From: Mustelus asterias
Taxonomy: Eukaryota
Assembly: GCF_964213995.1 (NCBI RefSeq)
Contig: NC_135815.1
Coordinates: forward strand, 56,420,001 to 56,484,000
DNA: 64,000 bases
Direction of reading: 5' to 3'
The position numbers and the translations under genes are program-made. Under the pieces are notes generated by a model. That model was not told where the DNA came from, searched no databases, and worked only from the letters and a program-made list of their open reading frames with translations. Below are positions 1 through 64,000 of the stretch, piece by piece (positions within the stretch are counted from its first letter, which is position 1; each line of letters begins with the position of its first letter).

Positions 1-631
1 AGATGGTTTTAATTATAATGGTTGATTAACATTTAGGATATTTGAAATGATTATGGCAAACTTTGTGTTGGATTGATCTTGGGTTAAGACTTCTTGTCGG
101 GTCATGACATAATTAGAATCACGAAAAGGATGATTCTGAAATTAGATACTGGGGAAGAAAAGAAGAGACAGAAGGATTCCTGAACCATGGGTGATGACAT
201 AATGACATCCATTTGAGAACTTTCCTCAAAGCCTTTTGAAACTAGCAGAGAATTAACCCTGTCTGTTAACAAATGAAGATTTTTTAAATGCAGGAGCTGG
301 GCCTTGCAAAATGTTAAAGTTTTGAATTGTCAGATGTGTTCAGACTAATTAACCCATTCTGCCCCCAAGCAGGATGGATCTTCGTGTTTTTGTTTTGCAG
401 GTAACTGAAAATAAAACAAGATTCGCAGTAGCTTCAAGACATTTGAGAATTTATTTATAGACCTTTAATAAAGCAGCAATTATCAGCCTGAATCAAAATC
501 TGGTAAAAGAGGGAGGGCATCTAGTAAGGAGTTACAAAAGATATAATGGGTAGGGAGTGCAAGGTTGTATTCACCACTATTGAACAATTTTTAGCAACAG
601 CACTGGCTTTAGGGGGCTGTCAGATAATGAT

Positions 632-1235
632 AGAACATAGAACATTACAGCGCTGTACAGGCCCTTCGGCCCTCGATGTTGCGCCGACCAGTGAAACCAA
701 TCTAAAGCCCATCTAACCTACACTATTCCAATATCATCCATATGTTTATCCAATGACCATTTAAATGCCCTTAATGTTGGCGAGTCCACTACTGCTGCAG
801 GCAGGGCATTCCACGCCCTTACTACTCTCTGAGTGAAGAATCTACCTCTGACATCTGTCCTATATCTATCACCCCTCAATTTAAAACTATGTCCCCTCGT
901 GCTAGCTATCACCATCCGAGGAAAAAGGCTCTCACTATCCACCCTATCTAATCCTCTGATCATCTTGTATGCCTCTATTAAGTCACCTCTTAACCTTCTT
1001 CTCTCTAACGAAAACAACCTCAAGTCCCTCAGCCTTTCCTCATAAGACCTTCCCACCATACCAGGCAACATCCTGGTAAATCTCCTCTGCACCCTTTCCA
1101 ATGTTTCCACATCCTTCCTATAATGTGGCGACCAGAACTGTACGCAATACTCCAAGTGCGGCCACACCAGAGTTTTGTACAGCTGCAACATGACCTCCTG
1201 GCTCCGAAACTCAATCCCTCTACCAATAAAAGCTA
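632..1235 (-). mobile_element. 5'-truncated CR1 LINE (ORF2 C-terminus and 3' tail)
   Basis: ORF 718..1191 LYKTLVWPHLEYCVQFWSP...FFTQRVVRAWNALP; tail repeat atagaac; AATGAT duplicated at 626-631 and 1236-1241. Confidence 0.92.
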
Positions 1236-1264
1236 AATGATGGGAATTATTACACTGTCATAGT

Positions 1265-1598
1265 AGCACGGTAGCACAGTGGTTAGCACTGCTGCTTCAC
1301 AGCTCCAGAGTCCTGGGTTCGATTCCCGGCTTGGGTCACTGTCTGTGTGGAGTTTGCACATTCTCCTCGTGTCTGCGTGGGTTTCCTCCGGGTGCTCCGG
1401 TTTCTTCCCACAGTCCAAAGATGTGCAGGTTAGGTTGATTGGCCATGCTAAAAATTGCCCTTAGTGTCGTGGGATGTGTAGGTTAGAGGGATTAGTGGGT
1501 AAATATGTAGGGATATGGGGGTAGGGCCTGGGTGGGATTGTGGTCGGTGCAGACTCGATGGACCAAATGGCCTCTTTCTGTACTGTAGGGTTTCTATG
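1265..1598 (+). mobile_element. tRNA-derived V-SINE (HE1-like)
   Basis: A box GGTAGCACAGTGG, B box GGTTCGATTCC, CR1-like 3' tail; ATAGT on both sides; near-identical copy at 18562. Confidence 0.88.
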
Positions 1599-4074
1599 AT
1601 AGTGACCCAACAGCATTCTAGTTGGATTGTGTGGTGTGGATGTTCAAAGTTAGTGAACCAATCACAATGCTGGGAGAAGTGGCTCTTTACACAGAGCCAA
1701 TTTGAATATGGGGAGGTTGAAAACTGTATCAGATGTGAGTTGGCTCAATGGGAAAGCCTGCTCCTGCCAACAAACTGACAGATTATTATAGTTAGGGACG
1801 AGGGAAATAACCTAGTGGGATAAATGAACATTGAAGGAAAGGACCATGTATGGGATGTGCAGATGAGATGTGAGAAAGTGAACAGGGTAACAGAAGAGCT
1901 GTGATAGGGGAGGTGATAGTTGAACAGGGTAGGACAGATTTAAAGGTGGGATTCATTTGATGGATAATGAGAATGACAATGGTGATTTAAAAAATAGAGA
2001 CATTTAAAGGGATTCTAAGAGAAAAATAAAAAGAATAAAAACACAGTTTAGCTGTTAGCTATGGATGTAGAAACAGTTTTTTTTTAAAAGACGAGATATG
2101 ATAGGCATTAATAGACATTTGAAAGCCCACAACACTGTTGTTTGAATTTGGGACAATTCTGACATAGGAAAATGTACGGTTAGCAAGCTACCTTAAAAAT
2201 GATACTGTTTCAGACAAAGAACAAGCAGTCAAAATAGGTTACTGCCTGAAATCAAATGGAAAGGTTTGATTTCTGTTTTAAAGATGTTATGAAGCAAACT
2301 GAGTAGGATTAAGTAATTGAGACGATAGAGACTGGAATTTAAACAGCAAAAGGGAATTGGGATATTGAGTGCAATTCAATTAATTGGAATATTTCGACTT
2401 GGCACTGATGTATATTCTAACGAAAGGAAAGTATAGATGGGCTAGTAAATTGATAGCTTTCTCTTGGTGATATTTTTGTCCTTGTCTATGTTTTTAAGAG
2501 AGCAGAATTTGATACTCTGACTGCCACCCGAGGCATTTGGACCATATGTGGATAGATGGGCAAAGACTTCAAAATCTTTTGAAAAGATCGCCTGAGGGTC
2601 AAGATGTTAGCATAATATTGAGATACTGTATAAGTGTGCAGATGAGTTACATGTGAAGTAACTAATATGTAGGAAATCAGTCCACATTGGACCCATTTAA
2701 GGGTTTGGAAGAGCATGCAATTATACATTTAAGATCTCAGACAAGCACACCACTTGACAAACAACATGGCATGAATGGTTAATGGGACCAGGAGAGTCAA
2801 ACTCTTAAATAATCAAGGCACTGACACATACTCCATAGAGAAACTGATTTCAAAACAATTGGGACAAAATTCAAAAAGCAGTACCTGTCAAAAAAAGGCA
2901 AAATTAAAATGAAAGAGTAAATAATTTAGGTTTCAACAATTTAAGGGCCTAGTGGGACCGGAGTGCAGTGGCGATTCAAGAGGGAAGTAAAAAGGGCAGC
3001 CTGTTCATAACATCCTCTGAGATGATGGGACTCAGAGGTGAAAAAGACTCAGAGGGCAATTAGGGTATTAAAAGGATATATGATTCAAGTATTGGGTTTG
3101 TGGAAATATTTATTCAATGTCATGAAACCTGGCTTTGAAGGCCAGTATTGTCAAGAACTATGTAAACATGTGATAGATAAGACTTGATTATAGAGATATT
3201 AAATGTTACCGGCTTAATACCTGTGGATATCAAAAACCTACCCAATGTCCAAACATGGTGGAGCCTCCCCCAGATGGGTTAGTCAGGATTGGGAAAGCTA
3301 AAACCTGACTACATGATGTGACAATGGTATCTCTAGGGATAACTTACAATGTTTTGGGCCTATTAACAATATTACATTCAACATGCCACAATCATCCTAC
3401 TGCCATTAAATGGGCAGAGGTCCAACTGCAGAGCATCATTGATGATTATACTTTCAGAATTGCTTCTGAATCATGGATACGAGATAAAAGGAGTATTCTG
3501 GGAAATATGGGGGCATTGTTTGGGAATGCAAACTTGGCAGTTAATTAAGTACACTTGTCTGAACTGAATAGCTATTTGTCCTGGGTTGCCATGGAAGTTA
3601 GAAAGGGACTACAATATGGAGCCTATGGAGCCAAGTATGCACTTACTGCTGTTGACCTACAAGGTGAGGGACTCGTAGAAACATTTAGTCATGTAGCCAA
3701 AGGAACAAGCCATACCATTGACGTCCAAGTCAAAGGGCAGGCATGCAACAATCTTGCCAGAGATCTGATAGATGAGGTTAGGTCTGACATTGAAGATTTG
3801 AGATTTGGAACCATTCCTCAACATTCCTATATAAATGAAACTTTCTTAACATTCACTGGGACAGACATGAATTAGTAGTCACTCGACCAGGAGGAGATCC
3901 AGTGAAGGGGACTACAAAATTCATTATGGTGATACCATAGGAAAGTACGTCCAATGAAACCTTCAAGGATATCTATAGATTTGAATCATTAGGGATTGAA
4001 GAAGGAGGCTGGGTACACTGAGCCGGATCTAAAGGGTACATGACCCATAAGGAGGGCCTGACATATGTGAGCAT

Positions 4075-4148
4075 AGTAAGAAGTCTCACAACACCAGGTT
4101 AAAGTCCAACAGGTTTATTTGGTAGCACAAGCCACAAGCTTTCGGAGC
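4075..4148 (-). mobile_element. 74 nt Penelope 3'-terminal fragment
   Basis: Matches Penelope ends at 58358 and 38955; flanked by a 14 bp duplication ACATATGTGAGCAT (4061-4074, 4149-4162). Confidence 0.85.
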
Positions 4149-4184
4149 ACATATGTGAGCATGACAAAATGCTGTTCAGAATCA

Positions 4185-5492
4185 TGCTGTTCAGCAGCAT
4201 GGATTCATGAGGGGAAAGTCGTGCTTGACGAACATGTTGGATTTTTATGAAGATGTGACGAGGGCGGTTGATGGAGGAGAACCGGTGGATGCGGTGTTTT
4301 TGGATTTCCAAAAGGCGTTTGATAAGGTGCCCCATAAAAGGCTGCTGAAGAAGATTAGGGCACACGGAGTTGGGGGTAGTGTGTTAAAGTGGATTGGGGA
4401 CTGGCTATCCGACAGGAAGCAAAGAGTCGGAATAAATGGGTGTTTTTCTGGTTGGAGGAAGGTAACTAGTGGCGTGCCGCAGGGATCGGTACTCGGGCCG
4501 CAACTGTTTACCATTTATATAGATGATCTGGAGGAGGGGACGGAGTGTAGGGTAACGAAGTTTGCAGACGACACAAAGATAAGTGGAAAAGTGAATCGTG
4601 TGGAGGACGGAGAAGATCTGCAGAGAGATTTGGACAGGCTGAGTGAGTGGGCGAGGATATGGCAAATGGAGTATAACGTTGATAAATGCGAGGTTATACA
4701 CTTTGGAGGAAATAATAACAAATGGGATTACTATCTCAATGGAAACAAATTAAAACATGCTACCGTGCAAAGGGACCTGGGGGTCCTTGTGCATGAGACG
4801 CAAAAGCCCAGTCTGCAGGTACAACAGGTGATCAAGAAGGCAAATGGGATGTTGGCCTATATTGCGAGGGGGATAGAATATAAAAGCAGGGATGTCTTGA
4901 TGCACCTGTACAGGGCATTGGTGAGGCCGCAGCTGGAATACTGTGTGCAGTATTGGTCCCCTTATATGAGGAAGGATATATTGGCATTGGAGGGAGTGCA
5001 GAGAAGGTTCACCAGGTTGATACCGGAGATGAGGGGTTTGGATTATGAGGAGAGGCTGAGGAGATTGGGTTTGTACTCGTTGGAGTTTAGAAGGATGAGG
5101 GGGGATCTTATGGAGACTTATAAGATAATGCGGGGGCTGGATAGGGTGGAGGCGGAGAGATTCTTTCCACTTAGTAAGGAAGTTAAAACTAGAGGACACA
5201 GCCTCAAAATAAAGGGGGGTCGGTTTAAGACAGAGTTGAGGAGGAACTTCTTCTCCCAGAGGGTGGTGAATCTCTGGAATTCTCTGCCCACTGAGGTGGT
5301 GGAGGCTACCTCGCTGAATATGTTTAAAGCGCGGATGGATGGATTCCTGATCGGTAAGGGAATTAAGGGTTATGGGGATCAGGCGGGTAAGTGGTACTGA
5401 TCCACGTCAGATCAGCCATGATCTTATTGAATGGCGGGGCAGGCTCGAGGGGCTAGATGGCCTACTCCTGCTCCTATTTCTTATGTTCTTAT
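4185..5492 (+). mobile_element. Young 5'-truncated CR1 LINE with an open RT frame
   Basis: ORF 4207..5400 (397 aa) with LDFQKAFD, GVPQGSVLGP, FADD; tail (ttcttatg)2; GAATCA on both sides. Confidence 0.95.
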
Positions 5493-5574
5493 GAATCAGA
5501 ACATTACATAGCGTGTGCTTGTCAGACCCTCAAGCCTCCAGGGAACATCAGCAAGATAATTGCTGATATTTTAC

Positions 5575-6819
5575 ATAGAAGGTAGGAGCAGGAGGAGGCC
5601 ATTTGGCCCTTTGAGCCTGCTCCGCCATTCATTACGATCATGGCTGATCATCCAACTCAATAGCCTAATCCTGCTTTGATCCCATTTGCCCCAAGTGCTA
5701 TATCCAGCCACCTCTTGAATACATTCAATGTTTTGGCATCAACTACATCCTGTGGTAATGAATTCCACAGGTTCAACACTCTTTGGGTGAAGAAATGTCT
5801 CCTCACCTCCATCCTAAATGGTCTACCCTGAATCCTCTGACTGTGACTCCTGGTTCTGGACTCCCCCCACCATCAGGAACATCCTCCCTGCATCTATCCT
5901 GTCTCAACCTGTTAGAATTTTATAAGTGTTTATGAGATCTCTCTCCCGCCCCCCCCCCCCCCCCCCCGCCCCCCCTCCTCCTCATTCATCTGAATTCCAG
6001 CGAAAATAATCCTATAGTAGTCAATCTCTCTTCATACATCAGTCCCGCCATCCCCAGAATCAGCCTGGTAAACCTTCGCTGCACTCCCTCAAGAGCAAGA
6101 ACATCCTTCCTCAGAAAAAGAGACCAAAACTGCACATAATACTCTAGGTGTGGCTTCACCAAGGCTCTACATAGCTGCAACAACACATCCCTGCTCCTGT
6201 ACTCGAAACCTCTCACAATGAACGTCAACATGCCATTTACCTTCTTTACCGCGTGCTGCACCTGCATGCTTACCTTCAGTGACTGGTGCACAAGGACATC
6301 CAATTCCTGCTGCATACTTCCCTCTCCCAGTTTACAGCCATTCAGGTAGTAATCTGCCTTCTTGTTTTTGCTTCCAAAGTGAATAACCTCACACTTATCC
6401 AAATTATACTGCATCTGTCCAGGTCATTCTGAAGGGTCTCTGCATCCTTGTCACAGTTCACCCTCCCACCCAACTTGAAATCATCTGCAAACTTTGAGAT
6501 GTTACATTTTGTTCCCTCATCCAAATCACTAATATATATCGTGAATAGCAGGGGTCCCAGCACCGATCCCTGTGGCACCCCACTAGTTACTGCCTGCCAA
6601 TTTGAAAAGTACCCATTAATTCCTACTCTTTGTTTCCTCTCTGCCAACCAGTTTTCTATCCATCTCAATACACTTCCTCCAATCCCATGTGCTTTAATCT
6701 TGCACGATAATCTCTTGTCAAACGCTTTCTGAAAGTCCAAGTATACCACATCGATTGGTTCCCCCTTGTCAACTCTACGAGTTACACCTTCAAAGAACCC
6801 CAACAGATTTGTCAACAGA
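5575..6819 (-). mobile_element. Decayed CR1 LINE (RT and 3' end)
   Basis: ORFs 6342..6839 and 5986..6414 with GVPQGSVLGP, FADD, HLEYYVQFWS; TTTAC at both junctions. Confidence 0.92.
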
Positions 6820-7369
6820 TTTACCATTGAAGGAGGCACTTAAAGCAGTGCAGGTGGGCCCTACGCAGTGGTGCACTCTGGAAACGGAGATAATATTGGG
6901 AAGTTTACTTTGAGAAAGTAATCACAGTTTTTGACACTCATTGACTGTAGGAGGCTTGCCAGGAAATAACAGGTTACATGTTTGGAGCCTGATGGGATGA
7001 CTCGTTATACACTGATAAGACACCAAGGAAAGTGGTCGACAGGCTATGAGGGAGGCTATGGAAATTACCCATGAATATGTCAGGCACTCCAAGGAATAGA
7101 CCAATAAGGGATGTATTCAGGTGCACCTAGATACTCAGATTGCCACCAGATGGAAACAATCAGGAACACATTGGTGGGACACATTTGTTTCACGAATGTC
7201 AGGGAACTGCCTAACCAATTAGTGAGAAATCATCAAGATAGGGATGACCGTAAGGTCAGGGATAATGCTATTACGGGCCTCCCTAATATGCTGTTATCAA
7301 AGAAAATCGATTAAACTGCCAGCACTGGCAGTATCTCGCTATGCTCCTATGGTTCCCTGTAAGGAATAC

Positions 7370-8303
7370 AGTAGGAAGTTTCACAACACCAGGTTAAAGC
7401 CCAACGGGTTTATTTGGAATCACGAGCTTTCAGAGTGCTGTTCCTTCATCAGGAGGTTAATTCACAAATACAGCATATATAGGTAAAGATACAATTGCAA
7501 GCTAATTACAGATTGGAATGTGAAAAATGGTTGGAATGCGAGTCTTTACAGGTAATCAAGTCTTTGCAGTATGCATGGAGAGAGGACTAATCACAGGTTA
7601 AAGAGGTGTGAATTGCCTCAAGCCAGGACAGTTCGCAGGATTTTGCAAACCCGGGCAGCATGGTGGGGGTTACAAGTAGTGTGACATAAACCCAAGGTCC
7701 CGTTTGAGGCCGTCCTCATATGTGGGGAACTTGGCTATCAGTTTCTGCTCGGCGATTCTGCGCTGTCGTGTGTCCTGAAAGCCGCCTTGGAGAACACTTA
7801 ACCCGAAGGTCAGAGGCTGAATGTCTTTGACTGCTGAAGTGCTCCCTGACTGGAAGGGAAGACTCCTGCCTCACAATTGTTGTGTGGTGTCCATTCATCC
7901 ATTGTCATAGCGTCTGCACGGTCTCGCCAATGTACCACACCTTGGGACATCCTTTCCTGCAGCATATGCAATAGACAATGTTGGCTGACTCGCATGAGTA
8001 TGTACAGTGTACTTGGTGGGTGGTGTTCTCACATGCGATGCTGCTGTCCATGTCGATGATCCGACACGTCTTGCAGAGGTTGCTGTGGCAGGGTTGTGTG
8101 GTGTTGTGGTTGCTGTTCTCCTGAAGGCTGGGTAGTTTGCTGCGAACAATGGTCTATTTGAGGTCGGGCGGTTGTTTGAAGGCAAGTAGTGGGTGTGTGG
8201 GGAAGGCCTTGGTGAAATGTTCATTGTCATCGATGACATGTTGAAGGCTTCGCAGAAGATTTCTCCACTCCAGAGAAGTACTGGACGACGAAGGGTACTT
8301 TGA
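7370..8303 (-). mobile_element. Penelope-like element 3' part (GIY-YIG region, frameshifted)
   Basis: Homologous to 39810-40741; PLLAFKQPP motif in ORF 8154..8339; degenerate hammerhead at 7424-7452. Confidence 0.88.
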
Positions 8304-10428
8304 CGGTAAGCCGACTACCGTTACCGGACACCCCACCATTTTTTACCTACAATGGAGGAGACCGTGATGACATTAAACTTTATGGATACCCTCTCAGTGG
8401 AGGCACACAATATATTTCAATGGACACAGAAAGACCCTGTATTGGCGAAGGTAAAGCATCTGGTGCTAACAGGGCAGCTGGAAAGATCGGCCTATCCACA
8501 GTTCCAACCATACTGGAGCAGGAGGGAGCAGATCATGGTGGAAGACGGGATACTGCTGTGGGGAGCACGGGTCATCGTCCCAAGGCAGGGCAGTAGGGAT
8601 ATACTGGCCGAACTACACTATGGGCACCCTGGAGTATCAAAAATGAAGATGCTGGCCAGGAGCTACCTCTGGTGGCGTGGTCTGGACGCAGACATAGCGA
8701 AACTGGTAGGACAGTGCCAGAAGTGCCAACAGGGGCAGAAGGCACCACTGACAGCCCTGCTGCACCCGTGGGAGTGGCCAGGCAGACCATGGTTGCAACT
8801 CTATGTCAACTTTGCAGGCCCATTTATGGGGTCCATGTTTCTGGTGATAATAGATGCCCATTCCAAGTGGTTAGACATCTATAAACTAAACTTGGCAAAC
8901 ATGACGGCAACCGTTGAGAAACTGCGCACCTCGTTCACAACGCACAGGATCCCAGAGGTATTAGTTTCCAATAATGTTTCAGTGTTCACCAGCCTAGAGT
9001 TCACAAAACTAATTAAATCAAATGGGATCCGGCACATCAAGACAGCACCTTATCACTTGGCATCAAATGGGCTCGTGGAGAGAGCAGTCCAGACGTTAAA
9101 GGCCGGGTTGAAAAAACAACCAGCGGCCACATTAACGACAAAACTCTCAAGGTGGTTATTTGACTATAGGACCTCTCCACACACCACCTCGGGAGCTGCG
9201 CCAGCAGAGTACTGATGGGCAGTTGTCCCCGCACCACCTGTTTTTGCCAAACCTGGCAGGAAAGGTGGAAAGACACCAGGAAGCCCAATGCAGGGGCCAT
9301 AACAACACTCGCCGAGAGAGGCACTTTGAAGCGGGGGAGAGAGTTTGGGTCAGAAATTATGCAAATAGACCCACCTGGGTAACCAGAACAGTCGAGTCCA
9401 GGACCGGACCGGTATCCTATCGAGTACACATAGGCGAGGAAACACCTGGACCAGGTCCGGGCCTCAAGCCCTCTACCCGTTCCAGAGCCGAGTCCACCCT
9501 GCAGCCCTAGGGACAAGCAGAGTCCCCCAGTACCGCCTCCCCTGCACCCTTGATGGGGACCTCAGGGTCCGAAATGGACACAGGGGACGAAGCTGCAGCA
9601 ATTCCCCTACCACCTGAAGTGGACGAGGAAGCAGACCTCCGGCATTCGCAGCGGAAGAGACGGGCGTCCAACTGTTACACACTGCCAACATCAGAGACCG
9701 AGTTGGGGGATCCTGACCCCGCGCTCGAGCGAAGGAAAAGACCCCTGAGGGAAGCAAACCGAGGGGATTCCTCAGACTTTGGGGTAGAAGAGTGTGATGA
9801 CTTGAGCCAGGCTAATGAGGTTGGCTTGCTAGAGTATGAACTACATGATGAGTCTTTCCCACTGGGCACCGCAGGGGCTGGGGTGTATTATCGACCCTGA
9901 TAATCACCTTTTGGTTTGATGTTTTAAGTTTCCTTTCGACTTTGTTTTTGGTTCGGGCTGTTCCCCCTTCCTTTTGGGGAGCTGCCCCTTTTAATTTGTC
10001 CCTAAGTTAATTTGAGTTTGTTTACTTGGTTGGTGTCAAAAGACATACCTGATGAATCTTTCCCACTGGACACCGCAGGGGCTGGGGCGTATTATCGACC
10101 CTGATAATCACCTTTTGGTTTGATGTTTTAAGTTTCCTTTCGACTTTGTTTTTGGTTCGGGCTGTTCCCCCTTCCTTTTGGGGAGCTGCCCCTTTTACTT
10201 TGTCCCTAAGTTAATTTGAGTTAGTTTATTTGGTTGGTGTGAAAAGACATACCCGATGAGACCTAATTGATGGTTAAATCAAGGAGCCTCATGCTCCCTA
10301 TTTAAAGCAGGTGTGTCAGACACCCGGCCTGCATTCAGCAGGGAGCAACTGGAGCTGGCTGTGTACAGATGTATGATGTAAATAAAGTAACTTGGTGACG
10401 GGACTTTCGCCTCCGTGGAGTTATTACA
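8304..10428 (+). mobile_element. Gypsy LTR retrotransposon 3' part: integrase, PPT and 3' LTR (9793-10428)
   Basis: ORF 8352..9215 with HHCC zinc finger (LHYGHPG...CQKC), APYHLASNGLVERAV; purine tract before TGTGATGAC; LTR ends TTATTACA and contains AATAAA. Confidence 0.9.
9853..10247 (+). mobile_element. Tandem dimer (204 bp period) of a Tx1-like non-LTR retrotransposon 3' end inside the Gypsy LTR
   Basis: Units 9853-10043 and 10057-10247; unit 1 encodes HWAPQGLGCIIDPDNHLLV* followed by a T-rich UTR ending AAAAGA. Confidence 0.65.
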
Positions 10429-10651
10429 TGTACCACCATGTTTAAACTTTTCAAATACCTCTATGACATAATCAACCATGCTAAATTGCTCCTTAGTATC
10501 CAAAGATGTTCAGGTTAGATGAATTGGCTATGCTAAATTACCCCTTAGTGTCCAAAGATGTGTAGAGCTGGCTGTGTACAGATGTATGGTGTAAATAAAG
10601 TAACTTGGTGACAGGACCTTCGCCTCCGTGGAGCTATTACAACCGGATAGC

Positions 10652-11048
10652 TCAAAGCACTTTTACAGCCAATGAAATACTTTTTGAAGTGTGGTCATTT
10701 TTGTAATGTAGGAAACAAGGCAACCAATTTTGTGCACAGTAAGTTCTCGCAAACAGCACTGTGATAATGATCTGTTTCAGTGATATTGATTGAGGGATAA
10801 ATATTGGGTTGGGGACCATGATAACTCTTCTGCTCTTCAAAATAATGCAATTTGACATTTTATGTTTACCTGATAGGGCAAACAGGGCCTCAGTTTAATG
10901 GATCATTTGAAAAACAGTCTCTGACATGCAGCATTCCCTCAATACTGCTCAGGTAAATCAACCTTGATTTTTGTGCTCAAGTCTGGGAGCAGGATTTGAG
11001 CTCACAACCTTCTGATTCAGAGGCAAGACCAACTTAGTCACAGCTGAC
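10652..11048 (-). mobile_element. Deu-domain SINE (SacSINE1/AmnSINE-type)
   Basis: tRNA-like head on the minus strand near 11048 plus a body recognised as the Deu domain (gagggataaatattgg, acagccaatgaa); related copies at 26930 and 47185. Confidence 0.7.
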
Positions 11049-11257
11049 ATTTTGTTAATAACCTATTTTACTCACTTTTTTACACCTGAGTAATGAATTT
11101 GGTAATTGTTTAATTTTGATAGTATGTCACATCTAATAAAATTAGAGGGAAAATTGAGGGAAACAAAAATACATCAGGTTATCTTATTCTTGATTACTCT
11201 AGAATTGAAATTGTTATATTTATTTGCTAGAAAAGCTTTTCTTAACACTTTTTGCAG

Positions 11258-11331
11258 CTGTTGAGAAGTCAAGTTACAAGATCACAGCATCATACATTCA
11301 AATATCGAATGAAAAAATATACGATTTATTA
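11258..11331 (+). CDS. Kinesin-like gene exon: VEKSSYKITASYIQISNEKIYDLL
   Basis: ttttgcag acceptor, gtaagt donor; matches kinesin SYxEIYNExIYDLL; phase 1 to 0. Confidence 0.9.
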
Positions 11332-11559
11332 GTAAGTGTACCATCATTTGACAATTTTTTAAAAAACAAAAGTAGCTGAATGGAATTTAAAGTTTGAACA
11401 GAATTATTCATAAAGATATACTGATTTTACTATTTCATAATAGTAGCTCAACGCAATAATATTGTTGAAATTTGTAATTTTTTTCTAACCTGATTTACTA
11501 TTTCATGCATATGACAAGTCTTTTGCACCAACAAATCTAGCGAGAAGCAGGTAACTTAC

Positions 11560-11950
11560 AGTTGTAAGGATGTTTGGGATCTCACCAAGAGGTCCAGTGG
11601 CTTGTATGGTTAAACATAAACTGCTTATTGGTGACCCATAAGTATAAACATACCGAAGGTATTTCCATGCATAAGTGCAGTTTCCATGCTGGCTCCTTCC
11701 AGACTCTTCTCCACACAGTCTACTATCATGTAATTCTTTGTGGGCAGTACGCCAGTCCTACATATAAACCCTTGATCTACTGAGCACTTATATACTGCAC
11801 CTGCCCCATGTCAACCTCCCTGCCCCCCCAATCCTCACCCCTATCCCCCTGACCCCTTCAGACCCCTGCCACCCTTCAAGTCTCTGACTTTATAAATCAG
11901 TCTGGAGGCTTAACAATTCGTCCAGATCTCATTCTTGTCATGTTTGGAGG
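11560..11950 (-). mobile_element. Gypsy-type pol tail, polypurine tract and LTR
   Basis: Minus strand reads MTRMRSGRIVKPPD*, then a G-rich tract (11815-11875) and a ~255 bp LTR-like block with TATATAA and AATAAG. Confidence 0.6.
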
Positions 11951-13790
11951 AATGATAGTCTCAATTGCTTGGGTTATTTCTACTAGTTTGGCATTGAAAT
12001 TGTAGTATTCTGTGTATCACTTAACTGGTTGTCTCCATTTGATTGGCTTTTTGTGCTCCGTGGAATTATATGTTCTCTGTCTCTGCTTTGTTTAGACACT
12101 GGTGGTTTGTACTATTCCTTCCAAAGGGAATGTTCACTCCGTTCATTCCCACTGTGGACTTGGATTTTATTTTCTGTGAGGCCTGCCATATTCTTGCTGG
12201 GTGTTGACTTTTCAAAAATGAAACCTGTAATTGAGCTACTCACAGCTTTTCCTTTGATTGTCTCCTCTTTTCCTTCCAGCTGGTTCTTCAACCTAACAAT
12301 ATCCATGTTCCTCTTCTCTCTCAATTGGATAAGTTACAAAAATGGTAGAGAACCCTTTTTTTCTAATTTTCAAACTGGAACTGCACATTTTCTGCTTTTT
12401 GTTGCTTCTGTGCGCAAGAATTCGTCAACGTTTCCTTTTCCTCCTGTAGTCTTTCACTTTGCAGTTTGACCTCTGTATACTTCCTCATCACTTTTTCTAG
12501 GTGCTCATCCTTTTCATATATAGAATTAACATACTTGCTTTCCATTTCTTTGTATATACCTTTGGAAATATAATATTTTCCCATCTTCTAAATGTCTAAC
12601 CATTTTTTCAGCTCTGTGGTCTCTTTTTATAATTTTTGGCTTCCTTCTGGAATATTGAATATTGCTGAGTTATCTTTGTCAACTGGTTCTTCAGTTCTTT
12701 CAGAGTGACATTAAATGGGTTTTGCTGTTCTTCTTAATATTCCAGAGACCAACCTTTGACCCAAGTGATCCTTATAATGTGTGAAGGCCCTTCAACAGGC
12801 TTTTTGAAACTCAATTGCTTCATTTTTGAGTTTTCTCGTAATTCAATATAGTCTTCACGAGTTTCTTCTGCTGTTCAGCCATTCTGTTGTTCAAGACAGT
12901 CTTCAATTTTTAATGCTGCCTTTGCATTTGATCTTGAAGGACAATTAAATATTCTTTCAATTGTTTATTTTCTCGTAACTTCTTGCCAACTCACCGCGCT
13001 TCATTGTATTACTTTGTTGCTACTGATAGTTCACCTTCTTTATTAGCTTCTCATGTTTATTCAGGGTTTTGTATTATTATGTTTCAGTGCAGCAACTTCT
13101 TTAAGTATTCTTTGTACTTCCAGTTGTGCCTGGCTGTATTTCTGGTTGAGTTCTTCCAAATTAGTTTTGATATGAACATTTTCCTATGGAAGAGTTTGAT
13201 TTCCCTTTTGCAGCATTTTTTCCCTTTGCAATACTTCAGGAAGCTTACCGTCATTCAGAGCCCATTGCATTCTCCTCACTGGCACTTTTTGTTGCAGTTT
13301 GGGTAATGTGTTGGTATTTGCAAAAAGCACTATTTTTAAGCCTTTTGGCAGCTTCTTGGCCTCTTCTTTCTTCTGCACTAAACTCTTCAGTTCATGCACT
13401 TCATTGCACTGACCATTTTGTGATTTGCTTAGGAATTGTCTCCTTACATCACTATATGGATAATACTGTTCTCCAGTTCCACATTAACCCTCGCTGTGAT
13501 GAACAACCTTATACTACACCCTCCTGTGACAAAGCTTCACATTTCACTTCTTCTATCTATAGATTGTTTTCAAAACAACATTATTTTCAATGTCATCCGT
13601 TACAACCAGAACATCACTTGCTAAACAAAGCCTATCATCATTTTCAGTTCAGTTGGCATTAAATTGAGATTGTTGCAGTTTTGGGTTTTAAATAACTATT
13701 TACATTCTCTACAGTTCCACAGTAATTCTCAAATGTAGAATCACACAATGTAATCCAAAATCTGAACTTTGTTGATGCTACCCTTGATTT
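11950..13790 (-). pseudogene. Decayed coiled-coil reading frame resembling the UACA/RAI14/ANKRD24 family
   Basis: Fragments YISKGIYKEMESKYVNSIYEKDEHLEKVMRKYTEVKLQSERLQEEKETL, LEELNQKYSQAQLEVQRI and LKTVLNNRMAEQQKKLVK are colinear with the UACA coiled coil as I remember it; many stops and frameshifts. Confidence 0.55.
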
Positions 13791-14022
13791 TAAAAAAATA
13801 CTTTTTATGGGATCCGGATATGACTGGTAAGGCTGGCATTTATTGTTCATCTCCTGTGGTGGACTTTCTTCTTGAAGAACGTTCACCACAGTCCACCACT
13901 GCATCATATCTTCTGACAACCAATCAGAGAACCATGATAAGTGTCTACGCTGAGATAATGAGCAGTCTTTGACAAAAAATTGAACAGAAACATAAATTAT
14001 TCATTGTATTTCTATGTTTCAG

Positions 14023-14161
14023 AATATTCAACATTCAGAAAAAATTCGGATACATGAAAGTGATAACAATGTGTCTGTTGAAGGACTCACAGAAGTTGAT
14101 GTCGCCTCTGTAGAGGATCTCCTTCAGGTTTTTAGAAAGGGAGCTTTAAACAGAAATGCAG
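14023..14161 (+). CDS. Kinesin-like gene exon: NIQHSEKIRIHESDNNVSVEGLTEVDVASVEDLLQVFRKGALNRNA
   Basis: tttcag acceptor, gt donor; kinesin L8/alpha3 pattern IHE...V.VEGLTE..V.S.ED...G..NR; phase 0 to 1. Confidence 0.92.
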
Positions 14162-14289
14162 GTACATTAGAAAAAGTGTGAATAATATTCTTTAAAGGAA
14201 AAGAAAAATACATGAATGTCTAAAATTACATAAAAAGGGACTACAGATATTGAGTCTAATTTAATATTTCATATGTAATAATGTGAAAA

Positions 14290-14512
14290 GAGTATTTGAG
14301 GACCAGGATCTCAACCCCCTTGGCTAAGGTCATGGTTTACACGGCAGCAGTGATTCCTGTGCTTCTATATGCTTTATAGATTTGGACAACATACAGCAGG
14401 CACCTCAAAACACTGGGGAAGTCCCACCAGCAGTGCCTTTGCACAATCTTTCAAACCTGAGACAAAGTGTGCAGTCCAACAGCAACTTCCTGTGTCAAGC
14501 AAATATTGAGGT
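14290..14512 (+). mobile_element. RTE-clade LINE fragment
   Basis: Translates to KVMVYTAAVIPVLLYA...WTTYSRHLKTL..HQQCL. Confidence 0.7.
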
Positions 14513-14520
14513 CCTAATTC

Positions 14521-14990
14521 TGTTATTATCATTGGGGTCTTAGCTTAGGTTGTCCTTGGTTTGGATTGACAGAGACTGCTGAAGGCAGATAAACTTCAAC
14601 TTTTATTAAACATTCTTCTATGTACAGGATAAGCTTGCCAGAAGGCTTTACATACAACTATCTCTTTGCATGCTCTGTTCTCGTCTGATCTTACATCACT
14701 GATGACATAGACTGTCTATTTACATCAACTGTTTACACTACAGAAAGAATTTTACCATCCCGCCCGTTACGGAAATTGTAGCAGGTGGAGTACAGACCAC
14801 GCAAAGGTACGTTGACCTCGGGTGGGATTTCCCAGTACTGGGGCGAGCGCTGCTGGAAAATCCCGCCCTATATCTCCCCCGAAGTCTCTGACTTTCCTAG
14901 ATACATCGGGTGGGACCTTGAGCCCACTCCATCTGTCTATGAAATTTCCAGCGTGGGCTCAAGATGTGGTGAAATCCAGAAATTGTGAAT
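14521..14990 (-). mobile_element. Gypsy-type LTR (14521-14741) with PPT/pol tail, interrupted by a short insert
   Basis: TG...CA block with AATAAA on the minus strand; purine tract at about 14872-14880 on the minus strand. Confidence 0.5.
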
Positions 14991-15399
14991 CTTGCTGGTG
15001 AGATCACTTCCAATTTTCGCCCCACCTTGCTGGCAACATAATCAGTTTCTCACCCACAATGGGCATGAACCTGATTTACATACATTTTAATGGATTTTAA
15101 TATGATTAAGATGCCCCCGCGCCAGATATTGATCTCTTGCCATATAATCATACCTCGCCGACGTGGGGTCATGTTTACAATAGGTCCAACCAAATGTGAA
15201 CCTCTCATGGCATAAAGGTGAGTATAGCCCCCAGGGGAGAGGGACATGGCCAGCCTGTGCCCTGGCAATGCCCCCTACCACTGACCCAGGCACAAGTTGG
15301 CACTGCCAGGTTGCTGCCAGGCATGTAGCAAGATCCAACTACGTCCGGCTGCCTCCAGGCAAACCCCCCCACCTCCACCCTCACCCTCCCACGAACACC

Positions 15400-15890
15400 A
15401 AGGTGAAGACAATGTAAGACCAGCGATCTGGGCCTATAACCTACCCCAGATCTCAAAGACTGGATACAGTATGCCTCTTCAAACTTGATATGCCCAGCCT
15501 TAAAATCGAGAGTACGAAAGCATGGCAGCCAGTTCTCAAATTCGGCTGAGAAGTTAGCCTCAGCGCCTCTCAGAAGATCGGGTGCACCCCACCTCTCCGA
15601 ATTGGCTAGGATGTCTGACATACCATGCAACAGGATTTCCAAGGACTGAAGGTGAGCCTCCACTGAGGAAACTGCCCACTCGACTGACAGGATTCTTTCC
15701 TCTGCTTCATCCATTATCTTTCAGATATTTTGAGGTTCATCAAAATGAGCATCAATGATTTGCGCCAAGGAGCCTAGACCGTTATCCACAACTTTACCCA
15801 CAATGGCAGCCATCTTCTTGATGCCTGCAACATCACCTGAGTGTGAGCTCACTCACCAGCTAAATCATCACGATGAACGAAGTCCCGTCT
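15400..15890 (-). mobile_element. L1-clade ORF1 fragment
   Basis: MDEAEERILSVE...FENWLP...IKFEEAY...RPRSLV fits the L1 ORF1p coiled-coil/RRM pattern. Confidence 0.7.
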
Positions 15891-15899
15891 TGACTTTAC

Positions 15900-16800
15900 T
15901 TAACAAGGATCTTCCAGGAACATAGCATAGATTATACACTCCAGGACCTCTCTTCAAAGTTTTGAAGAGATGTCACTACTCCATGCCAAACATTGAAGGA
16001 ATTTTGCCACAACTTGTTGAAGAAAGTCTTTACTACTGGATGCTGGCAAGTGAAGTTCATTGAAAGTAGCAGTTTGTTGACTATGATCTGGGCGCTCTTT
16101 GAAAGGTACAGACGTTTTGCCAATTGGCATTTCTACTGCTCCAGAATAGTATCAACACAAACAGCATGCGATAGCCAAAGATCTACCAGGAGTGGAAGTA
16201 ATTGTGGATGATCTCCTTGTCTATGGATGTGGAAATATGATGAAAGAAGCCATCACAAACATGATCAGAATCTAGTGAGACTGCTGGAGAAAGCTGGCCA
16301 GATGGGCCAGAAGCTGAATGCTCTCAACAGAAGTCCAAAGATGTGCGGGTTAGGTGGATTGGCCATGCTAAATTGCACCTTAGTGTCAGGGGGACTAGCT
16401 AGGGTAAATGCATGGGTTTATGGGGATAGGGCCTAGGTGGGATTGTGGTTGGTGCATACCTGAGGGGCTGAATGGCCTCCTTCTGCACTGTAGGATTCTA
16501 TGATTCTATGCAACCTACTTGGCAACTTGGAATCTGTGTGGAGAAGCTGTCACCTTGGTCCTTCACAGCAGACAGATGATGAGGAAGATTTGCTTTCACA
16601 AATCACATTGTGAACTGAACAACCAGCCAACCCTGTGGTCAACGATTCCCCAATGAAGACAACGGATCAGTGGTAACATTCACCATAGCAATGACATTCT
16701 TGGAGAGGCAACATTACCCCAGGAACGAATGGAGACTAGACAAGCAGTCAAAAAAGCCCACATGCATATCATTAGAAAAACTGAGCACTTTAAAGATTAT
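15900..16800 (+). mobile_element. Decayed Gypsy pol fragments (RT and tail) split by a SINE (16332-16510)
   Basis: DLPGVEVIVDDLLVYG and HDQNLVRLLE; tail IIRKTEHFKDY. Confidence 0.75.
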
Positions 16801-17715
16801 GGGTGTAAATTTCTATATTGTGCTGAGGTGAGAAAACTGGCATGCAGCTCACAGGCTGCACAGCTAGGGTTTCTCTCCAGATCATCCAGCACTCTATGCA
16901 GAGAAATCTGGAGGTGTGGCCCACACTGCCAAGCTGACAGAGCAGGGCCAGAAAAAGCCAACAGCCAGGACTCCCGAGATTGGGGTGCTGTTTTTAAAGG
17001 GCATTCTAATCTCCAATATAAAACAAAGGAACTCAGCTCCCACGGACATGGGACCCCCTCCCCCTCCCCCCATCCTAGATGCATAAGGAAGACCCCCTCA
17101 CATGCACAAGAATCCACATATACAAGGGAAACCCCTCCCACCTCTTCGTGGGGCACTGCCAGGGTACTGCTCAGGCATGTCTCTCTCGCCTCCTGGGGCT
17201 ATATTTACCTCTGCATCTCCAGCAGGTTCCCTTTATTTTTGAAAAGCCGTTGTAGACCTTGCTGATACGACATCATGTTGGCAAGGTGGGAATTCCTGAT
17301 CTGGGGGGAATGATATGGTAGGGAAAGCCACTAATTACATGAAAATTTATTGAAATATCATTCCTGACCTTCCTGGGAGAGAACCTCATTATGTCACCAG
17401 CAGGAGGTAGGGAGAATTGGAATACGAGATCTTGCCGACAAGATTCTCATTTTCCGAGTCTCACAAGATTTTGTACCTGCATTAGCCACGAGTGCATACA
17501 GCGATATGGGTGCAAAATTGCAGCGTAAGTGTGCAAGCATGTGTAGGGACAGCCCAAAGTGGGACAGACTATAATAAACAAACATTTATTATATATTTTT
17601 GCACATGTGTGGTGATTTTCATTGTAGATCATGAATATGCATGATCTGCAACTGCAAATTATAGTATATTAAGGTTGTGTTTCCTTTTTATGAAAGAGGG
17701 AATGATTGGAGTGCC

Positions 17716-17935
17716 TTTGATTTGATTTATTATTGTCACATGTATTAGTATACAGTGAAAAGTATTGTTTCTTGCATGCATTACAGACAAAGCATACCGT
17801 TCATCAAGACGGAAAGGAGAGAGTGCAGAATGTAGAGTTACAGTCATAGCGAGAGTGTAGAGAAAGATCAACTTAATGCGAGGTATGTCCATTCAAAAGT
17901 CTGATGGCAGCAGGACAGAAGCTGTTCTTGGATCG
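17716..17935 (-). mobile_element. Rex1/Babar-like LINE 3' end
   Basis: Same sequence as 28092-28310; (aatca)n tail on the minus strand. Confidence 0.7.
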
Positions 17936-18561
17936 GCGCACTGTGGCTGTCCATAGACTTCCCATAGTTACATTACCTCTGTCATCATTTGTATAAAGGC
18001 TTGGCAGCATCCACAACTTGGAGCAGATACATTAGTAGATGGTTGTTGCTGAGTCTGTGGCCAATGATGAGGATGAAACCATCAAAAAAGTCTATAAACT
18101 TGCACTTAATCATCCTTCTCACATTCTTTTCCCCCCTCATCTCACACATATTCTCATTCACTTGTTGCAGATGAATGCTGCAGTGAAAGCTTAGACTGCT
18201 GTTATACAAGGTCAGCTTGCTGGCATGCAGTTTCATAGCTGCAGTACCATAGCTGCAGTTACCAATGTACTAAGGGGTTTCCCGAGTGTCACAGTAGTGC
18301 AGCAATCTGTACTCCAACACATTCGGATCACTGAAGCACTGCTTCAAGGGAATGACTGTGGCTTCATTCTGAAGTTCACATTATGGGGGTGATCTTACCA
18401 AGAGAATTCTCAGTCCCAAACGAGTGTGAAAATGGGAAAAAATTGCACTGGTTTTTGGGTGACTTAAAAGTCGAATCTTACCACACTCTGTGAAAAACGT
18501 CTTGACAGACTTGAAATTCACCAGAAGGAGGAGTGGGCAAGGCCTAAATCGTCCACTGTCA

Positions 18562-18905
18562 GGGCGGCACGGTAGCACAGTGGTTAGCACTGCTGCTTCA
18601 CAGCTCCAGGGACCTGGGTTCGATTCCCGGCTTGGGTCACTGTCTGTGTGGAGTTTGCACATTCTCCTCGTGTCTGCATGGGTTTCCTCCCACAGTCCAA
18701 AGATGTGCGGGTTAGGTTGATTGGCCATGCTAAAAATTGCCCTTAGTGTCCTGGGATGCGTAGGTTAGAGGGATTAGTGGGTAAATATGTAGGGATATGG
18801 GGGTAGGGCCTGGGTGGGATTGTGGTCGGTGCAGACTCGATGGGCCGAATGGCCTCTTTCTGTACTGTAGGGTTTCTATGATTTCTATGATTCTATGATT
18901 TCTAT
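18562..18905 (+). mobile_element. HE1-like V-SINE
   Basis: A/B boxes; tail of ctatgatt repeats. Confidence 0.88.
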
Positions 18906-18906
18906 A

Positions 18907-21395
18907 AACGCCAACATTGCATTTGCCTTCCTAATTGCCGACTAAACCTGCACGTTAACCTTAAGAGAATCTTGTACAATGACTCCCAAGTCCCTTTGTG
19001 TTTCTGATTTCCTGAGCATTTTCCCATTTAGAAAATAGTCAGTGCCTCCATTCCTCCTTCCAAAGTGCATAACCTCACACTTTTCCACATTGTATTCCAT
19101 CTGCCATTTCTTTGCCCACTCTCCTAACCTGTCCAAGTCCTTCTGCAGCCCCCCGCTGCTTCCTCAATACTACCTGTCCCTCTACATATCTTTGTATCAT
19201 CTGCAACTTTAGTAACAGTGCCATCAGTTTCTTCCTCCAAATCGTTAATGTATATTGTGAAAAGTTATGGTCCCAGCACTGACCCCTGAGGTACACCACT
19301 AGTCACCACTAGCCATCTTGAAAAAAAACCCTTTCTCTCCACTCTCTGCCTTCTGCCAGTCAGCCAATCCTCTATCCATACCAGGATTTTACCCTAAACA
19401 CCATGGGCACTTAACTTATTTAACAGTCTCCTATGCGACACCTTGTCAAAGGCCTTCTGGAAATCTAAATAAATCACATCCACTGGTTCTCCTTTATCTA
19501 ACTTCCTTGTTACCTCCTCAAAGAACTCTAACAGATTTGTTAGACATGACCTCCCCTTGACAAAGCCGTGCTGACTCAGTCCTACTTTATCAAGTACTCT
19601 GTGATCTCATCTTTAATAATGGATTCTAGAATCTTGCCAATGACCGAAGTCAGGCTAACCAGCCTATAATTTCCCATCTGCTGCCTCCCTCCCTTCTTAA
19701 ACAGTGGCGTTACAATAGCTACTTTCTAGTCCTCTGGTACTCTCCCTGCCTCCAGTGATTCCTGAAAGATCACCGCCAATGCCTCCACAACATTCTCAGC
19801 TATCTCTTTTAGAACCCTGAGGTGTAGTCCATCTGATCCAGGTGATTTATCCACCTTCAGACCTTTCAGTTTTCCCAGAACCTTCTCCTTAGTTATGGCC
19901 ATTACACTGTGCCCCCGACTCTCCTGAAGCTCTGGCATCCCACTGGTGTCTTCCACCGTGAAGATGGATGCAAAGTAACTATTCAGTTCCTCTGCCATTT
20001 CTTTGTTTCCTATTATTACTTCTCCAGCCTCATTTTCCAGTGGTCCAATGCTCTCTCTTACCTTTTATATATTGAAAAAAATTCTTCCTATCTTCTTTTA
20101 TATTACCAGCTAGCTTACACTCATATTTCATTTTCTCCCCCCTTATTGCTTTTTTAGTTGTCCTCTGCTCACTTTTAAAGGCTTCCCAATCCTCTGGCTT
20201 CCCACTAATCCTTGCCACTTCGTATGCTTTTTTTTTGCTTTTATGCTGTCCTTGACTTCCCTCATCAGCCGAGGATGCCTCGTCCTCCCCTTAGCATGTT
20301 GCCTCCTCCTTGGGATGAATTTCTGTTGTGCCTCCCGAATAACTCTCAAAAACCCCTGCCATTGCTGTTCCACTGTCTTCCCTGCTAGGCTCCCTTTCCA
20401 ATCAACTCTGGCCAGCTCCTCCCTCATGTCTTTGTAGTTACCTTTATTTAATTGTAATACCATTACATCTGATTCCAGCTTCTCCTTCTCAAACTGCAGG
20501 GTAAATTCTATCATATTGTGGTCACTGCTCACTCAGGGTTCCTTCACCTTAAGTTCCCAAATCAAGTCTGCCTCATTACATATCACCAAATCCAGAATTG
20601 CCTGTCCCCTTGTAGGCTCTGTCACAAGCTGCTCCAAAAAACCATCTCTCAGACATTTCACAAATTCCTTTTCTTGGGATCCACTACCTACCTGATTTTC
20701 CCAGTCCACCTGCATATTGAAGTCCCCCATGATTATTGTAATATTGCCTTTTTTATATGCCTTTTCTATCTCCTGATTTGTTTTCTGCCCCACATCCTGA
20801 CTACTGCTAGGGAGCCTGTACATAACTCCCATCAGCATCTTTTTACCTTTGCGATTCCTCAACTCTACCCACACAGATTCTAAGCCTTCTAATCCTGTAT
20901 CTTGTCATCGACTTCTTGCTATCGATTTAACTTCATTCCTTACTAACAATGCAGCCCCTCCGCCTTTGCCCATCTGCCTGTCCTTCCGATAGGACACATC
21001 CTTGGATATTTATATCCCAGCCCTGATCCCCTTGCAGACACGTCTCTGTGGTGCCCACAACATCGTACCGGCCAATTTCAATGTGCGCAACAAGCTCATT
21101 TACCTTATTCCGTATGCTGCACGCATTTAGGTACAACACCCTCAGTCTTGCATTGACCACCTCCCTTCTCATACTTATCACTTTTTTTGCTCTGCCTGAG
21201 GTTAGATTCCTGCCACTTTCTATACTCTCTGCTCTATTATGTGGTCTGGAACCTTTACTAACCTCTCCTGAGCCCTCAACTCCATTAACCTGCACTTCTA
21301 CCCTCTCCTTTAACTTTGATTTTCTAATTCTCCATACAACTGAACAACACCCCCCCTCCCCCCCACCCCCCACCCAACTATTCAGTTTAAAGCTC
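18907..21395 (-). mobile_element. Decayed CR1 LINE: endonuclease through RT, 3' end missing
   Basis: RVLYLNACSIRNK...YDVVGTTET, IMGDFN, SDHNMIEF, KSPGSDGLH, WQMEYNVEKC in ORFs 20933, 20533, 20143, 19726, 18942. Confidence 0.93.
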
Positions 21396-21639
21396 CATTT
21401 AAATATATTTAAGTAGTATATTCAGCCTCATGCCCTTTTCAGGCGCGAGACTGATTTTGCTGGATATCCAGTGCTGGTAAGATCACAGGAGACGAGAAAT
21501 CAGACGCAAACCTGATTCCTTGGCTCTCTCGCTATCTTATCGGCTTATCCTGCCCATCGGCTGGCAGGGCAAGAAGGTAAGATAGCGACCAATGTGTCTT
21601 CTAATACTGCGAGTCTGCCAATGCCCTTGAAGTTGTCTA

Positions 21640-22082
21640 TTGGGGCTACCAGGCTGATTCCGGGGATGGCGGGACTGATGTTTGAGGAGAGATTGTTTTC
21701 GCTGGAGTTCAGACAAATGAGGGGGGATCTTCTAACAGGACCAGACAGGGTGGATGCAGGGAGGATATTCCCAATGGTGGGAGAGTCCAGAACCAGGATC
21801 ATAGTCTGAGGATTCAGGGTAGACCATTTAGGACGGAGGAGACATTTCTTCACCCAAAACGTAGTGAGCCTGTGGAATTAATTACCACAGAAAATAGTTG
21901 ATGCCAAAACATTGAATGTACTCAAGAGGCGGCTGGATATAGCACTTGGGGCGAATGGGATCAAAGGTTATGGGAAAAAAACAGGATTAGGCTATTGAGT
22001 TGGATAATCAGCCAATGAATGGCGGAGCAGGCTCGAAGAGCCAAATGGCCTCTTCCTGCTCCTATCTTCTATGTTTCTATGT
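21640..22082 (+). mobile_element. CR1 LINE 3' end
   Basis: TRLIPGMAGLMFEERLFSLEFRQMRGDL; tail (ttctatgt)n. Confidence 0.85.
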
Positions 22083-22479
22083 TAACCAGCCAGCTCAGTC
22101 TGCTGTTGTTCATGCCGAGATGGTACAGTTCACAACTCGGCCTTCTGGGCATAGAGCTACTCAAAATCATTCTCCAAACTCAACTCCAATCTCCGCTACT
22201 TAAAAATCAGCAGGTTTTCCATCAACCACTGGGATGGCAAAACGTAGGAGAACTAGGACAGGCAAGGCACATGGAAGGTAAGCATAAAAGATTAGTTGTC
22301 TTTGCATCCATTATGATATGGTTTTGTTAATAAATTTGATTTGAAATGTTTATTTTGTGATTACTTTTATTTTTGTATTGTGTCCATTGTCAGATGTTGA
22401 AGTAGTCAATCACTGGGAATGGTGGTGAATGGGGAAAGGACATGACAGTTACTGGTATCTAACTTAGTTGAGTTCACAA

Positions 22480-22760
22480 TCAGTTATACCAGGAATGGGC
22501 TGTCAAAATTATTTCCTCCCTTCCTCCTCCTCCTTGTCCAGTGCTCGTGCCCCTCAGTTGCTTGCTGTATAGCTGGTGCCTGTGTTGTCCACCCATGATG
22601 GCGAGATTGTGCAACATGCAGCAGACCAGTACAAAGTTTGGCATCCATTCTGTTAACTGCAGGGCTCCTCCAGGAAGGTTCAGCAACGGAAGCATTGCTT
22701 CGGCTTACCAATGAATTGCAGTATATTAGACTGTGTGTGAGGCACCCCCTCACATCTTGA
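22480..22760 (-). mobile_element. Harbinger transposase C-terminal relic
   Basis: GGALQL...VLVCCMLHNLAI. Confidence 0.65.
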
Positions 22761-23199
22761 CGTGTTAATCATTAAATTATAGCGATATAAACATGAATTT
22801 TGTTATGTGGTGAACGGGTTTCACAGGTTTCCTGAGACCTGCCAGTGAACAGAGGCAAGAACACAATGGAATTTGAGGGAGCTGAAGACAACGAAATAAG
22901 TACTGTAACGTCACAGCTTTCTTACCTGCTCATGTGAAAGGCTTTGTGCTATGAGGTAATTAATTAGAATCATACAGTGCAGAAGAGGCCATTAGGCCCA
23001 TCGAGTCTGCAGACACGTGTGAAACACCCGACTTCCCACTAATCCCATTTACTAGCGCTTGGTCCATGGTCTTGAATGTTATGTCATGCCAATTAATATT
23101 GAAAGAAAAAGCACTGCGGCTAAAATCCTAACAAATCCCCTGGGGATGACAGCCTACATCCTCACGATCCAAGATGTGGCTTCAGAGATAGTAGACATA

Positions 23200-23360
23200 G
23201 AACTATAGAATCACTACAGTGCAGAAGGAAGCCATTCAGCCCATCGGGCCTACACAGACAACAATCCCACCCAGGCCCTATCCCCGTAACCCCACATATT
23301 TACTCTGCTAATCACCCTGACACTAAGGGGCACTTTAGCATAGCCAATCAACCTAACCTT
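23200..23360 (-). mobile_element. HE1-like SINE 3' half
   Basis: Reverse complement of the 3' half of the SINE at 1265. Confidence 0.8.
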
Positions 23361-23569
23361 CCTGGAGGGCTATGTTGGATATATCTGCAGGATTTCAGTC
23401 TGAGGCCCATAATGCATAAGGTAAGTGACTGGTGGCTCGTTTGACTGGCAATTATGTCAACTTTGTCACTGATGATACTGATCAAAGTTGAGTTGGGTTT
23501 GGGCGCTCTAGTAGGCTTCCTTCAGGTGCAGGGCATAATCAACTGCACGCATGTGGTAATTAATGTATG

Positions 23570-23960
23570 CCTGAATCACTAAAGGGTCACTAAGTAATAT
23601 CTACTTAAACTGTGCCTGAGCCACCTGTGAGAAACGCAACCAATAAAACTCAAAAGCCATACAATGATGACCATATAACAACCAGGGGTATATTGAACAA
23701 ATTATCAGGATGCTGATCCATTTCAGATGCCTGGATAGGTCTGGTTGACTCCTTCAGTATGCACCAGCCAGAGTCTCCAGAATGGTTGTTGTGTGCTGCG
23801 TTCTATGTAACATTACACAGTAGCAAGGTTTGGACCTGTGGGAGGAATAAGATGCAGAAGTAAGAACCTCTTCAGAAAATGCCGAGGAGGAGGCAGTAAA
23901 TGATGTGGTCAATGCATGAGCAGCACTTAACACTGTTGTCTGGAATGTCTTCATTATTGC
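23570..23960 (+). mobile_element. Harbinger transposase C-terminal relic
   Basis: PVRN...YNDDHITTR..IEQII.ML..FRCLDRSG..LQYAPARVSRMVVVCCVL. Confidence 0.7.
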
Positions 23961-24081
23961 TTAGGTTCCACCAGTTTGCTCACATGTAAAAAGCACTTTT
24001 TTCACACACCCCCACCCCCGCCCCCCCACCCCCAATCCTCCCCCCCCAATCCCCTAACACAAAATAGTCCAGCATTCAAAA

Positions 24082-24377
24082 GTTAAAGTTTATTTATTAG
24101 TCACAAGTAGGCTTACATTAACACTGCAATGAAGTTACTGTGAAAATCCCCTAATCGCCACAATCCGGTGCCTGTTCAGGTACACGGAGGGAGAATTTAG
24201 CATAGCCAATCCACCTAACCAGCACATCTTTGGACTGTGGGAGGAAACCAGAGCACCCAGAGGAAGCCCACGCAAATACAGGGAGAACGTGTAGACTCCA
24301 CACAGACAGTGACCCAAGCTGGGAATCGAACCTGGGTCCCTGGCTCTGTGAGGCAGCAGTACTAACCATGCTGCCCA
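24082..24377 (-). mobile_element. V-SINE with HE1-like head and a different 3' tail
   Basis: A/B boxes on the minus strand; tail gactaataaataaacttt. Confidence 0.8.
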
Positions 24378-24915
24378 AACAATTCATCCACTGTTCAGAG
24401 TCAATTCATGTCTTGCCATTCATTACAAGTGAAAGACCACTTTTCAGACAGTAACCCAAAATGGGCAAGGTAGGAAAGTGGCTGAAAGAAATATTGGACT
24501 AGAAGTTCATCTCAGACAGTGGCTCAAAATGGGTGCTATCAGCTCAGCTGCTCTTCAGAAGCAGCTCCTGCTATTCATTTTCACTGACTGCAATGAAACT
24601 GAATATCTGTTATGGGAGACCAATTCTGTATTCTGTAATTTTGCATCACCACTCAAGATGAATTTGTACCCTAATATTTCTATGGTTCAAAAAAAACTTA
24701 ACAATCTAACATTGTATAACACACCCATATGCATATCCTAATGAAATATAAAATTGTACTCTCCCTCTTCCTAGCACTTCTAATATGGTGTAGCTTCAGC
24801 AGAGTTAGAGAGGCAGGCTGATCATATCCCTGTTTTACTGCTAAGTTCTCGATAAACTGTGTGCATGCGCAGCCACGCACCGGTCTAAAAAGCGCTGTGG
24901 ACTTGATTATTAACA

Positions 24916-25150
24916 TGCGTGGGTTTCCTCCGGGTGCTCCGGTTTCCTCCCACAGTCCAAAGATGTGCGGGTTAGGTTGATTGGCCATGCTAAAATTGCC
25001 CCTTAGTGTCCTGAGATGCATAGGTTAGAGGGATTAGTAGGTAAAATATGTAGAGATATGGGGGTAGGGCCTGGGTGGGATTGTGGTCGGTGCAGACTCG
25101 ATGGGCCGAATGGCCTCTTTCTGCACTGTAGGGTTTCTATGATTTCTATG
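24916..25150 (+). mobile_element. 5'-truncated HE1-like SINE
   Basis: Near-identical to 1375-1598. Confidence 0.85.
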
Positions 25151-25603
25151 AACAACATGCACATGACACATGGAGGGAGAGTATTTGCTACTCCCATCAA
25201 CTGAAGCTTTGTGAAGCTGTGATGCCACACATGGCCAGATTTCCACTGGTGTCTGATCTTCTCAATGCAGCTGGCCAAGCCATATAGCAATGGCTGACTG
25301 GCTGACTGGCTGGTAGCTTACCCAATGGCAGCACATAGAGAGGGAGAGAGCTCTGAAAGTGAGAGATGGTGTAGAAAAGGGGCTTGTTTGACTTCCTGTG
25401 ATGTTATTTGATGTAATTGGACTGATGTTATTCCATCAGAGATGTGAGGACTCATCTGTGCTTGAGAGAGATGATGAGTGGGAGAGTTAGGGAAGTGGTG
25501 ATTCAGGAGAGATGACAAGCGTGAGGAAAGAAAGTGGCAAATTGGGAGGGATGGCAAGTTTGGAGAAGCGGTGAGCCAGACAGAGAAGTCATAGGATGGA
25601 GCA

Positions 25604-25960
25604 ACATAGGAGCATAGGATTTAGGAGCATGAGTAGGCCATTCGGCTCTTCAAGTCTGCTCTGCCATTCAGTACCATCATGGCTGACCTACACTTTCCTG
25701 TCTGAACCCCCATAACCCTTTATTCCCTTGTCTATCCAAAATCTGTCTAACTTTGCCTTGAGTAAATTCAATGATGTAGCCTTCATTGCTCTCTGAGGAA
25801 GGGAATTCCACATACTACTGACCCGCTAAGAGAAAAAAATTCTCCTAATCTCAGTCATAAAAGAAAGACTTCTTATTTTAAACTGTGTCCCCTAATTGTA
25901 GTTGCCCCGACAAGTGGAAACATTCTGCTGGTATCTACCCTATCAAGTCCCATTCCAGAT
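25604..25960 (-). mobile_element. Old CR1 3' end next to an L2-like relic (about 25320-25600)
   Basis: CR1 tail catagga...gagtaggccattcggc; decayed C-terminal motifs. Confidence 0.65.
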
Positions 25961-26534
25961 CTCATGAGTCAGGAGAGGGGTGAGCTGAAGGTAACTAATT
26001 AAATGTTGGTAGGAGTTAGTAAGTGAATTTTTTCATTAGATTCAAGGCAGCCAAGAGGTTTTTAATGTAAAAATTACAGGTCAGGAACCTGATCCACCCT
26101 TATTACATGTTTACTGATGGAAAAGTGATTTTCGTTTTGTACATTTATGTTTAGCACACTTTTTTTAGGAGAAATTATTGGCCCCATCATCTAGCCAGCC
26201 AACTTGGCTTGGTCTCTTTCCAGTGACTATGATTAGTGGTCTCCTGAATCAAAATAAGCTAATTTTTTTCATGTCAAAACAAAATAAAAAATGTTTAATT
26301 TTATGTCAATGAAAGGGAATTTTGTTTTGCACACACAAAGACACTAGATAAAATCTTTTTATATGTCAAGTCAAGCGATATAATCTTTAATTTCAAGCAT
26401 AATGAAAGTGGAAAAAATATTTTATTTCATGCATGAATGCTAATGATATAATATTTGTTTCTTATGTCATGAAAATGGATGGTTTTGTTTCATGTGGCCT
26501 ACTCCTGCTCCTATTTATTGTGTTCTTGTTCTTA

Positions 26535-26891
26535 TAGAACTATAGAATCCCTATCGTGCAGAAGGAAGCCATTCAGCCAATCAAATCTGCATCAGCTCTC
26601 CGAAAGAGCATCCTACCCAGATCCTCCCGACCACCCTATCCCCATAACCCTGCCTATTTACCGTGGCTAATTTACCTAACCTGCATATCTTTGAACAATA
26701 AGGGGCAATTGAACATGGCCAATCCACCTAACCTGCACATCTTTAGACTGTGGGAGGAAACAGGAGCACCTGGAGGAAACCCATGCAGACACGGGGAGAA
26801 CGTGCAAACTCCACACAGCCACCTAAGGCCGGAATCGAATCCGGGTCTTTGTGAGGCAGGAGTGCTAACCTCTGTGCCACCGTGCTGCCCC
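26535..26891 (-). mobile_element. HE1-like V-SINE
   Basis: Head ggggcagcacggtggcacag and B box on the minus strand; CR1-type tail. Confidence 0.82.
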
Positions 26892-26929
26892 AAATAATCT
26901 GCAATGCAGTTGTTTGTTTTAGAAAGCCA

Positions 26930-27262
26930 CTAACAGATGCCCTGTACTTATTTCCAGTGCAGTACGGAGGAAGTACTGCATTTTAGGAGATGTAGAAGCA
27001 AGGCCCCAGTTTCCTGCACAGGTGAATGTAAAAGATCATATAGCACTATCTTAGAAAAGGACAGGGGAGTTATCCCAGGTGTCCTGGCCAATAATTATCC
27101 CTCTATTAACATAAACACAGATTTTCTGACCATGCAAATTGCTATGTGCAAATTGGCTGCCACGTTTCCTACACTACAATAGTGAGTTCACTTTAAAAGT
27201 ACTTCTTTGACTGTATAAGGCTGTTGGTCATGAAAAATGCTTTATAAATACAATTTTTTTTC
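26930..27262 (+). mobile_element. Deu-domain SINE relic
   Basis: Reverse-complement similarity to 10652-10960. Confidence 0.6.
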
Positions 27263-27294
27263 TCCCCAGGCTTTGTGCATGCTACTCAACCTGC

Positions 27295-27392
27295 TCTGAT
27301 AAAGAGTCATCCAGACTCAAAACGTTAGCTCTGTTCTCTCTGCACAATTACTGTCAGACCAGCTGAGATTTTCCAGCATTCTCTGTTTTTGC
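27295..27392 (+). mobile_element. Penelope-type terminal fragment (second family) with a decayed hammerhead
   Basis: CTGATAAA-GAGTC-atcca-GACTC-AAAACGTT: helix II intact, core positions mutated. Confidence 0.55.
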
Positions 27393-27498
27393 TATTGGAC
27401 TGCCACCTGCTCCCAGCATGTTACTAACTTAAAATGAAGAATGTTGAGAGGAAAATCCACACAGACACAGTAACATAACATGTATCTTTCTTTTTCAG

Positions 27499-27582
27499 GT
27501 GTGTCTAAAGGGGACTTCAGTAACAGCAGTCACACGTTGTTTTACATTTCTATTGTTCATACAAATATCAACACAGAAAAAT
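27499..27582 (+). CDS. Kinesin-like gene exon (switch I region): GVSKGDFSNSSHTLFYISIVHTNINTEK
   Basis: Polypyrimidine tract plus cag, gtaaga donor; phase 1 to 1; SH-T-LF-x-I pattern of beta6. Confidence 0.88.
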
Positions 27583-28091
27583 GTAAGAATTCATGTTAAT
27601 ATATTGTTCTCCTCTGTAAATTTAATGTCACATGAACTAAGCTGTGCAAAATATGGGTCTGTATCAAAATGAATTTTGTAAATGTTTCACAGAATTAAAA
27701 CTACATTGAAACATCTGCATATTTTCTAATTGCACCTTGTTTCCTGTGAATAACATTTGAGATTTATGTCCATCCACCCTATCCCACATAATTGTGGTAC
27801 CTTGGCCAGTTTGGGCAAACAATATCAGGAAAATTCCTCTCTTTACTCCTGAGTCAATTAAAGCGATTCTAGGAGATCACTCTTGTCCTAACAGTTTCCT
27901 GCAGTATCTATCTTTTATAAGAAGTGATCTCTGGTCCAGGTGGAAATAGTTTCAGCTTTCAATTAAAGGAATTCAATGAATTAGTGTCTATCGCATAAAC
28001 TGACAGCCTGTTCCAGAGATCCACGATTCTCTTGAAGAACAACCACCTCCAGATATCTAATCGAGATCTGGCCTTATGCAATTCACAATTG

Positions 28092-28455
28092 ATTTTGATT
28101 TGATTTATTATTGTCACATGTATTAACATACAGTGAAAAGTATTGTTTCTTGCGCGCTATACAGACAAAACATACCATTCATAGAGAAGGAAACGAGAGA
28201 GTGCAGAATGTAGTGTTGCAGTTATAACTAGGGTGTAGAGAACGATCAACTTAATGCAAGGTAAGTCCATTCAAAAGTCTGAAAGCAGCAGGGAAGAAGC
28301 TGTTCTTGAGTCGGTTAGTACGTGACCTCAGACTTTTGTATCTTTTTCCCGAAGGAAGAAGGTGGAAGAAAGATTTCTGGGGTCCTTAATTATGCTGGCT
28401 GCTTTGCCGAGGCAGCGGGAAGTGTAGACAGAGTCAATGGATGGGAGGCTGGTTG
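28092..28455 (-). mobile_element. Rex1/Babar-like LINE 3' end
   Basis: Minus strand FHLLPSGKRYKSLRSRTNRLKNSFFPAAFRLLNG. Confidence 0.8.
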
Positions 28456-29304
28456 ACTTGTCCTTCTTGTGACTCCTTGTCCTCCATTACATACTTAATT
28501 GGAAGCAACAGTCAAGCTTCACACAACTTATTCCCTTCATGATCTTATAAATCTTAATCTGATCATTTTAAGTCAAAACATTTTTAAAGTGAATCCTTTT
28601 AGCTCTTTTAGCTCATCTAAGATGCAAAGAATTGGGAGTTAATCTGGCGCCCCCCCTGCTCCCCCCCCCCACCCCACCCCATTGCCCATTTTCCAAAGCC
28701 TCAATAGCACCCACTACTTGAGAAGATCAAATCAGGACAGAGTGGGACAGGGATTCACTGATTCCATTTGTCACTGGTGAGAATTCTAATCACCTGCTGA
28801 ATGAGGCATCAGGCCTAAAATGGCATTCCGCTGGTTGTGAATGCATTTGGGATCCACCTGGCCCCTCTCTGCTGGCCCCGATCAGGTTCCCTCCCAGAGT
28901 GACTGGGAACCCAATAATTATATAAAACCCCTCATTGTAATCTCATTAGCGGGCTCGATGGCCCATTCAGCAGCCTCTCGCTATTCATCCATCTCCCCCA
29001 TGGGAACTGCACCGTGTGGTCATGACCTTCGTGGCCCTGGTGTGTTGGGGTTCGAAGGGGGTCAAGGAGGGAGGGCCCATGTGCCCCTCTGCCACAGCCA
29101 GGCTCCAAGGGTTCTGGGGGTTGGGTGGGCTCTGGCTGGGATCAAGGGGTTCACCTTGGCACTCTACCCCGGGATGAGGCTCTCGTGGCTAGACTACCCT
29201 TCTAGCCCTGGGAAAGGTGCTGTTCTGTTTCAGGATGGTGAATTCAGATACTCTCCTGGGGTAAGATATTCATTATTGTCTTTATCCGCTAAAACCCTTA
29301 CCTG

Positions 29305-29482
29305 GTCCAAAGATGTGCAGGTTAGGTTGATTGGCCAGGTTAAAAATTGCCCCTTAGAATCCTGGGATGCGTAGATTAGTGGGTAAATATGTGGGGGTAG
29401 GGCCTGGGTGGGATTGTGGTCGGTGCAGACTCGATGGGCCGAATGGCCTCCTTCTGCACTGTAGGATTTCTATGATTTCTAT
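29305..29482 (+). mobile_element. HE1-like SINE 3' half
   Basis: Matches 1413-1598. Confidence 0.8.
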
Positions 29483-30098
29483 GGTCACTAATCTATTTGC
29501 CCCCTGGGCAGCTGGAAGGCTCCCAAATCACCACAGCAGTTAATGCTCTTTAAGTCAGTCACTTTCACTAAGGGGCGCGGATTCCCTTCTCCACAGCTGT
29601 TTGCTCATGCCCATTTTTTTAACACAGCATTTATTTAAAGGCTCTGAGCCTTCATAGAAAGCTAAGAACCTTTGAAATACCTCCAAACCTTCTGAAAACC
29701 TTTGTTTCCATTAAATCACTGTCCAGTCTTTTTAATCATCCTTTGATTGACAGCTTAATGATTTTTTTACTCATCATGCAGTCAGCTGTGTTTATTTACC
29801 TTTCCTTCATGCCTCAATGCATCTCATGTATACCCTATTGTATCTAACCGCAATGTTTACACAAGAGAGGACATGAACACCACTTAACTGGTTTGAAGTT
29901 GTCTACAGCTGCTTGTGGTCGCAGGATAAAATTATTGCCCATGCAGTGAATGGTAACTGAAACAGAGGGATAAAAAGAGCAGCAATATTAGTTAATAAAA
30001 AGAGAAACTTAACTGTCAACAAGAAAGTAATGCAATCGATCGGAAAGTATAAAAGAAAAGAATCCACAACATTTAACCAAATATGTTTTTATATTTAG

Positions 30099-30136
30099 CT
30101 GAAGAAAAATGCATAACAGCAGGCAAGCTTACACTG
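30099..30136 (+). CDS. Kinesin-like gene 38 nt exon: SEEKCITAGKLTL
   Basis: tttag acceptor, gtaaga donor; GKLxL precedes VDLAGS in kinesins; phase 1 to 0. Confidence 0.88.
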
Positions 30137-30222
30137 GTAAGACTGCACTAAGTTACATTTTTGAAAGCTTTTGGTATATTTGAAGTTTGATAATATTCAT
30201 TTTATGTGTATTTCTTCTTTAG

Positions 30223-30246
30223 GTGGATTTAGCTGGATCTGGTCAA
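30223..30246 (+). CDS. Kinesin-like gene 24 nt micro-exon (switch II): VDLAGSGQ
   Basis: tttcttctttag acceptor, gtaagt donor; phase 0 to 0. Confidence 0.9.
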
Positions 30247-30458
30247 GTAAGTAGAATTTTCATTGACAAATACAATATAAAGAAATCTAAAGATACAAAA
30301 CACACCAAGGAGAAGAAATCAAAATTATATTGATCACATTTTCATTAAGTATCTCCTATATATATATATGTAAAAATCAGAATAATTAATTGCTAATTAA
30401 TTTCAAATCAAACTTATCAACTAATTAACATTAGACCTTAAATTATTTTATTTGTTGT

Positions 30459-31410
30459 TGTTATGAGGTTTTGTTTTAAAGAAACAGTTTCCAATTCTTT
30501 TTCTGGCTGGACTTTAAAAAGCAATAAACCATAATCCTATTAAGACAATGGAGGGTTGCCAGCCAGTCATAATGTGCAACTTCCATTTCATCCAAGTGGG
30601 ATGAAAAGGAACAGATACAAACCCCGTGGGGAGCATGAAAGACCCCATCTCCTGTTGGTTTTTATGCTACCATGAAACTTTTCAAAAGTTTCTGAGATGA
30701 GACATTAACATGCAAATACCTGTTCTAAAAAACAATGAATTATAAAAGACATAGATTAATCAAATTCCTTTGGAATATACAGCCAGCAGGACTTTTAAGA
30801 ACTATTTACCAAGCCAGAGAGATCAGAGTTGAGTGTTCAGAATGCTATGCTGAAAGGCTGCAAAGAAGCTCTCTTTCTCTCCAAAGTATTGTACCTAGAT
30901 CTGCAAGGCAAGTATCCTAAGAAGAGAAATATACTGCAAACACACCTTTTGGGGATAAAACAGGGAAATCAGACCCAGAAAACTACACCCAGGAACATAA
31001 CTGAACAAAATGGCTGCAAAGTGGAATCACCACATTGATACCAGCTAACGGATACTCCATTACTGTATTACAAACTGTAAAAGAAACCTTTATGCTATCC
31101 ACTTACCCTATCATCTCTATTAGTGTGTGTGTGTGGGCTCAGGGAATGTGTATGATGTATGAATGGTGGTTGTAATTTAGCCAGTATTTTTTAAATTCAG
31201 GAAGTAGTTTCAATAAACTTATCTTCTTCTTTGTTTAAACTCTGAAGAACTGCCTAGCTAATCCTTTATAACGTGAAGCATACATTGTGAGATTTCTGTA
31301 GTACTGGCAAACCACATCCTCTCTAAATTCAGAAAAAAAATCCTGTAATGGTCAGACCTGTTTGGTAGAATCCGGGATTCATTTTTACCCCTCCTCACAT
31401 GATCATGATA
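30459..31410 (+). mobile_element. Probable solo ERV LTR
   Basis: Starts TGTTATGA, decayed end TCATGATA, AATAAA near 31213; no coding signal. Confidence 0.5.
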
Positions 31411-31424
31411 TTATATAAATGAAT

Positions 31425-32087
31425 TACAACAACAACGTATATTTACATAGTACCTTTAATGTTATGCAATGTCCCATGGTGTTTCACAGGAGCATTATAA
31501 AACAATGCATGACACCGAGCCATATAAGGAGATATTAGGTCAGGTGACCAAAAGTGTGGTCAAATAGTTAGGATTTAAGAAGAATCCTAAAGGAGGCAAG
31601 CAAGTTAGAGAGGAAGGGAGCTCCACAGCTTGGGGCGTCGGCAACTGAAGGCCTGCCCAGAATGATGGAACAATTATGATTGAAAATGCAAAGGAGGCCA
31701 CAATTAGGGGAACACAGATACTTTGGAGAGTGTGGAGTTGGAGGAGATCACAGAGATAAGAGGGTGCAAGGCCATGGAGAGATTTGAAATCAAGGATGAG
31801 AATTTTAAAATCTAGATGTTGCTTGACTGGGAACCATTGTAGGTCAGCGAGCATAGGGGTGACAGTGAAATATGACTTTCAGTGAGTTAAGACATGGGCA
31901 GCAGAGTTTTGGATGAACTCAAGTTCACAGAGGGTAGAATGGGGGAAACCAGCCAGAAATGCATTGTAATAGTCACATCTAGATGTAATGAAGATGTAGA
32001 AGAGGGTTTCAGCAACAGATGAGCTGAGACAGGGACAAAGTTGAGCGAAATTACAGAGGTGGAATAGACGGTCTTACAGATGACATA
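31425..32087 (-). mobile_element. L2 LINE 3' end
   Basis: LADLQWFPVKQHLDFKILILDFKSLHGLAPSYL; further L2-like pieces probably lie at 33225-33830. Confidence 0.85.
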
Positions 32088-32745
32088 AAGTCATAGTCAT
32101 AGAGTCATAGAGGTTTACAGCATGGAAACAGGCCCCTCGGCCCAACTTGTCCATGCCGCCCTTTCTTTTTTAAAACCCCTAAGCTAATCCCAATTGCCCG
32201 CATTTGGCCTATATCCCTCTATACCCATTTTATCCATGTAACTATCTAACCCGCCTCTACTACTACCTCCTGGCAGCTTGTTCCAGACACTCACCACCCT
32301 CTGTGTGAAAAAATTGCTCCTCTGGACACTTTTGTATCTCTCCCCTCTCATCTTAAACCTCTGCCCTCTAGTTTTAGACTCCCCTACCTTTGGGAAAAGA
32401 TATTGACAATGGAGGGTTGCCAGCCAGCCATAATATGCAACTTCCATTTCATCCAAGTGGGATGAAAAGGAACAGATACAAACCCCGTGGGGAGCATGAA
32501 AGACCCCATCTCCTGTTGGCTTTTATGCTACCATGAAACTTTTCAAAAGTTTCTGAGATAGCTGATCTGTGCCCCTCATTATTTTATGGACCTCTATAAG
32601 ATCACCCCTCAGCCTCCTATGCTTCAGAGAAAAAAGTCCCAGTCTATCCAGCCTCTCCTTATAACTCAATCCATCAAGTCCCGGTAGCATCCTAGTAAAT
32701 CTTTTCTGCACTCTTTCTAGTTTAATAATATCCTTTCTATAATAG
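32088..32745 (-). mobile_element. CR1 3' end carrying a 155 bp foreign insert
   Basis: Same subfamily as 60208-61045; insert at 32405-32559. Confidence 0.9.
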
Positions 32746-32814
32746 AAAGGACATGACCAAGAAGGTTGTGAACAGACTGGCTTAATCTCAGACTGTTGTC
32801 AGCGAGAGGGGTAG

Positions 32815-33225
32815 GAACATAGGATATAGGAACAGGAGTAAGCTCTTTGATCCATTGAGCCTGCTCAGTCATTCAAACAAATCATGGCTGAACATCTGCC
32901 TCTATGCCATTTTTCCTTATTATCTCCAAATCTCTTGATGTAATTAATATCCAAAAACCTCTATTTCTGTCTTGAACATGCTCAAAGATTGAACTTGCAC
33001 AGCTCTCCGGGGTGGAGAATTCCAAAGATTCACTGCCTTCTGTGGGAAGAAATACCTCCTCAGCTCAGTGCTGCCCCTGGTTCTAGACTCACCAGTCAGA
33101 GAAACATCCCATCTACATCTACCCTTTCAAGCCCTGAAGGAATTTTGTGTGCTTCAATTAGATCACTTCTCATTTTTTGAAACTCAAGAGAATACAAGCC
33201 CAGTCTCCTCAATCTCTCCTCATAG
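32815..33225 (-). mobile_element. CR1 3' end
   Basis: YEERLRRLGLYSLEFQKMRSDLIE. Confidence 0.8.
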
Positions 33226-34451
33226 TGGTTTTGGCTGAAGTCAGTTGTTAAGGAGCAAAGTTTGCAGCAGGGATTGAATTCAACGATTTCAGTCTTCCCA
33301 ATATTTAATTGGAGGAAAATTTTCCTAACAAATAAATACATTTTCAGATGATGCACAGGCAGTGTGGCAGGATTATGATATGGTGGAGCTATGGACAATG
33401 AGACTGTTGTGATTGCCAAATCTGCTGGCAATGTCTTTGCCTTGAATCACTCAGATTTGTTGAGTTGGAATGTGAGTTAGAGAGAATCTGATACACAAGC
33501 AAGGGTGGAAATTTCTGGACAGCTTACTGCAGAGTATTGTCACATCTCAGAGAAAAGAATTAGTTCAGGAATGTGTGATTGTTATTCAATAGGATCGGGG
33601 GAACAGAGAGCAGATAGATAAGGAAGTCCAGAGACAATGGTCTTTTCCATCAGGTACAATATATTTGCTATCTGTGAGGATAAATATGAAGACTGCAGGG
33701 AAGATGGCCAGATTACTAATCATGGTAACATGGACCAGGAGATAGTCCAAGGTAGTGAAGGGGCAGAATAGAAAGGCTGTCACCACAGCAAATTCATTAA
33801 TTAGGAAGCTATATAGAATCATCTGCTGCCACAACCTAGAGACAAGAAGGTTGTTTCTCTATCTGACAAATCACATCTTAGAGCAACTAGAGAGAACTAG
33901 ATAGGGGGAAAGATCTAGTGAAAATCGCATAAACCAGAGGATATAATAAACAGATGACGAGAGTAAAGAACAGATCAAGATAAAGAGTAAAAGTAACATA
34001 ATCAGTCAGGGAACAGATATAGTTGCAGAACATTAAAACAACTGTTAAAATGAATGGAACAATTAATAATTCAAACTAAAGGGGAACTGACGGCAATAAT
34101 TCTTAGCAAAGAACCAGTTGTAGTAGGGATAGTTGAAACATAGTTACATAGAGAACAGGACTGGCTGTCAAATATTACTGGGCATTACATATTTAAGATG
34201 TAGGGAGAAGAAAGAGAAGATTTAAAAAATCAGGATGTGTCACTGGTAAAGTCAGCATTTATTGCCCATCCTTGAGAATGTGTTGGTGAGCTGTCTTCTT
34301 GAGTACAACTGGATGGTTTGTTAAGCAATTTCAGAGGTTGTGGGTCAGTTTGTGGGTCTGGAGCCACATATGGACCAGACCTGGTAAGGACAGCAGGTCT
34401 CCTTGTCGGAAGGAAATCTGTGGTTTTAGAATGAAAATCCAATAGTTTCGT

Positions 34452-37400
34452 GGGCCGCGATTCTCCCATTGCGACCTGCAACTTTTCTGGCGGGTCAGGC
34501 CGGGAGATGTGCGTGTCGGCCATTTTGTGGGTTCCCCGACAGTTTTTACGACCTGCGCGCATCTCCCAGCTGGAGAAAAATGGCGCCGCCGGGAACCCGC
34601 TGAAAATCGGTGGGCCGCTGTTTAGCATGAGTTTACATACCTCTGCATGCTATTATCGGAATCCACATGGCAATCTCCACCCATGTCTGCGTCTCCCACC
34701 TCTTTGGCGTGATGTAATTTTGGCGCGAACCAGAACAGGTATTTAAAAGTTGCAACCTGGCGTGGCAGCCTTGAACTCACGTGAAGAGATAGGTGTTGCC
34801 AGCGGAGCGTGGGGGATGTTGCAGGCAGATCCTGGAGATGCCTGGTGGCCTTCCTCCAGCTGCCCATTGACGAGTGACATCTGTGGGGGGCGGCGGGGCG
34901 GGGGGGGGGGGGGGGGGGGCGGCAGGGGGGGGGCAGGGGGGGGGGGCGCTGTTGGGGGGGCTTCCATTTCCTCACAACTCCTTGGGTGAGGTTCTGTCAG
35001 GGAGTCCTGCTCCCCCCGCCCGCCCCCCCCCCCCCACCCCACCCAAGCAGCGCTGAAGCTGACTTGGGAAGCAGCCTTGAGGGTTCCCGCTCCCCCCCCC
35101 TACCGCCTGCCCTCCCTCCAAGCAGTGCTGAAGCGCACTGTGAGAGGCAGCGTCGAGGGCTCCTGCTTCCCCCCCACCCCGCCTCCAAGCAGCGCTGAAG
35201 CTGACTGTAGGAAGCAGTCTTGAGGGCTCCTGCTTCCTCCCAACCCCCACCCCCCCCCTCCAAGCAGCGCTGAAGCTGACTGTGAGAGGCAGCGTCGAGC
35301 GCTCCCGCACCCCCCACCCCCCCACCCCTCCTCCAAGCAGCGCTGTAGCTGACTGTGAGAGGCAGCGTCGAGGGCTCCCGTTTCCCCCACCCCTCCTCCA
35401 AGCAGCGCTGAAGCTGACTGTGAGAGACAGTGGTGAGGGCTCCCGCTTCCTCCCACCCTCCACAGCACTTTGCAGTGGCATTGTCTTTCTGCGGGGTGTG
35501 GTCAGGGACTTACTAAGTGCTGGTGTTCTGGGGTGGGAATGAGTGTACCATGTGCTGACTGAGGCCTAACCAGATGAAGAAGCTGCTGCTCCAGGCCGGG
35601 TTGCAGAGATTCAGACATGGACTGCATGGAATCTGCAGTCACTGGTTACACATATGCTGGTGATTTGCAGTCTGTCCCTGCCCTGTGACATGGACCAGGA
35701 ACACATGCCTGTAACGGATGCTGCAGTTGCGCACAAAGCAATGGCTCAAGGGTGCACATTGCCCACGTCTGCACACTGACCTGCATAATCTGTGCCAGCA
35801 TTTGTCATGATGGGAATCTCACACAACCCTAATCGGGCCATGCATGGCACCATGGATTGTGTGGGGTTGCCAGCTCCCACAAGTGGGGGTTCTGGCCCAA
35901 GTGAGGGATTGGAGTGGTGCTGGGTCTATGCAGCCAATGATAATAATCCGTCATTCTAGGCTCTTTCCAAACTCCACTGTGCAGATGGATCTCAGTTTGC
36001 TTGATCTGGAGCTGGCCATGTTGGTGGCAGCAGAGGCGGAGGAGGAAGAGGTGGCGGTGACTCAGGAGGTGACGGGCGTGGAGAGACCACCACAAGAGCA
36101 GCCACCACCAGACCCTCAGGAAGGAGGGCAGCAGGCTGCTGCTGAGGGCCAGGAGGTGGGTGAACATGCTCCCAAGAGGTTGCACAGAAGGCGGAGGGTC
36201 CCAAGGCCAAGGAGGTACAGGCCCCGCAATTCCTTCAAGGCCCTCTCGGAGGAGATGTGCCGTCGCCGGCTGCGCTTGTCCAAGACCACGGTGCGTCACA
36301 TTTGTGAGGTGCTCTCACACCTGGCACCTTGGGGGAGCGGCGGCCACCTGTTCCCTGTGGACGTGAAGGTGTTGGCAGCCTCAATGTCTATGCCTCCGGA
36401 TCATTCCAGGCTCCCAGTGGCGACCGAGCTGGGATCTCCCAGGCCTCCGTGCACAGATGTGTGCAGCAGGTCACAGATGCCCTGTATGCCCGGGCAGGGC
36501 AGTTCATTAATTTCGATATGGGCCGTGCACAGCAGGAGGCTCGGGCTGTCGGGTTTGCATCCATCGCCGGGATCCCGAATGTGCAGGGCCCAGTGGATGG
36601 CACGCACATCGCCATGCGGACCCCCCATGCAGGGCCGCAGCAATTTGAACAGGAAGGAGTTCCACTCCCTGAACGTTCAAATTGTTTGCGACCACTGACT
36701 CAAGACCATGTAGCTCGATGCATGCCACCCAGGGAGTGTCCATGACAGCTTTGTGATCCAGCAGTCGGACATCCCTATGCTCTTTGAAGACCTGCCTAGG
36801 CTCCCGGGATGGCTACTGGGTGACAAGGGCTACCCACTAAGGTCATGGCTGATGACACCTGTGCGGAGGCCCCAGACCGAGGCGGAGACCCGCTATAACA
36901 AGACGCATGCAGCCACCCGGTCCGTGGTTGAACGGTGCATCGGCCTGTTGAAGATGAGGTTCCGCTGCTTGGACCGCTCTGTGGGAGGGTGCCCTCCAGT
37001 ATGACCCTGTGCGTGCTTCATGCATTGTTATCATTTGCTGCGCTCTGCACAACATCGCCCAGCAGCGGGGAGACCAGCTAGAGCAGGAGGAGGAGCAGCA
37101 AGGGGGCGAGGTGGGTATCCCACCACATGAAGAGCCAGAGGAAAGACAGTGGCTGTCAACGGCAGGTGTCCGGCAAGGAAGGGCAGCGAGGGATACCTTG
37201 ATTGCAGCCCGCTTCACCCAACTGGTGCTGTGCAGTGAGGAGGGTACAGCCAACGCACAACCACCACCGCCCAGGAGCACGTGCAGCTGCTATTCCCCCT
37301 CCAAATCAACCTGGGCCCTCAAACCACCACATCACCCTTCCCCTGCTCCTGTCACCCCACCACCCTATCCCCCAGAAACATGCGATCCTATTAATGTGCC

Positions 37401-37530
37401 TGGGCTGGCAATGGTTGCGAGTCTTGTTTGAAGGCTGGAGGATGATGACGACTCGCTGTTGTGCACACTGAGTTTGCCTTTTACTGGATACCAGTGAAAT
37501 ATGGTTTCTGACATAGGTCAGCAGGGAACT
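34452..37530 (+). mobile_element. Harbinger DNA transposon with a frameshifted transposase (about 35985-37220)
   Basis: Terminus gggccgcgattctcc; DDE motifs [30 protein letters not shown] and CCALHN spread over several frames. Confidence 0.88.
35043..35465. repeat. Minisatellite: six units of about 62-76 nt
   Basis: Core ccaagcagcgctgaagctgactgtgagaggcagcgtcgagggctcc plus C-rich spacers. Confidence 0.9.
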
Positions 37531-38009
37531 CAATCCATCTTTAATCTACCATGAAAATTGGGAGAACAAAGTTCCAAACTAAATTTCCACAGGTGGAAAA
37601 CAAACCTTTTCAATCATGCCAAATTTAGTGCCCCTGCCCACTGTGATTCCCACCACTGAAAATTCCACCCATGGATTCCCCATGGCAGCTGGGAAATTTA
37701 AATTCAATTAAATAATTTGGAATGAAAATCTAACATCTGTAATGGTAACCATGGGGGTGATGTTCCCAAAAGTGCTGAATTGGCGGGAAAACTGTTCTGA
37801 ATCCCAACTGTTTTCTCAGTTCAGCTTCTTACTCGAATCTCCGGACTCTGTGCAATGTAGAGGGCCCAGTTGTGAATATCATTAAATTCTCAGGGGGCGG
37901 GATCAAAAAGCCTGAAATCGGCGGGATGAGCGGGAACCCGCGCATGTGCACATCGCTGGGAGATCACGGAAAAGACCTCCCAGCATCCAGATCACTGCCA
38001 TCCAAACAG

Positions 38010-38570
38010 CACACACATCGCTGGCCTCATCGCTGGCCCCCACAAAGACACCGCTGGCCCCCACAAAGACACCGCTGGCCCCCACAAAGACACCGCTGGC
38101 CTCATCGCTGGCCCCCACAAAGACACCGCTGGCCCCCACAAAGACACCGCTGGCCTCATCGCTGGCCCCCACAAAGACATCGCTGGCCCCCACAAAGACA
38201 CCGCTGGCCCCCACAAAGACACCGCTGGCCTCATCGCTGGCCCCCACAACCCCACCAACACACATCACTGGCCTCATCGCTGGCCCCCACAACCCCACCA
38301 ACACACATCGCTGGCTTCATCGCTGGCCCCCACAACCCCACCAACACACATCACTGGCCTCATCGCTGGCCCCCACAACCCCCCCACAGAGACATCGCTG
38401 GCCTCATCGCTGGCCCCCACAACCCCCCCACAGAGACATCACTGGCCTCATCGCTGGCCCCCACAACTCCCCCACAGAGACATCGCTGGCCCCCACAACC
38501 CCCCCAACACACATTGCTGGCCTCATCACTGGCCTCCACAATCCCCCCACACACATCGCTGGCCTCCTCG
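38010..38570. repeat. Compound minisatellite (21 nt ccgctggcccccacaaagaca and 12 nt catcgctggcct) within a Harbinger-like element starting near 37753
   Basis: Direct inspection; produces the repetitive ORFs 37872 and 37946. Confidence 0.88.
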
Positions 38571-39009
38571 TGCCCCCGCCCCCACCCCCACCGTCTCCCC
38601 CAACACACAGACATGGCTGCCTGCTCACCTCATGCCCCCACGGATCCAGATAATGTGGGTACCTAATCCCTCTATTCCTTGAACATACTGTCCTCACTGC
38701 TGCCCTGCAGAGAACTAGCATTGTGCTGACATGCACAACCCCAGCTTGTGATCATTCCCTCTCTTGAATGGGAGCCTTGAGTATTGCACCACCCCTGGAC
38801 ACAGCAGCTAATCGATTAGGAGCCCTGAGTATTGCACCCCCCTGGACGCAGCAGCCTATTACAAACTTAATAATATTTCAAAATGTATATCCCCCCATCC
38901 ATGTTCTGGAATATTATGATGTGGAGATGCCGGTGTTGGACTGGGGTGAACACGGTAAGACGTCTCACAACACCAGGTTAAAGTCCAACAGGTTTATTTG
39001 GTAGCAAAT

Positions 39010-39047
39010 ACCATAAGCTTTCGGAGCACTGCTCCTTCGTCAGATGG
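39010..39047 (-). ncRNA. Minimal type I hammerhead ribozyme motif (antisense copy)
   Basis: Exact reverse complement of 40649-40685. Confidence 0.7.
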
Positions 39048-40648
39048 AGTGGAAATGTGCTCTCAAACAGTGCAAACAGACAAAATCAAGTTGCAGAATA
39101 CTGATTAGAATGCGAATCCTACAGCCAGCCAGGTCTTAAAGGTACAGACAATGTGGGTGGAGGGAACATTAAACACAGGTTAAAGAAATGTGTATTGTCT
39201 CCAGACAGAACAGCTAGTGAGATTCTACAAGCCCAGGAGGCAAGCTGTGGGGGTTACTGATAATGTGACATAAATCCAACATCCCGGTTTAGGCCATCCT
39301 CATGTGTGCGGAACTTGGCTATCAGTTTCTGCTCAGCGACTCTGCGCTGTCGTGAAGGCCACCTTGGAGAACGCTTACCTGAAGATCCAAGGCTGAATGC
39401 CCGTGGCTGCTGAAGTGCTCCCCCACAGGAAGAGAACAGTCTTGCCTGGTGATTGTCGAGCGGTGTTCATTCATCCGTTGTCGTAGTGTCTGCATGGTTT
39501 CCCCAATGTACCATGCCTCGGGACATCCTTTCCTGCAGCGTATCAGGTAGATAATGTTGGCCGATGCTCCACTTCTCCAGCTTCCACCCTAAACATGTTA
39601 AAGAAGCCATCCCCTACGGACAAGCCCTCCGAATACACAGGATCTGCACAGATGAGGAGGATCGCAACAGACACCTCCAGACGCTGAAAGATGTCCTCAT
39701 AAGAACAGGATATAGCGCTCGACTCATCGATCAACAGTTCCGACGCGCCACAGCGAAAAACCGCACCGACCTTCTCAGAAGACAAACACGGGACACGGTG
39801 GACAGAGTACCCTTCGTCGTCCAGTACTTCCCCAGAGCGGAGAAGCTACGGCATCTCCTCCAGAGCCTTCAACATGTCATAGATGAAGACGAACATCTCG
39901 CCAAGGCCATCCCCACACCCCCACTTCTTGCCTTCAAACAACCACGCAGCCTCAAACAGACCATTGTACGCAGCAAACTACCCAGCCTTCAGGAGAACAG
40001 TGACCACAACACCACACAACTCTGCCACAGCAACCTCTGCAAGACGTGCCGGATCATCGACACAGATGCCATCATCTCACGTGAGAACACCATCTACCAG
40101 GTACACGGTACCTACTCTTGCAACTCGGCCAACATTGTCTACCTGATACTCTGCAGGAAAGGATGTCCCGAGGCATGGTACATTGGGGAAACCATGCAGA
40201 CACTACGACAACGGATGAATGAACACCGCTCGACAATCACCAGGCAAGACTGTTCTCTTCCTGTGGGGGAGCACTTCAGCAGTCACGGGCATTCAGCCTT
40301 GGATCTTCAGGTAAGCGTTCTCCAAGGTGGCCTTCACGACACACGACAGCGCAGAGTCGCTGAGCAGAAACTGATAGCCAAGTTCCGCACACATGAGGAC
40401 GGCCTAAACCGGGATGTTGGATTTATGTCACATTATCAGTAACCCCCACAGCTTGCCTCCTGGGCTTGTAGAATCTCACTAGCTGTTCTGTCTGGAGACA
40501 ATACACGTTTCTTTAACCTGTGTTTAATGTTCCCTCCACCCACATTGTCTGTACCTTTAAGACCTGGCTGGCTGTAGGATTCGCATTCTAATCAGTATTC
40601 TGCAACTTGATTTTGTCTGTTTGCACTGTTTGAGAGCACATTTCCACT

Positions 40649-40685
40649 CCATCTGACGAAGGAGCAGTGCTCCGAAAGCTTATGG
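40649..40685 (+). ncRNA. Minimal type I hammerhead ribozyme motif
   Basis: CCAT-CTGACGA-A-GGAGC-agt-GCTCC-GAAA-GC-TT-ATGG: core boxes, 5 bp helix II, palindromic AGCT helix III, CCAT/ATGG helix I. Confidence 0.72.
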
Positions 40686-40982
40686 TATTTGCTACCAAAT
40701 AAACCTGTTGGACTTTAACGTGGTGTTGTGAGACTTCTTACCTGGAATATTATCCCAGATTTTTGACTGTCAGGTTTTTAGTCCCTGCGATTATAACTTT
40801 GACATTATCTTCCAAAGGGAATTCCTCTAATTCTGTGCAATGTTCAGATGAAAACAAGATGACAAAGGATCCAAGGCTGCTCCAGAGACAGAGTAGCTGC
40901 ACCCAAAGTTGCCCATGCAAGTCACATTCATAAGTAGGGGCACATCTGCCATGGCATGTGAGAGAAGAGTTGCCAATATAAG

Positions 40983-41053
40983 CTCAAGGAGATTACTACA
41001 TCTGGGAAACCAACCCCTATGGTTGGTTTCCCAGATGTAGTAATCTCCTTGAG
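40983..41053. repeat. Perfect 33 bp inverted repeat with a 5 nt loop
   Basis: ctcaaggagattactacatctgggaaaccaacc - cctat - exact reverse complement. Confidence 0.95.
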
Positions 41054-41274
41054 TCTTATTTCCAACCAAGTTCCACCACGGGGACAATTCTGCCAAGTTC
41101 ACCACAGGACTCTGAACATTTGAGCATCAGCAATCCAGTTACAGACCACAAATGTATTATACAGTTCACTACTTGCTCACTAGGACACTGTAGTTTAATT
41201 ACCTTTCTCTTAGATAATTAGGCAGCACAAAGAGGATGCTACATTATTTGCAGTTTGCAAGATTCTCCCAAGTC

Positions 41275-41527
41275 CATCCGTCCCCCCCTCTCTGCTCTCT
41301 CTGCTGTTTTGTATTTCGCGCCCGGGCACGCTGCTTTGGATTTTTTTCGAACTGCGCATGCGCAGTTCACAACTCAGATCGGTCCGCCAGCGCTAAGCAC
41401 CGTCGACAGCGCGCATCGAGCCGGAACCGGCAAAACGCGTATGGGCGCGCTGCAAAGAGGATTCCAGGCTCGGATCCGTATTGCGCCCGGATCCCGCCCT
41501 TAGGCTCTGATTGGTAAAATCGGGCCC
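41275..41527. mobile_element. CpG-rich end of a Harbinger-like non-autonomous element
   Basis: Ends ggtaaaatcgggccc, resembling other Harbinger termini in the window; internal 20 bp palindrome. Confidence 0.5.
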
Positions 41528-42599
41528 TGTGAGTCAGCCAATATCACTGAAACTTCATCTTTCTCACAGGGGTTTCTAACTTTGACAATCTCACTTTGGA
41601 ATTCTCTCCAAAAGTCACCTCAACTCAGACAACTTCCATGACAGCTCATCTCGCGGAGTTACAATCTCGCCCTTCAAAATTGCATTCCCCTGGATTTCCA
41701 AGTACACTGAAGCATCAACTTACAAGCCCAGTTTTGGATCTTCAGACTGCCAAGCGGAACAGCACTGCTACAAAGGAGCACCTTTGCCCCTGTGGCCAGC
41801 AACAAGAGTCACCAACCTTTGGCTGCCTTCTTGGATCTTCAGGTGTTTTCTTGAGCCCTCCTCATTTAAAGTCTGCTCCTTGCAACCCTTTCTTTAACTT
41901 GGAACTTGTTTCTCTGTTCCTTCCTTTTAATCTAACTGGGACCTGTTGCTGTCTCTTGTTTTGTCTCTTACCTGGGACTTCTTTTTTGGCTGACCAACTA
42001 TAAAAAATGACTGCATCAGACGTGCTGTTCATTGCCCCTTGAACTGATCCATATCAAGTTACTGTGCTTTCACAGAAGGATTCAGGAGCCGAGTGTGATT
42101 CTCAAAGGTGAACAGACAGCTTTACCAGGATGAGCACATACCTCTGACATCACACACTCTTTTCTGCCTCACAGACATTTCTAATGTCACTGATTGGAAT
42201 CTGTTTCCATTGTTCAGCCTCATGCATGGGAGAGTGGAAACTAAGAAATTAATAATGTTCAGCCTTAAACACGGAGAGGAAAACATGCTACAGAAAGGCA
42301 TGAAAGAACATGGTGCTTAACGGCGATACTACTTTTCCAAGAAACTCACTGTCAAAAAATAAATGGCATTGCAAAATACATTTGAGAAAAGATTCTAATG
42401 TTTGTTGCAACAAACACTTAGTACATCCACAAACTACAGAGTCAGATCAATCACTAACCTTGATAAGCAATTCTGCTGACGCCAAATAATGCCTGCCTGA
42501 GATCTAACGATCACACGTGTATTGTCCAACCATCTTTCTCACATGCACCTTTGTTCATGATGCTAATCACTGTGACAAGATTGAGTGAGACTTCAGGCA

Positions 42600-45500
42600 A
42601 CTGAGGATCCAGACAGGAATTCATTTCAGGGGTGTTTGTCTGACCCTTAAATGAAAGCTGGACCTTGCATCACATCGATTAGCCGCTACGTGAGACTTGG
42701 AGGTAGATAAATGCAAAATATATTTACAATAATGGAAAGTATATACAGTGAATGAACACTCATGCCACCAGTGTGCATTCAAAACTTTTTACTTTTTTCT
42801 ATTCTACCACTACATCTAGGTGCAGCCCTCTAACGACTCTGTCTGATGTTCTCCAACCTGTCTCTGCATCTTCAACATTTCTCTCAGGGCTGATTCCAGA
42901 GGATCATCATCAGACTCAGTCTCAGTAGGGACCTGGTTTCCAGCAGTCCTCCAAAGTGTCAGAGACTTCAGTCATTTCAGGTTTAGTGTCTGAGGTGCCA
43001 TAACCAATCTCCATGATCTTGTTCTGATCTCTTTGTGAGGCTGAGGATATTCCACACTCTCCCTTCTTGGTGTGAGTGCTCTTCTCCTGGGTGGCTGTAG
43101 AGCTTTGCTTGACTCCATTTTTTCTCTTCAGGATCTGAGTAGTAAGCCCAAGTTTCCACTAGCTTTCTTTCCAAGGATATTAAGGCTTTCTTAACGGTTA
43201 ATGATTTCCCCTTGTGGTACCACAGTTTGTCTCAATCCTGTAGGAACTCAGTTGTGACATTCTTTTGATTGTTGTCCCTTCTCTCTTTTGGTCTCATACT
43301 CATTCTCTTATCCTGCGCTTCAGCAGTGATAACTCGTGCTCTGTGCCTGTAGTTAAAGTTATATGCCATTTGTTTCTCTGTTCTTCCTCACACTGGTAAA
43401 TGTTGAATAATTAGGAATGTATATACTTCCACCTCCTCTCATGGTTGTTCAAAGTGATATTGGGTTTAAATTTCTGTGTCAGAGAAAGAAGTTGTGTTCT
43501 CAGACTCCATCCCAAGTATAGCTTGGATGTTGAGAAACCATTTTGTCGTGGTGAGGTTAAGGGTAACTCAGAAGAGCTAAATTAAGGTCCTCATTCTTCT
43601 TCAGCAAATCTTTGATTGTTCATACGCCTCTTTTAGTATTGCCATTAGCTTGAGAATAACAATATGAACTGGTTATATGAATTAATCTGTATTCTTTTGA
43701 AAAATATTGGAATAACCCATTAGCAAATTGTGGACCATTGTCTGATGCTACAATGCTCAGAATGCCATGTGTTACATAAATTCACTTTAGTAACTGAATG
43801 AATGTTTTTACTGCGATGCTCTGCAATCTGTTTACTCCAGTCTACCTTGAGTATCAATCAATGACAATAAAGAATGTTGTACCCTTAAAATTAAATAAGT
43901 CTTTTCCTGGCACTCCTACAGCCTTGGAAGATAATAGTAGTTATTTTTTTCTCGTTGCTGTTTATGGCACAAATAATAGTTAGAAATCATTTCTTCTGTA
44001 GAGCATGTAATGCCTTACCACCACAATGATTGCTAGCCTCTTGCACAACATTTTGCTATCCTAAAATGACCATGGTGAAGTCTTTGAAGAAGATTAAGCC
44101 AAAGTACTCTTTGTATGACGGTTCTCTCATTGAAGACTAATAAATCGTCAATGATTGTGAGGTGCTTGCTATGTTCAAAGTATTGGCATAGTATTGGATT
44201 GCTGACCCAACCTTCCAGACATTATTCTCTTATCTGGAAACACTTGTCATCTGGCTGCTGTGCTTCTTTTATTTCCTGCAACTCTTTTGCAGAAGCTGCT
44301 AAGTATTGAGTAATTAGGGATGTATATGTTTCCACCTCCTCAATGAAGTGTAAATCTTTTTGTTTGGTTCCCTCTGATGGTATCTGTGACAGTGTATCCG
44401 CTGTCATTTGATACTTCCTTTGAACATACTCTGTTATGGAGTCATATCTCAGTAATATTAATCTGAACTGTTGGATTCTGGGCATCAACATCACAATTTT
44501 GTCCACATTCAAGAGAGTGACTAGCAGCTTCTGGTCTGTTTTAAACTTGAACTGCAATTCCATCACATGGTCTGAGAATTTTCACATCCCGAGTTGCTAA
44601 CAACACTTCTTTCTTGATTGTAGCATATCTTTGTTCTGTTTATAATAAAGACATATTGAACCATAGTAAACTGGTCTATGTTTGCCATCTCTCTGCACTT
44701 GAAATAATACCACCTCAAATCTATTGATGATGCATCTACTGCTACTATGGACAGTAACTCTGGGTCATAATGTGCCACATTTTCAGAGGAAATTAAAAGT
44801 TTAATCTTTTCAAAACTATTTTGCTGGTCCACATTCCAGCATCACTGTTACCCATGTTTCAAAGGCTCATTGAATTTTCCAAATTTGGTAAGAATTTGCC
44901 CACTTGGTTGAACATCTCAAGAAATTTCTAAAGTTCAGTAATGTTCCTGGGTTGTGGAAGCCATCTGATTACTTTTGCTTTTTATCAATCAGCTATAGCT
45001 TGTACCAAATGACCTAGATATTTGATCACAGGTTTGGCAAAGTCTCATTTTTCTTTCAATGTTAGCTTGTATCCTGTAAGACTGCTCTAACTCTGCAGTC
45101 ATGTTCTTCTCTCATTGTGTCAATATGAGGTATGTCATCCATATGGCACATTACTCCTTCTAAGCCTTCTAGGGTTTCAGACATTTGCCGCGATTTTACT
45201 GGCTTGCCCTGCCCATCAATGGGTGGGGTGAGCTGGTAAATCATGCAAGAGCTGAGAAATCAGGTTCACGCCCAATTTCTGGCCTTTCGCAATCTTACTG
45301 GAACTGGTTAATCGGCACATTCAGCCTCCTGCCCATTTCTGGCGAGAGGCTGAATAATTAATTCAAATATATTTAAAACAGGATTTACTTGATTTAATGA
45401 GCCTGGGACTAGATCGTCCCAGCCCACTTGCCTTTGTGGCCTCACCGGAAAAGGTTCTTTCCAGCAAGAAAAACACCTGCTCCCCACAAACGGGGAACAG

Positions 45501-46430
45501 TTGTGTTGGCCTCGTCGGTAGAACAGGAGGCCATTGAGACCCCCCCGGGGAGGTCGAGGACAAGTGTCGGGGTGCCCTTGGGCAGTGCCAGCCTGTCATT
45601 GCAGCCTCGCACCCTGGCAATGCCCACTGTGGACCTTGGCATTGCCCAGCAGGCAGTGCTGGGGTGAGGCTTGAAAAGGTTGGGCATAGAGGGAATGGGG
45701 ATTATGGGGCAGGGCCTGAAGGGGTCGGGCCTGAAGGGCAGGGCCAGGCCAAGGCAGCCCGATCAGGGAGGAATGGGGGGCCCACTATGCACTCTGCAGG
45801 TGACTGATATGAGATGGGAGGGAGGCTAGCAGCGCACCCTGCAAGTGATTGGTGCGTGATTGGCGGCAGCCTGGCTGGTGGTGATATTTCTAGGCAGTGT
45901 AGGGCTCACAATCGGCTGTGGCTCCCGGGATAGCCGAGGTGTGTGCTGGGTCAAGGCCGGCTGCAGCAGCAGAGGCCTGACACATCTCTCTCAGAGCCGT
46001 CAAGCTTCTGCTGTTGCAATTGCACATGTGCAGCACAGAGTGCAATAGCTCCCTCTACTGCTAGAGCAAGCTGGCTAGCGGGTTAAGCCCCTGCCCACTG
46101 CCTCTAGTGGCTGGAAATGGCCTAGCCCATTTTTTCATTGTCTAAGTGCATAAAATTTGGAGTAAAGACTCACCCAAAAAGTGGATCTGAATCTCTCCGG
46201 TGTTAACGCTAGCTGGACACTTTGAATTTTTCTCACAAAATCATTGTTGTCTGGAAAATTTCTGGACAAATAGCGACTGAAAGGCATGATAAATAAGGGC
46301 AGCAATCTAGATTCTTTGTCCAGAGGCATCTGTCAAAATATACAGTTTGCGCACAATTTGGTGAATAGAGTATTCTTGGCTAGTTTGGCAAGACTCTCAT
46401 CCATTTGTTATGACTTGTTCCTGGGCAAGG
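42600..46430 (-). mobile_element. Decayed Gypsy element (RT, RNase H, integrase, LTR) interrupted by a Harbinger-like insert (about 45186-46235)
   Basis: LDKESRLLPLFIMPFSRY, TLEGLEGVMCHMDDI, VDASS, KTDQKLL; SDNGPQF on the minus strand near 43730. Confidence 0.82.
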
Positions 46431-47184
46431 TTCCTCAATTTGCTATGATTCTAGATGGGCTATCCCCATATTGTCTGCCTCCATGTCTGAGCCAAAATCT
46501 TCATTGTCCAGTTGATGGGCTCTTGAGTTTTTTTAGAGGGCTGAGTTTCCCGTCATCATATGTGGAAACACATACATAACAAAAGATGGGGGTGCGGCCA
46601 CAATAGGATGCATGTGATAAACTCACAATGGCCAAAATTTTCTGGCCATTCACACCAACGGATCTTTTGGTCCTACTGATGACGCATCCCTGCTGCAGGT
46701 TTTCGGTGGTGGGGATGCATTCAACAGGAAACCCCATTGACAACAGCGGGACCAGAAGATCCCGTCGCCGGCCAATGGCAAAGCACACAGCAGAGCACGT
46801 AGAAAATCCTGTCCTTTGTCTCAGTTCTGAGGGAAATTAACAAGCTGGACATGGCATTAGAAAGAGGAGTCATTAAACATGGTGATAATTGATAAACAAA
46901 TTAATTTAGAGAGGACAAAACCCCTGGATCAAATGGATTGCATCTATAAATATTTAAAAAAAGAGTTAAGGAAAATATATCAGAGGCATTATTTTATATA
47001 TATATATAAAACTCATTAGTAAAAGAAACAGCTAATGTCATTCCTATATTGAAAAGGAAGATAAAAAGCACATTTAAGGAACTAGAGACTAGTTAATGTA
47101 ACATGATAGTGGAAGTTTCACTTAAAGAAAAACATCTAGAAATTGAAAATGTAATTGAGAAAGAGAGAATCAAAGAAAGAAAAA

Positions 47185-47365
47185 ACATGTATTTATATAG
47201 CACCGTTCACAACCTCAGGACATCCCAAAATGACTTACAACCACATACTTTACTATTAAGGTGTAGTCACTATTGTAAATGTAGATGTAGGAACCTATCA
47301 GTACACAGCAAAGTCCCACAAAGACTGACATATGATATTGACTTAATAATATTTTTCCAGTGATG
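47185..47365 (-). mobile_element. Deu-domain SINE 3' relic
   Basis: Similar to 10652-10790, with tail gtatttatatagcacc. Confidence 0.55.
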
Positions 47366-47465
47366 CTGACACCAGGAGTAGTTGAGGCCAATCACATGGT
47401 TTCATTTAAGGAGAAGCTAGACAAACATTTGAGAAGTTAAGGAATAGAAGGGTATGTTAATAGGG

Positions 47466-49665
47466 TGAATGACTCAGGGTATAATGACTCAGGGTATAAT
47501 GACTCAGGAAGTCTGACTGAAAAGGAACATAGTTTATTCCAGAATGCAAATTAAATAACTACTATTTTGTACACATACTAATCCCAGTCCTGGGCCAGCC
47601 TCATAAAAGACTCAGGTAATGATTTCTAGCTGGGCAGGCCACTGCCTGTTACCGGAGGAACTCAACGAACCCCACAGGGAGATGAATCAATGGTTGCTCA
47701 TGGACTTCATGGAGGTTATCACACCTCTTCCCCCCCTGAGTCTGAGGATTTCACCTCACTCCCATGATGATGGGGCTTTCTCCGTCTCTTTGCCCATGGC
47801 CTCATCTCCATCGCTTGGGGGGTCTGGTCGGGGGGAGGGGGCAGGGGCATGTAATGGATCGATTAACACATCTTCCATGAAGAATGTTGAAGAGCCATGA
47901 CAGGGTGCTTGTTCTCGGTGTCAACCTCTGACTGGGTGTGTGCAGCCTCTGTTTCCATGTCCGAGCCAAAATTTTCATTGTCCAGGTGATGGGCTCCTGA
48001 GGTCTTTAGAGGGCTGAGTTTCCTGTCATCATATGCAGCACAATCCTATAATTACAAAGGAAACATATGAGCTTTGTATCAAGAGGACTTGTGCTTTGCT
48101 TTTCATGCCACTTTTGAATGACTGGATCGCCCGCTCAGCCAGGCCATTTGAGGACAGGTGGTAGAGTGCCAGCAGAGTTGCCAAGTTTGTTATGAATTTT
48201 CCATAATAATTTATGAGACCTAGGAAAGACTTCAACTCTGTTGTATTCCTTGAAGCCAGAGTCCCTTTTATGGCTTCACCTTCTCTTTGATAGGGTGTAA
48301 TCCATTCTTGTCAACTCTATACCTGTTTTAAAAAAATCTTTTTTCCCTTTTTAATCAGATGCCAGTATTAACAAAAAGCTGCAAAATCTCTAAATGTTCC
48401 TTTGCAGTAGCTCCTGAGATTAAAATGTCATCCGGATAGACTGCCACTCTGGGCACCCTTGAAGGATGTTCTCCATCACCCTTTGAAAAATGGCACTAGC
48501 CAAAGACACCCCAAAGGGCAAGCAAGTATGCTCATACAGTCCTTTGTGTGTATTTACGGTGACATACTTCCTGGATGACACCTCAAGCTTCAGTTGGATG
48601 TAGGCGTGTCTCATGTCTAATTTGGAAAATATGTGACTCCCAGCCAGCTATGCACACAAATCTTTAATGCGTGGCATAGGGTGTCTGTCTAAGTGAGAGG
48701 CTTTGTTGAACATCAACTTATAATCCCCACAGAGACGAACTGAATTGTCAGACATTGAAATTGGGACTACTGGCACAGCCCATTCAGCAAATTATATTGG
48801 GCAGATAATGCCAAGTTCCTCTAGACCTTCCAATTCAGCTTCTATTTTGGCATGTCGGGCATAGGGAACTTTGTTCTGTGGCATGGAGGTCATCTAAGGC
48901 TGAGGAGGTACCATCTATTGACCCTTGAAGCTCCTGGGCTCCTCTTTCCGTGTTTTCATGTGAAACGGACAATCCTATTGCTTTTTTGAAGTCCAGATTT
49001 GGTTCAACTAGTAGCTTCCCTGGATTGCAACATTATTAATTCCATGTACTAAACAATCCCTTAACAGTTCCCGAAGTGCCGGCCTGTGCTCACAGTGCCA
49101 CATCAATTTCTGCAGTCTCATCAAGAATTCAGCGACTGGTTCCCCAGGGACTCAATTTGCTGTGTCAAACCTATAGCATTGCAATATAACTGATGGTTTA
49201 GGGTTGTAGTGGCCCGATATCTACCAATTTGTCAAAGGATTTTGAATCTGGGGCTGCTAGATAGGTTAAACTTTTTACTTTACGATGTGAAAAGTTGGGG
49301 CCCCACAAGTGTACTGGGGCTAATCCTCCACAGCCACATCATAAGTTTCCAGTTTCCAAAACAATGGCATTTTCAATATCTCAGAAACTTTTCTTGCTAC
49401 TCATCGCTAATGTAATAACTCTGGAAGTCCAACTGGAAAGAAATATAATTTATTACAGAATGCAAAGTAAAACCACTACCATGGTATACACACACTTGTC
49501 CCTGCCTGGAACTGCAGTACAGCAGGCCCAGGCCTGGGCCTGCCTTATAAAAGGCTCAGGTAATGCGTCCCTGCTGGGCCGGCCACTGCCTGTTACCAGG
49601 GGAACTCATACTCAACAAGCACAATCAATCAGTGATCCCTCATGGACCTCGTGTGGGTTATCACA
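47466..49665 (-). mobile_element. Internally deleted Gypsy element with both LTRs, inserted in a CR1 tail
   Basis: LTRs 47466-47723 and 49411-49665; PPT 47724-47737; PBS-like 49400-49410; TSD TAGGG; TVNTHKGLY..LPFGV, SFLGLINYYGKF, SSNGLAER. Confidence 0.88.
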
Positions 49666-49817
49666 TAGGGTGAGGTGAAGAGAGGTAGAAAGAGGTTTGC
49701 ATAAAACATGAACACAAGCATAGACCAGTTGGGCTGAATGAAGTAGATTGGATGTAAATTGGAAATAATGTACTAAACACTTGCAATTAGCAATTGATAT
49801 TTCTTCTCTGTTTACAG

Positions 49818-49937
49818 GAAAACAGCAAAGGAGTGAGAATGGGTTTAGAGCAAGGAAAGAAATGTTTAATGAATATTCGAGAAACAAATCTGTATGAGGT
49901 GAAGAATGTAAAACGATCCCTGACTTTATTTAGAAAT
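49818..49937 (+). CDS. Kinesin-like gene exon (L11/alpha4): ENSKGVRMGLEQGKKCLMNIRETNLYEVKNVKRSLTLFRN
   Basis: tttacag acceptor, gtaaga donor, 40 codons; E.KNVKRSL corresponds to ExxxINxSL. Confidence 0.85.
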
Positions 49938-50041
49938 GTAAGAATTATTTTTGGCAGTACAACTTGAAAAGGCAAAGTTGTATATGTACTAAAAATGTTG
50001 CTATTATATAAACAATAAAATATGACCTGAAAATTTCAGGG

Positions 50042-50874
50042 TGCAGGATACCTGCTTGCATTAGTGTTGGACCATACCCTCAAAGCTTCCCTTGTTAAAG
50101 CCCAGGCCAGAAACTCCAAGGTGTTTTGCGAAGTTAAGTTTTACATTTGATTTTTGGCATTGGTGAGCGCAAGGTGTTTCACTCCAGGTATGATTCAGGT
50201 GACCCACTAGGAAGCTTTTATCAAACAAAGTTTATTTTAAGAACACAGTTAGAATATAACAAAACAGTATAACAAAGAATCAGCATAACTCTTACCAATT
50301 ACAAGACTTAAACATGGCACAGTATAACTCATAACAGCTAGTTATCTCTGTTGTTCCAATTTAAAAGCACTACCCATAGACATACACCCTTCATCAGAAT
50401 TAGTTAGCATTAAAACCAGTATGCTCATGAGAACTAGATTTCCAGCTTTAGACAGAAATGCAAACAGTCGTTTTTGGGGAAGGATATATCCTCAAGACAG
50501 CAGAACAGAGAAGTAAACCTAGACTTGAGCAGCTTCCAGTCTTTAGACTTCAGAGACAGGAAAGGATAAGTCTCTCTGCAGCTTCCAAAAAAGCATCTGA
50601 AAAACTAAGCTGGAATTCTCTATGAAAACATAGCTGTCCCTAGTCATATGACCTGATCTGTCAATTATCCCAATCAAGCTCTACTCTGCAATCCCAGGGG
50701 AACATTAAAACAACAGAACACTGCATTAGTTCAGATTAAAACAAACATGATGTCAATTATAGATTTCTACAACAATAGAGGACACTGAGGCTCCAGCAAA
50801 ATGCCAGAGAGTGTCGAAATATCCTGCAAGAAACATGATTAAAATACATTTCTTAAAGGCACATTACCGTCACA
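50042..50874 (-). mobile_element. Probable solo ERV LTR
   Basis: Minus strand begins tgtgacggtaatgtgcctttaag; AATAAA on the minus strand near 50231. Confidence 0.55.
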
Positions 50875-51199
50875 CCCTGCTGATCTCACCAAAGTTTGCA
50901 GGTCAGAAGGAGACCCCCTAATTCTCATACTAATGTTGGGCATCAGTGCTACTGGGATATCTAAAGGATCTACAATTGTGAACACGCTGGAAAATCTAGG
51001 GGATGTGAGTGAGCTGGGAAAGTGTGTGAGAGGGGGCTGGTTGTTAATTTCCCCCCTTTTTGGGATAAGTTGATGATGGCCTCAGTAGCCCTTCTTATAA
51101 GGCAAAATTGTTTTTGTATGCACAAACATTAGCAAATAATATATGACATTTTTGTAAGGTAACTTCAATGCAATTCCTTTAGAAGACATTCTGCTCCCC

Positions 51200-51545
51200 T
51201 TCAGGAACTAGCCTGGACCATGAGACGGTTCCCACATTGCAGGAGGTTCTTTCTGAAAATCTTGTCAAACCCAAAAATAGGAAGTTGTGCCCATAGTGCT
51301 GTTAGTGACTAAGATCAGTCACAGAGATCAGAGAAACTGTGAATGGGTGGCTGGCCTACTTGGTCTGATTAAGCATATCTCCACTGACTATGCACTATTG
51401 CCCACTGAAGGCCTATAAACATGGTAACTTCCAGAGTAGGTAGTCCTTGTCCCAGCAAGTCTCTCCCTTCCTTAGCTGTTTGGAAATCTGCAGTCATTCC
51501 ATTGAACACCTGCCTCATTTGAGCAAGAATCCACCAGAGCATATA
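51200..51545 (-). mobile_element. Old Harbinger transposase relic
   Basis: Minus strand (L)GDKDYLL near 51430-51460, resembling LLGDKGYPL. Confidence 0.4.
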
Positions 51546-51951
51546 AAAACTAGATCAGGACCCATATATGTATGCTACTGTTTAGATACACCCAATACCA
51601 TTCCTGCGAACACCTATTGAAGTTATGATAAGAATACTCTAAAATGGCCGTAGGTTTGTGGGTGGGGCTGGCTCTTTAACATTTGATTTGCATATGATAT
51701 TCCTGTCTCTGTGACTACACCTATGTTAAGGTCGGTCATTTTCTATCTGAGGGTATTGGACCTGTAATCTTTATGGTTCCTTCAGAAAACCAGTTGAAGC
51801 CACATCTCAGTAGTTTGCCCTTGCTTTATCATCCCTTCCATAAGGCTCTTGAAACTAGAATCATAAAAGAGGTTTTATTTTATTATACAAATCCAAAGGA
51901 ACTGGAATGAAATAAGGGTTAAAATAATTTTTATATCTGCTTCTTTCTTAG

Positions 51952-52031
51952 GTTGTTTTTGCATTAAGTACACCTGGATGTCAGCACATACCCTATAGAG
52001 AATCTAAACTTACACGGATTCTGCAAGATTG
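51952..52031 (+). CDS. Kinesin-like gene exon (L12/alpha5): VVFALSTPGCQHIPYRESKLTRILQDC
   Basis: Canonical HIPYRESKLTRxLQD; ttag acceptor, gtatgg donor; phase 0 to 2. Confidence 0.95.
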
Positions 52032-52137
52032 GTATGGATTAAAATGTTTCTGTAGAAAGGAGAGAGTGGAAATGGGGAAGTCAATTTGTGATTGTGTTTA
52101 ACTTAAAAATAAAATATAACACCTGGCAAGAGATACT

Positions 52138-53932
52138 GGGGGTGATTTTCCGGCCAGGCACGCTCAGGCACAGATTGCCCTGTGGCTGCACGGGATTGGA
52201 GAATCACAGGGGAAGGGCTTAGCACATTTAGAGCCGATGAGAACTCCCTTTGGGATTCTCCCAATCTCCCAGCCTGGACGTATTCCGGTTACTGTCCAGT
52301 GAGAGCGAAAACCAGTTTAGCATATTTAATATTTGTTTAAATATGCTTAGTCAGTTTCATGCCAGATTCCTTCTGCTCCGAGGATTCACTGACCCTCGAG
52401 CGCAGCGGGAATCTGGCGTGAATCACTGCTGGTTTCCAAAAAAGGAAACCAGTCATGATAGCCATGCCTGGGAGGCCATTGAAACCCCCTGGTGGTCAGG
52501 GACATGGCAGTGTTGCCCCCTGGCACCCTGGCAGTGCCAACCTGGTATTGCCAAACTGGCGGTGCTGCCGGAATGCCAAAGGGACAGAGGGGCGGAGCCT
52601 GAATGGGGCAGGGCATGAAGGGGTGAGGCAAAAAGGGGTAGCGCATGAAGGGGGACCCATTGGGAGTCCCCGATGCTGGCGATCTATGTTCAGTGGGATT
52701 AGGAGATCAAGCGGGAGGGAGTTCTATGTTCAGGGTGGGAGGGGTCATGCCATCAATAGGGTGTCCTGATGTCTGTGGTGGGGTGGGGGGGAGGGTGTCG
52801 TCAATTTCACTTTGATATCAGGGTTCCCTTTAAAAACGGCATCCCAATGTTTGTGAAGCCTGTCTTGCCTGTGTGGTTAGGCCCCGCCCCTCTCTGAATC
52901 GGTGCAAATATTTTCCCCCTCTCAAAAAATGACTAAGTGCAAGAAGATCGTAATCAGATTCGTACCAATTTTCTCATCCGATATTTAGGACGTGACCTCA
53001 TGACCTTGTCCTGCCCGTCGTTCGGCAAGGGAAGGTGGTAGGATTGCGTGAGAGGAGAAAAATCGGGTTCGCACCTGTTTTCTCGCTTCACACAATCTTA
53101 CTGGCCCTGTTTTGCCGGTGAAATCGGCTTCGTGCCCAGGAAGGGCACAAAACCAATGCTTCACATGTCATTCGCAATTCCCGAATGCTATCGTCTGGGC
53201 TCACTTACACTTAGCCCCTTGACAGCTGAGTTTCATACCTTCAAATATCACAGCTGGTCTCCACCAGCAGAGACCAGATGTGATGGCCTCGCCAGAGAGA
53301 TTGGAGGCCATTGAAGCCCCTTTGGAGGTCCATGGCATGGCCGGACAGTTCCCACTTGGCACCCTGGCACTGTCCAGAGACCACCATAACTGTGTCAGGG
53401 GTAGTGCCAAGGAGGTGAGGCCTGAGTGGGAATGGAGCTTCAGTGGGGTTGGAGCAATGATGGGGGGAGGCAAGGGGGCAGCTCCGCAGGGGGCGGAGGG
53501 AGCTCTGCAGACGGGGGCTGGGGAGGACTGGCATAGGGAGCAATGAACAATCAGAGGGAGCAATACAGGGAACGATCAGTGGGGGGGATGGAGGGAATGC
53601 ACAGAGAGCAATTGGTTGAATGGGGAAGGGAAGGGACCCACACAGAGAGCAATCAGCGGGGTGGGGTGATTTCATTGGGTGGGTTGGGGGGTGGCAGGAG
53701 GCCTCCTAGGAGATAGTGGCACCTATGCAATGGCACCCCAAGCACTCTGCAGCCAGCTTAACCATTGAGCATAGGCTCCGCACCCCCTTCCTGGCGAGAA
53801 TCGCATCTGGTCTTTTTTTTACACTAAGTGCCATAAGATTGCAACTCACGGCTTGCCAAAAAAACTGGTGCCATTCTCTCCCGTTTTCTCGCTCATTCAG
53901 GCATTTAGAATTTTTTTCATGAGATTGCACCC
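52138..53932. mobile_element. One or two Harbinger-like non-autonomous elements
   Basis: Termini ggggtgattttcc and gagattgcaccc; shared ggcagtgcc/ggcactgcc motifs with 15200, 45540 and 59930. Confidence 0.55.
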
Positions 53933-54154
53933 TTAGTCATTTTTTAGTGAACCATCCCCATTGTACAAGATGATCCAAAAGCTGTTGTTTGCTCTTAATT
54001 CCGGCATCTTGGAATCAATTGCAAAATAGATGTTCTGAGACTGGAATGTGATGGGTTATACATTTAGCCTTTTTATTTAGCTAACTTGGTTGTTCTGTGA
54101 AATGTAAATTTCTTCATACAATAGCTCAATTAACATGACTGATCCTTCTTTCAG

Positions 54155-54311
54155 CCTGGGTGGAAACTGCGTAACATCCATGATTGTGACAGTTTCTTCA
54201 GGTTGTGCATCAGTACATGAAACCCTCAGCATTTTGCAGTTTGCTACCCGAGCAAGATCCATTGTAAACTGTGCAGGGAAAAACATACATAAACGGAGTG
54301 GTAAAGACCAG
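54155..54311 (+). CDS. Kinesin-like gene exon (end of motor): LGGNCVTSMIVTVSSGCASVHETLSILQFATRARSIVNCAGKNIHKRSGKDQ
   Basis: LGGN..T.MI..VS.....ETLS.L.FA.RA; cag acceptor; CAG|gtaggt donor keeps frame with the next exon. Confidence 0.93.
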
Positions 54312-54719
54312 GTAGGTGGAAGAGTCCATTCTGGGGTAGTCTGATGACTTAAGACTAGAGAAGTGGATTTCATTTATGGGAACTGCAGTTTAACTCCCAA
54401 GCTTAGTTGATATGTTTAACCACTTTCAGGGCAAAGGCCAGTAAATGAAAAATCTGATGAAGTGCTGTTTAATAGGAGGAGGAAAACTTAGCTTGTAGGA
54501 ATCTATAGTGTGATCTGTTGTATCTGCTCCTGTCTTGGACTGTAAAGCCATGTAGATAGAAGTAGAGGGGATGTATGTGTCTTCAGCCATCTTAGCTTCT
54601 GAACTGAAGAAATAACAGATAACAGTTTAATTTATGAAGGCTTAATGTGGATCTTTTTCATAGTGTTGCTGACAAAAAGACAGAATATTTACTGTTTTAT
54701 AAGGACTTTGCAATACTTC

Positions 54720-57700
54720 GGGGGTAATGTTACCACCCTGTCCCACCTGTCGACCAGCATGCGAGGTGGGAAGATAGCATGCGAGGTAAAAAGTCAGATT
54801 CACACCTGGTGCCAGACAGTTTGCTATCTTCCCTGCCCCTTTTTACAGGCACAAACCGCTTGGGCGTGAAACTTATTAGCATGAATTTGAATGCATTTCA
54901 ATATCATTAGCGAGGTTGGCATGCTTTCATTTCCCCCTTCCCACTTCACTGGCATGATGTCACTCTAGCACAAATCAGTACTGTTCTATAAAAGTCTGGT
55001 ATAGATGCAGCAATAGTGAGGGGGAGCGAGGAAGTGTGTACCACTGAGCACCAACCCCCAGGGTGTGGGATGTGTCTCAGCCACTGCCATGGTGCAGGGT
55101 GGGGTGGGGGGCTTGTTTGGTGCAGGCTCCATGCTGACTGCTGTCATTCCATCCCAGGCCCAACTAACTGTAACAAGCAGTCGCATCATAGGAGCTCTGC
55201 AGGTGTTAACACGGCTCCTCACACTGCATGGACTATGCAATGCTGCCCTCGATGGGAACCCATCTTGTGATAGTTACAAGGGTGCCCTCCTCCACCTTTC
55301 TGAATTGTTAGCCATTCCTGGAAACCATTGCACCAGACATACAGGTGGGTGCACTCATGTCTATGATGCAGGAGTTCCCAATGGAGACACCCTCACAGAC
55401 ACCTATATGCATCCCATGCCCACCATGGCGACGATGTGTCAGAGGTCGGCAGCCCACTGCTAGGAATGGTGTCGGGTTGCCAGCATCCAGACTCATAGGG
55501 CTCTGGATGCTGGCAGGGAGTGAGAGGCCTGGGATGGATAACCTTACTGACTCTCTCTCACTCTCTCCTTCCCTCCCCCATGCCATAGATACAATAGATT
55601 TCACCATGCAGCCCATTGAGCTGACCATGATAATTGCGGCTGAAGAGGAGGAGGAGAGAGACCTACTGTCGTGGTAAGGCCAGCCAGGGCAAGAGGCCGC
55701 AGCTAGAGGAGAGGGGGTCGCTGGTTGGGGGTAGGAGGCAGGCACCCATCGGCTCCTGGGGAGGGATTGAGGATGTCAGAGACAGGAACCATGAAGCCAC
55801 AGGATCCGCGTGTCCTTTGGATTCCTTGTGCCGCCATAGAGTGTGTCTCAGCAAGGAGATAATGCGGCACCTGTGCCATGTCCTCGTGGTTCTGGCACCT
55901 CGAGGGACAGGAGGATACCTGTGACCTGTGGCAGTGAAGGTCACTGCAGCCCTCAACTTTTACGCCTCTGGGTCCTTCCAGGCTGTCAGTGGGGCCACCT
56001 GCGGTATCGCACAATCCTCTATGCACAAGTGCGTCGTGAGGTGATGGATGTCCTTTTTGCCCGGGCAGTCGACTATATAAACGTCGATGTGGGCCAGGCC
56101 CAACAGGAAGCCTGGGCTGCAGGTTTCACCGCCATCATCGGAATGCCGCACGTGCAAGGGGCTGTTCACAGCATGTACGTCGCCCTTTCTACCCAATATG
56201 GTCAGGGGGTCAGGTACATTAACCAAAAGGTTAACTCCCTGAAAGTTCAAGTGGTCTGCGACCACTGCCTGCACAGCACCCAGGGAGCATCCATGACAGC
56301 TACATACGCAGAGCTCGGACACCCCTGCCCTCTTCGAAGACCAGCCAAGGCTGCCAGGATGGCTCTTGGGAGACAAAGATGAGTTCTTGGCTGATGACGC
56401 AAGTACGGAGGCTCGAGACCGAGGCGGAGACCCGCTACAATGAGGCCACGCTGCTACCCGGTCCATCATCGAGCAGTGCATCAGGTTCTGAAGATGAGGT
56501 TCCATCATTGCCTGGACTTTGCTGGCGGTGCCCTCCTGTACAGCCCACGGAGAGCCTCCTGCATCATCGTGGTCTGCTGTGCACTCCTGCGCAGCAGCGG
56601 GGAGACATCCTGGAGGAGGAGGAGGACCAAGCAGATGACCCTGGGGAGGGGGAGGAGGAGGGGAATGAGGAGGCCCAGTAGGATGTGGAGGACGAGGCCG
56701 GGCAGGGACCGGGTGATGGAGCATATGGTCTGGCAGGGCAGAGCGGCGAGGGAGGCCCTCATCGCCACAAGGTTCTCAGAGTAGGGGGTGTGATGTACTA
56801 CTGCTGCAGCACCCCAGGAGCCTTTAACACCCCGCTTGTCCACCCCCCACATCCCATTCCCCATACCACTTGTTCACACCCCTTGCTATGGGTCCCATTG
56901 ACATCACACCAGGGTGATGGGCCTGGGTTAGCCATGTTAGCGAGTTACTGGCCTAGGCAGGAGGGTGTAGAAGACTTGCTATGTGGCACACTGTGATGTA
57001 GCCTTGGTGCCACACAAGTCTGACTCCTACCCGCTCTCAGACTATACACTGGCGCCCAGGCACACATCTGATGAGGATAGGAGGCACCACCATCTGGCCC
57101 AATACCAATAGGGTGGGGGCGGTTGAGGAGTCTGGTGGTTGCTGGAGATTCCATGCCAGGCTATCTATTACTGTGTGCTTACAATGGGCCCCGCTGCTGG
57201 GACCACTTGGGTCGAGTGCTTAGAGTACCATGGCAGTCAGGAATCTGGCACAGGTGCTGGGGAATGGGGTTCGCAGACTCAATGGGTCGAAGAGTGTGTG
57301 TCTCACGCAGCACGAGGCTTTGAGCCTCTATGTCTACAGTCGGTGTATCAGGAAAGCGAATCACAGACAAATCAGTCACAGCTGTGGGTTGCAATAAAAT
57401 TTAATAGTGATTTCCTGAGTTAGCCAAATCCTAACTAGTGCATGCCTTCACACATGCTCTATTGGTGACCCTGCAACTACTTAATCTTCCATGGTTTACC
57501 ACTATGTCTAGATGCCCTCCCCCAGATTGCACATCAGAGGTGGAGGGGGTCAGTTGTGTTCCATCCCCCATTGCCTATGATGCCCTTGGTGGTCGTCCCC
57601 TGGGAGGCTGGGGCCTGGAGGGCCCTGGCTGACTTTGAGTGTCAAGGATGTAGCTGTGCCACTGCGTTCATCCCGCTGCCTGCAAGATGAAGGGGGAAAT

Positions 57701-58345
57701 CAGGAGGGCTGGGGACGGCTGGGGTCTCCTGGGTGGAGGGCCTGGCATGGGCTCCAGCGCTTCCTCCTCCCTCGAGGTACCAATGGACCCCTGGAACACT
57801 CCATGGAATGTTTGGGGTAGTTGGAGGGAGCTCCAGAGGCCTCAATGTCACCAGGCTCTGCCAGTCCTGGAGGACCAACTGCATATGTCCCATGGTGTGC
57901 GAGCCCTTGAAGATGGCCTTCTGAGTCTGGACCAAGCTCTGGATATCCTCGGTGATGAAGATCGGGGACTGGGCCAAGCTCTGGATCCCCTGATTGATAA
58001 AGCTCTGAAATTGGGCCAGGCTCTGGAGCCCCTGAGCAATTGTCCTCTGAGACTGGACAAAGCTCTTGAGGCCCGCAGCCATGGTCCTCTGAAACTCGGC
58101 CATGCCTTGAACTCTGCCACACATGGCGACCATTTCCTGCCCAGGCTTTCCACTGGGGTTGCCACCCTTGCAATGTTGGCCTGGGCACCACACAATTCAG
58201 GCACCATCTCCTGCGACTGAAAGCTGTGGGACTCCTCCAAACAGCCTCGCCGTTGCTGCAGGGTTGCTGACAACTCCTCCTGCAATCACCAGCTCTGCTG
58301 CTGCATTCCAGCAGCTTCGTGATAATGGATCCCAATGACGTGTCA
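54720..58345 (+). mobile_element. Harbinger transposon: decayed transposase (+, about 55600-56784) and a convergent second ORF (-, about 57480-58340)
   Basis: FYASGSFQ, VQGAVHSMYV, LGDK, LKMRFHCLD, CCAL; minus strand frame with 14 aa repeats. Confidence 0.82.
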
Positions 58346-58356
58346 CCTGGCTTGTG

Positions 58357-58783
58357 CAGTAAGAAGTCTCACAACACCAGGTTAAAGTCCAACAGGTTTA
58401 TTTGGTAGCACAAGCCACAAGCTTTCAGAGCGCTGCTCCTTCATCAGGTAAGTGGGAATTGTGTTCACAAACAGGCATATAAAGACACAAACTCAATTTA
58501 CAAAATAATGGTTGGAATGCGAGTCTTTACAGGTAGTCAAGTCTTAAAGGTACAGATAATGTGAGTGGAGAGAGGGTTAAGCACAGGTTAAAGAGATGTG
58601 TATTGTCTCCTGCCAGGACAGTTAGTGAGATTTTGCAAGCCCAGGCAAGTCGTGGGGGTTACAGATAGTGTGACATGAACCCAAGATCCCGGTTGAAGCC
58701 GTCCTCATGTGTGCGGAACTTGGCTATCAGTTTCTGCTCTGCGACTCTGCGTTGTCGTGTGTCGTGAAGGTCGTCTTGGAGAA
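58357..58783 (-). mobile_element. Penelope 3' end with a hammerhead motif (58419-58447)
   Basis: Homologous to 38955-39370; minus strand CTGATGA-A-GGAGC-agc-GCTCT-GAAA-GCTT. Confidence 0.9.
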
Positions 58784-58897
58784 GAAAACAATTTTACTTG
58801 TTCAGTCATCATATATGTATTTTATTTTAGTATTGAAACATATAGAAAACTGAGCTGACATGGTGAGTTTATCTCTTTAAAAGAAATGTATTTTCAG

Positions 58898-58981
58898 GAA
58901 CATAGTGAAACATATGGTGGAAGACCCACAGCAAAAGAAACTGGAGCAGCCAAAGAGTACATGGGTCAAGGAAATAAAAAG
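58898..58981 (+). CDS. Probable kinesin-like gene exon (post-motor): EHSETYGGRPTAKETGAAKEYMGQGNKK
   Basis: ttttcag acceptor, AAG|gtaact donor, 84 nt, phase 0 to 0 compatible with both neighbours; no motif support. Confidence 0.65.
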
Positions 58982-59577
58982 GTAACTAATGATTCCTGCT
59001 TGGTTCAAATACAGTTTTGTTTTAGATATTGTGGGCCAATTATCCTCTTTTCAAGTACACATTACCTATGAGGGAAATCGAGGTGTTGCCCATACAGAAA
59101 TAGAAACTAATTGTTATGAAAATATACATCTGGGATGCCACAATTCACTCTGCACTGCAATCAAATAATAATATATCAAACTACATGGAGAGCAGGAAAA
59201 AATACAGCATTTTGAGTCTCAAATGTGATTATTTCTAATTTATGAGAACTGGAAGTCAAAGCAAGAGGGATAAAAACAGTGGTCACTTCTTTACAATGGC
59301 CTACTTGCCTTCCCAGCAGGTCCTGTCATCTCACTGAGTCTTGTGTTTCTAGTCAAAGCTAAAAATAGAAGTGTACTGTCGGTTCAGGAGTCAACTTAAG
59401 AGGCTTCCAGCAAATTCCATAAACTCCTAATATTCTGCCTAGAAGGAAAAAAGGAAGCATCACCTGTGACCAGTCTCACTCTCCAGGTTTCTCTCAGAGC
59501 CCTCAGACTCTCTGATTCAAGAGGGTCTGTCCACTGTCAGTCTCACTGCCAGTTTGTTTTCTGGTGTTCCTGTTTCT

Positions 59578-61264
59578 GGGCGGAATTCTCCCAAAACAAA
59601 ACTAAGGTTGCGATCTTACAAAAAAGCTCTAAGTGCCAAACAAGCAAGAAAACAGGAGAGAATGGTGCCGTTTTTTTCGATGAGCCGTGAATTGCAATCT
59701 TATGGCACTCAGTGCAAAAAAAGAGCCCTGATGCGATTTTCACCGGTTGGTGGGGTGGGGAGGAACATAACCTCGCCGGTGGAGCCGGCTGCAGAGCACT
59801 TGGGGCACCATTGCACAGGCTCCCCAATCTCCCAGTGATCCACTGACATGATCCACACCTGTATAGCTCTCCCCTCATAGTCCCCTGCATAGTCTCCCCC
59901 GTCATAACCCCCACTCAGGCCCCACCCACTTGGCACTGCCCTGGCACACGAACGGAGCCCAACTGGCACACTGGTGGTATCCGGTGGGCACTGCCAGTGT
60001 GCCAAGTGGGCCCCGCCTGATGGGCGCCACCCAATGGACACCACCTGACCATGCCCCCAACCACCCGGAGGCTTCAATGGCCTCTGAGCCCTACCCAGTA
60101 TAACAATTGTGCCAGGTCTCTGCTAGTAGAAACCAGTAGTGATTCTTGCCATTATTGCGCCAACACCCGAAGGCCATAGGATCCTGTGCACTGGGAGTTG
60201 AATGAATTAGAGTCATAGAGTCATCGAGGTTTACGGCATGGAAACAGGCCCTTCGGCCCAACTTGTCCATGCCGCCCTTTTTTTTTAAAAACCCCTAAAC
60301 TAATCCCAATTGCCCGCATTTGGCCCATATCCCTCTATACCCATCGTACCCATGTAACTATCTAAATGCTTTTTAAAAGATAAAATTGTACCCGCCTCTA
60401 CTACTACCTCTGGCAGCTTGTTCCAGACACTCACCACCCTCTGTGTGAAACAATTGCCCCTCTGGACACTTTTGTATCTCTCCCTTCTCACCTTAAACCT
60501 ATGCCCTCTAGTTTTAGACTCCCCTATCTTTGGGAAAAGATATTGACTATCTACCTTATCTATGCCCCTCATTATTTTATAGAACTCTATAAGGTCACCC
60601 CTCAGCCTCCTACGCTCCAGAGAAAAAAGTCCCAGTCTATTCAGCCTCTCCTTATAACTCAATCCATCAAGTCCCGGTAGCATCCTAGTAAATCTTTCCT
60701 GCACTCTTTCTAGTTTAATAATATCCTTTCTATAATAGGGTGACCAGAATTGCACACAGTATTCCAAGTGTGGCCTTACCAATGTCTTGTACAACTTCAA
60801 CAAGACGTCCCAATTCCTGTATTCAATGTTCTGACCGATGAAACCAAGCATGCCGAATGCTTTCTTCGCCACTCTATCCACCTGTGACTCCATTTTCAAG
60901 GAGCTATGAACATGTACCCCTAGATCTCTTTGTTCTGTAACTCTCCCCAGCGCCCTACCATTAACTGAATAAGTCCTGCCCTGGTTCAATCTACCAAAAT
61001 GCATCACCTTGCATTTGTCTAAATTAAACTCCATCTGCCATTTGCCATTTGTCAGCCCACTGGCCCATTATGCATTATTATGCATATTTAAATGCTACTT
61101 TAAATATGCTAATCAGGGTGCAATCCAATTTGTGCCACTAGAAATGAGCTGGGAGACTCACAAGCTGTTTGGCACCTGGCACAAAACTGATTTTTAGGCC
61201 AGCACGCTTTTCTCAGAGGTGGGTGCGATCTGTGGCAGGCGCAGCAAGGTCGGAGAATCGCTCC
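59578..61264. mobile_element. Harbinger-like non-autonomous element interrupted by a CR1
   Basis: Termini gggcggaattctcc and ggagaatcgctcc form an imperfect TIR. Confidence 0.6.
60208..61045 (-). mobile_element. Young 5'-truncated CR1 LINE
   Basis: ORF 60300..61034 open; tail (tagagtca)n. Confidence 0.93.
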
Positions 61265-61471
61265 ATCTGTGTTTTCTATGGATAGGCAAAGTGGAAAGTG
61301 AAATTCCTGAGCAGCTTAATGGAGGTGGAAACAGACTTCTCTATCTTACTATGACTGGGACCTATTATTTCCCAAGCATAGCAAAGAAGGTAATTGTATC
61401 TCTTGTATTTATAATAGCTGTTTTGTTTGCAAATTGTTTGATAACATTTTTACTATAATCATTTAACATAG

Positions 61472-62041
61472 GGTTCACAAATACAGACCTGCCTTCCTCC
61501 TATACGTATTGGCCGGAATGCCTGTTCCAAATTCATCGAGAAAAACCTCAGAGATTCATTACCGCGATCAGATGAATTTAAAGATCAGCATAATCAGAAG
61601 GTGATTTTACCTCACTTGGAGAAAGGAACAGCTAAAACTCTGACAACTGCTAAAACTATTACAAACTTGGATAAAAGTAAAACAGCTGACGATCGCTTTA
61701 AAAACATTCGATCTTGGCCCAGCACTCATTTAGGATCAGTGAATATTTCAAGAGAAAATAAAATAGAAAAACAACAATATAAACTGGACAAAATGAATGA
61801 ATTTGATCTTTTGTCTCCAAAGACACCCATGGAGACAAACTCTTTTGAAACTCAGAAAAATCCAGAATGCCTAAACTGTAAAAAGGAAAGAAAAATAAGG
61901 GATGAGTATGACAAATTCATTCTACAATCAAAGAGGGACAAAGACGCTTTACAGCAAAGAATCATGGAACTAGAGATTGAACTAAAGAAGTATAAAGCTG
62001 AAAGTAAAGAACTGGCACCTGCTGCAGAAGAAGTAGTCAGG
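61472..62041 (+). CDS. Probable kinesin-like gene large tail exon ending in CxxC plus a coiled coil
   Basis: 190 open codons from catag|GGT to AGG|gtaaaa; includes ORF 61601; ECLNCKKERKIRDEYDKFILQSKRDKDALQQRIMELEIELKKY. Confidence 0.78.
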
Positions 62042-62283
62042 GTAAAATATCTTTATTCTGCTTTACTCAGCTGAGTGTTCATAAGCCCTGTATCTCAGCT
62101 CCTTTTTTCACTCTTTTGCTATGGAAGGAGGCAGCTGTTTCTAAGGCTGCCAGCATACCTATGCTTATCTCAGGGCTTTACCACATGTCTTGGCTACTTA
62201 TCTGTGGGCAGCATTATAGAAAGTCTGTTTTCTGTGATAGAGTGTAATTTGCAAGTGGTTGATGATAGGTGCTGGATAGATGA

Positions 62284-63277
62284 TAGAATCATAGGATCAT
62301 ACAGCGGAGAAGATGCCCTTTGGCCTATTGAACTCCCACCTAATCCCATCTGCCAGCACTTGGCCCATAGCCCTGAATGTTATGATGTGCTCATCCAGAT
62401 ACTTTTTAAAGGATGTGAGGCAACCTGCTTCCAACACCTGCCCAGGCAGTGCATTCTAGACTGTCACCACCCTCTGGGTAAAAAAGTTTTTCCTCCCTAA
62501 ATCTCCTGCCCTCACATTGAACCTATGTCCTCTCATGACTGACCCTTCAACTAAGGGGAACAACTGCTCCCTATCCACCCTGTCCATGCCTCTCATAATC
62601 TTGAACACCTCAATCAGGTCGTCCCTCAGTCTTCTCTGCTCCAACGAAAACAACCCAAGCCTACCCAACCTCTCTTCATAACTTAAATGTTCCATCCCAG
62701 GCAGCATCCTGGTGAATCTCCTCTGCACCCCCTCCACTGCAACCACATCCTTCCTGTAATGTGGCGACCAGAACTGCACACAGTACTCTATATGTGGCCT
62801 CACCAAAGTTTTATACAACTCCAACATGATTTCCCTGCTTTTGTAACCTATGACTCGATTAATGAAGGCAAGTGTCCCATATGCCTTTTTCACCACCCTA
62901 CTAAGATGTCCTTCCGCCTTCAGAGATCTGTGGACAAACACGGCAAGTTCCCTTTGTTCCACAGGACTTCTTAGTGTCCTACCATTGATTAAGTACTTCC
63001 TTGTCAAATCACTCCTTCCAAAGTGTATCACCTCATACTTTTCAGGGGTAAATTCCATCTGCCACTTATCTGCCCATTTCACCATTCTGTCTATATCTTC
63101 CTGTAGCTCAAGACACTCCACCTCACTGTTAACCACCTGGCCAATCTTTGTGTCATCCACAAACTTACTAATCTTACCCCCAACATAGTCATCTATGTCA
63201 TTTATATAAATGAGGAATAATAGGGTACCCAACAATGATCCCTGTGGTATGCCACTGGACACTGGTTTCCAGTCACC
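62284..63277 (-). mobile_element. 5'-truncated CR1 LINE
   Basis: ORF 62456..63322 with GIPQGSLLG, FVDD, HIEYCVQFWSP. Confidence 0.92.
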
Positions 63278-63357
63278 TTCTGTCAGTTTGCGACAGTGGA
63301 GAATCATCCCCATATTATCCACCTGACATGCATCTTAAGCATGTTTTTTTCAGCTTA

Positions 63358-63672
63358 TAGCACAGTGGTTAGCACTGCTGCCTCACAGTGCCAGGGATCT
63401 GGGTTCAATTCCAGCCTCAGGTCACTGTCTATGTGGAGTTTGTGCATTCTCCCCGTGTCTGCCTGGGTTTCCTCCAGGTGCTCCAATTTCCCCCCACAGT
63501 CCAAAGATGTGCGGGTTAGGTTGATTGGCCATGCTAAATTGCCCCTTAGTGTCAGCGGGATTAGCAGGGTAAATGTGTGGGGCTACGGGAATAGGGCCTT
63601 GGTGGGATTGTGGTCAGTACAGACTCGATGGGCTGAATGGCCTCCTTCTGTACTATAGGGATTCTATGATTC
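63358..63672 (+). mobile_element. HE1-like V-SINE
   Basis: TAGCACAGTGG and GGTTCAATTCC boxes; CR1-type tail. Confidence 0.85.
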
Positions 63673-64000
63673 AGTGCTTCTAATAATTTAAGACTCGGAA
63701 TTGTTGGCAATATTATTAGCAAAATGCTCAATGGGTTCATGCAACATCCCTTTGTCTGTGTTTTACATGCAGGCATAAGCAAACCAAGAATTGTCATACA
63801 AAGGTTTTAAATATTCATTCACCAACAGCAGTTCCTGGGTCGTGCCAAATTGTGTAAGCTGCACTGCAAGATTCATATGTATGTAACAGGACTTCCAGCA
63901 GCAGGTGATGACGCTGGGGTAGAGCACTGAGCGGGTCTAACTGATCCGCGCCTGTAGGCTCATCCCCATAGGAAGCAGTGTCTTTGACAAGCTGAGGGCA

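What the first reader, a model, noticed from the sequence alone, without database searches (positions are those of the whole stretch)
11258..54311. Intact kinesin-like gene that has lost both halves of the catalytic switch I-switch II salt bridge: candidate pseudo-ATPase kinesin
Seen: eight motor exons splice GT-AG in frame with no stops. Switch I reads NRNAGVSKGDFSNSSH instead of NRxxxxTxMNxxSSRSH (no Arg, no Asn, one residue shorter). Switch II reads DLAGSG instead of DLAGSE. EIYNE is QISNE and INxSL is VKRSL. The microtubule-binding HIPYRESKLTRILQDCLGGN and the alpha6 ETLSxLxFAxRA are conserved. Established: the switch I Arg and switch II Glu (R203/E236 in human kinesin-1) form the bridge needed for hydrolysis, and non-motile kinesin folds exist (KIF26, Vik1, Smy1). 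Inference: loss of both partners, encoded in separate exons, with the frame preserved suggests a selected non-motile microtubule binder or regulatory subunit rather than random decay. It does not resemble KIF26 as I recall it, and I cannot place it in a named KIF family.
Basis: partly seen in the sequence, partly recalled or inferred. Interest (0 to 1): 0.85.

Follow-up and report, generated by a model that had tools for sequence, protein, structure and literature searches.

The report
Chordate pseudo-kinesin, likely Kinesin-17 relic
This intact shark gene belongs to an unstudied kinesin family of tunicates and fishes whose motor lacks key ATP-splitting residues but keeps the microtubule-binding motifs, so it likely anchors rather than walks; it probably descends from the cilia-linked Kinesin-17 family, and amphibians and reptiles appear to keep only its tail.

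Summary
Observation confirmed: eight GT-AG exons read in frame and equal a public gene model. Against KIF5C the switch I Asn/Ser/Arg and switch II Glu are replaced. The upstream P-loop is intact. It is not a decaying copy: it is the shark member of the zebrafish si:ch211-63b16.4 orthogroup (lampreys, cartilaginous and ray-finned fishes, tunicates). The switch II Glu is absent in 61 of 61 vertebrate rows covered, but the Arg is lost only in sharks (Arg 24, Lys 37, Ser 2 of 65), so joint loss is not the family's hallmark. The P-loop is gone in 21 of 62 rows. Amphibian and reptile models hold only the tail. Trees nest the family in Kinesin-17 (98/96, 99/96), which had no animal member in a 2010 survey; a kinesin-1 origin was rejected in only one of two AU tests. 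No biochemistry, no expression pattern. The scan noted other dead kinesins before; none matched this sequence. Likely a non-motile microtubule anchor.

The parts
11258..11331 (+). Motor exon, beta4/L7 (QISNE; Q shared with Kinesin-17)
14023..14161 (+). Motor exon, L8 to alpha3 and start of switch I (R190 equivalent kept)
27499..27582 (+). Motor exon, degenerate switch I (FSNSSH; N198, S202, R203 equivalents replaced)
   Evidence: contigs of X6, X9, X5 cover this bin
30099..30136 (+). 38-base motor exon, beta7
30223..30246 (+). 24-base exon with switch II (DLAGSG; Gly at E236), strong GTAAGT donor
49818..49937 (+). L11 and alpha4 exon with the natural N255K (NVKRSL) and the Kinesin-17-type Phe four residues after the Ser-Leu; model P0001 uses a shorter form
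51952..52031 (+). L12/alpha5 microtubule-binding exon (IPYRESKLTR), single copy in the genome
54155..54311 (+). beta8, alpha6 and neck-linker-like exon
58898..58981 (+). Linker exon, predicted disordered
61472..62041 (+). Long exon: conserved TCLPP motif, disordered linker, CxxC and first coiled coil. The gene goes on beyond the window on both sides (P-loop exon G000:C15:56417931-56418081; last tail exon about 35 kb past the window end)

Best explanation
The gene is intact and conserved, and encodes a kinesin-fold head that lacks the switch II Glu and the switch I Asn/Ser/Arg and carries Lys at the N255 linchpin, so it likely binds microtubules without stepping and likely serves to anchor a conserved coiled-coil tail. 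Shown: the residue changes, their spread over the family, the kinesin fold of the model, the absence of a neck coil right behind the head, the conserved tail. Inferred: the head may still hold nucleotide in sharks (P-loop Lys/Ser and D231 kept) but cannot close the switch network, so microtubule-stimulated ATPase is predicted to be very low and binding largely nucleotide-insensitive. The tail (CxxC, coiled coils, invariant C-terminal helical pair) would carry the partner-binding function, which is why it outlives the P-loop in some teleosts and the whole head in tetrapods. The family probably arose from opisthokont Kinesin-17; a ciliary or flagellar site of action is a weaker guess from that ancestry alone.
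For: Exons and register. Census of 66 family rows (90% clusters, some species more than once): E236 position Gly 53, Ala 5, Ser 3, Glu 0, 5 gaps; N198 position Asn 0 of 65; R190-H205 span 15 residues in 61 of 66 rows against 16 in 50 of 50 intact kinesins; G234 position Ser in 53 of 61; N255 position Lys 58, Asn 5 (lampreys) of 63; P276, Y277, R278, K281, R284, E311 equivalents 65 of 65. P-loop GK[ST] absent in 21 of 62 covered rows (characiforms, catfishes, osteoglossomorphs); mean conservation P-loop 0.71 against L12/alpha5 0.94 in 25 chosen family rows, 0.96 against 0.90 in 50 intact kinesins. PMC4383081 (passages): R203, E236, N255, Y138, E250 form the closed switch network; N255K binds tightly in all nucleotide states and cuts microtubule-stimulated ADP release up to 1000-fold. 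PMC7931232 (passages): Arg, Gly and Glu to Ala mutants have very low stimulated ATPase. Model: head mostly pLDDT over 90, residues 429-576 under 50, kinesin fold by Foldseek. Tail-only models in turtles, a lizard, axolotl and tailed frog: 14 of 15 hits. Tunicate orthologues share head and both tail domains. Kinesin-17: trees 79 (98/96; with opisthokont members 97/92), 91, 116 (99/96; 99/94); 8 signature columns against 1-3 for other families.
Against: No biochemical, localisation or expression data. Sharks keep P-loop Lys/Ser, D231 and G234; lampreys keep Arg and N255; Styela keeps both Arg and Glu (81, 85), so slow hydrolysis is possible in some members and the ancestor's state is unsure. The new switch residues are themselves conserved (switch II 0.93), which could mean a remodelled rather than dead site. 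Combined substitutions may weaken binding; that Kar3 R598A binds weakly is recalled, not read. Placement: AU test did not reject family plus kinesin-1 in the 52-row set (p 0.08) nor family plus the KIF26-like fragment (p 0.13); rejection of kinesin-1 (p 0.018) came after 12 of 50 rows were dropped with earlier trees in view; raw similarity to Kinesin-17 and kinesin-1 is nearly equal; the Kinesin-17 rows were picked by likeness to the family. Tetrapod head loss rests on gene models, and this locus itself is split into two models (P0009, P0272).
Confidence: 0.72

Rival explanations
1. A slow, nucleotide-gated microtubule binder: it still binds and slowly turns over ATP and switches affinity, as non-processive kinesins such as KIF7 do (recalled), without transport.
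For: P-loop Lys and Thr/Ser kept in 41 of 62 rows, D231 in 59 of 63, H205 in 64 of 65; replacement switch residues are conserved; Styela keeps Arg and Glu (85).
Against: No vertebrate row keeps the Glu; N255K in jawed vertebrates removes microtubule coupling in kinesin-1; P-loop lost in 21 rows that keep the rest of the head.
Confidence: 0.15
2. The head no longer binds microtubules; it is a protein-binding or vestigial module on its way out, and only the tail matters.
For: Tetrapod models lack the head; no member was found in euteleosts, birds or mammals; tunicate L12 is altered.
Against: Microtubule-facing L12/alpha5 residues are invariant in 65 of 65 vertebrate rows while the P-loop drifts; head 94% identical between two shark families.
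Confidence: 0.1
3. Pseudogene, or a wrong splice model that hides a normal motor.
For: Junctions not seen directly in reads; the Gly codon begins with a GT that could act as a donor; annotation splits the locus.
Against: Open frame over eight exons; same lesions in models of dozens of species; no restoring exon found; single copy.
Confidence: 0.02
4. On ancestry only: the family is a divergent kinesin-1 (or other) offshoot, not Kinesin-17. This does not change the pseudo-motor reading.
For: Best PDB sequence matches are kinesin-1 (no Kinesin-17 entry was among the rows listed); AU p 0.08; near-equal raw similarity.
Against: Four trees place it beside choanoflagellate and sponge Kinesin-17; 8 against 2 signature columns; AU p 0.018 (117).
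Confidence: 0.2

Closest known systems
Kinesin-17 (Wickstead et al. 2010, PMC2867816)
   Same: Nests inside it in trees; shares Gln in the L7 motif, Phe in alpha4, the TPG turn before L12 and other columns. Kinesin-17 occurs only in organisms with cilia and had no functional data (passage).
   Different: All Kinesin-17 rows here keep SSRSH, DLAGSE and INxSL and many carry DEP/ankyrin tails or an immediate neck coil; this family has lost the switch residues and has its own tail. None of the 21 Kinesin-17 rows of the 2010 table is animal, though intact sponge members turned up here.
Kinesin-11: KIF26A/KIF26B, Smy1
   Same: Kinesin fold; KIF26B lacks ATPase yet stays on microtubules (PMC3387196, passages). 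Best functional analogy.
   Different: KIF26 lacks the IFAYGQT and DLAGSE motifs in another way (DLGSCE at a separate locus of this genome, Glu kept); here DLAGS and the P-loop are kept and the Glu is lost; head is N-terminal.
Engineered uncoupling mutants: kinesin-1 N255K / E236A, Kar3 N650K / E631A / R598A, Ncd N600K
   Same: The shark protein carries Lys at N255 and replacements at E236 and R203 (17); N to K mutants bind tightly and do not glide (PMC3000839, PMC4383081, passages).
   Different: Here the changes are natural, combined and conserved across jawed vertebrates.
Public annotation: zebrafish si:ch211-63b16.4; NCBI names such as Klp68D, klp-20, KIF3C, kinesin heavy chain, KIN-7O
   Same: Same orthogroup; the gene and its kinesin domain are annotated.
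   Different: Names are inconsistent best hits; none marks the catalytic loss, the ancestry or the tail-only tetrapod orthologues.

Membership tests
Catalytic kinesin motor | Kinesin fold / Pfam PF00225 | tested here: met
   271 bits; Foldseek TM by target up to 0.90 (54)
Catalytic kinesin motor | P-loop GxxxxGK[TS] | tested here: met
   GTPGSGKS in the upstream exon (14, 108); lost in 21 of 62 family rows
Catalytic kinesin motor | Switch I NxxSSR | tested here: not met
Catalytic kinesin motor | Switch II DxxGxE | tested here: not met
   Glu in 0 of 61 vertebrate rows
Catalytic kinesin motor | Linchpin Asn in alpha4 (N255) | tested here: not met
   Lys in P0009 and 58 of 63 rows
Catalytic kinesin motor | Microtubule-stimulated ATPase and motility | not testable with these tools
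   needs purified protein
Kinesin-17 | Motor groups with reference Kinesin-17 (Monbr_25905 = P0108) with strong support | tested here: met
   98/96 (79), 99/96 (116); reference label
Kinesin-17 | Alternative placements rejected | tested here: inconclusive
   kinesin-1 p 0.08 (92) and 0.018 (117); KIF26-like fragment p 0.13 (96); kinesin-2 not tested
Kinesin-17 | Shared derived columns | tested here: met
   8 with opisthokont Kinesin-17, 1-3 with kinesin-1 to -4 (93)
Kinesin-17 | DEP/ankyrin tail of many opisthokont members | tested here: not met
   no such Pfam hit in P0009, P0008, P0051, P0040, P0069, P0301, P0176; not all Kinesin-17 have it
Kinesin-17 | Association with cilia or flagella | not testable with these tools
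   gene name absent from the supplements that could be read
Kinesin-11 (KIF26) | KIF26-type switch II and loss of the YG P-loop lead-in | tested here: not met
   DLAGSG and TYG here; a separate DLGSCE locus exists at G000:C18:56.2 Mb (naming it KIF26 is recalled)
Kinesin-11 (KIF26) | Motor groups with KIF26 | tested here: inconclusive
   never sister in trees 75, 79, 91, but AU p 0.13 with a 167-column fragment

The most novel reading that the evidence does not exclude
Kinesin-17, an ancient cilia-linked motor family with no animal member in the standard survey, survived in chordates as a pseudo-motor and was dismantled step by step: switch I shortened, the catalytic Glu lost in vertebrates, a natural N255K uncoupling change fixed in jawed vertebrates, the Arg lost in sharks, the P-loop lost at least twice in teleosts and the whole head dropped in tetrapods, while a nameless tail module was kept. 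It is a static ciliary or sperm-tail microtubule anchor and a living series of the classic uncoupling mutants.
Probability: 0.4. Interest if true: 0.85.

Novelty: new variant of a known kind. Interest (0 to 1): 0.7.

Why it matters
It adds an unnamed vertebrate kinesin family, and a second route, apart from KIF26, by which a kinesin became a non-motor. Natural variants (Styela, lamprey, shark, zebrafish, catfish, turtle) separate the roles of R203, E236, N255, the P-loop and the whole head, so long-standing ideas on switch coupling can be tested on evolved proteins. If the ancestry holds, zebrafish si:ch211-63b16.4 gives a genetic handle on a Kinesin-17 descendant, a family that had no functional data in the 2010 survey.

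Tried and rejected
Expression: no RNA holder listed. Contigs of X6, X9 (one sample) and X5 cover the bins of three exons, and the depth ratio of the two small exons (0.70-0.73) fits the 24-base exon (0.63-0.71) better than a 19-base one (0.50-0.55), but repeat contigs crowded out the joint tables, the run kinds are not on record, and intron blanks are no evidence. The switch junctions are therefore unconfirmed by reads. dN/dS was not possible: no orthologue DNA. Literature: 0 papers for ch211-63b16.4; 0 for kinesin+shark+lamprey+phylogen+kinesin superfamily; 0 for kinesin+pseudoenzyme+switch II+ATPase; 0 for the KIF26A/VAB-8 terms; 66 papers for non-motile kinesin terms, 30 seen as listing only, none naming this family in title or abstract start; 9 papers for kinesin-17, listing seen, passages read in 4, two of which use the name for KIF17 by my reading. 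Yun et al. 2001 was not held under the id tried. The gene name was absent from readable supplements of four zebrafish cilia or testis papers; one file each of PMC4199137 and PMC12759076 could not be searched, and supplements in general are not indexed, so mentions may exist there. Tail: no Pfam family, no PDB match by sequence or fold, Atlas hits generic coiled coils. Atlas for the zebrafish protein gave only its own cluster and generic kinesins. High scorers P0170, P0172, P0175, P0177-P0180, P0182, P0183 have intact switches and no family tail, so were not counted as members. No intact Kinesin-17-like locus among the kinesin loci listed for this genome, a lower bound. Non-chordate members were not found, but only the best 150 of 63,715 hits were listed. 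No complex prediction was run.
Full report
Observation. Eight exons between 11258 and 54311 have AG/GT ends, give 238 codons without a stop and equal residues 186-423 of P0009, an NCBI model labelled Mustelus asterias. Four upstream motor exons lie within about 4 kb before the window; the P-loop exon (G000:C15:56417931-56418081) reads GTPGSGKS. Tail exons run on to about 35 kb past the window end and are annotated as a separate model, P0272. Two exon queries each hit only this locus in G000. The alignment to KIF5C fixes the register: one residue missing in switch I; Gly, Asn and Ser at N198, S202 and R203; Gly at E236; Lys at N255. A scan of the 464-kb region found no alternative exon that restores the motifs. 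Controls: 50 of 50 non-family kinesins keep SSRSH and DLAGSE; of 40 other kinesin loci in this genome, 32 show SSRSH (8 not recovered or variant) and 35 of 35 with a recovered switch II keep the Glu.

The family. A search with one exon and then a four-protein profile returned lampreys, catsharks, chimaera, bichir, sturgeons, gar, bowfin, eels, osteoglossomorphs, clupeids and otophysans, including zebrafish si:ch211-63b16.4, under inconsistent names. No euteleost, coelacanth, lungfish or tetrapod stood among the 120 rows listed. In 66 aligned rows (90% clusters, not independent) the E236 position is Gly 53, Ala 5, Ser 3 and never Glu (5 gaps); N198 is never Asn; the R203 position is Lys 37, Arg 24, Ser 2 (the sharks), other 2; G234 is Ser in 53; N255 is Lys in 58 and Asn in 5 lamprey rows; six microtubule-face or core residues are invariant in 65 of 65. 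The P-loop GK[ST] is absent in 21 of 62 covered rows (characiforms, catfishes, osteoglossomorphs), and across 25 chosen rows the P-loop is no better conserved than the head average (0.71 against 0.73) while L12/alpha5 scores 0.94; in 50 intact kinesins the P-loop scores 0.96 against 0.63. The head is 94% identical to the catshark orthologue, the linker 79%.

Reach. The C-terminal 60 residues found 15 proteins of up to 500 residues: 14 from turtles, a lizard, axolotl and tailed frog, which align over the whole tail and have no head, and one sawshark chimaeric model. The full-library profile search (best 150 of 63,715 listed) added two unnamed tail-only proteins and tunicate members: Ciona and Styela by name, two more unnamed. 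The named two carry both tail domains and a much shorter switch I; Styela keeps Arg and Glu, Ciona has Asn at the Glu position. Head loss in tetrapods rests on gene models, not on DNA seen here.

Ancestry. 38 of the 50 nearest intact kinesins have QIYNE. One of them, P0108, is Monosiga 25905, filed as Kinesin-17 in the supplement of PMC2867816, as are the Monosiga DEP/ankyrin kinesin and ciliate QIYNE proteins; none of its 21 Kinesin-17 rows is animal (I read one sixth of the main text, one passage and supplement rows). With paralogues pieced together from this genome as outgroups (family names for these recalled from motifs), the family fell inside Kinesin-17, beside choanoflagellate and sponge members, in FastTree on 78 rows, IQ-TREE on 52 of those rows (26 dropped for run time; 98/96 and 97/92), a quick tree with tunicates on 50 rows and a careful tree on 38 of these 50 (99/96 and 99/94). 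Eight columns are shared with opisthokont Kinesin-17 against 1-3 with kinesin-1 to -4. Against: AU tests did not reject kinesin-1 (p 0.08) or the KIF26-like fragment (p 0.13); the rejection of kinesin-1 (p 0.018) is on the reduced set chosen after earlier trees; raw similarity barely separates Kinesin-17 from kinesin-1; the reference rows and the aligning profile are rich in Kinesin-17. I put the placement at about 0.75-0.8.

Mechanism. PMC4383081 (passages) names Y138, R203, E236, E250 and N255 as the closed switch network and reports that N255K binds microtubules tightly in all nucleotide states and loses stimulated ADP release; PMC3000839 (one passage) says the same of Kar3 N650K and Ncd N600K; PMC7931232 (passages) ties the switch Arg, Gly and Glu to the catalytic waters. 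The shark head has three of the five network residues replaced, one by the very mutation. The AlphaFold model has a confident kinesin head, then about 150 residues under pLDDT 50 before the first coil, so two heads would not be coupled as in walking dimers (inference). The far tail is predicted as a long helix and a C-terminal helical pair with ten invariant residues in 40 sequences and no known match. Most likely the head is a static microtubule grip and the tail the business end. ATPase, binding, partners and cell type are untested. A ciliary role is inferred only from Kinesin-17 being confined to ciliated organisms (PMC2867816, PMC4947347; passages).

Comparison and novelty. It works like KIF26B, which lacks ATPase and stays on microtubules (PMC3387196, passages), but fails the KIF26 motif test. 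Non-motile kinesins are a known kind and the gene is annotated as kinesin-like. I found no paper on this orthogroup in the searches run, which cover open-licence main texts only. The scan's earlier notes hold three other dead kinesins, none matching this sequence; whether the Trichoplax family is related is untested. Verdict: real, conserved, probably catalytically dead, probably a Kinesin-17 offshoot; new variant of a known kind; interest 0.7.

Noticed in passing
L107 (G000:C23:60546700-60547200, minus strand): A kinesin-like exon with an unusual P-loop lead-in (VFGETDSGKT) that I could not assign to a family; possibly another divergent kinesin.
   Followed up: no
G000:C15, about 38.2 kb and 35.3 kb upstream of the window start: Two copies of an exon matching the N-terminus of the catshark orthologue (79% and 72%), while model P0009 starts at another exon 4.5 kb upstream: alternative or duplicated first exons.
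   Followed up: no
P0085, P0090, P0107: Sponges (Corticium, Ephydatia) hold intact Kinesin-17-like motors, two with ankyrin tails, so the family is present in animals.
   Followed up: partly
window 61472-62041 and tail exons beyond the window: NCBI splits the locus into P0009 (ends by reading into the intron after 62041) and P0272; a weak donor after the next tail exon is read through in both shark and chimaera models.
   Followed up: partly
window 35800-37400 and 55800-56900: Two degenerate open frames that look like Harbinger/PIF-type transposase genes (recalled likeness), one inside the 19.6-kb intron.
   Followed up: no
window 8310-9215; 39555-40442; 718-1257, 4165-5400, 60300-61067, 62456-63334: Gypsy-like integrase, Penelope-like and CR1/L2-like reverse transcriptase fragments (recalled likeness); 43% of the window is repeated within the 464-kb region.
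   Followed up: no
P0137: A sawshark UniRef entry named histone H2B is a chimaeric model whose last 90 residues are this family's tail.
   Followed up: no
G000:C15:13.05 Mb and C18:55.3 Mb (L048, L050-L051): Two related kinesin loci with intact switches that form a long branch beside kinesin-3; perhaps KIF28-like (recalled).
   Followed up: no
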